Virus record (IMG/VR): IMGVR_UViG_3300034101_003866
Location: 86,249-150,248 of that record
Length of the DNA: 64,000 bases
Strand: one strand, 5' to 3'
Source: a virus
In this document: positions 1 through 64,000 of the stretch, piece after piece
Numbering within the stretch: the first letter of the stretch is position 1
How the letters are laid out: the number at the start of each line of letters is the position of its first letter
Program-made: the position numbers and the translations under genes
Notes under the pieces: generated by a model
What the model saw: only the letters and a program-made list of their open reading frames with translations
Databases searched by the model: none
What the model was told of the DNA's origin: nothing

Positions 1-1
1 T

Positions 2-235
2 AACAGTAGTGTTTCTAAGATTAGTAATAATCAGATTAATTTTATTGACGTTATGGCTCAAAGACTTAATATAAATGTGGTTAAGTTGTTTAATAATAAT
101 CAATTACCCACAGATAATGTCTATTCTGTTTCTCATGATGATGCTGTTAATATTATTAGATTGTTATCGAAGTATCAACAAAACATATCAGAGATTGCAG
201 AAGATATTATGGGATACTCTAGCGATTGGAAATAA
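2..235 (+). CDS. 3' end of a hypothetical protein, truncated by the window edge
   Basis: The frame of ORF 53..235 is open back to position 2 (NSSVSKISNNQINFIDVMAQ...), so the gene probably starts upstream of the window. Confidence 0.7.
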   Translation, partial: NSSVSKISNNQINFIDVMAQRLNINVVKLFNNNQLPTDNVYSVSHDDAVNIIRLLSKYQQNISEIAEDIMGYSSDWK

Positions 236-237
236 AT

Positions 238-573
238 ATGAAAGTTTTATACAGAGCGAGTGATAAGTTATCTTTTGAGCTTGAAGGATCTGGTCAAAAG
301 GAAATATTTAAAGAATTAGCACTAATTCAAGAAATTTTTGCTGAAGCGAAGTGCGGATTGTGTGGAAGCACTAATCTAAGATTTATAGTAAGGAATGTAG
401 AAGGAAATGACTACTATGAGATTAGGTGCATAGATTGTGGTGCTATATTAGCATTCGGTCAGCATAAGAAGGGCGGGACATTGTTTCCAAAAAGAAAAGA
501 TGATGATGGAAATAATCTTCCAAACAGAGGCTGGCATAAGTGGACAGCTAAAGATACTAAAGATAAGAACTAA
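238..573 (+). CDS. Small Zn-ribbon protein of unknown function
   Basis: CGLC...CIDC pair; ATG at 238 follows the previous stop and a GGA (track start is 226). Confidence 0.75.
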   Translation: MKVLYRASDKLSFELEGSGQKEIFKELALIQEIFAEAKCGLCGSTNLRFIVRNVEGNDYYEIRCIDCGAILAFGQHKKGGTLFPKRKDDDGNNLPNRGWHKWTAKDTKDKN

Positions 574-589
574 TTATTCTCTTAATTTT

Positions 590-627
590 CGACAACCCTG
601 CGTTTATATCGGGCGCAGGCGTTGTCG
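590..627. terminator. GC-rich hairpin between convergent genes, probable (bidirectional) terminator
   Basis: cgacaac-cctgcg-ttt-atatc-ggg-cgcagg-c-gttgtcg inverted repeat in the 58-nt gap between convergent stop codons; U-tracts are weak. Confidence 0.65.
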
Positions 628-631
628 TTAA

Positions 632-3600
632 TTATTCATATTCGTATGGTATCATTTCCCACGGAAAATAACTAGCAGCAACATCTGACTTATTTTCTAT
701 TTTGTCAACACTGCCAAAAAATGACCTGAATATCATTTCATTTTGTAGTTTAAAAAAGTCCGGCAATGTTGTTGGCTCAAGACTAAATGTTGCAGGATTC
801 CTTTGTAGTGCCACCCAAACATACAGACTATTATTTATATTACCTACTTGAGCATTAACTAAATCTGTTTCGTATGGAACTGGGGGACTTGTAAAACTAG
901 CTGGTCTAAAATCAGACTTTGATCCATATCTATATACTGTGGATAAAATATCAACTCCTCTTAACATTCTAGGTATTCTTTTTACCATCACAGATATATT
1001 ATTTGCATTGTCTAGATTCACGATATTACAAACTCTGGTTGGTTTTCCTATTCTAGTATTGTCTAATGTCATCATGCCTTTTCCTCCTGGACTTCCAATA
1101 TTCGTTTGACAACTACCAATTCCCGGCAAATCTAAAGTATCACCAGAATTATCATTGCCTTGATTTTCATTTGTTAATGGTACTGCATATAGTTCTGTTG
1201 ATTCTATTGTTATCTCAGCACCTGGACCAAGGATATTATCCATGGTTTGATCACCATTAATATTAAAATATCTTAGTTTAGTCAAAGTTTTCCATCCTGT
1301 AATAGCAGGATACTGTCTCTGGAATGCGGTTTTTTGTTGATCAATAGCATTACTATTTATTGTATATGTAAACTCATCAACATTAGATGTCACATTCTCT
1401 GTCGCACCAAAATCAAATTTTATTGTTTGATTAGGTTTAGTTGTAAAGTATGGACATATATTGTTATCTATATAGGGACTAGCAACACCCAGAACGGGAT
1501 TAGCTTCTGTGCATTTATATTTTGTTGAAATTAATACTTTTGGATTGCTGTCAAAATCTTGAAAACACGACTGCTTACTGTCAATATTAATCCAGTAATG
1601 ATCTTTATTAGCCTCTCTGTAATAAATATAAATTGGACCAGACTGTTCTCCTTCATTTGCTCCTCGCCAATCAATTCCAGATAATACTGGTTCAATTTTT
1701 GGTAGTACGTGCGGAGATATTCTTCTAGGGTCCGTTATTGGTAGTGATGATTTTAATTTATAGTTAGAGTAATCCGATCTGTTTAATTGGTATGTGGTAT
1801 TATTTGCAGGAATATCAAAGACTGCTTGTTCGTCTAATAATTGTATTATTGAATTTTTTTCTTCTAATAAGTCTTTAATGGTTTTATATGTTCTAGTTTT
1901 ATTGCATGCTAACACTAACGGCTGATTAGCGATGTCACAGTTGATGGGATCGTCTTCTAGTTTGTCGTAGTGTTTTTGCAAATATTTTAATTTAGAAGAA
2001 TTTAATATTGTTGACGTTGATCCTGGAACACCAACCGCTCCTTCAAGCGCAGTGTCTACTCCTGTGCTCTCAATAGTAGATAATCTGGAAGTAAGCCAAC
2101 TAAACTCATTACTAGTAATAGATCTCATTGGTTTATATTCATAATACTTATTCTCTATCTCTAACTCACCAGTACTTATTCCTGAAGTTAATGGATTTAG
2201 TCCATCATCTGTTCGTATGATTGAAAAATTACTTGGTATATCATTATATGAAGATGAGAACTCTATATTTTTAACTATCACATCATGATTAGTGGTATCA
2301 TCGGTATCGGATTTAATATAATAATAATCCTTATTTTCTTTTTCTTTTCTAAAGATTGGAGTTAAAACATTCAAATCTTCTTTAGAATATGAGAAGCCAT
2401 AGCTAGAATTAGAAACAAAACCAGTATTTTCTACCCCACTTACAAAGATTTTTATCTTGTTATGCTTTATCTTATCGTTATTTCTATTATTAAAAATATC
2501 ATTAATTTCTTGTAATTGATTATTATGTATGTTATTTGACAATATATTTTTATTAACAAACAAAGACATGTCGCCATAAGATCCAACTGAATGAGTTGTT
2601 GGAGCAATATCTGTTATATTATTGAATACGTTTTTATTAATATAATCTGATCCCCATATATTGTATTTTTTACTTGTCTTATCTATAATCGTTGTTTCGT
2701 CTTTATATGTTAAGAAAATATTCATTGTATTAGGAACAGACATTAGGTTGTATCCAGAAACACTATTCTCAAATACCAGTAAAGAATAGTATTTATTATT
2801 TTTATAAATTAATCCCTTTTTACTTATTGTTGCATTAGTTGAGGAGACTCCAGAACAACTAACTATATCTCCCTTTTTAAATATGTCATAAGGTATTTTG
2901 CCTTTGACTAGCACAGCCTTATTGTCTGATAAATCGGTACTAGATAAAGAATTAGAAGATCCTAAAATAGCATTATGCTGTAAATAATGGTTTGCTTTAG
3001 ATAGTGCTGAAGGATCTAGTTTCAGATTTGTCCAAGTTTCATTATTTCTTGCAATACATATTTGCGATGGATTTTCACATTCATTTCCTGTAAATGCAAC
3101 CCTAACTATATCTCCTTCGTTGATGAATGAGTCCGATATAGCAGCGGGCAGAGGTGAACTTGGTAAATTTGATTCACAGCTTAAATTTATTTGTTTAATA
3201 AAATTTTGATCAATTAAGTCTTCAATAGAATTAACAAGATCAAATGAGAAATCTCCTAATCCATCTACCCCTCCAGATAATTTTATAAACTTGTATCTAT
3301 CTGGTTTTAGTATTGGGGTGTTATGATATTTAAAAATACTAGCTTCAGCAGTATACCATAAAGAGTTAGGCTTTTTAAAGTTTATTAATATTTTTTCTGG
3401 TGACCCAAATGGGTATTTTGCATAACTGGGAAAATAAATCTGTCTTCCTTGATTTGTTAAATTTTCAGCAAATCGAACTTCTTTAAAATAATCAAAAATA
3501 GCATTATAGCCAGGACTATTTACCGCGCCCTCAAGACCAGCTAAAGCGCCAACTAAAGTTCCCCCAGTAGTTGCTCCATAACCAGCTAGAGCAGTCATAA

Positions 3601-6600
3601 TTTGTATTATAGCATAATATGGGAATACTGGTGGCCTAACCATAACCCCCTGACCTGTTGGATCATCCTGGGATGTTAAACACGTTGTTGAGTCAGATAT
3701 GCAGGAGTAGGGAGCATTATAATTAGCTATTGGAAGTAAGTGTTTTTGATCTGTCAGATCCGTTATAAAACTGTATGATGGATATGATGGATCTTTTTTA
3801 TAGTCAAATAATGACAAAGCATCATTATTACCATAAGAGGCTAAACTGGGATTGGTATTTGGTACTGGATCTCTAACAGAACCAACATGAAGTATCAATT
3901 CCCAATTGCATAATGAATTATATAATAAATGTGATTTTGTATTAGTTTCTGTACTCTCTAATCCCGACAAATACTGATTATTTATTGTTGAATCTAAAAC
4001 ATTCATATCGTCTTCTTCATCAAGAACCATAATATTCAGAGTAAATGTGGTTTTTCCATCAAAATCCCCATCTCTTTGTTTTGGCGAGCCCTCTAAACAC
4101 GGCCCAGATTCTGGAGCTAGATTTTTAAAAAGTAATTCTGAAACGAACTTACTAAAACTATTGTTACTAATATTTAATTTATTATGTTTTATAATAGAAG
4201 AATATTCACAACACTCTCTATCAGAATATCCTGTTGCGGCTACAGTTGGCAATAATTCATCATTTGATCTTATGATATTTTGCATTTTAGAAACTTGACT
4301 TGTCATATAAGAATACTGTCCACTTGGATGATAATATCCAGAACCTAACAGATTCATATCACAAGGAGTATTATGCTTTGAAGCGTGATCTGAGAATTTC
4401 ACACTAAAATTATACTTATTATTTTGTATTGTTTCTTGGTTTAATAAAACCAGTTTAAATGAGCTAGGTGATGCTCCTGATGGACTATTGATTCCAACTA
4501 AATCTTTCAGATAATTTTCAATCTTTGCATTATTAAGAGATCCTGTGATTCTATTCTGGTTTGTCGAATAATTTCCAAAAAATATCCTAGGATCGAATGT
4601 TTGATCTAAAAATTCTGAAGTGCTTTTGAGTGGGGATGGTGGAGGATTGGCCATGGAACGAAATCTAGGAACGCCTTCAGCATCACAGTAATCAACATCT
4701 AGCCAAACAACCATATTTTTGGTATTAACATAATTTAAAAAGTTTAATTTAACCTCAATATCTTTTATTCCAAATCCATTTACTCTTGGAATTCTAAATT
4801 GCATTCGTCCATCTGGTAATTGAATTTTTTCTGGCAAAGAATGAGGTCCGGTAACAGCAAATGAATAAGAAAAATTAGTTTGACCCTGATCGGTTAAAAA
4901 CTCGTCGTTAGCTATTGGATAATTATTTGTGGCTGTTGGTTCTATGCCTTTTGGTTCTCCACCAGAAAGTATTCTGTATCCATGATTACTAGAATTATTA
5001 ACACTTGTGATTTTTGTATCTATATAATTTTTATGTTTTTGATTATTATTATATAATTCAATATCCTGCCCCGGCCTTATATCTGCACAAGAACATAACA
5101 TATCCCACTGAATTTCTTTTGCTATTCCTAATGTTATTGAACTGGAAAAAGTTTTTGATTGTATTGTGCTATTCTCAATATTTATTGGTCCAGATCGTAA
5201 TCTTGTTATTTGTGGGCCTAAGAAACTAAAAGAGTCTCTTGCTCCAGGATTAAACTTTAATACTGATCCTCTATTTGCATGTATGGAATACTCATTTCCT
5301 CCAGAATATGGTATCCATCCACTATTTGGATGAAAAGCCCCTTTAGTAAATGGCATTATTAAACCGGTGCCACTTACCATTACTGCTTTTTGATAGCATA
5401 ATTTATATGTTGATGTATCCGGAAAATTACGATAGTTTAATGGAAAACCGGTTACAACAGGTAGATTTGTTGATGCTCCTTGTCCAGCAACTATTCCTTT
5501 ATCATTAATTGAGACCTGTGGTTTGGTGAGTCCATTAATATCTACTCCTATGGAATCTATGAATTTTTTACTATATCCTCCATAGGCTTTAACTTTTGGT
5601 GCTTTTTTTGTACTAATCACTGGGAAATTAAAAATACCACTATCTCTAATACATTTTGCTAAATTTCTTGTAGTATCCCACTCGTATGCTCTTAGCTGAA
5701 ATGCTTCAGGATCCTTATTGGTTCTTGTGGTTTTATTAAAGTCATAATTTTTTGTGTCTACAATATTTCCATTGCTATCTGAGGTAGAAATTTTAGCATG
5801 ACTTTTATAACTTCTAATTTTTGGAAAATATAAGCTCAAACATTGAGAACATTCGTCTTGATCTGTTCTAATTTTTTCTAGCCAGACCGAATGCAATTTT
5901 ACTATTGTATTATTAGTTTCAAATATCAAAGTTAGTGGACATGTATCTTTATGTGTATAATTTGCACTATAGCTAAAAATATAATCTTTAGATAATGAAT
6001 ATACATCGTCTTGGCTTGCTGAGCCAAATGTTCCTATAAATTCTCTAACAGAAAAATCTGTTTTTATCGGATAAATCACCCCATGATAATTACTAATTGC
6101 TATTTTGTTTATCTTTGATATGTTTGATTTTACTAGATCTTTATCAAGAATTAATGGAATATTTTCATTCGCAATGTACGATGGAGTAACCGACGGTGGA
6201 TATACCCAAGATATGTTTTTACTATCCCAATATTTACCATAAGAAATAGCATTTTCTTTCATAGCCCCACCCTGACCAATCACTAACTGTCTACCATCAA
6301 CAATGTATACGGTTTTTTGTTTTTTAAATGTCCCAAACGGACTAGATATTGTGCATTGAAAAGTATATTTACCAGTATAATTTGCATAGAATGTAACCTC
6401 ATTAGAGGTTCCAGACAATAGTTCATTTTTACCAAAAGTTCCCTGCGGACCTTCTAATTGTTCCCAAAAGAAAGAATTTTGACCATTAATATAATTTGTT
6501 AAAAGAAGTATGGAGCCCTCATCATAAGATTTCTCTATTTCTGCTATCTCCAAAGCAACCAATTGTATACCAGATTCTTGCAGTTGGGTACAATGTGGTC

Positions 6601-8359
6601 TGGTTGGTTCGTACTGTAGATTAACATCGTCGCCATCATTTACAACAGTAGAATAAATATAATCATATATCACTTGATTATTAGCATCAAGATCCTGGTT
6701 AGCGGGATCATTATAATTATTATTATCTGATCGATAAAATCTAGGAACATCTCCTTTATATTCCATTCTGGGAATAAATAATGTTTTAAGATCCTGTGTG
6801 ATATCTCTAAAACGAGGTTTTCCAACGTCATATAGTGGTATAGTTGTTTTCTTTGTATTATCGACCAATACGTCTATATTTGCATTAAACTCATTTAGTT
6901 TTGTTTGTATCGTTGTATTATCAAAAATAATTCTTTGATTATTATACACTGAGGTATTTTTTAAAGATTTATTACAATAATTGTCTAGAACTTGTGTTAT
7001 TGCAATACCTTTATTATCAAATTTTAACACATCAGTCTTTGCAGAGATGGACGAGGTTCCTGATAGTTTAAGGTGTGCCCCATATTTTGATATTAATTTA
7101 TAAAATAGTTGTGAATTATCATTAATTAAATTATTATTAAGGGTTATTGGAGAAAATTTAGTATCTAAATACAAAGATCGATTATTCCTATCATTAGTTG
7201 TATTCTGTAAAAATCTACTAATATCTATTAATAGATTCTTTAAATTTAATATCTCAGTATTGATATCAGAAAAAGATTCATTAAGCTTATTTTGTATAAG
7301 ATTCTTTATCTCTGTAGAATCTAGCGCCTCAATAGAGAAGTCATCAATGAATGGACTAGTACTTAGTGCATGGGCTATTCTCTTATAAAATCGGGATGTT
7401 TTTAAATTCTTATTACTAAAAGATCTTTTTTCATCAAGTGTTAATATTCTATATATTGATGAATATTTCTGATAAAGAGCGGATGAAACATATGATCTAC
7501 ATGGTATATTATATGTTAATGAAGAAGCTCTTTCAGTATCACTATTATGAAAGAAAAAACAGTCCCCATCAGGAACCCATAGTATTGGATTCGTATCCAT
7601 CCTATGTAAAGAAGACGTATTATTATATACATTTTCTGACTTATACATATCAGCTATTTTAAATAATGGATTAGTGCCTAAAGAGCTAAGTTCCACAATA
7701 GTTTTTCCTAATTCCTCATCGAAGACATAGCTACCATTAGTAAGCGTTTTACTCTGCTGATTAACCGAATATAATCTAGCATTATTTATTTTAATATAAA
7801 TATTATTAGTATCTCCACTTTTAACCAATCTTGATCCATTTGGGAAATATGTTAATGGTTGCTCTTTGCCTCCGTGAATATTAGAATTATTAGTTATGTC
7901 CTTTAGTCTAAACCAACAAAGAATTCCATAATATACAGAGTAAGGAGTATTCTGTCCATTTAAAAACCAGTCAATACACATTTTAGCATTACTAGTTGTC
8001 CAGCTTTTAAAGTTTGGGGTGAAAGAGAAAAAACTCTCAATACCTAATTGCCCACTAGTTAATAAAGGATTGCTATTATAACAGCTACCGTGAGATGACA
8101 ATAGTTTATTATCAACATATGTATCAGAATTAATAATTAATGGCTGCCATACATCTAATACATCATCAAGAATGGAACCTGCCTGAGCTTGTTGTATCAG
8201 AGCATCAAGAGATGGTGAACGAATTAGCCCTCCTCCAGTATTATCATTATAGGTTAATGCCCCATTGGAGTTGACCGTGTACGGCAATAAGTCATCCAAT
8301 AATGAATGCTTAATAATATTACAATTGCTACTTTTATCTATAATCCTTGAACTAAACAT
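632..8359 (-). CDS. 2575-aa putative tail-tip/baseplate structural protein with a PKD/K319-like Ig domain and a probable split P-domain-like jelly roll
   Basis: Last gene of the tail operon; FFWEQLEGP...VTFYANYTGKYTFQCTIS (about 6296-6476) resembles PKD/K319 repeats; IKDIEVKLNF...MVVWL and WELILHV resemble proprotein convertase P-domain strands. Confidence 0.6.
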   Translation of the reverse strand: MFSSRIIDKSSNCNIIKHSLLDDLLPYTVNSNGALTYNDNTGGGLIRSPSLDALIQQAQAGSILDDVLDVWQPLIINSDTYVDNKLLSSHGSCYNSNPLLTSGQLGIESFFSFTPNFKSWTTSNAKMCIDWFLNGQNTPYSVYYGILCWFRLKDITNNSNIHGGKEQPLTYFPNGSRLVKSGDTNNIYIKINNARLYSVNQQSKTLTNGSYVFDEELGKTIVELSSLGTNPLFKIADMYKSENVYNNTSSLHRMDTNPILWVPDGDCFFFHNSDTERASSLTYNIPCRSYVSSALYQKYSSIYRILTLDEKRSFSNKNLKTSRFYKRIAHALSTSPFIDDFSIEALDSTEIKNLIQNKLNESFSDINTEILNLKNLLIDISRFLQNTTNDRNNRSLYLDTKFSPITLNNNLINDNSQLFYKLISKYGAHLKLSGTSSISAKTDVLKFDNKGIAITQVLDNYCNKSLKNTSVYNNQRIIFDNTTIQTKLNEFNANIDVLVDNTKKTTIPLYDVGKPRFRDITQDLKTLFIPRMEYKGDVPRFYRSDNNNYNDPANQDLDANNQVIYDYIYSTVVNDGDDVNLQYEPTRPHCTQLQESGIQLVALEIAEIEKSYDEGSILLLTNYINGQNSFFWEQLEGPQGTFGKNELLSGTSNEVTFYANYTGKYTFQCTISSPFGTFKKQKTVYIVDGRQLVIGQGGAMKENAISYGKYWDSKNISWVYPPSVTPSYIANENIPLILDKDLVKSNISKINKIAISNYHGVIYPIKTDFSVREFIGTFGSASQDDVYSLSKDYIFSYSANYTHKDTCPLTLIFETNNTIVKLHSVWLEKIRTDQDECSQCLSLYFPKIRSYKSHAKISTSDSNGNIVDTKNYDFNKTTRTNKDPEAFQLRAYEWDTTRNLAKCIRDSGIFNFPVISTKKAPKVKAYGGYSKKFIDSIGVDINGLTKPQVSINDKGIVAGQGASTNLPVVTGFPLNYRNFPDTSTYKLCYQKAVMVSGTGLIMPFTKGAFHPNSGWIPYSGGNEYSIHANRGSVLKFNPGARDSFSFLGPQITRLRSGPINIENSTIQSKTFSSSITLGIAKEIQWDMLCSCADIRPGQDIELYNNNQKHKNYIDTKITSVNNSSNHGYRILSGGEPKGIEPTATNNYPIANDEFLTDQGQTNFSYSFAVTGPHSLPEKIQLPDGRMQFRIPRVNGFGIKDIEVKLNFLNYVNTKNMVVWLDVDYCDAEGVPRFRSMANPPPSPLKSTSEFLDQTFDPRIFFGNYSTNQNRITGSLNNAKIENYLKDLVGINSPSGASPSSFKLVLLNQETIQNNKYNFSVKFSDHASKHNTPCDMNLLGSGYYHPSGQYSYMTSQVSKMQNIIRSNDELLPTVAATGYSDRECCEYSSIIKHNKLNISNNSFSKFVSELLFKNLAPESGPCLEGSPKQRDGDFDGKTTFTLNIMVLDEEDDMNVLDSTINNQYLSGLESTETNTKSHLLYNSLCNWELILHVGSVRDPVPNTNPSLASYGNNDALSLFDYKKDPSYPSYSFITDLTDQKHLLPIANYNAPYSCISDSTTCLTSQDDPTGQGVMVRPPVFPYYAIIQIMTALAGYGATTGGTLVGALAGLEGAVNSPGYNAIFDYFKEVRFAENLTNQGRQIYFPSYAKYPFGSPEKILINFKKPNSLWYTAEASIFKYHNTPILKPDRYKFIKLSGGVDGLGDFSFDLVNSIEDLIDQNFIKQINLSCESNLPSSPLPAAISDSFINEGDIVRVAFTGNECENPSQICIARNNETWTNLKLDPSALSKANHYLQHNAILGSSNSLSSTDLSDNKAVLVKGKIPYDIFKKGDIVSCSGVSSTNATISKKGLIYKNNKYYSLLVFENSVSGYNLMSVPNTMNIFLTYKDETTIIDKTSKKYNIWGSDYINKNVFNNITDIAPTTHSVGSYGDMSLFVNKNILSNNIHNNQLQEINDIFNNRNNDKIKHNKIKIFVSGVENTGFVSNSSYGFSYSKEDLNVLTPIFRKEKENKDYYYIKSDTDDTTNHDVIVKNIEFSSSYNDIPSNFSIIRTDDGLNPLTSGISTGELEIENKYYEYKPMRSITSNEFSWLTSRLSTIESTGVDTALEGAVGVPGSTSTILNSSKLKYLQKHYDKLEDDPINCDIANQPLVLACNKTRTYKTIKDLLEEKNSIIQLLDEQAVFDIPANNTTYQLNRSDYSNYKLKSSLPITDPRRISPHVLPKIEPVLSGIDWRGANEGEQSGPIYIYYREANKDHYWINIDSKQSCFQDFDSNPKVLISTKYKCTEANPVLGVASPYIDNNICPYFTTKPNQTIKFDFGATENVTSNVDEFTYTINSNAIDQQKTAFQRQYPAITGWKTLTKLRYFNINGDQTMDNILGPGAEITIESTELYAVPLTNENQGNDNSGDTLDLPGIGSCQTNIGSPGGKGMMTLDNTRIGKPTRVCNIVNLDNANNISVMVKRIPRMLRGVDILSTVYRYGSKSDFRPASFTSPPVPYETDLVNAQVGNINNSLYVWVALQRNPATFSLEPTTLPDFFKLQNEMIFRSFFGSVDKIENKSDVAASYFPWEMIPYEYE

Positions 8360-11300
8360 TATTTAATTGCCGTTAGTGTCCACTTTCCATTTAAGAATGT
8401 AAATATAGCTATAACATTAGTTGTTACTGTGAATCCTAGAGGATTATCAAAATTAACGGTCATTGTTGGAACAACTCCTGATCGTCTGCCTTGTACATAA
8501 TGCATATCTATTAGGGCTTGAGTTGCACTAGTAGTCTTGCCTTTAACAACTAGAGACGGTTTGCTGACTGGTTCATAAAAGCCCGTCTTTTTATTGTATC
8601 TGCAAAGCAATTTTGTTCCTCGTGGAGCACAGTATCCTGTTTTATCTTTAATATATATTAATCTTCTATACCCCTGTCGTAAAGGCTCGCTGCTAAATTC
8701 AATATCGTCAATATAACCTCTTGTAACATATGTCTCATCAAAATCTGGTTGTTTAATCAGATCTTCTTCAAGAGTAGCATATATCATTCTATAAATATAC
8801 TTCTTTTTTGCTTTTTTGTCTAAAAAGCTTTTTAATGTGGTTATATCATTAGAGTTAGTAAGAATATAAGGAGGATCAATCTCTTCTCCTCCGCCACCAC
8901 CAGCCCAAACCATTCTGTCTTGATCCCAAATTAGATCAATAGGACCAACTTTCCATAAGTCAGGACGTTCTGCCCAATTTAGATAAAAATCATTTAATTT
9001 AACTTTTTCTGACCATTTACCTGTAAATTTTTGAGTTTTACTAATTATACTTCCTTTAAATCCCTGAGTATAATCAATTGGATTTCCAGCTGTTGGGGTA
9101 GGTCCAGGATCGTATCCGCCATCAACATCCATATTGTCTTCTATCTTAATAGGAGTAACATCACTATTATTTATTGCTGTTGTACTAAGTGATGACCATG
9201 ATGATGGTAAATTCTCATAATTAAAAGTTTTAGCAAAAACATTAGTATTTCCAGATATGGTAAATAGTTCGCCAACAGATAATGAGCTATATTTTTTAGC
9301 AGCCCCGCTATTGGTTAATTTAAGTTTAAACCTTTTTGGTCTGCCAAAATTATCATATGCTAATGGCTCATCAGCAGCATTAGGAACAGGATAACCATCA
9401 GCATCATATCCCCAAGCGTGTAGTGTTAATGGTCCTCGTAATCCAAAAAATCTTTGGTTGTTTTCATGCAACATATTAAGCGTATCTTGAGCTTGGGATC
9501 TAATATTATATAAAGCTTCATCAGTAGGATAATAGTCTAAATTATTAGATGGAACACCAGCTGGATGATTAGTATGAGCCCTTAGATTTCTACTAGTTTC
9601 AAGCTTGTATCCTGCTTGATTTTGTGGAACTGATCCTCTTGCCACAATTTCTATGCAATGTCTCAGTCTGTCTCTGAAAATTCTACCCCCAGTAGTTAAA
9701 CCTCCTATATCGTCGTGTGCCCCGTCTGGATGAGCACCAGTATAGTTTTGAGAGTTAGAATTTTTAAATTCTCCATATGGAACTACTATAGGATTTAATG
9801 TAATTAAATTAATTGGAATATCTTCATCTGTTACTATCTTAGCATTTAGTTTTTCACCAGCATTACCGCACTTATCACATGTTATCTTTGTTGCTACTTC
9901 TGTTCTGGTTCCGGTTTTATCATACTGTACAACACTTATATCTCTAACCTTTGTGCCTCTACAAAATGGACAATTTAAAGTGTTATGTAAAGAATATGAG
10001 AATGTTGAGTTCTTAAAGGTTGGATAAAAAGATACTGGAGATAATATTCCATCCAAACTCATTGCTGACTGCATTCCATAGTCTTTTGATAATTGATTTT
10101 CAAGCTCTTTTCTTTGGAATAGTTGTACAGTAGAGGTCACTCTTGCAATAGACTTTAAGGAAGATATTGATGATGCTGTTTCTAGTGTGCTACTTGATGG
10201 TTGGCCAACGTCTGAACTAGGAACAAGAGCCCAGTTGGTTGCTTTCGATGTTCGTGTATCAAAAGCTCCGGGACTACTAGATATGGAAAAATCATCAATT
10301 ACTTTCGGAGTTCTTGATGGCTCATTAATAAGAGGGGAAGCCTGACCAACTAATACTGTGCTAGGACTCCAACTAAATAGTTTTGAAGAAAGGTCTGAAC
10401 TTCCAAATTGGGCATTGTTTAATCTCTCTTGTAATATTAGATCTCTTTCTTTATTTTTTAAATTAGTAATTTCCTGAGAAATTTGCGCAATCTGTTTTCC
10501 TCTTTTTAGATTTAACCTATTAGCTCTTTTTATTCTGTCTGTTTCTTCTTTGTTAAACAATCCTAATTTTCTGGTATAAGTTCTGAATGAATATGTTGTA
10601 GATATACCCTGTTGTCCAACACTTGTTTGTATAGAGGTTATAATTGGACCATCAACAAAGTATGGTGGAGTTTTTAAGTCTAATACTTTGTATATTGCAG
10701 TAACGGTGTTTTCTGTATTAGGAGAAAAAGATATAGTTGCTCCTGGAATATATGATAAATCCACAACAGAAGCTACGGAGTCTTTAACGTCTTTGTAACC
10801 ATAACCAGATGGCGATATAATATGCAATCCTGTATTGGCTAATGCAAAATTACCACCTATATTAAATAATGGAAGTCCTGGCATATCTAATTGAGCAGTT
10901 TCTATAACGCTCTGGTAGTTTACTTTTGTTTGTATCTCTTTAAAAGCAACAATATCTAACTGATGCATTCCTCCATAATTCCAAGGAACAAAATCATCAT
11001 TAAATTCTATATTAACATTTGATATTAAATTGTTTAATGCTTTATCAACTTCTTCTTGCGTGGTTGCGCGACTTGAATATGTGCAAGTTAATGGGAATGT
11101 TGATGATTGAGTAACAAGCTGACCAGATGGGAAAATACCAGTACCCTCTAGTGCTGGATAATTAGTCCATGGACCATAAACAAATTGGTTTGATTTTATT
11201 GGAATACCAGCAAAAAAAGGATGGGCAGCTTTTGGTGCTAGCTCAACATTATTTGCAGTATGATTAGACGATACGGTATATAGTCCAAGAAAATATGGAT

Positions 11301-14300
11301 TATTACTATCGTCTAATACTATTGGACTAATATAATTCAACATGTATCTTATCCAGTCCATGTCCCAATCATCTTTTCTGGTAGTCTTTAAATATATCAT
11401 CAAGTCTTCAGCAGAAATATTGGATATTACTGTTCTATTAGGATCTTTAGCATTCTCTTCACTAGATAAATTTAAATTAATTCCTGGAGAATCTATTAAG
11501 ATTTTTGGATTTTCAAATCTAACAGGGTCTATATATATAAAACTTTCTTCAACAGACGTGGAAACATAAAGTTTAGATCTTGGAATTGATGTGCTTGTTG
11601 TTCCATTATTATCTTTGATTTCTGTTTGCCAAGCGTCATATGACTTTACTATTGATTCTAAAGTTAATGCCGCTCCCATATTTCCAGTAGTGACTATACT
11701 GGTGCCAACACTTGCGATATATTTTTGGTCAACTATAACATAGTCATTATTTGATAAAGAAGAAATATCTAATGATGGAAATACGTAGCTATCAGTACAA
11801 CTTCTTGTTTTATATTCATTAAGAGTAAGCCAACTATCATAACTAAAGTATGGATTTGCCTGTTCTTTTATAAGGTCTTGAAGTGGTGTAGTGGCATTAG
11901 CTGCTACACACTTTGCTTGTCTAATATAATCATAATTATAATTATTGTTATAGCCCAATAATGGTTGGATCTTACCAGAATCGTCCGTTAATGTCATCCA
12001 TTGTGTTCCTCCAACGGCCATACTATCATCTATTATATTTCCATATTCTTCCCAGGCGCCATCATTAGTTGGAGTATAATTATATCTTAAATTACCATCT
12101 CCACTAAATATATATCCATATCCAACATTTGTGGGAAAAGCGAATCCGGTAACACTATCTTCTCTGTAGGTTCTTAACTGATCAGCGGACACCATGTATT
12201 TTTTGCCATAATACTTTGCAATTTCCATAATAAATTTATGAAGTATTTTTAAATCTTGCAAAGCTTTTTCTTGAATATACTGACTTCCATCATTTTTATC
12301 TGGATAAACGGCAGTTGGATATAATTCGTCTCCGGCAATATTAGGGCCAAGTAATTTCCAATACCAGTCTGTTTCTTGAAAAGCAATTTTTTCAGCTTCA
12401 GCAAGTTCCATACCCATATTATTTACTAGTTCATTTCGTGTTTTAATATAGTAGGCTCTTCTTATTAATTCTATTAAATCTGGCTTGTATGTTTTTGCTA
12501 ATGAATAAACAAGATAGTTATCAAATCCGGCTATTGCTGCTCGTATCTCAGATTCTGTTAATACAAAAAATTCTACAGGATCATAACTATTTAATATTCC
12601 AAGATTATTATATGTTGTTGTTGGAGGATCCAGATTTGCTGTTTGAGGAAGAGGAAAGCTATTTCCAGTTTCAAGATATGCTCGACTAATTGACACATTA
12701 AGTTTTGGTAATTCTGATACTCTTACTATTATAGATATTTGAGATGTCCAGGTATCATACCATACTGGACGTATTCTTCTAAAATCAGTATTTGCAGCAT
12801 CATTGCCTCCAACCTTTAATCCAATTTTATTATCATAAACGAAACCAAAAAATGGACAAATATTATCTAAATATAATGGAAACCATCTTCCTTTAGAAGT
12901 GTCTGTTTGTGAATATGCGATAGGATGACTATTTTTAAAGCAAGGTTCATAATTACCATATTTAACATTAACACCATCTAAGAGTTCGTTTTTTGTGTTC
13001 CATATGGCGTCATTAGTGTCAAAACCTCTTGAGGCAGCGGTTTGTATAGCATCTTCGTCATTAATTATACTAACATATGCTGTCTCTAGTCTGCTTGATG
13101 TTCCCAGATAATCTGATATCTTTGTATTTCTTGAACTATTAAAGTTTGGAAATCTTATTTTACCGTGACCATATTGCTTAGTTGTAATAGTTGGGGCATC
13201 GTTACCTGTTGGTGCTCCATCAGCCAAAGAATAGTAATTAACAAATTTTCTTGTTCTGGGATTATAAATAAAATTATTCTGAGTATATGCTAATCTATAA
13301 CTTTTTACTTGATATAATCTTTGTTGTTGTCCTCCAACAACCAAACATCTTGATGGAGTATCATTCTTTTCTTTTCCGATGGTGTTAGATGATACTTGAT
13401 AATTATTACATTCTAATGATTTTATAGTATTTTCAATAAGATTCGTACTAGGCTGTTTTAGTCTTGATATAGCTTTAACTTTTATAACATGATAAAGTTT
13501 CGTCTGATGTACTCGTGGAATCATTTCTATGCTAAAGTCACAACCAGCTCTTTCTCCAATATCATTTAATAAATCGGTTATGCTAAGAAATGGTCCTGTG
13601 GTTCGTATATCATTTGGCAATCTTTTCTTTATTCTAGTATTATCTGTATAAATCACATCATGAAGATCTAATACGAATTGACATCTATTTGTTCCAGCAG
13701 TATCTGCCATAGCATTTAAAGGTTGAGGATATACTACTCCAAATCTATTAAAAGCTGATGTTATTGGTTCATATAAATTGTCATTATCCTCTCTTTGCAT
13801 ACATTTGGATATGATTCTTCCAAATGGAGAAAATGCTCTTTTTATAGCTTCATTATTTCTGCCACTTAAAACAGTGTCTAATTTAAATCCGCTATCATGA
13901 GTTACTGAAGTTAACATCATTAAAGCATCTAGAATAGAATTTATACTAACTCCTCTATCGTCTGGTCGTGCTATTCCATAGTTTCCAGCGCCAAAAGACT
14001 CTAAAAATCCATAAATATTGAAAATATTAGGGATTGTTCCGTGCTTTAAATCAGTATCGGTATAAGTGGCACCAAGAGATTTTAAATAATTCTTTGGGCC
14101 GCCATATGTTGATGTTTGAGCCTTGCTAAAAATTGATCCAGCATATTTATCAACTATAATATAAGAAGAATTAAGAATGGTCTGTGGACCATTAATAATA
14201 ACAGTATAATTTTTACCTCCGCTACCAATATCTCGTGACCAAGATTGAACAAAGCCCCCAAATTGAAAATCCCCCATTTTAAAATAAACAGGAGTATCGA

Positions 14301-14784
14301 TTATATCATATTTGTATCCTGGATGACTATTCTCAGCAACGTTTGAGTAATTATTATTTTCTTGTATCCTTGTTTTTCTTCCAAAAAATCCAGGATCAGG
14401 ATCTTTCCAGTATTTTGAGATTAATCCTTTAGTTTCTGATAATTCATAGTATACTTTTCCTGGAACTATTCTGTTTTCTATTGGAGTAGTCTCAGCAGCT
14501 GCCGCCCCAGTATATTTATCAATAAAACATCCTACTCCTTTACAAAGAGTATAATGATCATCACTATTAATAGAACCAGTGAACTGCTGATACATGCTTC
14601 CGTCATTTGTTGTTGGAGACGGATCACAAGAGTAGACCAATTCATCTTCTACTAAATTAACGGTCAATTGTGATGGCTGTGTTCCCCAACCAAAGTTGCT
14701 AGTGAAACTGGCTACACTAGCTCCTAAGAATAATGTTTGAGCAATCGGCTTATTATCGCCACTTGGGCATACTGTTGTTGGCAT
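8359..14784 (-). CDS. 2141-aa putative baseplate hub/tail-tip protein
   Basis: Size, position downstream of the TMP, beta-rich N-terminus, late coiled-coil and a CPFC...CDKC pair; start/stop coupled to neighbours. Function from context only. Confidence 0.55.
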   Translation of the reverse strand: MPTTVCPSGDNKPIAQTLFLGASVASFTSNFGWGTQPSQLTVNLVEDELVYSCDPSPTTNDGSMYQQFTGSINSDDHYTLCKGVGCFIDKYTGAAAAETTPIENRIVPGKVYYELSETKGLISKYWKDPDPGFFGRKTRIQENNNYSNVAENSHPGYKYDIIDTPVYFKMGDFQFGGFVQSWSRDIGSGGKNYTVIINGPQTILNSSYIIVDKYAGSIFSKAQTSTYGGPKNYLKSLGATYTDTDLKHGTIPNIFNIYGFLESFGAGNYGIARPDDRGVSINSILDALMMLTSVTHDSGFKLDTVLSGRNNEAIKRAFSPFGRIISKCMQREDNDNLYEPITSAFNRFGVVYPQPLNAMADTAGTNRCQFVLDLHDVIYTDNTRIKKRLPNDIRTTGPFLSITDLLNDIGERAGCDFSIEMIPRVHQTKLYHVIKVKAISRLKQPSTNLIENTIKSLECNNYQVSSNTIGKEKNDTPSRCLVVGGQQQRLYQVKSYRLAYTQNNFIYNPRTRKFVNYYSLADGAPTGNDAPTITTKQYGHGKIRFPNFNSSRNTKISDYLGTSSRLETAYVSIINDEDAIQTAASRGFDTNDAIWNTKNELLDGVNVKYGNYEPCFKNSHPIAYSQTDTSKGRWFPLYLDNICPFFGFVYDNKIGLKVGGNDAANTDFRRIRPVWYDTWTSQISIIVRVSELPKLNVSISRAYLETGNSFPLPQTANLDPPTTTYNNLGILNSYDPVEFFVLTESEIRAAIAGFDNYLVYSLAKTYKPDLIELIRRAYYIKTRNELVNNMGMELAEAEKIAFQETDWYWKLLGPNIAGDELYPTAVYPDKNDGSQYIQEKALQDLKILHKFIMEIAKYYGKKYMVSADQLRTYREDSVTGFAFPTNVGYGYIFSGDGNLRYNYTPTNDGAWEEYGNIIDDSMAVGGTQWMTLTDDSGKIQPLLGYNNNYNYDYIRQAKCVAANATTPLQDLIKEQANPYFSYDSWLTLNEYKTRSCTDSYVFPSLDISSLSNNDYVIVDQKYIASVGTSIVTTGNMGAALTLESIVKSYDAWQTEIKDNNGTTSTSIPRSKLYVSTSVEESFIYIDPVRFENPKILIDSPGINLNLSSEENAKDPNRTVISNISAEDLMIYLKTTRKDDWDMDWIRYMLNYISPIVLDDSNNPYFLGLYTVSSNHTANNVELAPKAAHPFFAGIPIKSNQFVYGPWTNYPALEGTGIFPSGQLVTQSSTFPLTCTYSSRATTQEEVDKALNNLISNVNIEFNDDFVPWNYGGMHQLDIVAFKEIQTKVNYQSVIETAQLDMPGLPLFNIGGNFALANTGLHIISPSGYGYKDVKDSVASVVDLSYIPGATISFSPNTENTVTAIYKVLDLKTPPYFVDGPIITSIQTSVGQQGISTTYSFRTYTRKLGLFNKEETDRIKRANRLNLKRGKQIAQISQEITNLKNKERDLILQERLNNAQFGSSDLSSKLFSWSPSTVLVGQASPLINEPSRTPKVIDDFSISSSPGAFDTRTSKATNWALVPSSDVGQPSSSTLETASSISSLKSIARVTSTVQLFQRKELENQLSKDYGMQSAMSLDGILSPVSFYPTFKNSTFSYSLHNTLNCPFCRGTKVRDISVVQYDKTGTRTEVATKITCDKCGNAGEKLNAKIVTDEDIPINLITLNPIVVPYGEFKNSNSQNYTGAHPDGAHDDIGGLTTGGRIFRDRLRHCIEIVARGSVPQNQAGYKLETSRNLRAHTNHPAGVPSNNLDYYPTDEALYNIRSQAQDTLNMLHENNQRFFGLRGPLTLHAWGYDADGYPVPNAADEPLAYDNFGRPKRFKLKLTNSGAAKKYSSLSVGELFTISGNTNVFAKTFNYENLPSSWSSLSTTAINNSDVTPIKIEDNMDVDGGYDPGPTPTAGNPIDYTQGFKGSIISKTQKFTGKWSEKVKLNDFYLNWAERPDLWKVGPIDLIWDQDRMVWAGGGGGEEIDPPYILTNSNDITTLKSFLDKKAKKKYIYRMIYATLEEDLIKQPDFDETYVTRGYIDDIEFSSEPLRQGYRRLIYIKDKTGYCAPRGTKLLCRYNKKTGFYEPVSKPSLVVKGKTTSATQALIDMHYVQGRRSGVVPTMTVNFDNPLGFTVTTNVIAIFTFLNGKWTLTAIK

Positions 14785-14785
14785 A

Positions 14786-16759
14786 TTAATAATCTAAATA
14801 ATTTTTACTATTTGTACATTGCTGATAAACCCATCCAACTGATTTTGAGTATCTTCCATTAGTAGGATCCCATGATTGAGTATCATTGGTCACATAAACT
14901 TGTCCTTGGGCATTATTATTACCCCTATTAAAATTAGCACTTCCGAATATGTATGAAGCCCTATCTCCAAATGGCTTTAATCCTTCAATAATTCCTGTTA
15001 TAGTCTGATACACCGTTCCACCCGTCCACAACGGACAAGTGGTATTTTGCATAAAGAATCCACCCATGCTCGACGGAGGAACCACTCCAACCTCTATTGT
15101 TACGCTTTTTCTTGTTGATGTTTTTGTTCCAAGATTTTGTAAAACTGGCCCTAATGATCGACCCAAAACGAAAGCTTCTCCGATAACATCTGTTGGTCCA
15201 GTTTCTTCAATACTGACACTTTCATATAAAACACCACTTATTATTGTAAACTTATTATTAAACTCATAACTATATGATATACTACCCTTCTTAGGATTAT
15301 GTGTTTCAGAAGTTGATATCGGTATAATATTTAATACGGAATTTCTAGAATATACTGGATTATTTGGGGGCTGTGGTGGATTAGATGCTCCTGGTATATA
15401 TCCTTTTGTTCTGTCAGAACTGCTCATTGGTATACAGGCTCTTCTGTACAAATATGGCTTAACTTCATTTATCCATCCACTAACAGCATTAGCATACTTA
15501 CTAGCCATTAAATTTTTGGTTGCTTGTAATCCATTATCTGCTATTGTTGTATTAAATGATAAATTGTCTAACAATCCAGTAGATGAACTTAAATCTAATT
15601 TTATCGGACTTCCACTACCACTAACGTATGGCAAACCAGTAATACTTGGACTACTAATACTTAATCCTATAATATCTCCTTGAACTCTAACAGTATGAAT
15701 ATATTTATCGTCAGTACTCATTTCTAGCGAATAATCTTCAATAAAAGTTATGCCAGTTGGCATAGCCAGCCAAGTATCGGTTATCTCATATCTAGCAGAA
15801 AGAACGTCAAAATTAGTGGATCTGAGATGATTATAAAAATATCCAGCAGACATTGGAGACCATAGAGCATTTCCTGTCTTTTTATCAAAAACAGCAGATG
15901 ATCGTTCCATCACCCAGTTTTTAGCATTATTAAATGCTGATACTGCTAATGCCGGATATCTGTCAAAATCTATTTTATTACTAAGAGACAAATTACTTTG
16001 ACAAAACCCCGTCCCTGATGGTATCCCTACTGCACTAATTGTTCTAGAAACTTTAAACTGAGGAATATTTAGATAATTAATATCAACTGATGCTACTGCT
16101 GTTCCTCCAGTATTTGTTTGGGTAGATTGGGGTTGTCCAGCAGTAGTGGTTGGCGCTGTTGGCTTTAACTTAGGATTATCATACTCTGTTTTTTGTATTA
16201 CATTAATAGTACCTTTACTATAAACATAATCTTCTAATGGTTCTATACTCCAACTATCACTATAATCTTTAACATACCAACCACTATACGCAGGTTCCAA
16301 ATACTCCAATACAGCGGTATAGTCTGCTGTATATATCCAATTGTCGTTGCTTTTATTAAAGTCAAAACTAACTGTTCTTACTCCAGCAGCACTAAATAGA
16401 GATGTTTCTGCTGCGGTTGGGGATGTTTTACACTTTATTTCAAAACTTCCACACGTATTAATTTTAAAAATTTGACTTAATCCATTGATTCCTGACATTA
16501 TTGGACCTATTCCACTACCATTAGACGATTCCTTGGTGCTAACTTTACCCGTTAATGTTATTCTGTTGGTAAAAACCACAGTCTCTCCTGCTTCGTTTCT
16601 TTCAACAGAAGTAGAAAAATCGATGAAGGGGGTTGGTCCAGCAACAGTATGGATACCGCTACCATTATAATATACGCTAACAGCACGACTAGGAGGTTGA
16701 TCAGATTGTATACTAGCAAAATCTTGTGTAGAATTTAGAGCTTCTAATGAATAAACCAT
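14786..16759 (-). CDS. Putative distal-tail/baseplate structural protein (about 657 aa)
   Basis: Beta-rich ORF preceding the two giant tip proteins; ATG at 16759 is preceded by AAGGA (track start is 16765). Confidence 0.5.
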   Translation of the reverse strand: MVYSLEALNSTQDFASIQSDQPPSRAVSVYYNGSGIHTVAGPTPFIDFSTSVERNEAGETVVFTNRITLTGKVSTKESSNGSGIGPIMSGINGLSQIFKINTCGSFEIKCKTSPTAAETSLFSAAGVRTVSFDFNKSNDNWIYTADYTAVLEYLEPAYSGWYVKDYSDSWSIEPLEDYVYSKGTINVIQKTEYDNPKLKPTAPTTTAGQPQSTQTNTGGTAVASVDINYLNIPQFKVSRTISAVGIPSGTGFCQSNLSLSNKIDFDRYPALAVSAFNNAKNWVMERSSAVFDKKTGNALWSPMSAGYFYNHLRSTNFDVLSARYEITDTWLAMPTGITFIEDYSLEMSTDDKYIHTVRVQGDIIGLSISSPSITGLPYVSGSGSPIKLDLSSSTGLLDNLSFNTTIADNGLQATKNLMASKYANAVSGWINEVKPYLYRRACIPMSSSDRTKGYIPGASNPPQPPNNPVYSRNSVLNIIPISTSETHNPKKGSISYSYEFNNKFTIISGVLYESVSIEETGPTDVIGEAFVLGRSLGPVLQNLGTKTSTRKSVTIEVGVVPPSSMGGFFMQNTTCPLWTGGTVYQTITGIIEGLKPFGDRASYIFGSANFNRGNNNAQGQVYVTNDTQSWDPTNGRYSKSVGWVYQQCTNSKNYLDY

Positions 16760-16783
16760 AATCAAATATCCTTAGTATCTTAT

Positions 16784-19700
16784 TTATGCTATATCAGACC
16801 AATTATGAGAGTATCCTGTTCTGAAAGTATAACCAGCACTACTAGATATTAATATCGTTGTGCTATTAGCAATTGTGATAATAATTTTATTTCTATCTCC
16901 TCCATCCGTATGAGTCCACACTTTAAAGATGGGACTAAGTGCTCCAAGACCAGACATTGCCTGAGTCCAAGAAGCCTTATTATCTGTTGAATGATATATT
17001 TTTCCCTCAGTTGTTGTGACAGCATATCGCCCATTACCCACATATATTCCATATCCATACGTAATTTTATCTACATTAAACATACTGCTTTGTCCAGATC
17101 CATTTATTATGGTACTCCAGCTTATTCCATTACTACTAGTCGCTACGCCCATTCCTGCTCCAAGTGATCTATTTCCTATTATTATAAACTCATTATTAAG
17201 ATATTCTAATGATGAACAAGGCACAATTGGTCCTCCAAATGACCTTACTGTCCATGTTAATCCATCCGGCGATGTTGAACAGGTGCTTGAATTTTCTGTG
17301 GCGGCCACAATTATATTAGCACCATAAGCAATTCCTTTCCAATTAGCACTAGCAGGTAATGAAGAATAACTAACACTATTAACACTACCATTTAAGAATT
17401 TAATAATAGCAATTTCAGAACTAGTATTGGACGTTAATATAAAGTTATTATTAATAGGATCATATGTAGAACTAATCCACAAATGAATGACACCAGGCAT
17501 GTCATCTGCCATATCATATGATTGCCAAGTTATACCATTATCAGTAGAATAATTAATAATATAACTATTATATGCTGCAGCAACGAACACTCCATTGCCA
17601 TAAGATATTGTTGTCCACAATTGATTATCTGGTAAGTTCTTTAAGAGATAAGCATCACCATAGTCTTGAGATACCATAGCCTTGTTATTGCTGTATGCTA
17701 CAGCAACAGCATTAGCTTGAGGTATGGCACTAGTTACTGTTGGAGTTATGGTTACTGTTTGAGTTACTGTTGGAGTGGTGGTTGTTGTTATAGTAGGAGT
17801 GATTGTTGGAGTAATGCTAATTGTTGGAGTTGGAGTTTGTGTTGATGTTATACTCGGTGTTATTGAAACTGTTGGCGTTATTGTTCTGGTTGGAGTAGCC
17901 GTGGCAGTTACACTAATAGTAGGAGTAACTGTTGTTGTTGGACTAATTGATATTGTTGGGGTAATTGTGACAGTATTTGTTACACTTGGAGTTATGCTAA
18001 TTGTTGGGGTGATTGTATTAGTAGGAGTAATTGATGGGGTATTTGTTATCGTTATAGTTGGAGTAATACTGGTAGTTGGAGTTATGCTAGTTGTTGGAGT
18101 TATAGTAGATGTTACGGTTATTGTAGGAGTTGCTGTAACTGTTGGAGTTAATGACTTTGTTGGAGTTTTTGTGACTGTAGGAGTTATAGTATTAGTTGGA
18201 GTTAAACTATTAGTTTGAGTAATAGTTGGAGTAACTGTTTGAGTAATAGTTAATGATAATGATGGAGTTACTGTAATGGTTGGTGAAGGAGTTAACGAAG
18301 ACGATACTGTTACAGTAGGGGTTGCGGTACGCGTTACGGTATTGGTCGGAGTACTAGTTAGAGTGGATGTATTTGTTAGTGTTATTGTCGGGGTTTGCGA
18401 TGGAGTTGCTGTTACAGTTGGGGTGATGGTTTTTGTTGGCGTTGGACTAACATTGGGTGGTTCGTACAAAATTGCAACATTAGGAACAAGTTTTCCTTGT
18501 AATAAGAATCCTTTGTATAAAACTTCTATTTCATCACCAGAATAAACTGCATTTTGATAAATTAATTGACCAAGATTAATTGGAACAACTAGACTTTTGG
18601 ATGGTGTCGGGGTTATTGTTGATGTTCGTGTTGGTGTTTTGGTAGTGGTTCGTGTTGGTGTTGTGGTTTTAGTTATAGTCGGAGTAACAGTCTGTGTTGG
18701 TGTTACTGTTGGAGTCACAGTTCTTGTTTGAGACACTGTTCTGGTAACAGTTTTGGTCGGAGTTATAGTTTGAGTAGCGCTAATAGATACTGTGGGTGTC
18801 TTTGTTGCTGTAACACTTTTGGTTGGAGTAACACTCTTAGTAACTGTTGGTGTTGCTGTTCTAGTTGGTGTTTTTGTTGGGGTGGCTGTTTTAGTTGGCG
18901 TAGGGGTTGGGGTGGCTGTGTAGCATACGCTTTCTGGACTAGTTTTATAAGCTTCTCCATTATCATCAACAATAACAGCATTAGGAGCAACATCACTTTG
19001 TGTTGCATACGTCCAGAATCCGGTATTAGCTCCGCCGCCTTTATAAAAAGCGGCTTTATACCATTCATTCTCGTTAGGAATCCAGTAAGTATTTTTGTTA
19101 GATGGTGATGGTTTGGATGTTCCCTCGATTATTCCGCTTAAACTATAAACTCCAGACTCAGTATCGTTTCCAGTTTGTCCACCATTATGTAGCCAATTAA
19201 CATATCGTGCAGCACAAAACCAATTCATAAAATTAACTGGCTTATTCCCCATATCCATTTTTGCAGAATATGTGAAGCCTACCGACGAAGATCCTGATCT
19301 ATTGATTCCGCCCCTAGGATCATCGCTCATTTCGGGTATCCATAATGCTAGCCCAAAATTAGACGTACTAGCAACCGCATTTAAAAACTGAACATATTCA
19401 GAGTTTGTTATAGCATACTTTTTAATTTGATAATTATAAGCTACTGCACCATAATTATTATTAGCAGCATCACCGGTATTATTAGAGTCCGTCACTAGTG
19501 CATAATTAGTTGAATCTATTAACGATGCTGTTTTGGCTATTCTGAATCCTATATCATTTCTTTTTCCATCAACATAATTAATATCAGAATAATTTTTAGC
19601 TAATTGACCACTAGCACTTACGAAAGATCCTCCTCTGAATTTAGGATAACCGTCAACAAAAGTATCAACTATCTCATTAATGTTTCCGCTCTGATCATAG

Positions 19701-19810
19701 GTTCCATAGTAACTAGAGATTCCATTTAATCCTACTGCTGATAAGTTACCAGTAATCCCATTCCAAACAGCCTGACTATTATAGTTAGAACTATTACAAT
19801 TATTTAACAT
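16784..19810 (-). CDS. Adhesin/fibre-like protein: permuted FGE-sulfatase (C-lectin fold) domain, Thr/Pro stalk, C-terminal beta-propeller
   Basis: YGTYDQSGN..E, RGGSF, IGFR, ITNSEYVQFLN, NKPV, EWYKAAFY motifs; about 400 aa of TPT repeats; W..I.YG.G.FVA and S.DG.TW blades. Confidence 0.8.
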   Translation of the reverse strand: MLNNCNSSNYNSQAVWNGITGNLSAVGLNGISSYYGTYDQSGNINEIVDTFVDGYPKFRGGSFVSASGQLAKNYSDINYVDGKRNDIGFRIAKTASLIDSTNYALVTDSNNTGDAANNNYGAVAYNYQIKKYAITNSEYVQFLNAVASTSNFGLALWIPEMSDDPRGGINRSGSSSVGFTYSAKMDMGNKPVNFMNWFCAARYVNWLHNGGQTGNDTESGVYSLSGIIEGTSKPSPSNKNTYWIPNENEWYKAAFYKGGGANTGFWTYATQSDVAPNAVIVDDNGEAYKTSPESVCYTATPTPTPTKTATPTKTPTRTATPTVTKSVTPTKSVTATKTPTVSISATQTITPTKTVTRTVSQTRTVTPTVTPTQTVTPTITKTTTPTRTTTKTPTRTSTITPTPSKSLVVPINLGQLIYQNAVYSGDEIEVLYKGFLLQGKLVPNVAILYEPPNVSPTPTKTITPTVTATPSQTPTITLTNTSTLTSTPTNTVTRTATPTVTVSSSLTPSPTITVTPSLSLTITQTVTPTITQTNSLTPTNTITPTVTKTPTKSLTPTVTATPTITVTSTITPTTSITPTTSITPTITITNTPSITPTNTITPTISITPSVTNTVTITPTISISPTTTVTPTISVTATATPTRTITPTVSITPSITSTQTPTPTISITPTITPTITTTTTPTVTQTVTITPTVTSAIPQANAVAVAYSNNKAMVSQDYGDAYLLKNLPDNQLWTTISYGNGVFVAAAYNSYIINYSTDNGITWQSYDMADDMPGVIHLWISSTYDPINNNFILTSNTSSEIAIIKFLNGSVNSVSYSSLPASANWKGIAYGANIIVAATENSSTCSTSPDGLTWTVRSFGGPIVPCSSLEYLNNEFIIIGNRSLGAGMGVATSSNGISWSTIINGSGQSSMFNVDKITYGYGIYVGNGRYAVTTTEGKIYHSTDNKASWTQAMSGLGALSPIFKVWTHTDGGDRNKIIITIANSTTILISSSAGYTFRTGYSHNWSDIA
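17730..18920 (-). repeat. Thr/Pro-rich coding repeat, about 6-aa period (TVTPTI-like)
   Basis: Imperfect 18-nt periodic repeats (gttggagt.. on + strand), interrupted once by a roughly 50-aa unique segment near 18450-18600. Confidence 0.9.
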
Positions 19811-19824
19811 ATTTTAATAGTCCT

Positions 19825-22800
19825 TTAGAAATTATTAGTAACTGAAAACGTAACTGTTTGTGATGGTGCAGAAACAATGGAGTATCCAGCTCCAGCTGGA
19901 TCGCTGCCATTAATATTAACGGGAGAGTAAAGAGCATAGACTCTAGCTTTATAATTACCTAAACCTACCGGAAAATGAGATCCAAAAGTATAGCTAGTTT
20001 CAGTAGCTGATATTTGGCGAGAGCTGAAGAAAATATTAGTCGATAAATCGACATACATGACTGCTACATAACCATATAGAGTAAGAGAAATTCCTGGGAC
20101 TAATAGTGTCTGTGTCGGATGGCTCCATGTTATTGCGGCTTGTAAATCTCCTCCTGTCGCGCTTAGAATATTTGGAGCACATGGATTTGCAGTATCATTA
20201 TTAGGGTTCCACCTATACCATCCTGCATTTATCATACCTGCTATAGTTCTTGGGTCCTGATTAAATCCAAAATTGTAACTAATATATCTACTAAATAGTC
20301 TAATATAGACTGGTCTATTATTTAAATCTACAGGTGGATTACGATAGTATCTCATGCTAGACAGGTCTACTGGCCAACTATAGGTATAATTTTGTATTGA
20401 TGCAACTGAAGAAAAGGGCAAATCATTCTTGGCCCATTGAAAAGTACTATCGAATATGGAACTATTAGAACTATTACCTAAATAAACACCATAGCTATAA
20501 CCATATAGTGGAATTGAATCTACTGTTGTGTCTAGTGGTGTTTTCCATGTTAAAAGTGCTGAATCCTGATATGATTGCATTACAAAATTCGAAGGAGCAT
20601 TAGCACTATCGGATAAAAGACGATCATTTCGCATGCTAGGACTAATTGTCATTGTTGGAGTAACGGTTACGGTACTAGTTACTGTTGGAGTAGTAGTTGG
20701 AGTAAATGATGGACTAACAGTAATTGTTGGAGTAACTGTGGGTGTTTGCGTATTTGTCGGAGTTACAGTTATTGTGGGTGTTACTGTTGAGGTTACCGTT
20801 GGAGTCACTGTCTCTGTTGGAGTAACTGTAATTGTTGGAGTAATTGTCTGTGTTGTTGAAACGGTTTGTGTTACTGTTGGTGTTGTAGTAATAGTAATAG
20901 TTGGTGTTGGTGTTAGTGTTGAAGTTACACTGGGTGTTGGAGTATTCGTTGAAGTTACTGTTGCTGTTGGTGTTACTGTTGATGTTATTGTTGGAGTAAC
21001 TGTGATTGTTGGCGTGACAGTTCTTGTTACTGTTGGAGTAACTGTTCTTGTTGGATAAGGAGTTTTGGTAACTGTTCTTGTAACCATCGGAAGTCTGGTT
21101 GCGCCTATTTCACAATCATTACTAAGACTATCACACTTTACCACAGTATTATTCTGATAAAAGACACGAGGAAGAGGAATACTTGAACTAATAATACCAA
21201 GAGTATTAGTATAATCTCCATCTAGCCAAGTATTACTTATCGGAGGATCAGGATATGCAGGATTCATAATATAATATAGAAAATCTTCTCCCCCTGCTGT
21301 GCTCTTTTGAAAAGCCCAATATGTTGTATATGGATATGCTGCTAGAGTAGTAAGACCAATTCTTGGATAAGAGTTTTTACCATCTTTACTATAAAAATAA
21401 CTACCATTACTATCAGTAGTAGTTGATAAATAATAAATACCATTAATTCCATCTTGTACAGCCTGACCACCAGAAACAATAATATCAGAACTATTCATTA
21501 GTTTACTAGTTAATACTAACATTTTCATTGGCCAATATTTCGTAATTTGCACCATGATTTGTTCTGTTGTACTAGAAGCAATAAATGCCACGATTGGTTT
21601 ATCTATAGTGGCAGTATATGGAGATTCTTCGCTTAAAGTAAAGTAAGCAACATATTTATTTCCAGGAATAAGATTCGTGAATGTTACTAAATGTCCAACA
21701 TTCTGAGGTGTTGGTCCATTGCCGTATGGGTCAATATCAGAACATGATGGAGCATTATTGCTTTGAGTAGCGTAATTATAAAATCCACTGGGTATTATAG
21801 AATAAAAATCAAATACTCCAGGATTTTCAAAACTATTAGTTGACATATTAAATATGCCAGGAGAAATAGTGATATTAGTAGTAATAGGATCATCATAATT
21901 TATACTAGTAACAGTTGACCATGCTCCATTTTTTAAAATTTTCCAACCAGTTGTTACCGGAATAACGCTTTCTAAGTTTTGAACAGGGAGTGTGGCTGAG
22001 TCTTCAAATGGATTACCATTAGTATATGACCATTTCTGAACATCATTCAGATTATCTGAATAATAAGCTGCTTTATACCATTCTCTTCTTGAGGGTAAAT
22101 AATATCTAGCATTTGCTGATCTTGATATATCAAACTGTATACCATCGACACCAACAGAAGGACTGGATACAAAATCATAGGCACCAGTATCTATTATTTT
22201 TGTATTAGCATTATCTACTCTGTTATGTAGCCAATTACAATATCTCATTGCCATAAAAGCTGATACATAATTTACTGGTTTATTTCCCATATTTTGTAAT
22301 ACTGCATATTTTGAACCAGCAACATCATTATAGTCAAAACCTATTCCTCCATAAGTAGTATTTGACATAATCGAATGGTATAATAATCCAGAATTTCTAG
22401 AAGCTAATTGTCCATAACTATTACTATAATCAGATTCATCAGCAAGCAAACCACTAGGATCAACAGAATTTAAGAAGTCTACATATTGCTGATTCGTAAC
22501 TTCTAAAGCTGATGCTTTGAAATTAGAACTAATTGATCTAATAATAAATGGATAATTCCCAGCAATGTCTCTAAATCCGGGTGTCAAAAAGTTTGTAGAA
22601 TTATCTACAGTTTTAAGTATTGATATTTTACCAAAATATTCACTATATATGTCTTTATCTATTGTATACCACTCTTTTCTATCTCTATGATGTCCATAAA
22701 GTATAGATCCATCATAATTTATAGCTAATTGTAATATAGCAGGAGAGGATCCTGGACCACTTAATTGGGCATTTTTAATAAATACTGGCGATCCACCCGT

Positions 22801-23739
22801 AGTTGTTGGAAGTAAATTAATAGCATAAAAAGTATTTGACGCTGTTGAGGCGTATAACATACCAGAGTTTTTATCTATTGCAATATCGCCCAGTGTATTG
22901 TCTGTATCTAAAATAGGTAATGAAATATTCCATGTTTGTTTTCCTGTTGCTGTTGGCACATTACTTGATCCTGCATAGGAGAATGATATTTTGTTCAGAG
23001 TTTTTGTACCCTCTGTAAAATACCAATAGCCACTAGCATAATAATCTGCATTTCCTATAGATGTAGTTAAATAAGTATTTGATGAAGCTATATAAGCTAG
23101 TTGTGGACTGGTTGAGTTCGTATTCCACCAATACAATCCAGAAGGATCACTTTCATAGCCATTAAAGGTAAAATAAATCTGATCCTTGTCAAAATTATAA
23201 GCCAAAGCATTACAGGGGCTTTTCTGAAAAGTTGTTCCTGTGCCAAAAACTAAAGAACAAGCTCTTCTTTCTGGTATTACTTCAAAAAATAAATTTGTTT
23301 CTGTAATTCCATAAATTCTGGATTGTGGTAAAGTATCAGAAGCTGATGATCCGCTGACTGTAACAAAATTAGGTAAGTTTAGCGGGTTGCTGGTTGAGAA
23401 TACTCTAAATCCAATATCTTTTTTAAGAGTAAATGAGTTATAATTATTCTGATTATGTATACCAATATTATTAGAAGTATCATATTTGGAGATAGTTCCA
23501 CTATTCGAACTAAATGATCCTCCCAAAACTATTTTCGATGAGCTATAATTGTACTCTGGATTATATCCACTAAAACTAACATTATTTTCAATCCATTCAG
23601 CAACATTTCCACTTTGATCATAAGTTCCATAATAACTAGGAGAGCCATTGAATCCAACAGCACTAACATTACCAGTAGCAGCATTCCAAATTACACAATT
23701 GTTATAATTAGCCTTATTAAGACCAGGTATATCCAGCAT
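19825..23739 (-). CDS. Adhesin/fibre-like protein: permuted FGE domain with inserted beta-propeller, Thr/Pro stalk, two FN3-like domains
   Basis: YGTYDQSGNVAEW, IGFR, EVTNQQYVDFLN, NKPVNYVS, EWYKAAYY; APSNF...LLTWKTP and APNI...AITWSHP FN3-like starts; AAAGGA RBS. Confidence 0.8.
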   Translation of the reverse strand: MLDIPGLNKANYNNCVIWNAATGNVSAVGFNGSPSYYGTYDQSGNVAEWIENNVSFSGYNPEYNYSSSKIVLGGSFSSNSGTISKYDTSNNIGIHNQNNYNSFTLKKDIGFRVFSTSNPLNLPNFVTVSGSSASDTLPQSRIYGITETNLFFEVIPERRACSLVFGTGTTFQKSPCNALAYNFDKDQIYFTFNGYESDPSGLYWWNTNSTSPQLAYIASSNTYLTTSIGNADYYASGYWYFTEGTKTLNKISFSYAGSSNVPTATGKQTWNISLPILDTDNTLGDIAIDKNSGMLYASTASNTFYAINLLPTTTGGSPVFIKNAQLSGPGSSPAILQLAINYDGSILYGHHRDRKEWYTIDKDIYSEYFGKISILKTVDNSTNFLTPGFRDIAGNYPFIIRSISSNFKASALEVTNQQYVDFLNSVDPSGLLADESDYSNSYGQLASRNSGLLYHSIMSNTTYGGIGFDYNDVAGSKYAVLQNMGNKPVNYVSAFMAMRYCNWLHNRVDNANTKIIDTGAYDFVSSPSVGVDGIQFDISRSANARYYLPSRREWYKAAYYSDNLNDVQKWSYTNGNPFEDSATLPVQNLESVIPVTTGWKILKNGAWSTVTSINYDDPITTNITISPGIFNMSTNSFENPGVFDFYSIIPSGFYNYATQSNNAPSCSDIDPYGNGPTPQNVGHLVTFTNLIPGNKYVAYFTLSEESPYTATIDKPIVAFIASSTTEQIMVQITKYWPMKMLVLTSKLMNSSDIIVSGGQAVQDGINGIYYLSTTTDSNGSYFYSKDGKNSYPRIGLTTLAAYPYTTYWAFQKSTAGGEDFLYYIMNPAYPDPPISNTWLDGDYTNTLGIISSSIPLPRVFYQNNTVVKCDSLSNDCEIGATRLPMVTRTVTKTPYPTRTVTPTVTRTVTPTITVTPTITSTVTPTATVTSTNTPTPSVTSTLTPTPTITITTTPTVTQTVSTTQTITPTITVTPTETVTPTVTSTVTPTITVTPTNTQTPTVTPTITVSPSFTPTTTPTVTSTVTVTPTMTISPSMRNDRLLSDSANAPSNFVMQSYQDSALLTWKTPLDTTVDSIPLYGYSYGVYLGNSSNSSIFDSTFQWAKNDLPFSSVASIQNYTYSWPVDLSSMRYYRNPPVDLNNRPVYIRLFSRYISYNFGFNQDPRTIAGMINAGWYRWNPNNDTANPCAPNILSATGGDLQAAITWSHPTQTLLVPGISLTLYGYVAVMYVDLSTNIFFSSRQISATETSYTFGSHFPVGLGNYKARVYALYSPVNINGSDPAGAGYSIVSAPSQTVTFSVTNNF
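20635..21085 (-). repeat. Thr/Pro-rich coding repeat
   Basis: About 150 aa of TVTPT/TITVT repeats. Confidence 0.9.
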
Positions 23740-23759
23740 TATTAATTTCCTTTATTTTT

Positions 23760-26474
23760 TTAAATACACTCAGGACCACATTTTACTGCAAGATAGTCCA
23801 TAGCCTCCAAGGCATTGCTAGTATTAGTTAGTTTAAACTGTATAACAGCCTGACTCTGATTTTCTAAATTAATATTAGCAACAGTTAATAAATTAGCTTG
23901 TCCACTATTCTGAAATACAATATTACCACTACTCGGAGTTAGTGTGATAGCAGGAGATGCTGAAATGAATCGATATGTATGATTATCTCCTGGCATAGCA
24001 TTACTAACATTAACAGATAATAGCTTTGTTCCAGAGCAGCAACCAACTGGTAGTGTTAATACTGGAGATCCAGAGAATGAAACAATATAATCTGTTATAG
24101 GTAAGCAATTATTACAATTTAATGTAAAATCATTACTATACGTTGTTATATTTGAGCAAGAGGTTTGTTGAACGCTCATGTTCAAAGTTATAAACTTATT
24201 CTTTGATCCATCGTATAATGAATTTTCTTTATAGACTAGGATAGTATCTCTAGTGTCGGTAGCGCATGATCCACTAGGGTAACAGAACCCAATGTCTGTT
24301 TTGATAACTCTAGAGTCAGAAGTTGCCACAAATTCACCAGATTGTCTTGAAACAACAACCGGCCAATTACTATCAACACGAGCAAAATTGTATTTATACG
24401 TTTCTCCAGGAATAAGATTATTTAGTCTAGAGTTTAAAACATAAGTATTATTACCGAAAGTATCCAATACAGCATTAGAGTCTTGAATAATCTCAAGCTT
24501 CTTTAGACAATTATCACAAGAAACTCTACATTCATTACTTTGTGCTATTGAATCATTACAACCAGTTTCTTTAATTTCTAGTCTTAGTTTCACATTTCTA
24601 TCAATTGCTCCAAAATTCGTTGAACAAGTTGGATCTAATGAATATGGAATAACATTTGCTGTTCCATTAGGACATGTTCCTGTTGATGGGCAGAATGTTA
24701 ATCTGCTAGTTAAACTTTCAAAAGTTGAATTAGCTTTAATTACTCCACTCATTGGATATAGTATTGCTGGCCAATTAGCTCCAGCACCCTTAAACTCATA
24801 ACTATAATACGATCCTGGAACAAGATTACTAACATCTGCTAGAACATCAATATAATTTGTTCCATAGTTAAGAGAAAGATTCTTTGGTATTGTAGCATCT
24901 AGTATTGGTAAGCAGTTTTCGCAAGAGGCTGTTAACTCATTACTGTAAATAGTTTCAGCATCATAGTTAATTGGATCAACCATTAGTCTCAATTTAATAT
25001 TTCTACTAATATATCCTGCTCTTGTAATACATGAAGAGTCAATGGTATAATCGAGAACATCAGGATCAGAACTAGGACAAATACCGGTTGATTTGCAGAA
25101 AGATAATTTGGCGGGGATTGACATTGATGTTGTTGTTGGAGTTAATAGTCCGCTCATTGGAGAGATTGTTACAGGCCAATTAGCATCAACAGCCTCAAAA
25201 ACATATCTGTATTGTGAATTTGGAATAAGATTCAGTATGTCTGCATTAAATACATACTTATCATTTCCTTGTGTTAAATTCAAAGAGTTTGGAATAGACG
25301 CTCTTGGTTTGGACACACAGTCATTACAAAAAATACTTAATTCATTACTATAGGTTGATTCATTATTAGAAGATTGTTTAATTCTGAGTTTTATTCTTGC
25401 TGTTTTGTCTAATAGTCCAAAGTTGATATCTGATGATACATTGGTTGTGTATGCTAAGACTCCATTAACTCCACTTGGGCACAAGCCTGTTGATGGACAT
25501 AATGTTAGTTTAACAGGAATAGACGCCACTTTATCTGTGGCTACCATTGTGCCACTTTGTGGCTGCACTAAGACTGGCCAATTAGCTCTGACACTACTAA
25601 ATTCATATGAATATTCTTGTCCAACAATAAGATTATCTAAAGCAACATCAAAACTACTATAAGTATCACCAGCATTAAGATCAATTACAGAAGGTAACAC
25701 AGCATGAGTTTTTGGTAAACAGTCATTACAGAGCACGGAAAAGGACGATGATGAGCTAGCTTGTGGAGATTGTGCTTTTTCAACTGGCTCAACTACTAGG
25801 TTAATAACAGAATATCTATCTTCTCTATCTATACTATTTGAAGTATCAACATAGTTTAAAACTTTATCATCAGCTTCTAAGCAGACATTGGAAGATGAAC
25901 AGAATGATAGTAGACTAGTTATATTAGCATATTCATTTGAGGCTTTAATGACTCCTGATCTTGGAACTATCTTTACTGGCCAATTTCCTCCAGCTCCTTC
26001 AAAAGAGTATGTATATGATTGATTTGGTATTAATCCATTAATCTCTGATGTTATGCTTGTTGAATTTCCATCTTCTGGATTAAATGACATAGAGTCTGTT
26101 CTAATTGATAGTTGAGGAGCACATTCATCACATTCAACAATACATGGATGTGTATATATAACTTCATTAACATTATCATATTCTGTAATAGATAATCCAA
26201 GAACACTATATAAACTCTTTGGTCCAACAGCTAATCCTGGATCACTGATTTTTGTCTGTGGAGTATTGAAGAATACATTAGCATCAGAAGCTGGACATTC
26301 TCCAGTTGTTGAGCAAAAATATACATATGTTTTGACATTACTAGGATAAAATACTCCTGATAGTGGAGTTACTCTAACTGGCCAATTTCCACCATTATTA
26401 GTAAATTTAAATCTATATTTATTATTTGGATTTAATCCACTAACATTAACATCAATTGTTTTAATTGTTGACAT
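23760..26474 (-). CDS. Structural protein made of 6 full and 1 degenerate Cys-rich roughly 130-aa beta-sandwich-like repeats
   Basis: Repeated L.P...Y.Y.F.....NWP....P.SG...[FL]C....G.C...CxxC pattern. Confidence 0.8.
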   Translation of the reverse strand: MSTIKTIDVNVSGLNPNNKYRFKFTNNGGNWPVRVTPLSGVFYPSNVKTYVYFCSTTGECPASDANVFFNTPQTKISDPGLAVGPKSLYSVLGLSITEYDNVNEVIYTHPCIVECDECAPQLSIRTDSMSFNPEDGNSTSITSEINGLIPNQSYTYSFEGAGGNWPVKIVPRSGVIKASNEYANITSLLSFCSSSNVCLEADDKVLNYVDTSNSIDREDRYSVINLVVEPVEKAQSPQASSSSSFSVLCNDCLPKTHAVLPSVIDLNAGDTYSSFDVALDNLIVGQEYSYEFSSVRANWPVLVQPQSGTMVATDKVASIPVKLTLCPSTGLCPSGVNGVLAYTTNVSSDINFGLLDKTARIKLRIKQSSNNESTYSNELSIFCNDCVSKPRASIPNSLNLTQGNDKYVFNADILNLIPNSQYRYVFEAVDANWPVTISPMSGLLTPTTTSMSIPAKLSFCKSTGICPSSDPDVLDYTIDSSCITRAGYISRNIKLRLMVDPINYDAETIYSNELTASCENCLPILDATIPKNLSLNYGTNYIDVLADVSNLVPGSYYSYEFKGAGANWPAILYPMSGVIKANSTFESLTSRLTFCPSTGTCPNGTANVIPYSLDPTCSTNFGAIDRNVKLRLEIKETGCNDSIAQSNECRVSCDNCLKKLEIIQDSNAVLDTFGNNTYVLNSRLNNLIPGETYKYNFARVDSNWPVVVSRQSGEFVATSDSRVIKTDIGFCYPSGSCATDTRDTILVYKENSLYDGSKNKFITLNMSVQQTSCSNITTYSNDFTLNCNNCLPITDYIVSFSGSPVLTLPVGCCSGTKLLSVNVSNAMPGDNHTYRFISASPAITLTPSSGNIVFQNSGQANLLTVANINLENQSQAVIQFKLTNTSNALEAMDYLAVKCGPECI

Positions 26475-26498
26475 TTATTTTACCTTTGTATATTGAGT

Positions 26499-27296
26499 TT
26501 AACAGCTGGTTCCTTCACTGATAGTCACACCCACGCCAACATGACCACCGTTACTAGCACAATCTAAGCATCTGATTTTAACTATATTACTACGATGAAT
26601 TATACTAGAACAATCTGGGTCACTAAGCAATAATCTGAATGATGTTTCGGTTTTATACCAATTTTTAGTTCCTGCATTATTCTTTATTGAATATGGCAAT
26701 ACTCCTATTTGTCCATTTGGACACGAACCTGTTGTGGCACAGAAGCCTCCGTATAGGCTAAGCACAGCATCTTTTTCGTGTGCATATATTTGACCGGTTG
26801 TTGCAGATAATGAGAACGGCCAATCTGAATCTAGTGCTTGTAGTGAATAATTATATAGTTTATTTGGGATTAAATTACTAAGAGTAATATTTATTTCGTG
26901 TTCAGTTTCTTTTTTAATTCCGGTATTGACCACATCAAATTTTATTTTTGGAAAACAACCAGTGCAAGTCACTTTAACCGAATCGCTTTTATATATATTT
27001 GAAGCATCGTTTACAGCATAAAACGACAATTGTATTTTACTAAATGGATCATCTCCAATATTACATAAACAATCATCATAAGCTAATAGACCATCACAGT
27101 CTAAACAGCCAGTTTTTGATAGGCAAAAATATACTGTAGCATCAATTGATGCTGTAGCGGATGTTGAGGTTATGGAACCACTAATTGGTGTTATTACTGT
27201 TGGCCAGTTTGACCCTATGCCATTAAAAACATAGTTATATTTTTCAAATGGAATTAGGCCATTTATTTGAGCCGAAATATCTATAGGATTAGGCAT
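26499..27296 (-). CDS. Protein with two copies of the same Cys-rich NWP repeat
   Basis: GSNWPTVITPISG...FCLSKTGC...CTGC and DSDWPFSLSATTG...FCATTGSCP...CLDC; AAAGGA RBS. Confidence 0.8.
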   Translation of the reverse strand: MPNPIDISAQINGLIPFEKYNYVFNGIGSNWPTVITPISGSITSTSATASIDATVYFCLSKTGCLDCDGLLAYDDCLCNIGDDPFSKIQLSFYAVNDASNIYKSDSVKVTCTGCFPKIKFDVVNTGIKKETEHEINITLSNLIPNKLYNYSLQALDSDWPFSLSATTGQIYAHEKDAVLSLYGGFCATTGSCPNGQIGVLPYSIKNNAGTKNWYKTETSFRLLLSDPDCSSIIHRSNIVKIRCLDCASNGGHVGVGVTISEGTSC

Positions 27297-27324
27297 TTGA
27301 TATCCTTTTTAGTATGAATAACTG

Positions 27325-27334
27325 TTTATACACC
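27325..27334 (-). promoter_or_regulatory. Candidate late promoter GGTGTATAAA
   Basis: Intergenic, about 30 nt upstream of the ATG at 27296; motif recurs in three other intergenic gaps. Confidence 0.5.
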
Positions 27335-27339
27335 ATATG

Positions 27340-29007
27340 TTATGGACTGCTAGGGGCTGCTCCTGGAGGAGTACGATCAATAACTATGCCAAGAGCTGCG
27401 CTAGCTATTCCCACATCTCCAGCTGAGTTTTTAATCCTGGCACTAATTGTATATTGACCATCATTTTTAACCGCATCTTCTGGAATAGCAACGTTATAGC
27501 CTCCGAGGAGATCGGGCTCTGCGGGTACTGTGGTGACTACACTATTATTAACTAAGATTTCTATAGTATCTGTATTCAGTAGATTTATAGTATTGGGTAT
27601 ACTGAGAGTAACAACTGGAGAAACAGCATTTGTTATATTGTCAGTATCACTTGATCCAGTGTCTGATGTTGCTACTAAATCAATAATAGCATCGGCTAAA
27701 GAAGGCACAGATGATGGAGGTTGAGCATCTGGCTGACCATCATCAATTGTTAAAGTCGCACCAGGGCCGCCTGCTCCATTAGAAGATAATGCTGGCTTTC
27801 TGTATGTGACCACTAACGGATTACTATATGTAATCTCAGACGGACACGAATTAGAAACTAGTGTTGCTCTTAGCATAATATCATAGTCAATTGACCCTGT
27901 CCAAAATTTGGGATATGATGGTATGCTGTAATTATTAACACCATTTTGTCCAGGTTGACATATTCCTGTTGACTGGCAAAATAAAATCTTACTAGATATC
28001 TGAGGAACAGTAGTAATAGATTTTACGTCTATTGTTCCTGATGACGGTCCAATGAAAATAATTGGCCATTGGGAATTAATTGTTTCTATTTTGTACGAAT
28101 ATATTTGATTTTTAAGCAAATTATTAATAGATAAATTAAATTCATACGATGCATTAACTGTTGTGTCTGTTGGTCTATTTACTATATTAGGAACAGAACT
28201 AGATAGTGATATTGATGATTTTGGTAAACAATCCTTGCATCCTATGCTGAACTGATTGCTTATAGTTTCTGGACCATCAAAAGAGGTTGGGGTTATTGAT
28301 AATTCCATTATTGCATATTTATCACTATCTTTCGTAAATAAACATGGCTGTGGAAGATTATAATTTAGAGTATTAGAATCACAACTTCCGCTTGTTGGAC
28401 AGAAAGTCACTCTTGCTTTAATTAAACCCGTTGGAGTTGATGGCTTTAGTATTCCGGATATTGCATTAACGCTAACTGGCCAATTAGCATCTACACTTTT
28501 AAATACATATCTATACTCTTCATAAGGTTGTAAATTTTCTATCTGTGGATTAATAACTATAGAGTTACCATCTGCCAGAGTTAGTATTTCATTCTCTATA
28601 CTTGATGGTATAACATTTGGCAAAAGTTTAGTAGCAGTACTCGTGAATCCGAGTAACGATCCTCCAATAGCTGGAATTTTTAATGGAATAGCAGATTCGT
28701 CTCTAACTATAAAATAATATGATGATCTTGGATCTAAAAATTCTAAATCAGAATCTGGATGTGGTGCGTATAGGTATCTTTTATTACCAAGCGAGTCTGA
28801 TCCTTCTACTAGTTTTGTCCAAAATTTTGGAATTTTTCCATTAGCGCTTTGGCTGCTATATATAGCACTTATACTTTGAATGAATCGGTCATATTCTGCT
28901 CGTCCCTCATCTGTTAAATTTGCTGGAACAGTTTTCAATGACAGTCTTTGATTACCACTATAATATGTAATAAAAAATTGGCTATTTATAATCATGATAT
29001 AGTCCAT
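27340..29007 (-). CDS. Protein with two NWP repeats and a C-terminal bacterial Ig-like (Big) domain
   Basis: DANWPV...FCPTSGSC...CKDC; SQWPI...FCQSTGIC; DLVATSDTGSSDTDNITN...AGDVG.ASAAL.IVIDRTPP is typical of Big repeats in bacterial adhesins. Confidence 0.8.
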   Translation of the reverse strand: MDYIMIINSQFFITYYSGNQRLSLKTVPANLTDEGRAEYDRFIQSISAIYSSQSANGKIPKFWTKLVEGSDSLGNKRYLYAPHPDSDLEFLDPRSSYYFIVRDESAIPLKIPAIGGSLLGFTSTATKLLPNVIPSSIENEILTLADGNSIVINPQIENLQPYEEYRYVFKSVDANWPVSVNAISGILKPSTPTGLIKARVTFCPTSGSCDSNTLNYNLPQPCLFTKDSDKYAIMELSITPTSFDGPETISNQFSIGCKDCLPKSSISLSSSVPNIVNRPTDTTVNASYEFNLSINNLLKNQIYSYKIETINSQWPIIFIGPSSGTIDVKSITTVPQISSKILFCQSTGICQPGQNGVNNYSIPSYPKFWTGSIDYDIMLRATLVSNSCPSEITYSNPLVVTYRKPALSSNGAGGPGATLTIDDGQPDAQPPSSVPSLADAIIDLVATSDTGSSDTDNITNAVSPVVTLSIPNTINLLNTDTIEILVNNSVVTTVPAEPDLLGGYNVAIPEDAVKNDGQYTISARIKNSAGDVGIASAALGIVIDRTPPGAAPSSP

Positions 29008-29032
29008 TCATAAAGTTTATGTTGCATAATAT

Positions 29033-29042
29033 TATTTACACC
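29033..29042 (-). promoter_or_regulatory. Candidate late promoter GGTGTAAATA
   Basis: Intergenic, immediately after a stop codon and about 25 nt upstream of the ATG at 29007. Confidence 0.5.
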
Positions 29043-29927
29043 CTATGTAAAATCTGATATTGGAATAGTATCCCCAATAACTCTGCCGCCCGCTTTTAAT
29101 AAACAAACAGAAGGTATTGGCTGTGGTGATTCTGGCGAACCCAATAGGGCCGTATTTTTAACAGGTAACAGAACAACGGTGTCCTGGTTTTGCGCTGGAT
29201 TTTCTAATATGAATTTTACTATTACTTGATCTCTTACAATATATGTCCAATTATTATTATAGTCTAATGCAGTATATACTGATGAGGCATTGTTATAAAC
29301 CAGATTCGTTGGGTCGATACAACCAATAGCAGTGACGAAGGAAAATGTTCCAGAATATGATTGATTTGCTACGAAATTAACAACCTTGTTAAGCTCAATT
29401 AAGGTATTAGAAATTAAACTTTTAACAAAATATGTTTCTGTGGTTGGTATTCCTGGGCCAGTAACTGTTGATCCTAGTGTTATTGATGAACTTGCTCCTG
29501 TTGTATCCGTTATTTGTATAATTGATCCTCCGTTAGGACCAATCCCTCCAGAAGAAGTTGACAAAAGAAGGGTGCCAGCAACACTAGCTTTTGATTCTGG
29601 TGAACATATTATTAATAAATAATCAGTATATAATACATTATTTTTTGTATCTTTTATCGTTAATCTTAATAAAGTTTTCGTTTGTATTTTCTGTAATGCC
29701 TTAACTTTCATAAAAATTTTTGGAACCAAACTTGCTGAACCCTGAATAGAATAAGATCCTGATGGAGGCTCAAAAGTTATTGTGGTTGGCGGATTTTTAG
29801 GTAGGTTAATTGGAGTATCAAAATATAATACATACTCTGTTTGTTTTTTTATAGAAGATGGGATAGGGAAATATACAATAAATCCCTTTTGCCCTTCTTC
29901 TAATGAATAATTTTGTGTTGTAATCAT
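29043..29927 (-). CDS. Hypothetical structural protein (294 aa)
   Basis: Beta-rich; G..VTGPGIP..T.V motif seen in phage fibre/baseplate proteins; tightly coupled to neighbours. Confidence 0.65.
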   Translation of the reverse strand: MITTQNYSLEEGQKGFIVYFPIPSSIKKQTEYVLYFDTPINLPKNPPTTITFEPPSGSYSIQGSASLVPKIFMKVKALQKIQTKTLLRLTIKDTKNNVLYTDYLLIICSPESKASVAGTLLLSTSSGGIGPNGGSIIQITDTTGASSSITLGSTVTGPGIPTTETYFVKSLISNTLIELNKVVNFVANQSYSGTFSFVTAIGCIDPTNLVYNNASSVYTALDYNNNWTYIVRDQVIVKFILENPAQNQDTVVLLPVKNTALLGSPESPQPIPSVCLLKAGGRVIGDTIPISDFT

Positions 29928-29928
29928 A

Positions 29929-30501
29929 TTATATTGTTTCTGATTGACATTTAATTGTTACTATTTTTTCAAGTAATTTTTTATTATTCTGCGTTACTGA
30001 TATTACTGAAAATTTAAAGATACTAATATTTTGTTGATTATTGAGAATGGCTAAATTAATTGGAAGAATTGCTCTTCTTACAGAAATAGTTTCATTAGTA
30101 GTAGTTCCTGGTTTAGGAATAGTATAATCAGAATACTTGGCATCTTGTATTATTATGTCTTCTATATTGGTATTCGTAGTTAACTCAACAAATTCAAAAC
30201 TATATTTATATGGTTCTGGTTTTAATTGTGTAATTTCAAACTCTAATATGGCGCCTAAACAACAATAATTCTCTATACTATCATTAGCAATGAGGTTATT
30301 TTCATAGTATGTCTTAATAGTTGGTATTGGATCAAAGCATACCGGCTGACTAACAAATTCAACAACTGATCCGTCTGTGAGTTTTGTATATAGTTTTCCA
30401 GTAACACTATTCATTACTAATTCACCAATTGATATCTGATCTGTGCTTGGAAATCCATCACCTTGCTCGTCTCTTTTAAATAATAGTTTCATGTTGGGCA
30501 T
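29929..30501 (-). CDS. Small fibre/decoration protein with an N-terminal virion-attachment-type motif
   Basis: KLLFKR...PS.DQISIGELVMN..TGKLYTK resembles the K/R...P....GE..N..GKLY N-terminus of many phage fibres. Confidence 0.6.
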   Translation of the reverse strand: MPNMKLLFKRDEQGDGFPSTDQISIGELVMNSVTGKLYTKLTDGSVVEFVSQPVCFDPIPTIKTYYENNLIANDSIENYCCLGAILEFEITQLKPEPYKYSFEFVELTTNTNIEDIIIQDAKYSDYTIPKPGTTTNETISVRRAILPINLAILNNQQNISIFKFSVISVTQNNKKLLEKIVTIKCQSETI

Positions 30502-32951
30502 ACTCCTGTGAATAGAATAGATCCAAAGTCCCAGTTGCTTAGCAGATCATTTTCTCTTTGTACAGCTAATTCTGGATCTTCTTCCGATATTAAGTTTCCT
30601 GATGCATATATATAAGCATATGAACTTTGACCATTAGAATTATATGCTGATAGTCTATAGTGATAATTTATATTAGATTCAGTACCATTTATAACTTCAT
30701 TAGTAGAAGTAATAAGATTACTAGTATCATTATAATTCTGCCACGATATTCCAGCATCGTATGATTCTTCTATTCTATATCCAAGAATTGGACTTGATCC
30801 ATTTTGGCCAGCTTCCCAAGATAAAGCAATATCAGAATATATAGTATTATCAAATTCTCTAACATATGCTAAATTATATGGAGCTTTTGGAACAGATGAT
30901 CCTGGGGTCATGCCACTAGAAGCATCAGAGTATTCACCTATTCCAATTAGGTTTTGAGCAGATATTCTAAACTTATACTGGGTTGCGGCAGAAAGCCCCT
31001 TTATTGTCGCTCTTGTTGATTCTGGTTTTGCTCTATCAACAGAATATGGAGACTGTATATCGGTCCATGTGTCACCATTATTGGTGGAAAACTGAATAAT
31101 ATAATTTATTATTAAACTGTTACCATCACTCTCTGGTTGATTCCATTTGATTGATAATTCACTATTACCAATACCGTTTGAATCAGGATCAAGAATTATA
31201 CCGTAGGGTTTTCCTGGGGTTGTTGGATTGGTCTTTGGTACTCTGGATATTATCTTACCATTTTTATCAATTGTTAATAAAGCATTTGTTATATATTTAC
31301 CGCTATTATCTGATAACGGCAATGGTCTTAAATAAATGTCTTCAGTAATAATATTAGGACTATATATTGTCCTATCTACTGTTAAATCAGCATAATCATA
31401 AACATATCCTGTTATCGTCACCTCTCCTATTGTATAAGTACCAGTTGGTAATGAACTTATAACATATGCTCCGCTTGTATTAATAGAAACTTTTGCTCTA
31501 GTATCATAATTCCATCCTGAAGGATTTGTTTTTTCTCTATCTAGATACTTTACAAAATAAATACCGGAAGATGGAGATCCGCTAGCTGCGTTTGGTACAT
31601 TAGCATCTACCTTAAGAGCAGGAATCATACCTACTGGAATATTATGTGAATTTAATCCAAAAATATTTTCATCATAATTTCCATATCTTGTTTTTCTTTG
31701 TCCATAAACAAGGAAGTCTATGTTTTCACCAAGCATATTAAATGCTGTATGAGTATCTGGTCTTATACTGATACTATTAAGTGTGCTTGGTTTAAATTTT
31801 AATTGACTATTTTGTAGTTCGTCTTGTATGCAATTATATTGGTTCTTTGCAGTTCTTCCCAACTGCATATCCATATATGCTCCCTTAGTAACAGAGAATG
31901 CGTATCCATTCCCTAAATATGAGTTACCATCTGACCAAGGCTTTGGCGTACAAATTTTAATAGCTAAGCCTTGTACCGTTTGATCTGGTTCTCCATCGGG
32001 GTCAATAAAGTCTGCTTCTTGATAGAGGTCTTCTAATGGAGTAACTAGGTCAATAGAATCTTGTTCAGCTCCGTACCTAACTTCTGCTGCAAATTTAACA
32101 TATACAATTTCTCTCGTATCATTTCTCATTAATTCAATAGTATCAAAACCTATTCCAAATTCTGATTCTAGTATTTCTTGAGTTAATGCTGTGGCACTTA
32201 TACTAGCATCTGCCCATTTAGGTTTATTAATATAAAATATGATTCTACCATCTTCGACCTTAACTGGTCTCTTTGAGAATCTATTCCATTTAACCCCATC
32301 TGCATTAAGATACACTGCTGGAGACCACTCTGCGGGCTGATCTTTTCCCATGTGTGTAAGAATATTACCTTTATATCCTTCAAAGTTTGGATATATTTGT
32401 ATTCCTTCTGTTATTTTTGTTATAGCATTTATTGTAACTTTTGCTGGGATTTGAACGCTATCAATAGTAGTAGATGGTTCATATTCTATTTGTGAAAATG
32501 CTTTTATCTCGTGACTATTTGGATTATCAAAATTACCGGAACTTACATATAAAGGTCCGTATGGTTGACTTGGCATTGTTATAGCATTCAATCCAGTATT
32601 AAAAACCAATTTATTTCCCGGAATTGCTGCTAAATCATTTTCTCCAGATCTATATATCAAAGCACCTTCAGACCCAGGATAAGACGGTATTATATTTCCA
32701 CTGGAGTCTATTTTGCTTATTTGTTGATATAAAAGATTTTTAGATCTTAATCCACTAACGTCAACATATCCTTGTGATATAAGTTGTATTCCGCTTCCGC
32801 CAACTAACCACATATTACCACTTGCTGATAATTGAATATTCTTATCTCCAAGAACATTAAAATATTGTCCATCTATTTTTTTATTTCCAGTATTTATACT
32901 AACTCCTGGCCAGCTTTTTGGACCTAGTATTGTAAACCATGAATTGCTCAT
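30489..32951 (-). CDS. Fibre-like protein with two C-terminal fibronectin type III domains
   Basis: PGKP...LSIKWNQPESDGNSLIINYIIQFS...GLSAATQYKFRISAQNLIGIGEYS and PKAPYNL...LSWEAG.NGSSPILGYRIE...YHYRLSAYNSNG (about 30600-31225). Confidence 0.8.
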   Translation of the reverse strand: MSNSWFTILGPKSWPGVSINTGNKKIDGQYFNVLGDKNIQLSASGNMWLVGGSGIQLISQGYVDVSGLRSKNLLYQQISKIDSSGNIIPSYPGSEGALIYRSGENDLAAIPGNKLVFNTGLNAITMPSQPYGPLYVSSGNFDNPNSHEIKAFSQIEYEPSTTIDSVQIPAKVTINAITKITEGIQIYPNFEGYKGNILTHMGKDQPAEWSPAVYLNADGVKWNRFSKRPVKVEDGRIIFYINKPKWADASISATALTQEILESEFGIGFDTIELMRNDTREIVYVKFAAEVRYGAEQDSIDLVTPLEDLYQEADFIDPDGEPDQTVQGLAIKICTPKPWSDGNSYLGNGYAFSVTKGAYMDMQLGRTAKNQYNCIQDELQNSQLKFKPSTLNSISIRPDTHTAFNMLGENIDFLVYGQRKTRYGNYDENIFGLNSHNIPVGMIPALKVDANVPNAASGSPSSGIYFVKYLDREKTNPSGWNYDTRAKVSINTSGAYVISSLPTGTYTIGEVTITGYVYDYADLTVDRTIYSPNIITEDIYLRPLPLSDNSGKYITNALLTIDKNGKIISRVPKTNPTTPGKPYGIILDPDSNGIGNSELSIKWNQPESDGNSLIINYIIQFSTNNGDTWTDIQSPYSVDRAKPESTRATIKGLSAATQYKFRISAQNLIGIGEYSDASSGMTPGSSVPKAPYNLAYVREFDNTIYSDIALSWEAGQNGSSPILGYRIEESYDAGISWQNYNDTSNLITSTNEVINGTESNINYHYRLSAYNSNGQSSYAYIYASGNLISEEDPELAVQRENDLLSNWDFGSILFTGVCPT

Positions 32952-32966
32952 AATTGAATTTCCTCT

Positions 32967-35900
32967 TTAAATAAACCACCCAGGACCATTGGTTTTTTCG
33001 TCACACCACCAAGGAAGATTATCTGATTCTATTAAACCAGCATCTGAACATAAAGAGAATGTGTCTGTTTCTATTCTCTTGGGTTGAGCAGAGAATATAC
33101 ATCCAGTACAACTAGCTATAGTTCCTAATATTGATTTTGTATTACGATTATTCCATTGGTCATCAAGATTAGTGGCTGGCGTTTGTGTTTGCGTAATAGT
33201 TTGTGTGTTTGTTTGTGTGTTTGTTGTGTCTGTTCCACCACCTTGTGTGAAATTTAATTCAGATAATGATGACATTATTGTGCCATCACCAATCATAATA
33301 TGATCAGCATATAACCATCCACTCACACTTAAATTAGCAAATACTTTTGTTTCTTGGTTTGTTACAGCATCGATACCTGAACCAACCAAATAAGGTTCGG
33401 GTCTTTTGATACTAACAGATGATGTTCCAGTAACACTGTTACCATTAACTGGTCTGTAGTATGCGGCTTTATGCCATTCACTAAGTTCTGGTAGCCAGTA
33501 TTTTCTATAAGATCCTTTAGCTATACTATAAGTGTCTACATCAGTAAGATATATATTATATGATCCATTATTAAGTATATAATCAATATTATTTTCAGCA
33601 ATTATTGGAAGAGCCCCATTGTGCATCCAATTTATAAATTTAATAGCATTTAAATAACTAACAAAAGTGACTGGCTTATTAATCATGGATGGTTTTGGAG
33701 AGTACTCATAAACTCCTGTGTCTATTCGTAGTATTCCTCCAAGGTTACTGCTCGTCATTCTAGAATCATATAATTTACGATCTACTACCTTACTGCTAGC
33801 TGTTGCATTTAAGAACTTACAATATTGACTATTAGTAATTTCATATTTACCTATTCTATAAAAATTATTAACAACGCCTAGATTGTTTAATATTATAGGA
33901 GAATATGATCCAGTTGATCCTTTAACATATGTACTTGATGAATCTTTAATATTTCTAGGATCACCAACCGTAACAAAGGACATATTTAGTCCGGTTGCCT
34001 GAGATATAGCGGCCGAATCAATTATTCCCTGTAGCCCTGCTATTCTGAAGCCAACATAATCAAATCCCGACATTCTAGGAAGAGACTCTATACTTTTTAA
34101 ACCACTGGGGCCTATTTCAACATCGTCTGTTGTTAAGTAAGATCCTCCAGCGGTAAACTCGTTTATGTCACGAGATTCTATAGATGCTTTTTCAACCCAC
34201 TCTGCAACGTTTCCGTTCTGATCGTATGTTCCATAATAAGATGGTAATCCATTTGTTCCAATATCTGATAATACTCCACTAAATAAATTTCTGCTAATAT
34301 TATAATTATAATTTGCAGATGAGTAGTAGTTTGAAATGCCGCTTCCTCCAGTTGTTACCACAATAGGAAACATATCTGTTCTAGTGGTTGCAAATGGAGA
34401 ATAAATGCCAGATGGTTGTAATACTCTGCCAGAATTAGCTTTAATTAATAGTGCTGGTTGTTCATCAAGTCCATAAACTATAAAATTAATATCTTTTTGT
34501 TTGCTGTTAAAGACAGTATCTGTTAATGGTCGCACACTAAGAATATTTTCTGTTGAATCAGACAATGTACCTTCATCAACACTCTTAGTCATCGTTAAAT
34601 ATCCACCCTTAGTTATAGAGTAAACATTAACATTTGATGTAATATTTTGTACAATATTTTGATCTACTAAAAGTCCAACAACGGCACTACCATTTGATTC
34701 TAAACTAATAATTTTTCTGTATATATTAGATCCATTTGATGAGATCACTATTTGATCTCCAGCAGCAAACTCATCAGCAGAAACACTATCTGTGAAAGTA
34801 ATTTGTCTCAAGCAGGCTGTTGCGGGTCTTGGGGAATACTTTGTCCAAATAACATCTCTTTCAGTTAAGAAATAGTCATCTAAAGTATATATTCCAGTGA
34901 TTGCTCCATTTGACGTTGTGCTCAATAATTTATTTGCTGGCACAGGAAGTAAAAGAGCCCCTGCCGAATCAATACTGAGTGGACTATTAATTAGTTTACC
35001 GCCAGAAGCCATCAATAGTCCGCTAGATCCCAAATTACTAATAGTAATATTAGTAACATCAATATTTTGTGAAGATATGGTTGTTAGGTATGAGGTTCCT
35101 GTAGCATATACTGAGGACGATGAGAATGTTATTGATGATTGGGGACTAACTGTTATCTGACTATTTCCATTAGATAATAGTAAATTACCATTATTGTTAA
35201 TTTGTAATCTATTTCCACTATATCCAACATATGTAGAATCTACTGTAGTTTGTATGGTTTTTATTCCTGTGACACCAGAAACTACTGTGATATCTAGTGA
35301 ACCCTTTTCTCCATAAACTGTTGTATTAACTGCTCGTGATTCTATCTGGGCATAATTTGTTTGATTGCCTGTAGAATTTTTAGCAGAAAGGTTGATCTGG
35401 GAAACAACACTACCACTTGCTATATCTGTTGACGGTTTATGATAAAGAGTTATATTAGCTGGATAGCAGGATGTTCTATTCTCTAGTCTTAAGCCTTCTT
35501 GACAAACGGTATTAACAATATGGAATACTGTTGATGGCCGTGAGCCTGACGGAATGTTGATTCCTACTCTTCCGTCATAAGAAAAAAATAAATTTTTACT
35601 TAACGATCCGCTTCCATAAACTATAAAATCGCTACCATTAGTACTATTGTTAACAATGAAAGGATATGTACCACTAGTTGGGATAATGGTATCTGCTGAT
35701 GATGCTGAATTTGCTCCGATAAATACTCTTTGAGACTCTGAATCCCAATACATTTCGGCATTATTCATTTCTCCACTTAATATAGAAAAAGTATCAGAAT
35801 CATTATTTAATGACTGTACGCTCATTCTTTCTGGAGACTTATTATTTAGTACTACCCAATCCTTCCCTGTCGATGCTAATCTGGCATAATTATTAAATGA

Positions 35901-36434
35901 ATCTAGTGTGCATACTAGTGACCCATCTTTATTATTCACAAATAATGAGTTTGATGATTCTATTAGTTTTAATTCAATAATAATATTGTTTGACTGGTCT
36001 AATGATGGAAGACTAATGCTAATAGGTTTTGAAGAGCAGTCTACAAGATATAAGGCACTTATAGCATCTAAAGATAAGTCTTTATCAATAACGATTGTAT
36101 TATTTAGTCCTTTATCAAAAGAACTTTGATTAGCAAATACATAAAAATCATTACCAGAAGATGGAAAATCTACTGTATTGTTATTATTAGACGATGAAAT
36201 AGTCTCAATTCTTTTAACAACAATATTACCACTATTATCAAATACTATTTCTCCAACACCAGTTTCAAATAAGCGACTATTTAAGTTTCTGGCTATGTAA
36301 GGAATTAAATATCCTACATGATTAGTATTAAGAATATTATATGTTTTTATAGCAGATACTGGCTTAATAACGTCATTTTCTATAACGAAATTAAATCCAA
36401 TATTATCAAATACTCTTATTAGTTTGTTTGACAT
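32967..36434 (-). CDS. Fibre-like protein with a C-terminal permuted FGE-sulfatase domain
   Basis: GRVGINIP fibre-type motif; YGTYDQNGNVAEW, VGFRIA, FVTVGDP.N, YRIGKYEITNSQY..FLNA, NKPVTFVS, EWHKAAYY (about 33450-34320). Confidence 0.8.
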   Translation of the reverse strand: MSNKLIRVFDNIGFNFVIENDVIKPVSAIKTYNILNTNHVGYLIPYIARNLNSRLFETGVGEIVFDNSGNIVVKRIETISSSNNNNTVDFPSSGNDFYVFANQSSFDKGLNNTIVIDKDLSLDAISALYLVDCSSKPISISLPSLDQSNNIIIELKLIESSNSLFVNNKDGSLVCTLDSFNNYARLASTGKDWVVLNNKSPERMSVQSLNNDSDTFSILSGEMNNAEMYWDSESQRVFIGANSASSADTIIPTSGTYPFIVNNSTNGSDFIVYGSGSLSKNLFFSYDGRVGINIPSGSRPSTVFHIVNTVCQEGLRLENRTSCYPANITLYHKPSTDIASGSVVSQINLSAKNSTGNQTNYAQIESRAVNTTVYGEKGSLDITVVSGVTGIKTIQTTVDSTYVGYSGNRLQINNNGNLLLSNGNSQITVSPQSSITFSSSSVYATGTSYLTTISSQNIDVTNITISNLGSSGLLMASGGKLINSPLSIDSAGALLLPVPANKLLSTTSNGAITGIYTLDDYFLTERDVIWTKYSPRPATACLRQITFTDSVSADEFAAGDQIVISSNGSNIYRKIISLESNGSAVVGLLVDQNIVQNITSNVNVYSITKGGYLTMTKSVDEGTLSDSTENILSVRPLTDTVFNSKQKDINFIVYGLDEQPALLIKANSGRVLQPSGIYSPFATTRTDMFPIVVTTGGSGISNYYSSANYNYNISRNLFSGVLSDIGTNGLPSYYGTYDQNGNVAEWVEKASIESRDINEFTAGGSYLTTDDVEIGPSGLKSIESLPRMSGFDYVGFRIAGLQGIIDSAAISQATGLNMSFVTVGDPRNIKDSSSTYVKGSTGSYSPIILNNLGVVNNFYRIGKYEITNSQYCKFLNATASSKVVDRKLYDSRMTSSNLGGILRIDTGVYEYSPKPSMINKPVTFVSYLNAIKFINWMHNGALPIIAENNIDYILNNGSYNIYLTDVDTYSIAKGSYRKYWLPELSEWHKAAYYRPVNGNSVTGTSSVSIKRPEPYLVGSGIDAVTNQETKVFANLSVSGWLYADHIMIGDGTIMSSLSELNFTQGGGTDTTNTQTNTQTITQTQTPATNLDDQWNNRNTKSILGTIASCTGCIFSAQPKRIETDTFSLCSDAGLIESDNLPWWCDEKTNGPGWFI

Positions 36435-36437
36435 ATA

Positions 36438-39400
36438 TTAGGTTCTCATTGGGCGATTATTGGCTGCAGTGTTTAGATTACCTTCAAATTGTGATCTGTC
36501 ATATTTTGCCATAGTGTTTTGACTAGTTTGACTACCAGCTAATTGTCCTGCTTGTGCTGCACTACTTACTATTCTATCTCCTTCTTTTCCTAATCCTGTA
36601 AAATCAACAACTTGTCGCCCAGTAACTTCTGCTGTTAATGATGTTGGTATTTGACTAGCAGTCTCTGACCAAGTATTTGCTGAACTAGCAATTGTTTGTG
36701 AAGCACTAGCGAATGTTTGGCCGAAATTATTTAATGTTTCAGTACTACTTTGCATCATTTGACTATATGTTTCCATTCCTGATTGGAGTGCGGTGCTTAG
36801 TTGGTTCATGGCCTGTCCTACTGCAGCACTAATACTAGACGATATATCATTAGATACACCACTACTACCACTACTACCGCCACTACCTCCACTAACTAGT
36901 CCAGCTGCAGCATAATATTTGGGTGCAACTATTCCACCATTGGCCAAATAGTTAACAATTCCACCTCTATTGAAATGGCCACTATTTATAGCATTAAGTA
37001 GAGGCATATGCTGCTGACTAGATTCTCTGTTAACAACAAATTCTCCAGGAGTTAGCATGGCTGGTACAGTATCTGTTCCCTGAGATAGATAAGGTATTAA
37101 TGCTCCATTATTAGCATATACTATACCACCCTTATTAAATTTTTGTATTCCTAATTTATGTAATTTTTCAATAATTTCTGGCGTAACTTCATCGGCTGGG
37201 ATATTATATATTTCCGTTGATTTAGCTCTAAGACTTGGACCTCTAACATGGATTCCTCCTTGTGAATCAAACTCATAAACAGGTTTACCAGTATCTTCTA
37301 CCTGGGCGTGGGCTTTGGTTTCAAACTTTTCTAATGATCTCTTACCAGTTTTAGGATCAATAATAGCACCTTCAAAACCACTATAGTTGACATATTTATT
37401 ATCAACACTCGTGGTTGATCTACCTGTTCCGACTCCTCTAGACTGTTTATAAGAATTACTCAATCTACCATAAGCTTCAGCTGATTCTATGAGATCTGCT
37501 GGCGCATTTCGCATAGATCCATATGTTCTAAATTGATTTGGTATGCCAGCTTCTACAGCACTTTTCCATAAAGGATCACTCTCATCATAATAAGATTGTC
37601 CCAAACCAGTCTTTTCTATTTCAAAAACTCTCTTACCTTCATCTATTTGTGCTTGATAAAGCATAGTGTTTCTAGTCTTTAATAATTTATCAATTTCTTC
37701 TTTTTTACTAACTCCTTTTTTAAGTCCAAACCAACTATCTGGCTTTTCTTGAGATCTTAGAGATGCTATTTGAGCATCAAGTTGTGCTAGTTGTTTATTT
37801 GCAGTAAGAGATGCTGGGGTCTTAGCTTGGTTGACTCCTGCTATAAAATCATCAAACGTAGCTTTGGATGCTGCTAATCTCGCTTCACGTTCTGCTATTC
37901 CTCTTTTTGTAATTGGAGTGTCTAGTAGGTCTGCTTTCATTGGATTATAAAGACCAGGGCCTTGTTTGTGTTTTCCTGTTCTCCTAACACCCGGAATAAC
38001 CATTTGAGCATTCTCACTCCCGGCTATCGGGCGCTCCTTTGATACTTTCGGATCATATGTTCTAAGACCATCAGGAAATTGCCTGGCCTCTTTTACATCA
38101 CGAATTAGTTTTAGATCAAAATCGTTATACCCTTTATCAAATTTCGCATATAATTGTGTCATCAGATCATCAGAATTTAATCCGGAGTCTACTAGATACC
38201 TGGTTACATCATCGTATAGTGAGCTGTACGAAAGGTGGCTTGGACCTTTGGTTGTATTTTTATCTATATATCTTGTAAAAAAACTATCTAAAGTTTCTTG
38301 CGCTTTAGTGTCTAAATTACTATTTTTAATAATACCTCGCATAGCAAATGCGCTCTCTTCTGCATTACTGGAGAAAGGCTTCATCCTAGCCTCTCTGGCT
38401 GCTTGCATTTGAGCTTTTTGACCAGATGTCATGCTCTCAAGCTCAGCTTTTTGCATTTTTGCCAAGCTTTGTCTTTCAGCCTGTCTGCTTGATCTAACAG
38501 AAGCTCTACTTTGTTCTCTTAATTCCGCTTTACTGGGTGCTTTTTTAGTTGATTGTGTTGCTGTTGCGGTTGATGCTGTTGACTTCGCTTTGGTTCCAGC
38601 GGGCGCCAAATCAGCAAAAGAAGATTGTGCAAATGGTACGACTTGTCCTTTTACTTTTTTGGTTTTCCAAACCGATAATAAACGATCTGGAGACGGACGA
38701 ACAATTGTACCATCTTTTAATCTAATACCATTTTTTAATATCGTATCATATTGAGATAGTGAATCTGGATCGCTAGCCAATTCAACTATTTTATTTAATC
38801 TTGCTTGTAGTTCAGCTGATCCTCCTAAATCAGGATGTGTAAACTTATTATATTTTCTTACTAGATCACGAACCCCTTGCGAAGTTAATGGTGTTCCTGG
38901 TTGAACTCCTAGTATATCATATACTGATGATTCTGATGAAGATAATTTGGATAAAAATTCTTCTTTACTCATTTCTTTAGCACTATCAATAGCACTTGAT
39001 GCTTTTCCTGCTTTTGATGGAGTTGTGGACGATTTAGCGTCCGCTTTTGCTGCCGCCGCATCAACTTTCGCTCTATCTGCTGCTTCTTGTTGTACTTTAG
39101 CAGCGTCTTTTGCTCTCGTTTTGGCAGCAGCATCGTCTTGCATTTTAGCAGCATCGGCTTTTGCTTTTGCAGCAGCGTCTGCTTTAACTTTTGCAGAAGC
39201 GTCTGCATCTGCTCTGGCTTTATTAACCGATTCAGCTTGTGTCTTAGATGAATCAAGTTTAGCTTTGGCGTCTGCATCTGCCTTAGTTGTGGTTCTTAAA
39301 CTATCGTCTACCGATCCGCTTCCTGGGGTGGCATCAGGAACTTGACCCTTTCTTGGCTGAACATAGACAGTGGATGGTCTTTGTGGTGCAGCATTTACTG

Positions 39401-42400
39401 TTGGATCGTACCCTAGTGCTTGCTGAGTTTGTCCTGGTCTTGGCTTAACATAAATAGTTCCTTGTTTTGCATTCTTAACTGACGCGGCTGATGCTGCTGT
39501 ATTTGTTGGGGCGTATTTTGTTGTTGGATTAACTCTTGGCTTAGCCCAATCTGGAACAATACCCTTAACCCCCAACACATCACCCATTTGAGTAGCAACA
39601 TCTTGAACACCTTCAACGAAATTATCCACTCCTGCTCTAACGGCACGACCAGCAGACCTAAACGGAGCAGCCGCTGTGCTTGTTGCTCTGGGGAACGCAC
39701 CAGAAATGTACGAACCCATTTCTCTAACATCTCCAGCAGCCTGAGCGGCTCCTCCTACAACATTATCCACGGTTGCTCCCACACTTCTAGCAAATCTACC
39801 AGCCCCAGGTAATCTTCCGACAGTATTTCCTGCTGCTCTTCTTGCTATTCCAGCGCCAGAAGAAACGACTCTTCCAGCAGCACCACCAATCCTACCGGCG
39901 GCATTAAATACCGCTCCTTCAGCATTAATTAATGCTCCTGCGCCTTGAGAGGCTGCATATCCAGTAGTTTGCGCAAATGCTGTACCGAAGCCTAAATAAC
40001 TATCCATACCACCAGCTAGTTGCACATTTCTAGCATCATTGCGTTGTAATGCAGTTTGCTCACCGGTTTGTATCGGTCCCATACCAGCAACAGCTTGCCC
40101 AGCTTCAACAAAACCCATTGCTCCAGCACCCATAGCATTAACACCAACTTCAGCAGCCGCTCTTGTTGCTGCAGAATAAGCTCCTGGTTGATTATTTAGT
40201 CTTTCACTGTTTGCTGTAGCTGCTCTTGCTCTTATAACAGCAGCATCTTGAGCAGCCGCTATCTCTTGAGGCGATGGCATTGGTCTGCCATTAGCTCTAG
40301 CCTCATCATACATATTTTCTGCTGTTCTATTTCTTAAATTATTCTCATCCCCAATTTTAAAGGCTGTATCATCTCCAGACATAGCATATCCAATACCTCC
40401 AACAATAGGAGATGCAACTGTTGCAACTGCTCCGGCAGTTATATTTGCTGCCCCATAAAGAGCGTCTCCAATACCCTGAGTTACTCCTCCAACATATCCT
40501 GCTGCTGCTATAGCAGGATTACTGCTATTTATATATAATGATGCTTGTCTATCTTCTTCAGCTTTTTGTTGTTGTGCTCTAACCTTTTCTGCCGCACTAA
40601 CTTGTTGAGCCCCCTCAAATTGCGCTATCGCTTCACTATTAGCTTGATCCTGTAATAATTGTTCGGTTGTTGGAACAACATAATTTTCAAGTTTTTCCAT
40701 ATATGGTTTTGGCATATATTTTCTTTGTTCAGTCCTGTACTGTTCTCTTTGATCTTCTTTAACCTTTCCTTCACTAAGAAGTTGATTAAATTTATTGTCT
40801 ATTTTACCTGTTTGTTCATCTAATTTAGCTTGATTTCTTTCATTGATTACTTGTTGTCTTCTTCCTTTTTTATATTTTTCTCTTTCTTCTGGATCATCTT
40901 CCATTGCATAAGTATTAGGATCTTTGCCTGATCTAGACGCTTCTAACTTCTGGTTAAATTCAACATCAAATGCTTGTTCTTGAGCTGCTATTTGTGCTCT
41001 TTTTTCTATTCCTATTTTTGTGCTAGTAATAGCACTATCTGCTTCTCTCTTTTTCTTCGTGTCGCTTGAAGTTGTAGCCGTTTGAATTGAAGAAGATAAT
41101 CCTGGACTAGCAGTTATTCTATAAACATTTTGTGTTTCTGCTTTTGCTCGTATGTTTGGATCATTACTATATTCATATGGATCTGTAGCGCCAACAGATT
41201 GATAAGAATTTATTTGACTATTCGGCTTAAACAACTGATTTGGATACTTTATCATTGTCTCAGTCGCTAGTACATTTGATGGTGAACCAAGAGGAAAGTC
41301 AAACCAATCTCTGCGTGAACTTTCTCTATCTCTAACTGTTTTCTGAGACTCAAACCTTGGAGTATTAGGATCGCTTCCATATGTATAATTTCTTCCAGCA
41401 ACATAATCTCCAGGTAATGACACCCTAGGACTTGGAACCATTGGACCATTATTCACACCTAATCTTCCATCCTCATTTTTAATTTCTGGTGTTCTCAAAT
41501 TAACAGAAGTATTAGTCTGGGTTGCTTGTTGAGTTTGCTGGGCCTCATAAGCTCTATTATCTGCTATGCGTCTAGTTAAACCAAGTAAAGGATCTCTTGT
41601 TTTATATTTTGGATCATTTGGATCTGGCTTTTGTAAAGGCTTATTGGTAGTATATTGTTGTGTAAATCCTGATTCGATTACAGCATTTTGCTCGGCAGCC
41701 TGTTGCTCATTGCTTGGTCTTGAGTAGCCTTCATTTATTCTGGAGGCCATTGCTGGATCAACAGAGCCAGGTTTTCCTCCGTTGCTAGTTATTGGAGGCA
41801 ACGCACCAATAAATGATAGAGCGCGTAGACTTCCTCTATTTCTACGATCAGAGCCTAACTCTTTTAGAGCCGATCTTTCTTCTGGCGTTATCTCATTAGA
41901 CTGAGCACCTTTACGATAGGCACTATTTACTAAAGAAGAAATATTACGATCTTTTTCTACAGTATATGGACCGACCTCTCTTTTTATTTGATTAGATTTT
42001 AAGGTTGCATATTCTGTTTCTTCTTCTGAGCTTCTTCCTTTGCTTCCTTTAAGCCACAATGATCGTCTTCGTAACTCTTCAGATTTGATCTTTTTCTTCT
42101 CATTAATAGCTTCTTGAGTGGGTCTAATTTTTGTTGTTGTTCCTCTGCCCCATGGAACAACTTCTGCTTTTACTAAAGGAACTGGTAGCGATGGTTGAAC
42201 GACAGATGTGGTATAGCTCATATCTGGCTTAATATCGCTCTTGGCCACTTGTGCCTCTTTGGCCTTAACCTCTGCTGTTTCTCTTGCGGTTTTGGCAGGA
42301 TTTTCCACAGGCATTGGTTGACTATTAGTATTAGCACTTACATTTTCAGCTTTTAATCTATCTGCTGCTAATTTCCTTTCTCTCTCTTCTATTCTGACCA

Positions 42401-45400
42401 TATTAGCTTGAGCCCTAGCTTCAAAATCGGGCTTAGCTTGTTCAGCAGCCATTCTTTCAGTCCAATTAACTCCATCTTTATGAAACTCCATACCTGATCC
42501 TGGACCATATCCTATTGCTTCTTCCGGAATACCAGCCGCTCTATATGCGTCATTTACCGCATTACTAGCCATTCTGCCCATATTAGTAGAATTAGGTTTA
42601 TTTTCCACCAGATCCAAATCGTTAATGATGCTACGATCTGTTGTGGCCGAAGAGTCCCCCATATTTGCCTGAACAGCATATCCTTGATTTCTATTCATAT
42701 CTATCTGACCAAGGCGTTGTTTTTCTTCTGGGGTGCTATATCTTTCTCTTCTGTCTCTCATCGTTCCGCTATGGTCTATTCTAGCATTCATAGCTATCTG
42801 AGTTTCTTTCCAAGTATCCTTATAATTACCAGGATTATATGAGTAATCAGTTATAACACTATTAACTCCTTCTTTTTCTTTATCTATCAGTTCCTGTTTC
42901 TGCTTATCGTCAAGTTGATCCCAAGCACCACCTACTCTGCCCGTAACCATATCGGTATTATTTTCTAATCTTCTTCTTGCTCTGGATTCAGCATAATCGG
43001 CCACGTAAGCATTTTTGTCTTCATCTGTTGACCAATTGCCAGATACAGAATCTAAGGTAGATGCCACAAAATTCCTGGTCCCAGCATTAATTTCAGCATC
43101 CACTAATTCTCTACCAGTTGCTTCATCAGATGCTCTTTCCTTACTATCTGAACTATTATATGATCTAGTTCTAGACTCTATATTTCTATTTATCTGTGTT
43201 GCTTCCTCTCTTTCAGCATCTAATTTACCCTGTACATCTGCTCTGGTTCTGGGTTTGGCTACTTTTCCTCCATCTGCTAAATAAACTACTCCGCCCTTAC
43301 TATAATTCCCACTATTAATAGCTTTCAATAATGGCAAGTGTTCTGCTGTTGATCTTGCATTAATAACAAACTCGCCCGGAGTTAACATGGCAGGAACAGT
43401 GTCGGTTCCTTGTGGTTGGAAATTTACTAATTGACCTTCACTAGCATAAATTAATCCTCCACGAGCCTTCGGAGGAGCAACTGGAGCAGCAACAGCTACT
43501 CCCGGATTAACTACTTTCTGTCCAGCAGCATTAACTCTACCCTCATTCATATCATTATTAAGCATACTAGCTTCAATAGTTGTTCTAAGATCATCTATAC
43601 TAACTTTAAGGTTAGCATTTGCTGATACTAGAGCCTGCTGAGATTCTAATAGAGCCAATTCTCCTTGTGCCTTAGTAGCATCAGCTTGTAATCCAACAGA
43701 CTGTAAATATTTGCTAGAAGCTTCTTTCATTGCGGGATCAGCATTAGGATCTTCCATAGCGGCTATTGATTGTCTAACAAGCGGATTATTCATCATTCCG
43801 CTCTCTATCGCCATACTCTTTGTTAATTGTATTTGTTGTTGTTTGAAATAGTCAGCAACAGCTTGATCGGCGCTTACTCCTGGCTTTCCTTTGCCTTGAG
43901 CATATTGATTTCTTATATTTAATTCTTGAGCAGCTCGTACTCCAGGATCTTGTGATAAGGCCAAAGTTTCTTTTCTTTGATTGGCTAATACTGTATTACC
44001 AGCCTTGGTGGCTTCTCTTACACTTCCTGTTTCTCTTAATGTTTGATTAAATGCTTTACGAGCATCTCTTTGATTACTGGCATTGTTTAATCCTCCAGAA
44101 AGATTTCGTTGAAGTCTTATGAATGTTTTATTAAGTTTATCAGCTTCTTCTGGGGTGTTAGTTAATAGCTGATTAACAAAACTTTCTCTATTCTTCTGAA
44201 GCTCTCTAACATTCTTTAAATTGTCAAATGCTTTTTCTACTAATTCTGTACTAGTAGCTAATGTATCTAAAGCTTCTCTGGTATCTCTTAGTTGATCATC
44301 TAATGATCTTAGTTGTTCAGCAGACTTTTTAAGCTCATTAGGATCACTAATACCCTGTCTTTTTTCTTCTACAGCCGTTCTCTGTGCTTGTAAACCAACC
44401 ATTCTATTCTGAATGCCGCGAACAGTCGTTTCTCCACCAGCTAATTTGGACACATCCCCCATAACTCTTGCTTGTTTCTCATCATAAGTTTCACCAACGC
44501 CCGTCATAACCTCTCTAAGATTCATATCTCCTTGAACTCTAATATCTCTAGCTTTCTTAAAATAGTTCTGAGCATCTTTTGCTGCTTTACTAGCATCCTT
44601 AAGACCTTCAGAGAAATCGGCTAATGCCCCTTGTTTAAACGATGATAGGGCCTTTACTGCTTCAAGCGTTTTGACTCCAAAAGCCCCAAGAATATTATCA
44701 GACTCTCCTAATCCTTCCCTAAAAGCATCTAATTCTGCTTGAGGCGTATCATTTTTTTTCTTAGCTTCTTCTGCTAAATTATTTATTCTTGTTTCTGCTT
44801 GTTTTTTAAGACTTGTCTTTTGTTCATCTGATAAGTTTGTTTTATCTATTTTTTCATTAGTAATTTTAATAGCCTCTGCCTTGGCTTCGTCAACTCCCAA
44901 ACTTCCCTTGGTACTTAATTTATCTGCTATACTTTTTGTTATAGCATTAGGTAATTGTTGTTGTAATTGCGCTCCTCCTATTAACTGATTTCTAGTTTTT
45001 TCATCAACTCCTGCTGTAGCTGATTTTAGAGCATCATTAAAGTCTTGTTCAGAATAGGCGTTTGGATTTTCAAGAACATTTAATTCTCTTAGCTTTGGAC
45101 CACTATCTTCTGATTGTCCTCTTAATGCTGATCTGCTTTTTTCTGCCGATGATTTTCTAACATCCGATTCGAATTTTATTCTATTAACAGATTCACTAAC
45201 AATACTTGATAATTTTTCAAAACTAGCTGCTAGTTTTCTACCAGCTTTATCCGCCGCCTCTAAAGCATCAGACATCTGTTTTGTCTTTATTGCAGATTGG
45301 ACTTGAACATTGGTCAGTATTTTTTCATTAGCAACTTCATCTAATATAGCATCTTGTCTTTGTTGTGAAACCTTATCATATCCACCTTCTGATATTATTC

Positions 45401-48400
45401 TTGCTCTAACCGTTTTAAGAGCATCTTCATCTGCTAATACTAATGCTCTTCTAGCCCCAATTAATTCTTTATCTGCTTGTATAGATTCTACACTAGCTCC
45501 AGTATTAATTTTTTGTGATATTAAAGCAAATGCCTTATCCCCACTATCAGCATTTCTTTCTGCTTGTTTACTAGCTAGTTCATTAACATCCTGAACATCC
45601 ATCTTCGGCTTTTCTGCTCCGGATAGAAACTGTGTCCATGTTCTAGTTAGGCCCTTTTCGTTTTCAGCAACTTTAGTTTCAGCAGCTACTGCTTTGAGTG
45701 AAGATTCTGATGATCTAACAAGAGCCTTATCTAAAGCCTTTTGTAAATCTATATTACCAAGATCTTTCTCAAAATCCTTGAAAGCCTTAGCTAAATCTTT
45801 TTCAGAAGCTGCCACTTCTTCAAATCGTAAATTCTTTTCCATTTCTAGAGCAGCAGTTTTTTGCGCTCCAGTAAAATCAAAGGCAGCATCAGCACCGGCA
45901 TATAAAGCTGTACCTATAGCAACAGCAGCGCCTAGGTAGGGATTGATCGCCATTAACTGAGAGGCAGTAGTTAAACCAGTTGCTAGTGTTGAGCCAGTTT
46001 TTTCTATGGCCGCACCAGTTTTGGCAGCTCCTACTTTGCCTGCGTCTGTTGAGGTATCATACATTAGATTTGCAATATTTTTTCCTTGTCCACCCACTAA
46101 ACCAGCAGCCATTCCAACGTCTCCCAAAGCTGTTCCAACGCCTTGAGACGCTGTACCTGAGAAATACCTTCCTTGGATGGCCTTTATAATAGGACTGTTT
46201 CTAATATCAGTTAAACCAGCGGCCCCAACTCCTTTTTCTCCCTGCTCTTTGGCCATCTCATTAATCATTTCTCTTCTTTTACTAACTTCTTCCTTAGCAA
46301 GAGCAAGTGCTTCTGATGCTGATTTGACTGAGACACCTCTAACAGTTCCAGCATTCTTATACTCTTCTAATCTCATTGCAATAAGCTGCTTGTCCATCTG
46401 AGCTAATGTTTTACGATCAGTCATAGATTGAGAAACATAACTTTGAATATCAGCTCCACCAATGCCCATACCTGAAAGTTCTGATCTTTTAATTCCAGTA
46501 ACTTTTTCTGTGGCTGATGCGAATGCCTGCTCTTTAATTTGTCTTTGTTCTTTTTCTAATCTTCTATTAGTTCTTCGTTCTAGTTTATCTTTGTCTCCTA
46601 ATAATGATGGATCTTTTTTGATTAAATCTTTTTCTATTTGTGATTTTCTTTGCGCTGTAATTAATTTTTCTTTTTTCTCGGCTTCTGTTAAAATAGCTTG
46701 CTGGGCACCACCCGAACCAAGAACTTTACCTGTTTTTGATTCTTTTAATCCTGCTTCTAAAAATTGTCGTTTTACTACTGCTGTTTTAGCTTGATCTCTA
46801 ACGGCTTTTAGGGCTTTTTCTGCTGCTATTATAGTGTCTATTGATGCTCCGGTAATCTTGAGTCTTTCAACATCCTTAGTCATTGCCCTTTCAATATCTT
46901 TATAAGATATGTCGGCTCCTGCCCCCACTTGCTCAAGAATTTTCTTAAAGCTTATCATGCTATAACCAGCTTCTTCAAAACCTTGTGCTAATAATTTAAC
47001 GTTATTAAATAGTTCAGATGAAGCTTCTAAGCTTTTACTATCAATAGTTTCTGGTCTAGTTTTTAATTTTTGAACTGCTGGTTCAGCAAGACCTTTTAAT
47101 CCTTGCATTATTGCTTCAATACTAAAAACACTACCACCAGTAGCAAATCTTTGAATTACTCCTCCACCAACTACTCCGCCTTTATTATAACCCTGTATTT
47201 TATCTGCTTTATTTAGTTTTTCTAACTTACCATATCCAATATTTTGAGCAGCTTTTTTATTAATTACAAATTCGCCAGGAGTTAATAATGCAGGAACAGT
47301 GTCTTGAGATGATATTCCTGCTTGTCCTCCGTTGGCAAAAGTTTCGATATTGGTTGGTTTTAAAGGATTAGAACCAGTATACTTTAATGCTAATCCTAGT
47401 GGACGTTTAAATAATTCACTTTCAAATGAATTTATTAATTCGGGATCTCCACTTTGGAGTCTATTCATTATTTGACCAAGAATCTCACCTTCTCTTATGT
47501 TAGAATCTCCACCAGCATATAGTGCTTTTCTTGAGCCTTCTGCTGATTGTACTTTTATACCTGCTGACATTACTCCCTTAGATGCATCTTTTGCTATAAC
47601 ATCTCTAATTCCGGCCAATCCCTTTTCTTTATCAGGAGCTGCCTTATCTTTTATCTTATCAAAATTATCATAAAGCCATTGTGTAACAAGATTCTTTTGA
47701 AGTTCATAGTCTAGGTCATAAGTTTTTGGATCTAAAATTTCATCAAAACTTAATACCATTGGTTTGCCTGATGTATCACCACTAGTAACTGTAAATCCGC
47801 TTCCTCCTCCAACTCTCATTTTGGCTTGTTGTTCAGCTTTGTTCTTTTCTGTATATAGATAGAATCCAGCACCTTGACCATATCCAGTAGCAATATTACT
47901 TAATGCTCCCTTTTCTTTAAAGCTTTTTAGCACACTATCATCAACACCAGTGTTGCTTCCATGATATAGTTTAGTCTTTCCTCCATCAGCAAACTGTTGT
48001 ACTTTCATACCCTCAATATGTCTAATATCACCACCCAATAGTTTATCTTCTTGATCTTTACTGATTATTCTATCAATATCGTCAATTCTGAATTTTGAAG
48101 TTGGTGGCAGAATAAATTCTTTTTCTATTCTTGTCGCTGATCGACTTCTACTTAAATAATCTGCTCCGCTTTTGCCAGAAACAGGATCGATGTATTTTGA
48201 TAAAGCTTTTATAACATCATCTTCTGTAGAAGTATCAAATATTGTCTTGTCAACATCAATAGATGGAATATTTTTATTTCTAAAGATACTCAACATTGCA
48301 CTAGAGCCATTTTCTGGCTGAAATACAGCAGCGGTATCTGGAGATTCACTAGTAGATAATAATGATCCATTTAAATTAAAGCTTTTACCAATAGCATCAG

Positions 48401-51400
48401 GAATATCTTTATTAGAACTTAATGGATTACCTATCTGAGTTAAGATGGTTTTTAATTTACCTCCAGCAACAGTAGAATATAGTTTACCAGAACGCTTTGA
48501 GCCACTCATTGATTCTTTACTATTAAACATTTCCAATAAATCTTTTGCAGCATTCTTTGTAGCGTCATACGCTTTGGGCGGATCAGCATGGAAAGTTTTA
48601 AGATATTCCATGAAAGAATCATTATCTTCTAAATACCTATTTATAAATTCACTATCAGTTCCACCACCAGGAAATGGTCCTGTTCTGTATTTGGCTAATG
48701 AGACTAGTTGTTGTGGGGAATATACTTCTCCACCATCAACATATCTTTTCATCGGTCTAAGCCCAGGATCTGGTTCACCTTTTAGCATTTCAGCAAGAAT
48801 TTGCTGTCGAGGTGTTGGATCTGATAATGTTTCTGGAGCTAATAATGAAGAGAAGTCTGTTTTAACGCCAGATAGGGCCGCTTTGCGTGCTCGTCTTTTT
48901 TCTAGCATCTCCTTGAATTCTTCAAGATTTAGACCAAAGGTTTTTGCATCTCTCGCCAAACTATTAAACTCTAAAGCACTGAATCCACTACCTTGTTCTA
49001 GAGAAAAATAGTCTACTTTAGATTTTGGAATGTCAAATGGAGATGGACCAATAGGTTCTTTTGAGAAAGTAAACCTTCTAGATGCTTTACCTCCACGAGC
49101 CAATTTTTGTGGTTGTTCTAATTCTTTTGGTTCGGGAATACTGTATTGTTGTCTAAAATATTTTTGAAATTCTTCAACAGCCTTGCCTCTACTATTACTA
49201 TCTATTGTTCTTTTAACTTCTGTTGGAATATCAGGATCGATACCAAATATTTTTGCTGCTTTAGATCCAATACCCATTGGAAAGTCAATCGGACGAGTTC
49301 TTAAAGCATCGTCTAATATTGTAGCATCTGCTGATCCAAAAATTTGTTCTAGTAAAGCGCCTTCAATATTACCCTGACCTAATGTTTCTCTTTGTTTTTT
49401 GGTTAATTTCTTTGCAGATATTCCAAGAAGTTTGGCTGCTCCACCTACAATTTCTTCTGTTTGACCACTAAGATAATCAATGACATTTTGATATTGTGTT
49501 GGTAATCCTCTTTGAACTATTGATGCGTCTATTGATCTTTCTTGGCCAGACGGATCGACTCCAAGATTCCAAGTCTCTGGACCTAATAATCCAGTATATC
49601 CTAGCGGATTTAAGCCAACTAATCCTAATTGTTTAGACGATAATACGGCATTAGTTGTTTCTGCTAGTGCTGTGGCCTTTTGAGTTCCTTGTGATTCATT
49701 AAATTTATCTATTAGATAGTCTCTTGTTGCAATATAGTAGGCGAGCTTGTCTGCTTTTGTTTCTGGTCTAAAGGCAGAATTCCAATATTTTAATTTTCCA
49801 CCATCAGCAGTATCTCGTACTGTTTTTCCTGAGAATGGACCAAAACTTGGATCGTTTGGTAGTCTTTCTGTTCCAAATCTTTTTAGAATCTCTGATCCTT
49901 GTGCTGGTAATATTCCAGAAGACTTTTTGACCTGCGTGGCCTTTTCTACATTTTTTAGTATCGCCTCTTCTAGTCCAGAAGGCATCTCTGTTGGAACTCC
50001 ACCAAACTCACCAGCCATCTGTTCTGAAATTTGTGCTGATATGGCCTCTCTGGTTATGTCTGATGGTTGCGCAGATACAGGGGATTTTCTTGATGGGTCT
50101 AACCCATAAGTTTCTGGATATTTCGCAGATAGAGCGCTTATTATATTAAATGCTCTATAGCCAAATGCTCCTTTAGATACTCGATCTCTTTTGTCTCTTA
50201 TCTGCTTAACTTGCTCAGCTATTTCTGGATAATTTTTCTTTAGATCAGCACTAACATTACCATATGGACCACCAGGAGCATTTGATAATATTTCTGCAAC
50301 CTCAGCATTGGATCGTACTTTATCTTGATCAACAAACTTTTGTATTTCTTCGATGAGCATAGGAACCATAGTGCTACGATTACGTAATTGTGCTCTATTG
50401 CCCATTAATATTGATGCTATATCAGGATTCATTAAACTAGTAAGTGTTTTATCATCACCATTGAATAATGCGTCTCTAACTGCAGTAGCACTAATATCTT
50501 CTATTCTGGGAATATCTGTAACATCTATTCCTGCTCTTTGGTATTTGCCTAATGTTTTATCGTCTTTACCAGAAGTTATTGCCATGGCGCCTTTTAATCT
50601 GGCGAATTTTCTTCTATCTCCAGCATCAGTAACTTCCATAAATTTTGGTAAACCACCAGCAGTCTGGCTTTGAGTGCTAATCATGGCATTTCCAAAATTC
50701 ATTTGGCTGAATAAGGTTCTTATATCTGATGGGAAAATACCATATCGTGCAGCGTGGTCTATACCTTCTTTACCAACAATCATTGGAAGATCAGGAGCAA
50801 CACTAACAAGAATATCTTCTAAAGAAGAGTTTGGGTTTTTTGCTAACATGTTTTCTAATAAAGTATCTAACGCTCCTCTATGGCCTCTTGTTGGTGGGGC
50901 AAAACCACCCATATAAAATCCACCAGCCTGAACTATTTCTGGTAGTTCGCTTTCTCTTTTACGTCTTAAACCGAAACTATCTTTTTTTCTTCCTAATACT
51001 GTGGCTCTTTTGCCAAGTTCATCTCGTAATATGGTTTCTTCCAGACCAAAATCAATATCAGCTGCTCTTGTGGTTCCTGGTTTACGACCATACAATCCTT
51101 CTCCTGTAATATCTCTGCTCTCTCTATTTGACCTAACTCTATCTTGTTCCTCTCTGCTATTAGAGCTTAATACATATGCTCTATCAACATCTTTTAAATA
51201 AGCATCTAATTTAGTCTGACTAGCTGTAGATGTTAATACTATAACCTCATTAACTTTGTTTATATCTTCAGGCGTTAATATTTGAGAGCGAATTGTTTTT
51301 CTTAAAGTAGCATCATCATTAGCTCCCTTTCCGGTTGCTAAACTGCTTTTTCCACTTCCAGCAGCTCCAGCAATAGCTCTAAACCTAGATAGCGATCCAC

Positions 51401-54086
51401 TTTTTCTAGCATTGCCTGCCAATTCTCCAAGTTTTGTTGTATAGTCACTAACATCAGTTATTCCAAGCTTTTCCATTGCTGGCCTAACTATCGCCGCATT
51501 AGCTTCATCTCTTAGTACATCCGTATCAACTACTCCAATTTTTCTTTCTACTTTTCCTCCAACCATGAACTTAGCCAATCCTTTAGTCTCTGTCATTTTT
51601 TTAGTAAAATCACTGTCTTTGATTGTTTTTAGAAGACGGGCTCTGTTTTGTCTTATATTACCTAAACTATCAAATCTGTCCTGAGACTCTTCTGGCATAT
51701 AGTTAAACATATAATCATCTTTAATAACCCTATCCCATGATGACTTATTGGTATTGCCAAATCCTGAATTTTTCTTCATTATCTCTAGTCTATTTGCTAG
51801 CTTATCTGCTTGAATAATATCTTGACCTTTTTTAGTTCCACTATATTTTGCAACATTCTCTCCTACTAATTTTTTATTAAGAGCACCAATTTCCGCCATT
51901 GGTCTGCCATAGTAATCTACTTTATTAGCGTCGATAAAAATTTTAGCTAATTTTTCTTTACCAAGTCCACTTATAAAATCTATAGTTATATCTTTGGCTC
52001 TTTTGCCTTTCTCTCTATTACTAGCATATGCCGGACCTTTTCCTCCTTGACTAGCATACTCTTCTCTTTCTTTTTTTGATGCTTTAATTTCAAAAGCATC
52101 TATTCCTTCAAGTCTAGATGTGACTTTAAATTTACCTTTTTCACTAGGATAAATTAAATCGCCAGTTAGTTTTTTAAAACGTTTATTAACTAGTGTTTGT
52201 GTTGGATCAACCAATAAATTTATACTATCTGCATCATAAGCTTTGAGCCTACCAGCATACTGCTTGTTAGACTTAGAATATTCTTGAACATCAATATCGT
52301 CATATAGTTTACCTCCATTACCGAATCTTTTTCTTCTATTTGATTTTCCTGCTCGTATACTTCCACCACTTCCATACTTATTCATACTATGAAGATTATC
52401 AGCACCAATAGTTTCAACAGCTTTCTTTCGTATCACAAATTCTCCTGGCTCTAACATTGCCGGAACAGTATCTCCACTACCAGTGCCTGGAACAACACCT
52501 CCTCTTGCGAATTTTCTAATTACTCCACCATTAGCTTTACCGTCTGGTCCTCTTTTAACTCCAGTACTAAAACCACTAGCAAATTGAGTTAAAGCTTTAG
52601 CTCCTTTAAATGCTGTTATAATAGCAAGAGCTGGTAATATTCCTTTAATAGCATCTGTAACTTTAATTAGTCCACTAGCTAAACTTAAAGCTCCTCTTAT
52701 TAATGACTGAAATCCTTTTGATTGTCCTATTTCTCTGAATAAGGCAAAAAACTCTTGTCTTACTTTGCTAATTTGATTTGCTAAAGAAAGTTGTGCAGTT
52801 GCGGCGTCTTTTGCTAGTGATCCTTGTCCAGCTTGGGCGGTCTTTAATGCTTCTTGGGCAACTGTGAACTGCTGAATAAGTGGGATAACTTTACCAATTT
52901 GTCGGAATCCACCAAGTTCTTCAACTATCTTGGAAAACTGTAAACTTCTTGGGTCAATTCCGCTCAATCCTTTACTTAATAATTCAACAGCTTTATAGGC
53001 TCCTACGAATTTGCCCTCAGTATCGGTTAGATTAACTCCAAACTCTTTCAGAGCATCTATTGTGCCTCCTCTCTGAATACGAGTAAAAATTGTTCTTAAG
53101 CCAGTAGAAATAGTTTCAGCACTTTCACGAGTAGTAGCACGAACACTGGTAAAAACTGCAATAAATTCATTTAAAGCATCCTTACCTTCGCTAACTCCCT
53201 TACTTGCTGTTGCGAATACGCTACCCGTTCTTTGAACAGCAGTAATAATGTCAGAAGACTCAACAGCGAATCTGGCAGCAACAGTATTTACAGCACCTAA
53301 TGCTCCTTCTAAATCATCTGCACTAATACCAAACTGTCGCATCAATGCGATACTTCCTTCTACTGTCTCATTCATGTCATCAAAAGACGGAGCCAAACTA
53401 CTTAATGCTAAAGCTCTTAACGCTTTTTCTGTTTCTCTTGCGCTTAAACCGGCCTGTGCTAATGTAGAAGCAACAGAGGTCAAATCTTTAGAGCTAACGC
53501 CAAATGTTGTTGACAGATTTGTAATTTGATCTTGTAGTTTAGCAAGACCTGATGATGATTCTCCAGTAACTTGTTGTAATTTAACTAATTCTTTATCATA
53601 ATCAATAAACGCTTGAACACCCTGACTAATACTATTAGTAAGTCCATATATAACACTAGTAACAGTACTAAATGCTACGAATCTTCTGATAGCAAGACCA
53701 GCCTGTTTACCGAACTCTTGCATCTCTGCTGATGCTGATCCAAGATCTTTTGCTGATGAGGATGATGCTTTATTAAGTTTATTAACAGCATTAGCTGCTG
53801 CATTTATTTGTTGTGGAATATTATTTACTTTAACACTATTTATACTATTGCCAAAAGCTTTGATAGCTGCTGCAGCAGAAGTGGCGGCTGTCGTTGTTGA
53901 ACCAAATGTAGCATTTAATGTCTTAAGAGACGAGGACAAAGCCGCAACATTTTTAGTTACAGCAGGATCAAGCTTAAAAGTAACATTCGCATTAATATTA
54001 CCAAGATCTTTTTTAATTTGTGCAGCAATTTGCTTTACATTTGTTGGTCCTTGTAAATTAAGTTGTGCAGTTAGGTTGAATGCCAT
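36438..54086 (-). CDS. Giant tape measure protein (5882 aa) carrying multiple enzymatic cargo domains
   Basis: Follows tail tube and chaperone genes; N-terminal TP901-family tape-measure signature (FIDYDKELVKLQQVTG...LAQAG...); long Ala/Lys/Glu helical tracts; four DTVPA(M/L)L.PGEFV modules; AGGA RBS. Confidence 0.92.
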   Translation of the reverse strand: MAFNLTAQLNLQGPTNVKQIAAQIKKDLGNINANVTFKLDPAVTKNVAALSSSLKTLNATFGSTTTAATSAAAAIKAFGNSINSVKVNNIPQQINAAANAVNKLNKASSSSAKDLGSASAEMQEFGKQAGLAIRRFVAFSTVTSVIYGLTNSISQGVQAFIDYDKELVKLQQVTGESSSGLAKLQDQITNLSTTFGVSSKDLTSVASTLAQAGLSARETEKALRALALSSLAPSFDDMNETVEGSIALMRQFGISADDLEGALGAVNTVAARFAVESSDIITAVQRTGSVFATASKGVSEGKDALNEFIAVFTSVRATTRESAETISTGLRTIFTRIQRGGTIDALKEFGVNLTDTEGKFVGAYKAVELLSKGLSGIDPRSLQFSKIVEELGGFRQIGKVIPLIQQFTVAQEALKTAQAGQGSLAKDAATAQLSLANQISKVRQEFFALFREIGQSKGFQSLIRGALSLASGLIKVTDAIKGILPALAIITAFKGAKALTQFASGFSTGVKRGPDGKANGGVIRKFARGGVVPGTGSGDTVPAMLEPGEFVIRKKAVETIGADNLHSMNKYGSGGSIRAGKSNRRKRFGNGGKLYDDIDVQEYSKSNKQYAGRLKAYDADSINLLVDPTQTLVNKRFKKLTGDLIYPSEKGKFKVTSRLEGIDAFEIKASKKEREEYASQGGKGPAYASNREKGKRAKDITIDFISGLGKEKLAKIFIDANKVDYYGRPMAEIGALNKKLVGENVAKYSGTKKGQDIIQADKLANRLEIMKKNSGFGNTNKSSWDRVIKDDYMFNYMPEESQDRFDSLGNIRQNRARLLKTIKDSDFTKKMTETKGLAKFMVGGKVERKIGVVDTDVLRDEANAAIVRPAMEKLGITDVSDYTTKLGELAGNARKSGSLSRFRAIAGAAGSGKSSLATGKGANDDATLRKTIRSQILTPEDINKVNEVIVLTSTASQTKLDAYLKDVDRAYVLSSNSREEQDRVRSNRESRDITGEGLYGRKPGTTRAADIDFGLEETILRDELGKRATVLGRKKDSFGLRRKRESELPEIVQAGGFYMGGFAPPTRGHRGALDTLLENMLAKNPNSSLEDILVSVAPDLPMIVGKEGIDHAARYGIFPSDIRTLFSQMNFGNAMISTQSQTAGGLPKFMEVTDAGDRRKFARLKGAMAITSGKDDKTLGKYQRAGIDVTDIPRIEDISATAVRDALFNGDDKTLTSLMNPDIASILMGNRAQLRNRSTMVPMLIEEIQKFVDQDKVRSNAEVAEILSNAPGGPYGNVSADLKKNYPEIAEQVKQIRDKRDRVSKGAFGYRAFNIISALSAKYPETYGLDPSRKSPVSAQPSDITREAISAQISEQMAGEFGGVPTEMPSGLEEAILKNVEKATQVKKSSGILPAQGSEILKRFGTERLPNDPSFGPFSGKTVRDTADGGKLKYWNSAFRPETKADKLAYYIATRDYLIDKFNESQGTQKATALAETTNAVLSSKQLGLVGLNPLGYTGLLGPETWNLGVDPSGQERSIDASIVQRGLPTQYQNVIDYLSGQTEEIVGGAAKLLGISAKKLTKKQRETLGQGNIEGALLEQIFGSADATILDDALRTRPIDFPMGIGSKAAKIFGIDPDIPTEVKRTIDSNSRGKAVEEFQKYFRQQYSIPEPKELEQPQKLARGGKASRRFTFSKEPIGPSPFDIPKSKVDYFSLEQGSGFSALEFNSLARDAKTFGLNLEEFKEMLEKRRARKAALSGVKTDFSSLLAPETLSDPTPRQQILAEMLKGEPDPGLRPMKRYVDGGEVYSPQQLVSLAKYRTGPFPGGGTDSEFINRYLEDNDSFMEYLKTFHADPPKAYDATKNAAKDLLEMFNSKESMSGSKRSGKLYSTVAGGKLKTILTQIGNPLSSNKDIPDAIGKSFNLNGSLLSTSESPDTAAVFQPENGSSAMLSIFRNKNIPSIDVDKTIFDTSTEDDVIKALSKYIDPVSGKSGADYLSRSRSATRIEKEFILPPTSKFRIDDIDRIISKDQEDKLLGGDIRHIEGMKVQQFADGGKTKLYHGSNTGVDDSVLKSFKEKGALSNIATGYGQGAGFYLYTEKNKAEQQAKMRVGGGSGFTVTSGDTSGKPMVLSFDEILDPKTYDLDYELQKNLVTQWLYDNFDKIKDKAAPDKEKGLAGIRDVIAKDASKGVMSAGIKVQSAEGSRKALYAGGDSNIREGEILGQIMNRLQSGDPELINSFESELFKRPLGLALKYTGSNPLKPTNIETFANGGQAGISSQDTVPALLTPGEFVINKKAAQNIGYGKLEKLNKADKIQGYNKGGVVGGGVIQRFATGGSVFSIEAIMQGLKGLAEPAVQKLKTRPETIDSKSLEASSELFNNVKLLAQGFEEAGYSMISFKKILEQVGAGADISYKDIERAMTKDVERLKITGASIDTIIAAEKALKAVRDQAKTAVVKRQFLEAGLKESKTGKVLGSGGAQQAILTEAEKKEKLITAQRKSQIEKDLIKKDPSLLGDKDKLERRTNRRLEKEQRQIKEQAFASATEKVTGIKRSELSGMGIGGADIQSYVSQSMTDRKTLAQMDKQLIAMRLEEYKNAGTVRGVSVKSASEALALAKEEVSKRREMINEMAKEQGEKGVGAAGLTDIRNSPIIKAIQGRYFSGTASQGVGTALGDVGMAAGLVGGQGKNIANLMYDTSTDAGKVGAAKTGAAIEKTGSTLATGLTTASQLMAINPYLGAAVAIGTALYAGADAAFDFTGAQKTAALEMEKNLRFEEVAASEKDLAKAFKDFEKDLGNIDLQKALDKALVRSSESSLKAVAAETKVAENEKGLTRTWTQFLSGAEKPKMDVQDVNELASKQAERNADSGDKAFALISQKINTGASVESIQADKELIGARRALVLADEDALKTVRARIISEGGYDKVSQQRQDAILDEVANEKILTNVQVQSAIKTKQMSDALEAADKAGRKLAASFEKLSSIVSESVNRIKFESDVRKSSAEKSRSALRGQSEDSGPKLRELNVLENPNAYSEQDFNDALKSATAGVDEKTRNQLIGGAQLQQQLPNAITKSIADKLSTKGSLGVDEAKAEAIKITNEKIDKTNLSDEQKTSLKKQAETRINNLAEEAKKKNDTPQAELDAFREGLGESDNILGAFGVKTLEAVKALSSFKQGALADFSEGLKDASKAAKDAQNYFKKARDIRVQGDMNLREVMTGVGETYDEKQARVMGDVSKLAGGETTVRGIQNRMVGLQAQRTAVEEKRQGISDPNELKKSAEQLRSLDDQLRDTREALDTLATSTELVEKAFDNLKNVRELQKNRESFVNQLLTNTPEEADKLNKTFIRLQRNLSGGLNNASNQRDARKAFNQTLRETGSVREATKAGNTVLANQRKETLALSQDPGVRAAQELNIRNQYAQGKGKPGVSADQAVADYFKQQQIQLTKSMAIESGMMNNPLVRQSIAAMEDPNADPAMKEASSKYLQSVGLQADATKAQGELALLESQQALVSANANLKVSIDDLRTTIEASMLNNDMNEGRVNAAGQKVVNPGVAVAAPVAPPKARGGLIYASEGQLVNFQPQGTDTVPAMLTPGEFVINARSTAEHLPLLKAINSGNYSKGGVVYLADGGKVAKPRTRADVQGKLDAEREEATQINRNIESRTRSYNSSDSKERASDEATGRELVDAEINAGTRNFVASTLDSVSGNWSTDEDKNAYVADYAESRARRRLENNTDMVTGRVGGAWDQLDDKQKQELIDKEKEGVNSVITDYSYNPGNYKDTWKETQIAMNARIDHSGTMRDRRERYSTPEEKQRLGQIDMNRNQGYAVQANMGDSSATTDRSIINDLDLVENKPNSTNMGRMASNAVNDAYRAAGIPEEAIGYGPGSGMEFHKDGVNWTERMAAEQAKPDFEARAQANMVRIEERERKLAADRLKAENVSANTNSQPMPVENPAKTARETAEVKAKEAQVAKSDIKPDMSYTTSVVQPSLPVPLVKAEVVPWGRGTTTKIRPTQEAINEKKKIKSEELRRRSLWLKGSKGRSSEEETEYATLKSNQIKREVGPYTVEKDRNISSLVNSAYRKGAQSNEITPEERSALKELGSDRRNRGSLRALSFIGALPPITSNGGKPGSVDPAMASRINEGYSRPSNEQQAAEQNAVIESGFTQQYTTNKPLQKPDPNDPKYKTRDPLLGLTRRIADNRAYEAQQTQQATQTNTSVNLRTPEIKNEDGRLGVNNGPMVPSPRVSLPGDYVAGRNYTYGSDPNTPRFESQKTVRDRESSRRDWFDFPLGSPSNVLATETMIKYPNQLFKPNSQINSYQSVGATDPYEYSNDPNIRAKAETQNVYRITASPGLSSSIQTATTSSDTKKKREADSAITSTKIGIEKRAQIAAQEQAFDVEFNQKLEASRSGKDPNTYAMEDDPEEREKYKKGRRQQVINERNQAKLDEQTGKIDNKFNQLLSEGKVKEDQREQYRTEQRKYMPKPYMEKLENYVVPTTEQLLQDQANSEAIAQFEGAQQVSAAEKVRAQQQKAEEDRQASLYINSSNPAIAAAGYVGGVTQGIGDALYGAANITAGAVATVASPIVGGIGYAMSGDDTAFKIGDENNLRNRTAENMYDEARANGRPMPSPQEIAAAQDAAVIRARAATANSERLNNQPGAYSAATRAAAEVGVNAMGAGAMGFVEAGQAVAGMGPIQTGEQTALQRNDARNVQLAGGMDSYLGFGTAFAQTTGYAASQGAGALINAEGAVFNAAGRIGGAAGRVVSSGAGIARRAAGNTVGRLPGAGRFARSVGATVDNVVGGAAQAAGDVREMGSYISGAFPRATSTAAAPFRSAGRAVRAGVDNFVEGVQDVATQMGDVLGVKGIVPDWAKPRVNPTTKYAPTNTAASAASVKNAKQGTIYVKPRPGQTQQALGYDPTVNAAPQRPSTVYVQPRKGQVPDATPGSGSVDDSLRTTTKADADAKAKLDSSKTQAESVNKARADADASAKVKADAAAKAKADAAKMQDDAAAKTRAKDAAKVQQEAADRAKVDAAAAKADAKSSTTPSKAGKASSAIDSAKEMSKEEFLSKLSSSESSVYDILGVQPGTPLTSQGVRDLVRKYNKFTHPDLGGSAELQARLNKIVELASDPDSLSQYDTILKNGIRLKDGTIVRPSPDRLLSVWKTKKVKGQVVPFAQSSFADLAPAGTKAKSTASTATATQSTKKAPSKAELREQSRASVRSSRQAERQSLAKMQKAELESMTSGQKAQMQAAREARMKPFSSNAEESAFAMRGIIKNSNLDTKAQETLDSFFTRYIDKNTTKGPSHLSYSSLYDDVTRYLVDSGLNSDDLMTQLYAKFDKGYNDFDLKLIRDVKEARQFPDGLRTYDPKVSKERPIAGSENAQMVIPGVRRTGKHKQGPGLYNPMKADLLDTPITKRGIAEREARLAASKATFDDFIAGVNQAKTPASLTANKQLAQLDAQIASLRSQEKPDSWFGLKKGVSKKEEIDKLLKTRNTMLYQAQIDEGKRVFEIEKTGLGQSYYDESDPLWKSAVEAGIPNQFRTYGSMRNAPADLIESAEAYGRLSNSYKQSRGVGTGRSTTSVDNKYVNYSGFEGAIIDPKTGKRSLEKFETKAHAQVEDTGKPVYEFDSQGGIHVRGPSLRAKSTEIYNIPADEVTPEIIEKLHKLGIQKFNKGGIVYANNGALIPYLSQGTDTVPAMLTPGEFVVNRESSQQHMPLLNAINSGHFNRGGIVNYLANGGIVAPKYYAAAGLVSGGSGGSSGSSGVSNDISSSISAAVGQAMNQLSTALQSGMETYSQMMQSSTETLNNFGQTFASASQTIASSANTWSETASQIPTSLTAEVTGRQVVDFTGLGKEGDRIVSSAAQAGQLAGSQTSQNTMAKYDRSQFEGNLNTAANNRPMRT
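38745..38925 (-). other. DnaJ J-domain within the TMP
   Basis: VYDILGV...RKYNKFTHPDLGGSAELQARLNKIVELASDPDSLSQYD: YDILGV, HPD (aa 5084-5086) and helix IV pattern. Confidence 0.85.
47340..47978 (-). other. ADP-ribosyltransferase-like domain (H-Y clade) within the TMP
   Basis: KLYHGS...GQGAGFYLYTEKNKAEQQA matches the YHG[ST]...G.GFY.T....A pattern. Confidence 0.7.
47994..48728 (-). other. VIP2/C3-like (R-S-E clade) ADP-ribosyltransferase domain within the TMP
   Basis: KLYS (canonical LYR), LSTSESPDTAAVF, EKEFILPPTSKFRI. Confidence 0.8.
49150..49400 (-). other. PD-(D/E)xK nuclease-like domain within the TMP
   Basis: GALLE...RPIDF...TEVKRT spacing fits E...PD...ExK. Confidence 0.5.
50400..50925 (-). 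other. HIGH-superfamily (cytidylyltransferase-like) nucleotidyltransferase domain within the TMP
   Basis: FYMGGFAPPTRGH (T/HxGH motif) and ISATAVRDAL (ISxTxxR motif). Confidence 0.85.
51000..51385 (-). other. P-loop kinase-like domain within the TMP
   Basis: FRAIAGAAGSGKSSLA Walker A after a hydrophobic strand; later Arg-rich lid-like RSNRESR. Confidence 0.7.
51843..52260 (-). other. Thermonuclease (SNase)-like domain within the TMP
   Basis: AYDADSI (DGDT-like), RLEGIDAFE (RLxGIDAPE), DYYGRPMA (DxYGR), LNKKLVGENVAKY, in the correct order. Confidence 0.85.
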
Positions 54087-54116
54087 AATTTGATTGTCCT
54101 AATTAATTATTTAGCT

Positions 54117-54161
54117 AAAAAAATATTCCCAGCCACAAGAAAAATCTCATGGTTGGGAATA
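54117..54161 (-). terminator. Rho-independent terminator between the chaperone-like gene and the TMP gene
   Basis: Minus strand: tattcccaaccatgaga-tttt-tcttgtggctgggaata followed by TTTTTTT. Confidence 0.75.
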
Positions 54162-54188
54162 CTAAAAAGAAGAATTATATTATAAAAA

Positions 54189-55088
54189 CTAAGCTGGAGC
54201 AACCTCTTTTGATTCAGAAACAACGGGCTGAGCTGGTTGAGTCTCTGGCTCGACTGTTTCTGTTTTTGCTGTTGGTTCATCTTTTTTGTCTTCTTCTAAG
54301 ATTACTGGGTTTCCGTTTTCATCTAGGAAAGGCTTTGCATCAACGAGATAATCTCCATCGGAAGTTACTCTGTTGCCATACTTATCAACAAAGTTACCTT
54401 CTTCGTCTATGAATCTTCCACTCTCATCAATCAGCCTACCTTCCGCATCAATTAGTCTGCCCTTCTTGTCTACTAATCGTAACTTATCATCAACAAACTT
54501 AAACTTCTTTAAGAATTTGTTTTCTGGTAAATTACTTTCGTAGTCATTATCCAAACCATACAGCATATTGGCCAAGTTTTGTGCTCCTAGTAGTCCAACC
54601 TGATCAGTTGATCTATTAAGATAGTCTTCCATATTGTTAAAATACGGTTGCTTGCTATCATTATACACCACACAAACACTAACTAAATAGTTAAATCTAG
54701 CATTATCTGCTTGACCTTCGGCACTATGATTGTCTAGAGATGTACGAACACTGATAAGATCTCGTATTTCATCTCTGACGCCCTTCATTTTAATCGCAAG
54801 GTCTTTGGCTTCATTTAAACTAAATCCACCCTTAGCGAGCCTCTTCTCGCCATCAAGCAATTCTTTTTGCAGAGTGGTGAACTTGGCCTGTTTCTCATCA
54901 TTCCATAATCCTTGATCTTCTAATAGATCATCTAATTTTGCCCTTACAACACTTTTGCTTTTAATAGCATCAGTAAAAGCTTGATTATAGACCTTCTGAG
55001 CCTCTCTTTGATCATTTAAAGATGGTGTTTTAACAAGAAATTCTTTTTCTGCACCATCAATCATTGTCTTAAAAGTCTTAGTTTTCAT
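54189..55088 (-). CDS. Putative tail assembly chaperone with C-terminal DxxG[RN][LFR][IV] repeats
   Basis: Directly upstream of the TMP; ATG at 55088 has AAGGAG RBS (track start is 55115); helical core, 7-aa repeats, acidic tail. Confidence 0.6.
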   Translation of the reverse strand: MKTKTFKTMIDGAEKEFLVKTPSLNDQREAQKVYNQAFTDAIKSKSVVRAKLDDLLEDQGLWNDEKQAKFTTLQKELLDGEKRLAKGGFSLNEAKDLAIKMKGVRDEIRDLISVRTSLDNHSAEGQADNARFNYLVSVCVVYNDSKQPYFNNMEDYLNRSTDQVGLLGAQNLANMLYGLDNDYESNLPENKFLKKFKFVDDKLRLVDKKGRLIDAEGRLIDESGRFIDEEGNFVDKYGNRVTSDGDYLVDAKPFLDENGNPVILEEDKKDEPTAKTETVEPETQPAQPVVSESKEVAPA

Positions 55089-55380
55089 ATCCGTCTCCTT
55101 CTTTCTTTTTATCAAAATTAAATTGATATTTTTGTTTTACTGTGTTATTATTACCAAAATAATTGCTAAGATCATCAATTGCTGATCGTGCTTGTTTATT
55201 TCCGTTGTTGAGTATACTATTTCTAGCATATTCCCACATATCTTCAAATTCTTCAGCTTCTTTGCTATCATTTTCCCATAAATGTCCAAAAATAGCTTCG
55301 AATCTTGCTAGTGAGCCAATCATTGTGGTTTGAAATTTTTTATATACATTATCTATTAAGAGTTTTTGTTCGTTTGTCAT
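55078..55380 (-). CDS. Hypothetical protein in the tail chaperone region (100 aa)
   Basis: ORF overlapping the next start; lies between tube and TMP genes. Confidence 0.7.
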   Translation of the reverse strand: MTNEQKLLIDNVYKKFQTTMIGSLARFEAIFGHLWENDSKEAEEFEDMWEYARNSILNNGNKQARSAIDDLSNYFGNNNTVKQKYQFNFDKKKEGDGYEN

Positions 55381-55391
55381 GATGTTGCTTT

Positions 55392-56429
55392 CTATCTTTT
55401 TCTTGCTTGAGATGCTTGGTTCATTAAATTCATTCTAACATCGGGTAAATTTCCATCATCAACAGAGCCCATTTGTTGAACATAATTCATTTTTTCTTTC
55501 ATTCTTCTTAAAGAGTCTGGAGAATTTAATCCAATAATATCTTCAATTTCTTCCTTGCTTTGTGGTATTAAAAATACTTCCTGAGCATTTTTTAGCTTCG
55601 GATTCATCTCGTCAATTTGGGCTTGTTTTTTCGCTTTTTGATTTTTCTCTCGTTGATGAATCATCCAACCATCTAACATATCGTCATCTTCAATAACATG
55701 ATCTGATGGACACTCAGGATGATCATAAATATTATCGTACATTCTAGTTACACTAACTGTTGTTCGTTGATCATCAGTCCAATCGCATACTGCTTTATTG
55801 AATACTTTCTCTTTATTACAGTTCCAGTACGATCTCCACATGGAACTTCTTGCTAATTCTTTATATGAGTCTATTGCGATATTCTGTTTATTTACTTCTG
55901 TTACTAAATCATTAAAATAAACATATGATGCTTGATCACTAGATACTTGTTTTGGAAAAACTCTCATATTATTTTTAAATAATGTATTACAAAGTATATA
56001 CTCGTTTTTTATGGATGATGCATATCCTTCTAAAGTATGAGAAAATAGGTCGTTTTTATAGTCCATAATTTTATTTAATTGATTTCTATATTCACTTAAT
56101 GATTTTTTAATTTTTTTTACTTTATCTGATAATGCTGCTGATAAAAACATATCCACTTTGCTTCTTTCAATCTTTTTTTCTATATCTTTAATAATGTTAT
56201 TTGTGTCCTTTGACCACAGGCCCAAACTAATTAACATATTATCCAAATCTTCTGCTCTAATCCAATCATTATATTTTTCATCATTAATGATACTATCATA
56301 TAATAGTTGAGCTTCATACTTAATATCAACAGATGAATTTTTTAGCTCATATTGCTCATTTTTATATGTGAATAATATTTTTCCTGATAATACTCTATAT
56401 AATAGTAATTCCAGATCAGCATCAGTCAT
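55392..56429 (-). CDS. Putative tail assembly chaperone/helical protein (345 aa)
   Basis: Alpha-helical charged protein between tail tube and TMP; function from position only. Confidence 0.55.
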   Translation of the reverse strand: MTDADLELLLYRVLSGKILFTYKNEQYELKNSSVDIKYEAQLLYDSIINDEKYNDWIRAEDLDNMLISLGLWSKDTNNIIKDIEKKIERSKVDMFLSAALSDKVKKIKKSLSEYRNQLNKIMDYKNDLFSHTLEGYASSIKNEYILCNTLFKNNMRVFPKQVSSDQASYVYFNDLVTEVNKQNIAIDSYKELARSSMWRSYWNCNKEKVFNKAVCDWTDDQRTTVSVTRMYDNIYDHPECPSDHVIEDDDMLDGWMIHQREKNQKAKKQAQIDEMNPKLKNAQEVFLIPQSKEEIEDIIGLNSPDSLRRMKEKMNYVQQMGSVDDGNLPDVRMNLMNQASQARKR

Positions 56430-56565
56430 CCTTGTTCCTGGTTTGTTTTAACTTTAGAATTTCAGAATCCTTGTCCTTTAACTGCTGCTGTAAACGCTCT
56501 AGCAGTTTTTGCATATTATACATATCCACATATAATTTTCCTACTATACTGAATAGTTCATCCAT
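56422..56565 (-). CDS. 47-aa coiled-coil protein missing from the ORF track
   Basis: MDELFSIVGKLYVDMYNMQKLLERLQQQLKDKDSEILKLKQTRNKDD*; AGGAC RBS; stop overlaps the next gene's start. Confidence 0.75.
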   Translation of the reverse strand: MDELFSIVGKLYVDMYNMQKLLERLQQQLKDKDSEILKLKQTRNKDD

Positions 56566-56620
56566 AGTTGTCCTAAGTCCTGTTCAATATCCCTTGTCTG
56601 CTTACAAATTTAACTAATTA

Positions 56621-57724
56621 TCAGTCACCAACATTGCTATCGGTACCATTATCTACCCAACTAGGATCAATGAATGATCCGCTACCGGTCACAACAAGCT
56701 TATTAAAGGTTTGATAGCTATATGTAACAGTAGCGTTACCACCGCCAGTATCTCCACCGGCATAATTAACGCTTGTTAGCTTATTCTTACTACCAAGATC
56801 AATACCTAAATTATTAGCATCTCCACTACCGCAAATACGAATAAAAATCGTCTTATCTTGAAGATTCTTATACTCAGTAGCGCAACTTGATGTTTGATTG
56901 CTAAAGTCTAAAGCATTAACCATATCTCCACTAGCGGCGATAATCTGGAATTCACTAGTAACTTCAAGAGGGAATGTTACATAACGATAGTATGGGGCCA
57001 TTGCTCCGAGTTCGAAAATTGCTTCACGACCAAGATTAGCACTAACAGTAACACTTTGGAGTCTTGGTTTTCCATTACCAGGAGCAGGAATACCACCACC
57101 AGCGCCTGTTGGAATAACACTATGAACAGCATTATACTTATAACGTCTAGCAACTGATGGAGCTGTCATTGTTCCGGCGGAAGTACCTGAATCAAAAGTA
57201 CCATTAGAGTTTGGAGCTCCATGTAATCCACTATTCCATACTTTATTATTTCCAACAAGAGTAATGTCTTCTGTAGCATTTCCTTCAACAGGAATAGTAT
57301 AGCTAACGCTTGACAAATACATTCCACTGCAGTCAACGTAGTTACTTGGTGTTCCAGTAGCTGCTGCTAAATCGTCACTATAAAGACCTAAACGAACATT
57401 AACTCTATTATTTGCTAAAGCAACAAGTTCTTTTCCACTAGCGAAAGTAGCAGCATTTTGTCCACACATACATAATAGATATAGTGGGAATGTTCCGTCA
57501 ATAATTTTACTCATTGTAACTTCAACTTCAGGAACATTTTCCATGTTATCGTAAAGTTCGATTTGACCTAATTGGAAAACTTGTTCTAGTGTGAAGTTTG
57601 TTGTGATACCTATGCTCTGTAAGCCTCTAGGATAGTACCAGTTAGAGGCGACTGCTGTTCCGTCTACGTTTTGTCCTTTAAGAGCAACACCTTGTGTGGC
57701 GTAAAAAATTCTGTTAAATGGCAT
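56621..57724 (-). CDS. Major tail tube protein (probable)
   Basis: Position between terminator-like and chaperone genes; two internally similar halves (LQSIGITTNFTLEQVFQLGQ / LQSVTVSANLGREAIFELGA); GGAG RBS; own candidate promoter. Confidence 0.7.
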   Translation of the reverse strand: MPFNRIFYATQGVALKGQNVDGTAVASNWYYPRGLQSIGITTNFTLEQVFQLGQIELYDNMENVPEVEVTMSKIIDGTFPLYLLCMCGQNAATFASGKELVALANNRVNVRLGLYSDDLAAATGTPSNYVDCSGMYLSSVSYTIPVEGNATEDITLVGNNKVWNSGLHGAPNSNGTFDSGTSAGTMTAPSVARRYKYNAVHSVIPTGAGGGIPAPGNGKPRLQSVTVSANLGREAIFELGAMAPYYRYVTFPLEVTSEFQIIAASGDMVNALDFSNQTSSCATEYKNLQDKTIFIRICGSGDANNLGIDLGSKNKLTSVNYAGGDTGGGNATVTYSYQTFNKLVVTGSGSFIDPSWVDNGTDSNVGD

Positions 57725-57762
57725 GTGTATTCTCCGAATAAGGGGTGTTTTGATTTATATGT

Positions 57763-57772
57763 AATATACACC
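57763..57772 (-). promoter_or_regulatory. Candidate late promoter GGTGTATATT
   Basis: Intergenic, about 40 nt upstream of the tail tube ATG. Confidence 0.5.
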
Positions 57773-57775
57773 AAG

Positions 57776-58711
57776 TCATGGAAAAATTTCTATCGACCAT
57801 CTGATAAGACCATTATATAAGTTGCTGCTCAAAGTATTCATTTCGCCAAGACTGCTACTTTTAATATTACACCAATACTGCCTAAAATTAGCTACCAATC
57901 CAGGATAATTTTGTCCATTTCGATTAATACTTCCTTCCGAAGTTAATGAATAAACTTGGTTTTTGGCTACTTTATCAGAGTCATATAGAAATAAGACTTT
58001 ATCTTTTTGAGCTAATAATATATCTATTAATACATTTCTTTGAGTTGCAGTTGGAGAAAAAATATGAAGAAAAACATCCTGAGTCCAAACATTTTGGGTG
58101 GTTCCTAATTGAAAAGGAGTTAGTTCTGTTCTTGGCGCAAGCTCTATAATAACTGCTGGCAATTGTACTCTATGAATAGAGGTGATAGCATAATCTCCAT
58201 TCGACTTATAATTAGCCGGATTATACGTTTCTTTTTGAACCTCTTTCCACCATAATGAATCAGTAGATTTATAGGTTTGAACATATCTGTATGAATATCC
58301 AGCAGTAACAGAGCTAGTGGCAGAAACAGCATTAGTAAATTTAATTTGACCTAATGGATAATTTACAGAATATGTATAACTACCACTTCCTGATGGTGCA
58401 GGAAGAAAAGCGTTGTTTAGATATACTCCAGAAAATAATGATGGAGAAACTCCACTATATACTATTCCTGATTCGTAAACCCAGTCTTTTCTTGGAGCCT
58501 GCCATAATCTATTTCCTGCAACAGTAGGGTCAGTTGACAACTTTAATGTTTGAAAACCAACTGTTCCTGTTATAGCCACTGTTGGGGTTGATACATTTAT
58601 AAATCCTCCAATATTTAAAAATGACCAATCTAGAAAACTCTTTAGGTTATCTTCTAAATTTGATATCTTATCTTTATATGTTATTGAGCCAACATTATGA
58701 AATTGTGTCAT
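57776..58711 (-). CDS. Putative tail terminator protein
   Basis: Immediately upstream of the tube gene; LPAVIIE...QLG...DVFLHIFS...RNVLIDIL resembles the terminator alpha/beta pattern. Confidence 0.55.
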   Translation of the reverse strand: MTQFHNVGSITYKDKISNLEDNLKSFLDWSFLNIGGFINVSTPTVAITGTVGFQTLKLSTDPTVAGNRLWQAPRKDWVYESGIVYSGVSPSLFSGVYLNNAFLPAPSGSGSYTYSVNYPLGQIKFTNAVSATSSVTAGYSYRYVQTYKSTDSLWWKEVQKETYNPANYKSNGDYAITSIHRVQLPAVIIELAPRTELTPFQLGTTQNVWTQDVFLHIFSPTATQRNVLIDILLAQKDKVLFLYDSDKVAKNQVYSLTSEGSINRNGQNYPGLVANFRQYWCNIKSSSLGEMNTLSSNLYNGLIRWSIEIFP

Positions 58712-59349
58712 AGATTTTTTTCTATATTCTCTTGAATAATTTTATAGACACTATCTTCTACACTATTTATGGCTCTGGTTGTCCAATTATCATTTTCTGT
58801 TCCTGCAAACTGTGGAGGAACTCTCCAAGAACTTGACGATGGAATCATAATGGCCATTCCTGATCTTGAATATGGAGATGGAAAATATGATACCTCATAG
58901 TTTTTAACTAATATTTCATTACCTTTTAATAATAGCCATTCTAGCCATGGTAAAGAATATCCGCTAGCATCTTTTACAGATGCTATGTCAGCATATATAA
59001 CTCCATTTAGATCATCAGATTTCATCATTGTAAGCACGAATCCGCCAGACAAACCTTTATTTGTAACTGTTATAGCATTTCTTTGAACAGATAATGTCTC
59101 TATAAGAGCATCTATTACGGAATTGATCGAGGTAGCGTCGGCTATGCCTAATTCAGCCTTTAGTGTTCCTGTCATTAAAGAAGAATATTCTGGTTGATTT
59201 CTTAATGACTCACTAACAAGAATTTTGATTTGTGATGAAATTGTTGGAAGAGCTTTATTGATCGCTTTATCTAGAATAATCTTTAATTCATCCATGATTA
59301 GTTTAGCTATTTGATTATCAGTTTCTAATAATCGTAAAGAAAATTTCAT
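58708..59349 (-). CDS. Putative tail completion/neck protein
   Basis: Synteny (stopper - completion - terminator - tube); ATGA overlaps on both sides. Confidence 0.5.
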   Translation of the reverse strand: MKFSLRLLETDNQIAKLIMDELKIILDKAINKALPTISSQIKILVSESLRNQPEYSSLMTGTLKAELGIADATSINSVIDALIETLSVQRNAITVTNKGLSGGFVLTMMKSDDLNGVIYADIASVKDASGYSLPWLEWLLLKGNEILVKNYEVSYFPSPYSRSGMAIMIPSSSSWRVPPQFAGTENDNWTTRAINSVEDSVYKIIQENIEKNL

Positions 59350-59879
59350 TTACGCTTCCACATAGTTATAATATATGAATTATTACCAAGTCCTGCTGGT
59401 TCTGGATCTCCAGCTCTTTCATAGGTATAATTACCATACTTGCTAATCTTAGAATCTATAATAATTTCAGAGGCATTTCTAATTTTTGGTAAAAGCTCAA
59501 CTTTACATATTGTTTGAACCATCCCATCTGGAATATTAACAGTTTTTGAAGACCAATTCATCCAGTACTTGCTATCAAATATGCAAGCCAAATATACTGT
59601 TTCGCTTGAGGATGATGATGTTGTCATGCCCATACCCATGCAAGAAGGACATATTGAACCTTCTGGAAATGGATTAGGGCCCCTATTATTATATTTATTT
59701 GAAGACAATCCAGAGATAGTATCAAAAATACAGTTATTACAATAAACAGCATTTCCCGCACCAGAGTATTTAAAAGTACAAGGAACAGTCAATGCTGTGG
59801 TTTCCAACAAAGAGTCTATGGCATCTTTATATAGTTGTTTAAATTCTGAATTTATTAAATTAGAAAAAGGATTTGTCAT
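59346..59879 (-). CDS. Putative head-closure (stopper) protein with a Zn-binding insertion
   Basis: CNNC...CPSCMGMG pair; C-terminal YERAGDPEPAGLG...YIITMWKR; synteny. Confidence 0.55.
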   Translation of the reverse strand: MTNPFSNLINSEFKQLYKDAIDSLLETTALTVPCTFKYSGAGNAVYCNNCIFDTISGLSSNKYNNRGPNPFPEGSICPSCMGMGMTTSSSSSETVYLACIFDSKYWMNWSSKTVNIPDGMVQTICKVELLPKIRNASEIIIDSKISKYGNYTYERAGDPEPAGLGNNSYIITMWKRK

Positions 59880-60073
59880 TTTGATATATAAACCATATTT
59901 GTAGCACTATTCTGGAGATCAACTGACGTTTTAGTTAAATTTTGACTATACCTTAAAATAATTTTAGAAATACTAATAGTATTTGTAATAAAATCATTCA
60001 TAGAGATTGATAGTGTTGACTGTTCAATATTAACAGATCCAATAGTGTTATAGTTTTCTTTAACAATATTCAT
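59876..60073 (-). CDS. Hypothetical protein (65 aa)
   Basis: Start and stop both overlap neighbouring genes. Confidence 0.6.
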   Translation of the reverse strand: MNIVKENYNTIGSVNIEQSTLSISMNDFITNTISISKIILRYSQNLTKTSVDLQNSATNMVYISK

Positions 60074-60315
60074 TATGGATTATTTGTTGGTGGGGCTTTA
60101 GCTTCTCCAGGAACTCCAGGAGCAGCAGGAGCATAAGGAGCATCTTGATCAACTATAGCCTGAATGCATAGTTGTGCCCATAATTCTGCTTCTGTTGCAG
60201 AACCCCAGGGTGTTGAATCTGGCCAATCTGGTTGATATACAATTGGCTCAGTTCTTCCTTCAGTAAAAATATTAACTGCAAAACTATTAGGATCTACTGT
60301 GTAAGTTAAATTCAT
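60073..60315 (-). CDS. Small hypothetical protein, possibly fibre-associated (80 aa)
   Basis: AGGAG RBS; follows the propeller gene; QPDWPD.TPW...EAELWA motif. Confidence 0.7.
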   Translation of the reverse strand: MNLTYTVDPNSFAVNIFTEGRTEPIVYQPDWPDSTPWGSATEAELWAQLCIQAIVDQDAPYAPAAPGVPGEAKAPPTNNP

Positions 60316-60347
60316 AAAATCATCTCCTATACTTAAAATTAAAAATA

Positions 60348-61673
60348 TTATGTAATACTATACCAATTATCGGCAGTTATTGATCTTTGTGTCCAAGTTA
60401 TTCCATTTGATGATGTTGCTACTATACTACCATTACCAATAGCGATAAAGGTGTTATTTATATATATTATACTGTTCCACTGATTAGCAAAAATATTTTG
60501 ATTAGACCAACTAGATGTGTCACTAGATAATGTTACGGCAGATGAGCTATTGGCTATAGCAACATAAACTCCATTTCCATAGGCCACTGTTGTCCAATAA
60601 TCGGTAGATGGTAATGTTCCAGAGGTCCAATTTATTCCGTCTGAACTAATTAGTGTAATATTTGTATTATAGCCAACTATAACAAATCTACCGTCTCCGA
60701 ATACTATGTCTTTCCATTCTCTTGATACCGGCAAAGATCTTTGAGTCCATGTAGTACCATTTGTTGATGTTGCTATTATGGATGATGAGTCTGATATGGC
60801 AACAAAAATACTATTGCCATATGCTACAGATTTCCATGTTGCATTAGCTGGTAGATTTACTGCATTCCACGTTAATCCGTCAGAGGATTTTGCAGCAATA
60901 TGAGAGGCTGATAGAACAAGGAACATGTTGTTAGCATAGATTGCTTCTGTCCATTGATTGTTGGCATCGGCAATATTAAAATTATTACTAGTCCATGTGA
61001 TACCATGCGACGAATAATCATAGTCAGAGCTATTGTATGCACATGCTATAAATTTATTGTTGCCATAGGCAATACCTGTCCAATATCTAGAAGCTGTTAA
61101 ATTATTAATATTCCATGTTGCTCCATTATTTGGAGAGGCTGCTGATCTGTTGCTATTAAAAGCCACCGCAACAGGAAAACCTCCAACAGGATATACAACC
61201 GGCATTGTTGGTTCTGGCGTTGGGGTTGGATCGGGTGTTGGACTTGGCTCAGGTGTTGCGTCAGGTGTTGGTGTGAGCGTTTGAGTAATTGATGGAGTAG
61301 GAGTGACGTAAGGAGTCACAGAAATTGTTGGCGTTAACGAAACTGTTGGCGTTACTGTTTGAGTTACTGAAATTGTTGGGGTCTTTGTTGGGCTTATGCT
61401 GATTGTGGGAGTAACGGTCCTTGTTTGTGTTGGGGTTTTTGTTACTGTGCGAGTTGGTGTTCTTGTTACTCCGGGGAGAGCTGCTCCTGGCCCAAGCTTA
61501 TAATAAGCAGGATCGTCAAACTTTTCATCATATGTATCTATATCAGACGGATTGACCGGATCAGCATCTTTGGAACTATCATAGTAGTTCATGGCTTGTC
61601 CACCAGTATTTACAGTACTAGAACCATTACTTATTGGTCTGTCTTCTCTCGCTTTTGAAATATCTGTCATCAA
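60348..61673 (-). CDS. Thr/Pro stalk plus beta-propeller protein (putative adhesin/decoration)
   Basis: TPT repeats at about 61205-61470 then about seven W..[IV]AYGN..FVA...S.[DN]G.TW blades; AAAGGA RBS. Confidence 0.8.
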   Translation of the reverse strand: MMTDISKAREDRPISNGSSTVNTGGQAMNYYDSSKDADPVNPSDIDTYDEKFDDPAYYKLGPGAALPGVTRTPTRTVTKTPTQTRTVTPTISISPTKTPTISVTQTVTPTVSLTPTISVTPYVTPTPSITQTLTPTPDATPEPSPTPDPTPTPEPTMPVVYPVGGFPVAVAFNSNRSAASPNNGATWNINNLTASRYWTGIAYGNNKFIACAYNSSDYDYSSHGITWTSNNFNIADANNQWTEAIYANNMFLVLSASHIAAKSSDGLTWNAVNLPANATWKSVAYGNSIFVAISDSSSIIATSTNGTTWTQRSLPVSREWKDIVFGDGRFVIVGYNTNITLISSDGINWTSGTLPSTDYWTTVAYGNGVYVAIANSSSAVTLSSDTSSWSNQNIFANQWNSIIYINNTFIAIGNGSIVATSSNGITWTQRSITADNWYSIT

Positions 61674-61694
61674 TATATCCTTTATTTTATAAGA

Positions 61695-62684
61695 TTATGG
61701 TTTGTATGTTAGTACAAGTTTCCAGCCAGCTATTGATCCAGAAATTGTGGGGTCGGTATCTTTCACTATAAGATTCCAAACTCCCGTTACGCTATTTCCA
61801 AATAAATGATCAAAGCCATATGCTAAAGTTTCATTTGAGTATTTGATAGAGTTTATTTTTTGACTATTGTTATATATATTACATAGATTGCCATTGGATA
61901 CATTATGCAAATACGATGTTGGTAATGCTTTATTAGAAAACATAAAACTAAAATTATTACTATTATTAGATATTTTATGATTACCAGCTAAGAGTATCTT
62001 GTTTCCAGAAGGAGGAGCTAGAAGAAGTTGTAAATCTTGTGGAGATGAATGGTTTAGATTATTTATAACCAGTTCCACATTTTCTATTTGTCTAGTATCT
62101 GTTGTAGAAACTGATCCAGTAACAGCGGATAGGTCTGGTATTTGTAGTGACGATCCTTCATATACTTTAGAATAAATATCAACATCTAAACAGTCTGTTT
62201 TTAAGCAAAGATCCTCAACGTCTGGTAGAGGTGTGGCTGTTGGAGTTGGTGTTCCTCCGCCTGTGTTGCCGCCTTCTGTACCACCTGTTCCTGGGTTTGT
62301 TTGTTGTACTTGACAATTTGGAAATGGTGTTTGTCTTTTTAGTATAGTTACAGAACCAGATACTAGTCTAGTAATCTTAGTTCCTTGTATAACATCTAAA
62401 TCATATACTGCATTATCAAATGAATATAGTTTAGTTAATGAATTATCAAGCTTTAATGTAATAAGACCTTTATCAGAAGCAACAAAAGAATAATTAGGGG
62501 CTTGAATTGTTGTTGAAAAAGACGTGGTTGCACTAACACCAGAATTTGGTATCATTTGCAGAACAACACAAGCTCCTTGATTACTACTTAAATCAACAGG
62601 ACTACCATTCTCATTATTGTATTGAAAATTAATTTCAAAGTCAGTACCCTGTTCAATTATAAAGTTATAGTTTACTGCTGGCAT
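61695..62684 (-). CDS. Ig-like N-terminal domain plus C-terminal proprotein convertase P-domain-like module
   Basis: YNFIIEQGTDF...AVYDLDV...RLVSG.V N-terminal module; IENVELVINNLNHSSPQDLQLLLAPPSG...GVWNLIVKD...GSIAGWKL is a P-domain signature. Confidence 0.8.
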   Translation of the reverse strand: MPAVNYNFIIEQGTDFEINFQYNNENGSPVDLSSNQGACVVLQMIPNSGVSATTSFSTTIQAPNYSFVASDKGLITLKLDNSLTKLYSFDNAVYDLDVIQGTKITRLVSGSVTILKRQTPFPNCQVQQTNPGTGGTEGGNTGGGTPTPTATPLPDVEDLCLKTDCLDVDIYSKVYEGSSLQIPDLSAVTGSVSTTDTRQIENVELVINNLNHSSPQDLQLLLAPPSGNKILLAGNHKISNNSNNFSFMFSNKALPTSYLHNVSNGNLCNIYNNSQKINSIKYSNETLAYGFDHLFGNSVTGVWNLIVKDTDPTISGSIAGWKLVLTYKP

Positions 62685-62696
62685 AAGATTTCCTTG

Positions 62697-63206
62697 TTAA
62701 AATAAATCTCTTCCTCTATTATCAGAGAATAGTGATCGTGGATCAAATTTATTACCAACAAACGGACCAAGAATTGCTCTAACAGCAGTAGCCTGACTAA
62801 CATCCCAGTGAGAGGTTAATTCATCGTATGATGCACATGGTCCTTTTTCTAGTATCTTTATGAATCCTTCTAAACTTCCCTTAACAGTTAGTGTTGCTGA
62901 TCCTAGTGATGCTCTTATTCCTTCTAAAGCGGCCTTTGTTCTTAGTGCGCTTTGGTCAACAATACATGCTGCTTTAAGAGACACTAAGCTAATAAAAATC
63001 TCATCATTATGATTAGTTGGATCAGGACTTATATTTCCTTCAACAACATCTACATTATAAGAATAATCAAGAACAACGTCAAATTGAACATATTTAGCAG
63101 CAACTGCTATTATTTGTTTTAGCCTTTCATCACTATATGATGGTTGATCACTTAAATCATTAATGAGTGTTCTTACGATGATTGGTATTTCTATATCCCA
63201 AGACAT
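62697..63206 (-). CDS. Putative head-tail adaptor protein
   Basis: IVRTLINDL....YSDERL..II..A pattern typical of gp6/gp15-like adaptors; position upstream of neck genes. Confidence 0.6.
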   Translation of the reverse strand: MSWDIEIPIIVRTLINDLSDQPSYSDERLKQIIAVAAKYVQFDVVLDYSYNVDVVEGNISPDPTNHNDEIFISLVSLKAACIVDQSALRTKAALEGIRASLGSATLTVKGSLEGFIKILEKGPCASYDELTSHWDVSQATAVRAILGPFVGNKFDPRSLFSDNRGRDLF

Positions 63207-63255
63207 AATATGGCCTTTTTAAAAAATGAAATCTTAAGTACTTATAGGCATTATC

Positions 63256-63267
63256 TATTTATACACT
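63256..63267 (-). promoter_or_regulatory. Candidate late promoter AGTGTATAAATA
   Basis: Intergenic variant of the GGTGTA motif that also contains TATAAATA, the T4 late promoter consensus. Confidence 0.5.
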
Positions 63268-63269
63268 TT

Positions 63270-63620
63270 TTAAACTGATCCTGAGGGATTTGGGAGCTGA
63301 TCCTGAATAGTCACAGTACCATCTTCATTCATGGTGAATTGACCGATAACATCCCAGCCTTCTTGTATACTCTCTGGTTTTATACTATTAATTAATTGTC
63401 CTAGCGCATAGTGTAATTCAAATACCTCCCTAGCATCAGTTCCTAGAGCTTCTGCTATTTGAGTTGGAGTAGAGTGTGGATTGTTCCAAAAGTTTTTAGA
63501 ACCCATATTAAAAGCATTGGTCATCATTTGAAAAGTTTGTCTGGTAGTGCCTTTAATATTATTGGCTACTCTAACAGCTCTATCAACTGGATTTTGTGAA
63601 TTATTATCTAAAATACTCAT
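63270..63620 (-). CDS. Hypothetical protein (116 aa)
   Basis: ORF with GGAG RBS and ATGA overlap with the upstream small gene. Confidence 0.75.
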   Translation of the reverse strand: MSILDNNSQNPVDRAVRVANNIKGTTRQTFQMMTNAFNMGSKNFWNNPHSTPTQIAEALGTDAREVFELHYALGQLINSIKPESIQEGWDVIGQFTMNEDGTVTIQDQLPNPSGSV

Positions 63621-63793
63621 ATTATTTCTCCATTATTTAGATTTGATAAATAACTTTCAACTAATTCATTAACTTCTTCTTGTGTTGGATAGTGGTCAAA
63701 TTTGAAGAACTGGGTTGAGTTTTCGTCAATTTTTATTCTAAAACGATATCTGTCTGATGACTCGGAAAATATTTCAATTATTTCGTAATTCAT
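63617..63793 (-). CDS. 58-aa hypothetical protein missing from the ORF track
   Basis: MNYEIIEIFSESSDRYRFRIKIDENSTQFFKFDHYPTQEEVNELVESYLSNLNNGEII*; AAGGA RBS; ATGA overlap. Confidence 0.75.
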   Translation of the reverse strand: MNYEIIEIFSESSDRYRFRIKIDENSTQFFKFDHYPTQEEVNELVESYLSNLNNGEII

Positions 63794-63802
63794 TTTTTTT
63801 CC

Positions 63803-64000
63803 TTATATTTGTACTATAGTAAGATCGTCTATATATCCGGTAAATGTTGATCCGCCCCAACACTCTGCAAGTATATCCACAGCACCAGCTTCTGTTGGAG
63901 TAAAGTTAAGAGTAATTTGTTGCCATGTGTCAGCAGCTGCTGTCATATAACTCGTAATATCATTGTCTACACCAGCTATTTGTCTACCTTTAATTCTTAG
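63803..64000 (-). CDS. 3' end of a truncated gene ending in a carbohydrate-binding-module-like jelly roll
   Basis: Open frame LRIKGRQIAGV...DTWQQITLNFTPTEAGAVDILAECWGGSTFTGYIDDLTIVQI*; W..IT..FT and YIDD are CBM-like. Confidence 0.65.
   Translation of the reverse strand, partial: LRIKGRQIAGVDNDITSYMTAAADTWQQITLNFTPTEAGAVDILAECWGGSTFTGYIDDLTIVQI

Follow-up and report, generated by a model that had tools for sequence, protein, structure and literature searches.

Diversity-generating retroelement (DGR) variable proteins are surface-binding scaffolds of phages and bacteria. Among them, TvpA of Treponema denticola (2Y3C), Mtd (1YU0) and TaqVP (5VF4) have a non-enzymatic C-type-lectin fold of the type found in the formylglycine-generating enzyme (FGE). 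Their domains run in the canonical order and end in the motif GFR, and their variable region lies at the 3' end, adjacent to a template repeat and a gene for reverse transcriptase. Hypermutation affects the stretch between the motifs GN..EW and GFR. The same fold, together with the Pfam domain PF03781 and again in canonical order, occurs in the human SUMF1 family (1Y1E), in pFGE (1Y4J) and in PorK/GldK/GldJ. FGE is a copper enzyme in which two copper-binding catalytic cysteines follow RGGS (Cys336/Cys341 in human FGE), while PorK/GldK are secretion-ring lipoproteins. In addition, natural circular permutants produced by duplication and truncation are known for other folds, namely DNA methyltransferases and saposin/swaposin. 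We found no published report, Pfam model or GenBank phage with a permuted FGE/C-type-lectin-like domain, and the form reported here is apparently undescribed so far.

The window (the whole stretch of 64,000 nucleotides that we analyzed) comes from an uncultured 120-kb phage and encodes three tail-module proteins, P0001, P0002 and P0003, in which the halves of an FGE-sulfatase/C-type-lectin-like fold stand in reversed order (Table 1). All genes lie on the minus strand. The first 800 residues of the 5882-aa protein encoded directly upstream of P0003 match PHROG families annotated as 'tail length tape measure protein' with E-values down to 1.8e-26; given this position of the tape measure gene, we assigned the three proteins to a tail-tip/fibre module. 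Their genes are also neighbored by those of FN3/Ig-like tail proteins. The start codons of P0001 and P0002 are each preceded by AGGA 9-10 nt upstream of the ATG and, at a distance of two to five codons, by an in-frame TAA; these sequence signals mark the N-terminal copies as true protein starts. The Thr/Pro linker of P0001 matches phrog_15511, and its C-terminal domain, for which no Pfam or PDB sequence match was found, may be a BNR/DUF6242-like beta-propeller, with a protein-atlas score of 0.93 to DUF6242_C/sialidase-like clusters.

Table 1. Window positions of the three tail-module proteins, their parts and two adjacent genes (C, back half; N, front half of the canonical domain)
Feature	Window position	Strand	Description
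P0001	16784-19810	-	1008 aa; putative permuted domain aa 1-290 (18941-19810)
P0001 C half, first in chain	19511-19810	-	aa 1-100; SYYGTYDQSGN motif, GGS, GFR
P0001 N half, second in chain	18941-19510	-	aa 101-290; ITNSEY..FLN, NKPV and EWYKAA motifs
P0001 remainder	16787-18940	-	aa 291-690, two Thr/Pro-rich linkers flanking a short middle piece; aa 691-1008, C-terminal domain
P0002	19825-23739	-	1304 aa; putative halves aa 3-122 and about 401-589 (21973-23733)
P0002 C half	23374-23733	-	aa 3-122, protein start; C-half HMM aa 3-122
P0002 predicted beta-propeller between halves	22540-23340	-	aa 134-400; at join of old chain ends
P0002 N half	21973-22539	-	aa 401-589, behind propeller; PF03781 profile 35-138; N-half HMM aa 393-589
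Gene following P0003	30489-32951	-	FN3 domains and minor-tail-protein PHROG matches
P0003	32967-36434	-	1155 aa; putative permuted domain aa 700-1012 (33399-34337)
P0003 C half	34014-34337	-	aa 700-807, protein-internal; C-half HMM aa 700-807
P0003 N half	33399-33983	-	aa 818-1012; PF03781 profile 35-124, 37.9 bits; N-half HMM aa 818-1012
Tape measure protein, directly upstream of P0003	36438-54086	-	5882 aa; PHROG 28, 4211, 14917 and others

The preliminary description had claimed three circularly permuted FGE-sulfatase/C-type-lectin-fold domains in this DNA. We confirmed all three stretches, on the minus strand and near the coordinates that it gave. PF03781 scored 31.2, 52.1 and 37.9 bits against the whole of P0001, P0002 and P0003, respectively (curated cut-off, 23.3), and in all three the region matching about 155-255 of the profile precedes that matching about 35-142; no colinear front-then-back match was seen. 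In a piecewise scan, the back of the profile was matched by aa 22-93 of P0001 (profile 164-255, E = 0.011), by aa 24-113 of P0002 (164-253, E = 6.5e-7, 29.7 bits; 165-253 in the six-frame search) and by aa 24-61 of the first piece of P0003 (155-191, E = 0.054), a weak match at a motif that the GldK/GldJ models also find. The second piece of each protein matched the front of the profile (35-124/132) with E-values from 1e-6 to 6e-8, and the assigned N half of P0001 covers profile 35-134. Chance does not account for the weak E-values of P0001 and P0003, because these pieces fall in a family that numbers 4152 cluster representatives at E <= 1e-10. When the entire contig was searched in six frames, the swapped order was recovered in the three proteins, and neither a further copy of the domain nor, in the genes upstream of the N-terminal copies, an FGE half was found. 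Two other libraries gave the same picture: in NCBIfam, the N-terminus of P0001 falls on the last 60 positions of the EgtB model (355-413 of 413), and in PHROG 18508, aa 32-117 of P0002 fall on positions 178-264 of 266 and aa 859-937 of P0003 on 53-113. Thus, three independent profile libraries (Pfam, NCBIfam and PHROG) agree on the order. Half-specific HMMs built with jackhmmer also gave C then N in all three proteins (aa 1-100 and 101-290 in P0001). Both halves are homologous to the canonical ones, swapped and in one chain, as in a circular permutant, and for P0001 a single folded domain is predicted.

We then consider how this order is distributed among relatives. At E <= 1e-3 the family comprises 5969 cluster representatives; tightening the threshold to E <= 1e-30 leaves 947. 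When the best 150 relatives were mapped half by half, 66 were purely permuted, (CN)n, and 65 purely canonical, (NC)n. The former consist of 33 single-unit proteins and 33 multi-unit proteins with long spacers between an N half and the next C half. The median C-to-N gap is 1 residue, as against 101 (range 4-490) from N to the next C, which indicates that the physical unit is C+N. This spacing, together with the true starts of the N-terminal copies and the upstream genes devoid of an FGE half, agrees with the earlier statement that the copies are not junctions of tandem repeats. The distinct permuted form that had been postulated prevails among the matches in virus contigs, with 72 of 81 mapped frames in IMG/VR (76 virus loci), whereas bacteria have the canonical order in 77 of 77 loci and in five of five whole genomes, a split that comes from biased samples, the bacterial loci having been retrieved with a canonical query. 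To judge from these frames, the permuted form is common in uncultured phages. The suggestion that permutation frees the C-terminus for fusion to a stalk found no support: of the 66 pure (CN)n proteins, 40 have the unit beginning no more than 25 residues from the N-terminus and 29 have it ending no more than 25 residues from the C-terminus, and in others, such as P0003, it is protein-internal. Either end could already take a stalk.

The predicted structure of P0001 is consistent with the earlier proposal that both halves form one domain. AlphaFold2 modeled residues 1-290 as a single compact unit (mean pLDDT 84.1, pTM 0.88; one model from a 26-row alignment). When this model was compared with 48,161 PDB chains using VIA-align, the 13 best rows were all FGE-fold proteins (Z 3.2-5.9, 85-152 residues aligned), including CarF (5aoh, Z 5.9), TvpA (2y3c, Z 5.7, 144 aligned), PorK (9mzu, Z 5.1), pFGE (1y4j, Z 4.5), EgtB and PvdO. 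Residues 95-290 align to the N-terminal parts of solved chains, including 5aoh, 2y3c and 1y4j, and residues 3-94 to the C-terminal ends of EgtB (8vig), Mtd (1yu0) and TaqVP (5vf4). Since sequential alignment can accommodate only one half at a time, the best Z-scores remain modest (5-6); Foldseek gave no match in PDB or BFVD. For P0001 alone, therefore, the model predicts an FGE/C-type-lectin-like fold with both halves in one domain.

In P0002, the halves were modeled at a pLDDT of about 30, and aa 140-390 mostly at 75-93. The insert is confidently predicted to be a 5/6-bladed beta-propeller of about 265 residues, located exactly where the old chain ends joined. VIA-align matched it to 3qqz (Z 15.6, 210 aligned, rmsd 3.2), 2h2n (Z 14.9), glutaminyl cyclases (Z 14) and YWTD and Kelch propellers (Z 12-13). 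The layout of C half, propeller and N half is kept in 13 clusters (P0159-P0171) at 37-92% identity. The separation of its halves by 270 residues could point to a fold completed between chains, with the C half of one chain pairing with the N half of its neighbor in a trimeric fibre and the permutation serving oligomerisation; phage fibres are, as is generally known, usually trimers. However, the C-to-N linker measures about 1 residue between HMM envelopes in most units, and the modeled monomer of P0001 is already compact and confident, so that we regard such pairing as quite unlikely.

The low confidence for the P0002 halves might also be expected if the halves were leftovers of truncated tandem canonical domains, each unfolded, decayed or folding by itself rather than as part of one domain. 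The closest relatives do include canonical tandem arrays with near-zero linkers, and any junction in such an array looks like C-N. However, C+N recurs alone in the single-unit proteins and well spaced in the multi-unit ones, two proteins here start with it at Met1 and most of the pure (CN)n relatives have it N-terminally, both halves show strong motif conservation, and the P0001 model is one compact domain. An origin of the halves as mere leftovers is thus very unlikely.

We also asked what function the domains may have. A link to DGRs had been drawn in the preliminary description, and of this link the shared fold stands and the retroelement does not. TvpA is the second-best structural match to the P0001 model, and its DGR variable region corresponds to the segment in which the phage family varies most. 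In P0001 this segment is aa 51-90, where column entropy peaks (2.5-3.2 bits) and indels are most frequent. The stretch between GN..EW and GFR would accordingly form the most variable surface of the domain, rich in indels, and this could suggest that the domains are DGR targets in which the variable region has come to lie at the 5' end of the gene. However, no RVT_1 match was found at E <= 1 in the contig (rated 87% complete) or, at E <= 0.01, in any of four related virus contigs, including one with a completeness rating of 100%. No template repeat was found when six half-coding segments were compared with the whole contig (blastn, word size 7); the only repeats were the shared motif of the three paralogues, at 74-82% identity. 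Moreover, close orthologues are 90-92% identical in the equivalent segment. Unlike DGR variable proteins, then, the phage domains have the swapped order, the equivalent segment near the domain N-terminus and no detected retroelement, and we consider a role as DGR targets extremely improbable. The variation between GN..EW and GFR would have arisen here by ordinary divergence and not by retro-mutagenesis.

That the domains are enzymes, with formylglycine-generating, EgtB/OvoA-like sulfoxide synthase or another SUMF1-family activity, is scarcely credible: PF03781 scores exceed the cut-off and relatives are annotated as 'formylglycine-generating enzyme' or 'SUMF1/EgtB/PvdO family nonheme iron enzyme', but the translations of all three copies have no cysteine between GGS and GFR, where FGE has its catalytic pair, the tail-module setting has Thr/Pro stalks, FN3 and propeller domains, and the non-enzymatic TvpA and PorK are among the closest structural matches. 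EgtB/OvoA sulfoxide synthase itself was rejected, since TIGR03440 reached 15.7 bits against a cut-off of 360, on its last 60 positions only, and no DinB-like iron-binding domain is present. With no reverse transcriptase, template repeat or catalytic cysteine pair found, the domains can hardly be DGR targets or FGE enzymes; a role as binding modules without enzymatic activity is probable.

The closest sequence relatives are tandem FGE-sulfatase surface proteins of Planctomycetota and Verrucomicrobiota, with about 35-48% identity per half. They share with the phage proteins the half-HMM matches and the multi-copy architectures, and the aligned copies examined also have no FGE catalytic cysteines; they differ in having the canonical order (77 loci, 5 genomes), often in tight tandem, on bacterial chromosomes. 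The annotation that these tandem proteins carry is 'SUMF1/EgtB/PvdO family nonheme iron enzyme'. The matches of the GldJ/GldK models to the phage domains are weak and confined to motifs. Permuted and tandem canonical forms thus both persist among close relatives, and many inter-unit junctions in the (NC)n proteins are of 0-10 residues, which provides the substrate that permutation by truncation requires.

In a tree of the re-ordered units, the labels change once with all columns and four times with core columns only, as against about 78 for shuffled labels. A constrained tree holding all CN units together was 7.1 lnL above the free search (AU p 0.58), and one origin of the permuted form is therefore not rejected. 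With core columns only, nine NC units fall within the CN cluster and one CN unit outside it, a mixing that allows a single origin without proving it. We propose duplication and truncation as the most likely origin of the permutant, starting from canonical repeats in tight tandem such as those of Planctomycetota and Verrucomicrobiota surface proteins; this is also the route of the permuted DNA methyltransferases and saposin/swaposin, though in a different fold. The chain would now start at the loop that canonically follows the 'EW.KAA...W.YATQS' segment. The back half would come first (SYYGTYDQ.GN..EW ... GGS ... GFR), then a short linker at the site where the former termini, C and N, lay next to each other, and the front half last (VTN..Y..FLN ... 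NKPV ... NW.HN ... EW.KAA), with both halves packing as one domain. The join of the old termini would have become an internal loop that tolerates insertion, holding a whole beta-propeller in P0002. The permuted form probably arose once and may have passed as a mobile module among uncultured tailed phages, largely freshwater ones, where it occupies the beginning, the interior or the end of fibre-like proteins. Taken together, we consider it likely that each of the three proteins bears a single FGE-sulfatase-type C-type-lectin-like domain, non-enzymatic and truly circularly permuted, of a form spread among phages and engaged in surface binding.

The domain may bind a surface ligand, probably a glycan. 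It is solely the gene context, after the tape measure gene and among FN3/Ig-like tail proteins, that suggests the role of an 'adhesin'. In close orthologues the permuted domain is 73-92% identical, compared with 55% for the C-terminal domain of the same protein, which diverges most, and this better conservation implies that it is probably not the main determinant of host range. Phage fibres are normally anchored by their N-terminus. We also considered the possibility, which we hold to be unlikely, that the domain is not a host-binding tip and instead a virion-proximal lectin that docks fibres onto glycans on the phage's own Thr/Pro-rich, mucin-like stalks. If this were true, tail appendages would self-assemble via glycans. 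Its position at the very N-terminus, seen in 40 of 66 relatives, would fit such an arrangement without testing it, as would an orthologue conservation above that of C-terminal domains.

The FGE/C-type-lectin-like fold is a main phage and bacterial scaffold for variable surface recognition, and the domain described here would be a natural, abundant and apparently phage-borne circular permutant of it. Profile annotation mislabels or half-detects such domains (here, whole-protein Pfam reports the front half only), and sequential structure search with Foldseek misses them entirely. Given that the permuted form and tandem canonical precursors coexist at about 40% identity, the family may offer a clean natural case for the origin of a permutation, in which the join of the old termini appears to be an insertion hot spot, here with a nested beta-propeller. 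In uncultured freshwater phages, it would also supply numerous candidate binding modules.

The reversed order of halves noted in the preliminary description is confirmed for three tail-module proteins, P0001, P0002 and P0003, in each of which the back half of the FGE-sulfatase profile PF03781 (the C half) stands first and the front half (the N half) second, that is, CN rather than the canonical NC. All three proteins score above the PF03781 cut-off, and the whole-protein scan shows profile positions 35-138 only. When each region was cut in two and the pieces were scanned separately against PF03781, the first pieces matched the rear of this profile (164-255 in P0001; 164-253 in P0002, E 6.5e-7; 155-191 in P0003) and the second pieces, in all three proteins, its front (35 to 124 or 132). 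The profile check thus gave partial matches in swapped order, and no colinear full-length match, in all three. A six-frame PF03781 search of the contig returned the same swapped order and no copies besides the three. Models of canonical order from two further libraries reproduce the swap: the start of P0001 maps to the last 60 positions of the NCBIfam EgtB model, and PHROG 18508 (266 positions) aligns at 178-264 with residues 32-117 of P0002 and at 53-113 with residues 859-937 of P0003. The three copies are 36-39% identical in pairs, with 58 invariant columns in their mutual alignment. In P0001 and P0002 the back half lies at the true start of the protein: AGGA stands 9-10 nt before each ATG, an in-frame TAA occurs a few codons upstream, and the six-frame search found no FGE halves in the genes upstream of either.

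We also determined which pair of halves forms the physical unit. A phmmer search with residues 1-290 of P0001 against 1.84 billion cluster representatives gave 5969 matches at E <= 1e-3, 947 of them at E <= 1e-30, and half-specific HMMs built by jackhmmer were mapped onto the best 150 of the 5969. Among these 150, 66 were purely (CN)n (33 CN, 28 CNCN and 5 CNCNCN) and 65 purely (NC)n. Proteins of the (CN)n type have a median of 1 residue between a C half and the N half after it, and of 101 residues (range 4-490) between an N half and the following C half. Given these short and long gaps, the physical unit is C+N and not an intra-array junction, which bears out the earlier claim that the arrangement is not a junction of tandem copies.

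Next, we considered the predicted fold. The AF2 model of P0001 residues 1-290, computed from a 26-row alignment of single-unit relatives, has a mean pLDDT of 84.1 and a pTM of 0.88, and in this model the region is a single compact body rather than two lobes. Foldseek found no match to the model at E <= 0.001 in either the PDB or BFVD, and phmmer found no match for the permuted domain among PDB sequences. The Foldseek results are not evidence of a new fold, because the fold contains few regular secondary-structure elements and is no longer colinear once permuted. When the model was compared with 48,161 representative chains by VIA-align, all 13 best rows were FGE-fold proteins, led by CarF (5aoh; Z 5.9, 152 aligned, rmsd 4.2), with TvpA (2y3c; Z 5.7, 144 aligned), PorK (9mzu; Z 5.1), CalU17, ToxD, EgtB, PvdO and pFGE (1y4j) also present. 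Model residues 95-290 were placed on N-terminal parts (5aoh 5-184, 2y3c 52-239, 1y4j 27-214), and residues 3-94 on C-terminal ends (EgtB 8vig 334-442, Mtd 1yu0 to 379, TaqVP 5vf4 to 381). These modest Z-scores reflect the sequential alignment, which can accommodate only one half at a time.

The virus record comprises 120,027 bases at 33% G+C, is rated 87% complete by CheckV and lacks terminal repeats; all long genes between window positions of about 600 and 63,600 are on the minus strand. The features are collected in the table below. Matches of the tape measure protein to PHROG tape-measure families are confined to its first ~800 residues, and its C-terminal 2941 residues have no PHROG match at E <= 1e-5. 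The six genes that separate P0003 from P0002 and P0001 include FN3 and Big_13 proteins; besides these and the tape measure, hardly anything in the neighbouring genes matched PHROG or Pfam. The P-domain of the 329-aa protein is unusual in the structural region of a phage. The long Thr/Pro-rich tracts account for a positive GC skew seen locally at 18-22 kb. In related phages, an N half was also seen in the gene that precedes the P0001 orthologue (L006 1-2982, L008 2-2944, and upstream frames of L091, L092 and L096). This gene is probably the P0002 orthologue, clipped by the edge of the locus, and therefore the P0002-P0001 gene pair seems to be conserved.

Features of the window, with window positions, strand and basis of assignment
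Feature	Position	Strand	Basis or remark
Tape measure protein, 5882 aa	36438-54086	-	PHROG 28, E 1.8e-26, and nine more PHROG matches, eight of them to tape-measure families
P0003, 1155 aa	32967-36434	-	First gene downstream of the tape measure gene
P0002, 1304 aa	19825-23739	-	Tail module, downstream of P0003 after six genes
P0001, 1008 aa	16784-19810	-	Tail module, with P0002 beyond the six genes after P0003
5/6-bladed beta-propeller insert, P0002 about aa 134-400	22540-23340	-	Confident AF2 block and VIA-align
P0001 C-terminal domain, aa 691-1008	16787-17740	-	Language-model likeness, score 0.93
329-aa protein	61695-62684	-	Proprotein-convertase P-domain PF01483 at aa 208-324, E 2.8e-10; phrog_1084 match at start
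2575-aa giant protein	632-8359	-	End of tail module; no Pfam or PHROG match at E <= 0.001
2141-aa giant protein	8359-14784	-	End of tail module; no Pfam or PHROG match at E <= 0.001
Thr/Pro-rich tract (TPT.T-type repeats), P0001	17741-18940	-	phrog_15511 match
Thr/Pro-rich tract (TPT.T-type repeats), P0002	about 20710-21160	-	phrog_15511 match
Thr/Pro-rich tract (TPT.T-type repeats), 441-aa protein	60348-61673	-	phrog_15511 match

About 270 residues separate the two halves of P0002, and this layout of C half, insert and N half is common to 13 cluster representatives that are 37-92% identical. The AF2 model of residues 1-613, made with 14 sequences, contains the insert (residues 139-398) as a confident block, a beta-propeller that matches 3qqz (Z 15.6), 2h2n (Z 14.9), glutaminyl cyclases (Z 14) and YWTD and Kelch propellers (Z 12-13); in the same model the FGE halves have a pLDDT of about 30, the alignment being shallow. 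The insert is placed directly after GFR, at the join of the old C- and N-termini. The chain ends of a beta-propeller adjoin each other, and it is therefore suited to nesting in a loop.

Several identities of the permuted domain were rejected. EgtB fails because the score of its model is far below the cut-off. An FGE enzyme was rejected on the translations, which have no cysteine between GGS and GFR in any of the three copies, the segment that holds the catalytic cysteine pair in FGE. The preliminary description had also linked the domains to targets of diversity-generating retroelements (DGRs). Over 103 permuted units, variability and indels peak in the stretch that corresponds to P0001 residues 51-90, between GN..EW and GFR, which is equivalent to the DGR variable region. 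However, we rejected a DGR target for this contig: it contains neither a template-like DNA repeat nor a reverse transcriptase, and no reverse transcriptase was found in four related virus contigs, one of which is rated complete.

We then compared viruses with bacteria. A pattern scan of IMG/VR with the alignment yielded 296 related stretches, and of the 81 frames mapped in the best 76 loci, 72 were (CN)n. In 77 bacterial loci, mostly from MAGs of Planctomycetota and Verrucomicrobiota and taken from one-genome-per-species contigs with a canonical relative as query, all mapped frames were NC. The permuted alignment was also run against five whole bacterial genomes, in which every front-half match either preceded the back-half match or belonged to an NCNC tandem. 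The split between CN in viruses and NC in bacteria is clean in the samples taken, which are biased by the queries used. A tblastn search of 50,697 GenBank phage records with P0002 and the P0001 domain gave no match.

To place the permutation in the family, unrooted trees were computed from 247 units, each rearranged into a shared N+C order. In the all-column tree, CN and NC units were separated by a single change (support 83). The tree of core columns, which excludes positions close to either the old or the new termini, had 4 changes, compared with about 78 for shuffled labels; nine NC units fell within the CN cluster and one CN unit lay elsewhere. For a 63-row subset under LG+C20, the tree in which all CN units were held together lay 7.1 log-likelihood units above the free search (AU p 0.58). 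A single origin of the permuted form is the simplest reading of these sequence trees, allowed by the AU test and not proven. Many inter-unit junctions of (NC)n proteins measure 0-10 residues; such tight tandems are the kind of substrate from which a permutant would result if the leading N half and the final C half were lost.

We found no relevant report of a permuted FGE or C-type-lectin-like domain in the full-text literature, and Pfam, NCBIfam and PHROGs contain no model in CN order. What this window contributes is a set of three paralogues within a single tail module, the conserved propeller nested where the old termini met, the gap statistics that delimit the C+N unit, the CN and NC split between viruses and bacteria in these samples, and the AU test of a single origin. 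The earlier interpretation is partly supported: it holds for the permuted FGE-fold domains, and the DGR link is one of fold. The proposal that a C-terminus freed by permutation serves stalk fusion is not supported: units are N-terminal in 40 of 66 and C-terminal in 29 of 66, occur internally as well, and the canonical termini are already adjacent.

The three proteins combine a tail-module setting with long Thr/Pro linkers, FN3-like segments, one nested propeller and, in P0001, a possible second propeller at the C-terminus. From this context and the known uses of the non-enzymatic fold, we suggest that the permuted domain is probably ligand-binding, with glycan binding as the likeliest form. 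The C-terminal domain of P0001 resembles BNR/DUF6242_C/sialidase-like propeller clusters in language-model features and is a possible BNR/DUF6242-like propeller; it has no Pfam match, and phmmer found no PDB sequence match either for it or for residues 1-700 of P0003. It is also the part most divergent from the L006 orthologue (55% identity), as a fibre tip would be. Between close orthologues, the stretch at residues 51-90 is 90-92% identical and the whole permuted domain 73-92%, compared with 55% for the C-terminal domain in P0001 and 72% for that in P0002. Since the C-terminal domains diverge more than the permuted domain, they look more like the fast-evolving tips; the ligand of the permuted domain may be a conserved one, or the domain may even lie virion-proximal.

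Follow-up and report, generated by a model that had tools for sequence, protein, structure and literature searches.

A published precedent for a tape measure protein (TMP) bearing a single enzyme is gp96 of Thermus phage P23-45, a 5,002-aa protein whose N-terminal virion RNA polymerase transcribes the pre-early genes (Chaban et al. 2024, PMC10770324). Enzymes are also embedded in the TMPs T5 pb2 and SPbeta YomI, where they act on peptidoglycan. A cut made during tail assembly separates the enzyme domain of pb2 and is the only TMP cleavage site to have been mapped, falling after R1127 (R1127 followed by AEGG), four residues before GG. The TMP of lambda, gpH, is cut within a Gly-rich region to yield gpH* and gpHC, with cut site and protease still unmapped, and gpH* forms a trans-envelope channel (PMC12617516).

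A different paradigm is represented by the polyvalent proteins of phages and conjugative elements, in which ARTs, nucleases, and zincin-like peptidases are joined in one virion-delivered polypeptide, with release proposed to occur through an MPTase domain (Iyer et al. 2017, PMC5512222). Tape measure proteins are not mentioned in that work, nor is a conserved inter-domain joint described there. T4 Alt is presented, in work cited in PMC7824862, as a virion ART that is delivered with the DNA and modifies host proteins; it is a separate head-packaged protein rather than part of a tail protein. In the Sle1-type effectors of actinobacterial contractile injection systems, a TMP-derived scaffold carries an exchangeable functional domain, although this is one module at the C-terminus, within a nanomachine of bacteria, and not a multi-cassette array on a phage tail ruler (PMC13277306).

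The TMP considered here, of 5,882 aa, is encoded in a window of 64,000 nucleotides from an uncultured lake phage (IMG/VR record IMGVR_UViG_3300034101_003866, positions 86,249 to 150,248). Like gp96, it is a giant TMP that would bring cytoplasm-acting enzymes into the host to work before phage gene expression. Unlike gp96, with its one N-terminal enzyme, it carries its unrelated cassettes as an array within the chain, and neither a conserved joint nor the shuffling of cassettes has been described for gp96, which has no sequence similarity to this cargo. The protein is probably a cassette-built, polyvalent TMP whose cargo array, lying between the first two of four anchor modules, is delivered through the tail. 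Its likeness to polyvalent proteins, drawn in a preliminary description of this DNA, is apt, as a putative SNase, kinase, and nucleotidyltransferase and two ART-type units place effector-type enzyme domains of several unrelated kinds in a single phage protein; the zincin-like MPTase self-processing domain of polyvalent proteins is absent from it.

The tape measure gene and its anchor modules

From its profile matches, the gene product is a TP901/PhageMin_Tail-type TMP: PF10145 (PhageMin_Tail) matches aa 185-391 in Pfam (E 4e-25), five PHROG TMP families match within aa 17-600 (E 1e-17 to 1e-26), and the N-terminal domain is about 25% identical to that of SPbeta YomI. Pfam and PHROGs searches over the whole TMP gave nothing beyond this domain, and phmmer found no match among PDB sequences for aa 587-2254. 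Genes with fn3, Big_13, and FGE-sulfatase adhesin-type domains lie 3' of the TMP gene. Upstream, where PHROGs named none of the genes, there is a G/GT-like overlapping pair of ORFs (100 aa and 308 aa) that is kept in relatives.

Table 1. Features of the TMP, with residue numbers and positions in the window
Feature	Residues (aa)	Position	Strand	Basis or remarks
Whole tape measure protein gene	5,882 in all	36438..54086	(-)	single ORF, no Cys
N-terminal TMP domain	1-518	52533..54086	(-)	PhageMin_Tail E 4e-25; PHROG 28/4211
Anchor 1	519-592	52311..52532	(-)	KFARGG, DTVPAMLEPGEFVI, KYGSGG, RFGNGG; gpH alignment
Unit 1, staphylococcal-nuclease-like, ends KFMVGG	593-844	51555..52310	(-)	profile
Unit 2a, P-loop kinase-like (GAAGSGKSS)	850-1049	50940..51539	(-)	pLDDT 65-86
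Unit 2b, HIGH-motif nucleotidyltransferase, NMNAT/PPAT-like	1050-1240	50367..50939	(-)	fold match and motifs
Unit 2c, E...PID...EVK pattern, ends KLARGG	1364-1666	49089..49997	(-)	conservation
Unit 3, small helical cassette, ends RYVDGG	1667-1786	48729..49088	(-)	cassette family 13
Unit 4, C3/VIP2-type (R-S-E) ART-like, ends QFADGG	1787-2036	47979..48728	(-)	motifs, sub-threshold Pfam
Unit 5, H-Y-E clade ART-fold, ends TFANGG	2037-2254	47325..47978	(-)	AlphaFold and PDB fold matches
Anchor 2	2249-2320	47127..47342	(-)	lambda gpH alignment
Anchor 3	3541-3610	43257..43466	(-)	motif copies 3594, 3602 and DTVPAMLTPGEFVI
J-domain-like segment with HPD, second non-helical block	5050-5125	38712..38939	(-)	Pfam DnaJ
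Anchor 4	5645-5720	36927..37154	(-)	motif copies 5649, 5704, 5713 and DTVPAMLTPGEFVV

The four anchors are copies of a lambda-gpH-type module of about 70 aa with the elements FAxGG, DTVPAxLxPGEFV, and YxxGG. In blastp comparisons anchor 1 aligns with gpH 672-784 (E 4e-5) and anchor 2 with gpH 733-783 (E 3e-4), while an anchor HMM matches gpH 733-786 with 23 bits; the Gly-rich C-terminal region of gpH (672-786) is homologous to the module. Lambda gpH has a single anchor and no enzyme cargo, whereas the giant TMP has four anchors and re-uses the FAxGG element between its cassettes. A helical rod (aa 2321-3540) separates anchor 2 from anchor 3, and anchor 4 precedes the C-terminal tip-binding end.

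Two further features bear on how such a chain might be handled. The J-domain-like segment, with its HPD at aa 5084, spans positions 2-63 of the 63 in the Pfam DnaJ profile at a score below the cut-off (E 8.5e-4, 19.8 bits). Cysteine, absent here, makes up 0.2-3.8% of the genome's other large ORFs; the median for the giant TMP family is 0 residues, and of 54 giant relatives further afield, 45 have none, as is the case for lambda gpH, T5 pb2, and YomI.

Enzyme-like units between anchors 1 and 2

The identities that the preliminary description had assigned to units 1 and 2 fare unevenly, with the SNase upheld by profile and the HIGH nucleotidyltransferase by fold, the kinase resting on a weak fold match, and the PD-(D/E)xK nuclease on a motif pattern. 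A profile of unit 1 and related cassettes matches PDB thermonuclease (E 1.6e-5, residues 15-136), and Pfam SNase matches a relative's cassette (E 5e-4). D26, D28, R66, D71, and E74 are invariant in the family, and YGR is kept in members with the full domain. Together these comparisons support the assignment of unit 1 to the SNase family. SNase enzymes are usually Ca-dependent and extracellular, so that for this unit the periplasm fits better than the cytoplasm.

In unit 2, the first domain has an invariant Walker A motif and matches zeta-toxin kinase with Z 6.8 over 152 aligned residues, weakly suggesting a P-loop kinase. For the second, comparison of the predicted model supports an NMNAT/PPAT-like HIGH nucleotidyltransferase with a fold compatible with either enzyme: NadM, PPAT, and NMNAT are matched with Z 10.4, 10.2, and 10.0 (rmsd 2.5-2.9 for PPAT and NMNAT, that for PPAT being 2.5 over 144 residues), Foldseek finds NadM (E 6e-4), a further match is to MJ0951 (E 0.007), and the motifs GGFAPPTRGH and ISAT are present. 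The third domain, unit 2c, is near-invariant across relatives that are 52-96% identical overall. Among 1.84 billion proteins it has only 79 matches, nearly all in proteins of 2,200-7,300 aa, with none in Pfam, PDB, or the ESM Atlas and a pLDDT below 50; its conserved E...PID...EVK motif makes a PD-(D/E)xK nuclease possible.

Unit 3 belongs to a cassette family of 14 members. The two units that follow had both been described as ARTs, a call that holds well for the H-Y type fold of unit 5 and marginally, on sequence, for the R-S-E type of unit 4. Unit 4 shares LYS..., LLSTSES, and EKEFILPP with cassette family 15. STS and EKE are present, while the first Arg is replaced by Ser (KLYS) in all relatives, which leaves catalytic competence uncertain. 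Pfam ADPrib_exo_Tox matches it at E 0.034 and a relative at 1.6e-4, both below cut-off, and its best profile matches among PDB sequences are Tre1, C3larvin, and ExoS (E 0.15-0.4); membership in the R-S-E clade is thus a marginal assignment.

Unit 5 is modeled with pLDDT 70-90 over aa 2036-2251. Nearly all of its top 50 PDB matches, made over aa 2036-2254, are ART folds (Z 7.9-4.5; KptA 7.9, PARP13 7.1, PltA 7.1, diphtheria toxin 6.0, DarT 5.9), with all values below 8 so that placement at the family level is tentative. The model, along with the conserved motifs LYHGS, GFY, and DLDYE, supports an ART fold of the H-Y-E clade. Free-standing proteins of 226-242 aa (P0072-74) match unit 5 end to end, aligning to aa 2038-2253. 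For the model of units 3-5, the best Foldseek match in PDB has E 0.046; Pfam searches with single units gave sub-threshold matches only, and weak BFVD fold matches are to "PolyVal ART" proteins.

It might be argued that the cassettes are not delivered effectors at all but degenerate filler in the ruler, or enzymes that act only outside the cell or in the periplasm. The missing first Arg of unit 4, the typically extracellular habit of SNase-type enzymes, and the cell wall targets of the TMP-borne enzymes of YomI (SLT, M23) and T5 pb2 all fit such a view. Against it, the D/D/R/D/E set of the SNase and the Walker A motif are conserved across divergent relatives, as are HIGH and ISxT, STS and ExE, and HG[ST]...GFY...DYE; the putative kinase, nucleotidyltransferase, and ARTs would need cytoplasmic ATP and NAD+; and a J-domain with HPD as well as the P23-45 precedent point toward the cell interior. 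This makes filler or a purely periplasmic role highly improbable.

Joints and cassette exchange

The six motifs of the form [KRQT][FYL]xxGG that were first noted at the unit boundaries are present in the ORF, at RFGNGG 587-592, KFMVGG 839-844, KLARGG 1661-1666, RYVDGG 1781-1786, QFADGG 2031-2036, and TFANGG 2249-2254. Their places had been given correctly, although the residue numbers, counted from the aromatic residue, were one too high and the nucleotide ranges covered only five of the six residues. Elsewhere in the 5,882 aa the strict motif occurs just four times (525, 570, 2313, 5649), always in lambda-type anchors. In its extended form, found at the end of each unit, the joint is a pattern of 10-12 residues, G-x-[VI]-Q-K-[FYL]-A-x-G-G followed by x-[VA], and most of its conserved residues precede GG, at positions -8 to -1. 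Joints are often doubled, 9 residues apart, and two or three occur in each anchor. Judged by sequence, the inter-cassette joint is a descendant of the lambda gpH-type Gly-rich module.

Comparison with 65 full-length giant TMPs (3,300-7,400 aa, from viral contigs of 20-240 kb) illustrates how these joints relate to variation in cargo. Of the HSPs between the TMP (P0001) and its homologues, 29 start at aa 837-843 and 26 at 2025-2031, while 39 end at 1666-1670 and 40 at 3610, the last residue of anchor 3. Family-wide, 34% of 36,423 HSP ends fall on [FYL]xxGG where 4.7% would be expected, with control motifs at about 0.5-3x. Breakpoint hot spots coincide with the motif in 55% of cases against 4-6% expected (284 of 512 for HSP ends, expected 21; 225 of 406 for HSP starts, expected 24), with p-values that are inflated by the relatedness of the sequences.

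Loss of single units in close relatives is clean and leaves one joint: L011 is without unit 3, so that unit 2 is joined directly to unit 4, and P0002 is without unit 5. Across relatives, at least 30 recurrent cassette families vary in number and order and are exchanged at joints. Units are therefore gained, lost, and reordered at the joints, and this exchange supports the view of the TMP as a modular carrier of enzyme units. Homologues of the cargo units were found in none of 50,697 deposited phage genomes, and, apart from the free-standing proteins that match unit 5, the shorter homologues were all contig fragments.

Structure prediction is in keeping with these limits. For units 1, 3, and 4, the 22 loci recovered from IMG/VR and JGI did not suffice to build deep alignments; with shallow ones, pLDDT stays below 50 for units 1 and 4 as well as for the last part of unit 2 and below 60 for unit 3. 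The confident regions open directly behind a GG (aa 845 and 2036/2037), with an end at aa 2251, and among the parts predicted with confidence, to which these low-scoring parts do not belong, no fold spans a GG. The match of motif to unit boundary thus lies far above chance by HSP breakpoints, AlphaFold limits, and the free-standing homologues of unit 5.

Could the joints be recombination joints and nothing more, short repeats that promote illegitimate exchange and encode a peptide with no function of its own? Cassettes are indeed swapped and reordered there, and a minimum of GGN-GGN is common to all junctions. The codons for F, A, and G nevertheless show the same variation as elsewhere in the gene (GGA 20, GGT 18, GGC 2 at joints; 238/180/58/23 overall), leaving about 6-8 nt of shared identity in contrast to an amino acid pattern of 10-12 residues, and the pattern also occurs in the cargo-free lambda gpH. 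Because joint codons vary, the joint is conserved as a peptide and not as DNA. This codon variation speaks against microhomology at the DNA level as the source of the motif, and an origin in recombination alone is very unlikely; of the earlier suggestion that the motifs are recombination joints, the exchange of units stands and a DNA-level signal does not. Nor is the joint a general trait of cargo-bearing TMPs, as the SLT and M23 domains of YomI are without flanking [FYL]xxGG.

Proposed delivery and possible cleavage

Delivery through the tail, the reading favored here, would place the whole TMP chain in the tail lumen, from which it would exit ahead of the DNA as TMPs do. By analogy with TMP biology and the P23-45 precedent, cargo enzymes needing ATP and NAD+ would already be inside the cell when expression of phage genes begins, and there they could modify host targets or serve in the upkeep of NAD+. 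A lumen of about 4 nm that has to take in three or six copies, each of about 650 kDa, requires that the cargo be unfolded or staggered; transit as an unfolded chain that later refolds would fit the absence of Cys and the J-domain. The joint, probably a copy of the anchor's FAxGG element, may serve a step intrinsic to the TMP, either recognition in tail assembly or processing or the register of the chains, and would only incidentally be a safe in-frame exchange point. We know of no phage other than P23-45, with its polymerase, for which large TMP-borne globular domains have been established to reach the cytoplasm. Head-delivered proteins that act before phage gene expression include T4 Alt, N4 vRNAP, and the Dar proteins of P1.

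Another possibility, raised in the preliminary description, is that the Gly-Gly joints are cleavage sites and the TMP a polyprotein, in which a protease of the phage or the host, or one carried on the tail, would sever every [FYL]AxGG joint during tail maturation or after ejection and so free the enzymes. Conservation at the protein level and mostly on the N-side of GG is like that of protease recognition sites, and GG coincides with cassette limits, fold limits, and the ends of free-standing homologues. The homologous region of lambda is that in which gpH is cut, and a cut after FATGG-737 would give fragments of 80.1 and 12.2 kDa, to be compared with a reported fragment of about 14 kDa. The T5 cut adjoins GG, HExxH cassettes occur in 51 of 66 TMP family members, and processing has been argued to be necessary for polyvalent proteins (PMC5512222).

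Other observations are harder to reconcile with a polyprotein. The preliminary description had asked for a search of the rest of the genome for a cysteine or prohead protease; no match to C39, JAB, Prok-JAB, NlpC/P60, or S78 proteases was found in the 120-kb record, whose completeness is 87% and whose sequences diverge strongly from Pfam. One ClpP-like gene is present, on the other strand and distant from the structural genes. Lambda gpK, with its NlpC/P60 match and weak Prok-JAB match, suggested a gpK-like JAB peptidase as the GG cutter, a candidate set aside as no such gene is seen in the record. P0001 itself lacks both HExxH and Cys, and no HExxH-cassette homologue occurs in its genome, yet the joints are kept. 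Doubled joints at 9-residue spacing and two or three per anchor would be odd for cleavage sites, and T5 pb2 is cut after Arg rather than GG. Kinship of that T5 site with the anchors is a by-eye likeness that the anchor HMM does not detect. A polyprotein processed in this way is accordingly considered unlikely. Within the favored reading, release of the cargo block by cuts at the full anchors, in the manner of gpH to gpH*, has roughly even odds, and a cut at every inter-cassette joint is less likely.

The ruler is in effect a plug-in rack in which these cassette families recombine freely, through one conserved peptide, among uncultured freshwater phages; if the cargo acts as proposed, such rulers would hold a large and unexplored stock of enzymes for host takeover or anti-defense that act early. 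That an NMNAT-like enzyme is paired with NAD+-consuming ARTs may recall phage NAD+ reconstitution (bioRxiv 10.1101/2024.02.11.579819). The joint would also lend itself naturally as a design rule where foreign proteins are to be loaded into siphophage tails. On a broader and rather improbable view, [FYL]-A-x-G-G would be a general maturation site of lambda-type TMPs, including that of gpH to gpH*, used by a tail-borne or host protease and multiplied in the giant TMPs of uncultured lake phages into a programmable polyprotein that frees a changeable set of effectors (nuclease, NAD-pathway enzymes, ARTs, peptidases) in the cell ahead of the genome. For lambda itself, the FAxGG element provides a concrete candidate for the unmapped cleavage site of gpH.

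Joints and anchors of the tape measure protein

The tape measure protein (TMP) of the window, P0001, begins with a recognizable tape measure domain, which matches PF10145 (E 4e-25) as well as five TMP families of PHROG, and has 65 full-length homologues of 3,300-7,400 aa on viral contigs, most of them from lakes and the longest reaching 240 kb; this giant reading frame is therefore real and conserved. Its enzyme array, placed between the first two of four lambda gpH-like anchor modules, comprises five units (1, aa 593-844; 2, to 1666; 3, 1667-1786; 4, 1787-2036; 5, 2037-2254), which a preliminary description had bounded by six GG motifs. All six are present, one residue away from the positions first assigned, and the strict pattern has only four additional copies in P0001, every one within an anchor. 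The ~70-aa anchor (FAxGG, DTVPAxLxPGEFV, YxxGG) shares homology with lambda gpH 672-786, as shown both by blastp (E 4e-5 and 3e-4) and by the anchor HMM (23 bits).

Several independent lines of evidence agree that these short peptides, or joints, are unit boundaries. When homologues are aligned to P0001, 29 alignments begin at aa 837-843 and 26 at 2025-2031, and 39 stop at 1666-1670. Among 66 proteins compared all against all, [FYL]xxGG coincides with 34% of the 36,423 ends of pairwise alignment segments versus 4.7% expected, with control motifs near 1x (~0.5-3x). Hot spots lie on the motif for 284 of 512 segment ends (21 expected) and 225 of 406 starts (24 expected); the p-values are overstated because the compared sequences are related, but the effect size is large. 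When all proteins are split behind each motif copy and the fragments are clustered, at least 30 recurrent families of cassettes (units between two joints) emerge, present in differing numbers and orders. Close relatives show the clean gain or loss of cassettes: unit 2 runs directly into unit 4 in L011, a homologue 95% identical in unit 2, and unit 4 directly into anchor 2 in the homologue P0002, exactly one joint remaining in each. Free-standing proteins match aa 2038-2253, that is, unit 5 and nothing more. Confident AlphaFold regions begin at aa 845 and 2036/2037, directly past the GG, and stop at 2251, with joints predicted to be unstructured; fold limits and GG coincide in this way at three joints, the other three lying in low-confidence regions. 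The proposal that the TMP is a modular enzyme carrier is thus supported by cassettes that vary in number and order and are exchanged at joints.

The joint consensus, from 535 distinct breakpoint-supported sites, is G-x-[VI]-Q-K-[FYL]-A-x-G-G followed by x-[VA], and joints are often doubled with a 9-residue spacing. Their F, A and G codons vary as in the rest of the gene, and the joint is therefore kept as a peptide rather than as a DNA recombination signal; the earlier idea of recombination joints holds for the exchange of cassettes. Separate parts of this architecture are already known: enzymes embedded in the TMPs of T5, SPbeta and P23-45; polyvalent proteins, whose description has no mention of TMPs (PMC5512222); and TMP-derived effectors with swappable modules in contractile injection systems (PMC13277306). 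No paper was found on a TMP in which unrelated enzymes of cytoplasmic type form an internal array, joined and shuffled at a single conserved peptide that stems from the lambda anchor.

The second non-helical block of P0001 is of low complexity and contains hydrophobic stretches rich in Gly and Ala as well as a spacer rich in Ala and Lys; a [FYLIVMW]xxGG scan gave zero copies in its 2,047 residues. In some relatives this block is divided into cassettes too.

Locations of the features discussed
Feature	Location	Strand	Remark
P0001, single TMP ORF, 5,882 aa	window 36438..54086	-	ORF call
Four anchors of P0001	~aa 519-592, 2249-2320, 3541-3610, 5645-5720
Unit 2 end domain, final ~300 residues, aa 1364-1666	window 49089-49997	-	nearly invariant in TMP family
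Second non-helical block, flanked by anchors 3 and 4, aa 3611-5644	window 37155-43256	-
J-domain-like segment, intact HPD, aa 5050-5125, in second non-helical block	window 38712-38939	-	Pfam DnaJ
Overlapping ORF pair, 100 aa and 308 aa, directly upstream of TMP	window 54189-55380	-
Three large tail-tip/fibre proteins with FGE-sulfatase (C-type-lectin-like) domains	window 16784-19810, 19825-23739, 32967-36434	-
ClpP-family protease gene L032	G000:C1:13665-14156, outside window	+	E 2e-13
Free-standing unit 5 homologues, 226-242 aa	L038:1084-1806; P0072-P0074	+ (L038)	ADP-ribosyltransferase
HExxH cassette, example	L015:6723-8015	+

Predicted cargo enzymes

Unit 1 is predicted to be a staphylococcal nuclease, as first described: a profile of this unit and the related common first cassette matches that family over its entire length (E 1.6e-5), its invariant D, D, R, D and E correspond to the catalytic set, and the YGR Arg is kept in full-domain members. 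For the kinase proposed in unit 2, a P-loop domain (aa 850-1049) is present, the kinase fold being suggested by a weak match (zeta toxin, Z 6.8). The predicted HIGH-motif nucleotidyltransferase that follows (aa 1050-1240) agrees with the initial assignment, its nearest neighbours being NadM/NMNAT/NadR and PPAT (Z 10.4-8; Foldseek E 6e-4). The unit 2 end domain has only 79 matches in 1.84 billion representative proteins, nearly all 2,200-7,300 aa long, and is therefore a TMP-specific domain; its PD-(D/E)xK label is a guess from an E...PID...EVK pattern.

Unit 4, described as an R-S-E ADP-ribosyltransferase (ART), has LYS..., STS and ExE motifs in common with a second cassette family, and Pfam ADPrib_exo_Tox matches that family with E 1.6e-4 and unit 4 itself with E 0.034. 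These hint at an ART-like unit, but the canonical first Arg is replaced. The assignment of unit 5 as an ART is supported by fold comparison, in which proteins of ART fold (KptA/Tpt1, PARPs, pertussis-like, diphtheria toxin, DarT) make up nearly all of the top 50 PDB neighbours, every Z being below 8. The joint's aromatic residue immediately follows the last strand of this domain, a strand that free-standing homologues keep without the GG. Their C-terminus retains IE[IT]F, with DGK or DGR in place of the TMP's GG; they contain no cysteine and lie on ~5-kb contigs with adjoining MscL and HODM-like genes. A search of 50,697 GenBank phage records found no homologue of any cargo unit.

Proposed delivery and the question of cleavage

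TMPs are the first proteins to leave the tail. Lambda gpH* forms a trans-envelope channel (PMC12617516), and the TMP-fused RNA polymerase of P23-45 transcribes pre-early genes (PMC10770324); by analogy, we infer that P0001 would deliver its cargo into the host. Several features are consistent with delivery. P0001 has 0 cysteines, compared with 0.2-3.8% in the genome's other large ORFs; the family median is 0, and cysteine is likewise missing from 45 of 54 giant relatives that are more distant and from lambda gpH, T5 pb2 and SPbeta YomI. Its absence therefore seems to be a constraint on TMPs in general (passage in unfolded form, or disulfide avoidance in the lumen) that the cargo obeys too. The J-domain-like segment, matched over the full profile length at an E of 8.5e-4, below cut-off, could recruit host DnaK. 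ATP and NAD+ are required by the predicted kinase, nucleotidyltransferase and ARTs; a tie to phage NAD+ reconstitution (bioRxiv 10.1101/2024.02.11.579819) is speculation.

The joints may also be cut after Gly-Gly, as originally suggested, and no result of this analysis shows cleavage. The peptide is conserved at the protein level, chiefly on its N-side, and its position matches the cassette limits exactly. The region of lambda gpH to which it is homologous is the one in which a cut within Gly-rich sequence gives gpH* and gpHC (PMC12617516), and a hypothetical cut after FATGG-737 would give 80.1 and 12.2 kDa, close to reported sizes. Joints are nevertheless doubled and also present within anchors. 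The T5 cleavage site, between R1127 and AEGG, adjoins a GG, but the cut follows Arg and the site is missed by the anchor HMM. In SPbeta YomI the motif is absent from the flanks of the embedded SLT and M23 domains, and joints are therefore a feature of the P0001 family rather than of cargo-bearing TMPs generally. Searches of the source record (a 120,027-bp IMG/VR virus, estimated 87% complete, GC ~34%) for C39, JAB, NlpC/P60 and S78 proteases found none suitable; the sole protease detected there is a distant ClpP-family gene, which lies on the other strand from the structural genes.

Conserved HExxH cassettes (families 6, 12, 18 and 36) occur in 51 of the 66 giant TMPs, family 6 having LYHE[LM]THQL in 33 of its 34 members. 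They may be zincin-like peptidases of the kind seen in polyvalent proteins; a Pfam search did not recognize them. No such cassette was found in P0001 or its genome, and P0001, with neither Cys nor HExxH, nonetheless retains its joints.

Genome neighbourhood

The overlapping ORF pair upstream of P0001 is kept in relatives (97 and 302 aa in L034), in an arrangement resembling the tail assembly chaperone G/GT with its frameshift; a PHROGs search recognized none of the upstream structural genes. Downstream genes encode the adhesin-type domains fn3, Big_13 and FGE-sulfatase, and these tail-tip/fibre proteins are probably host-binding proteins. Besides the three with FGE-sulfatase domains, further tail-tip/fibre proteins carry fn3 and Big_13.
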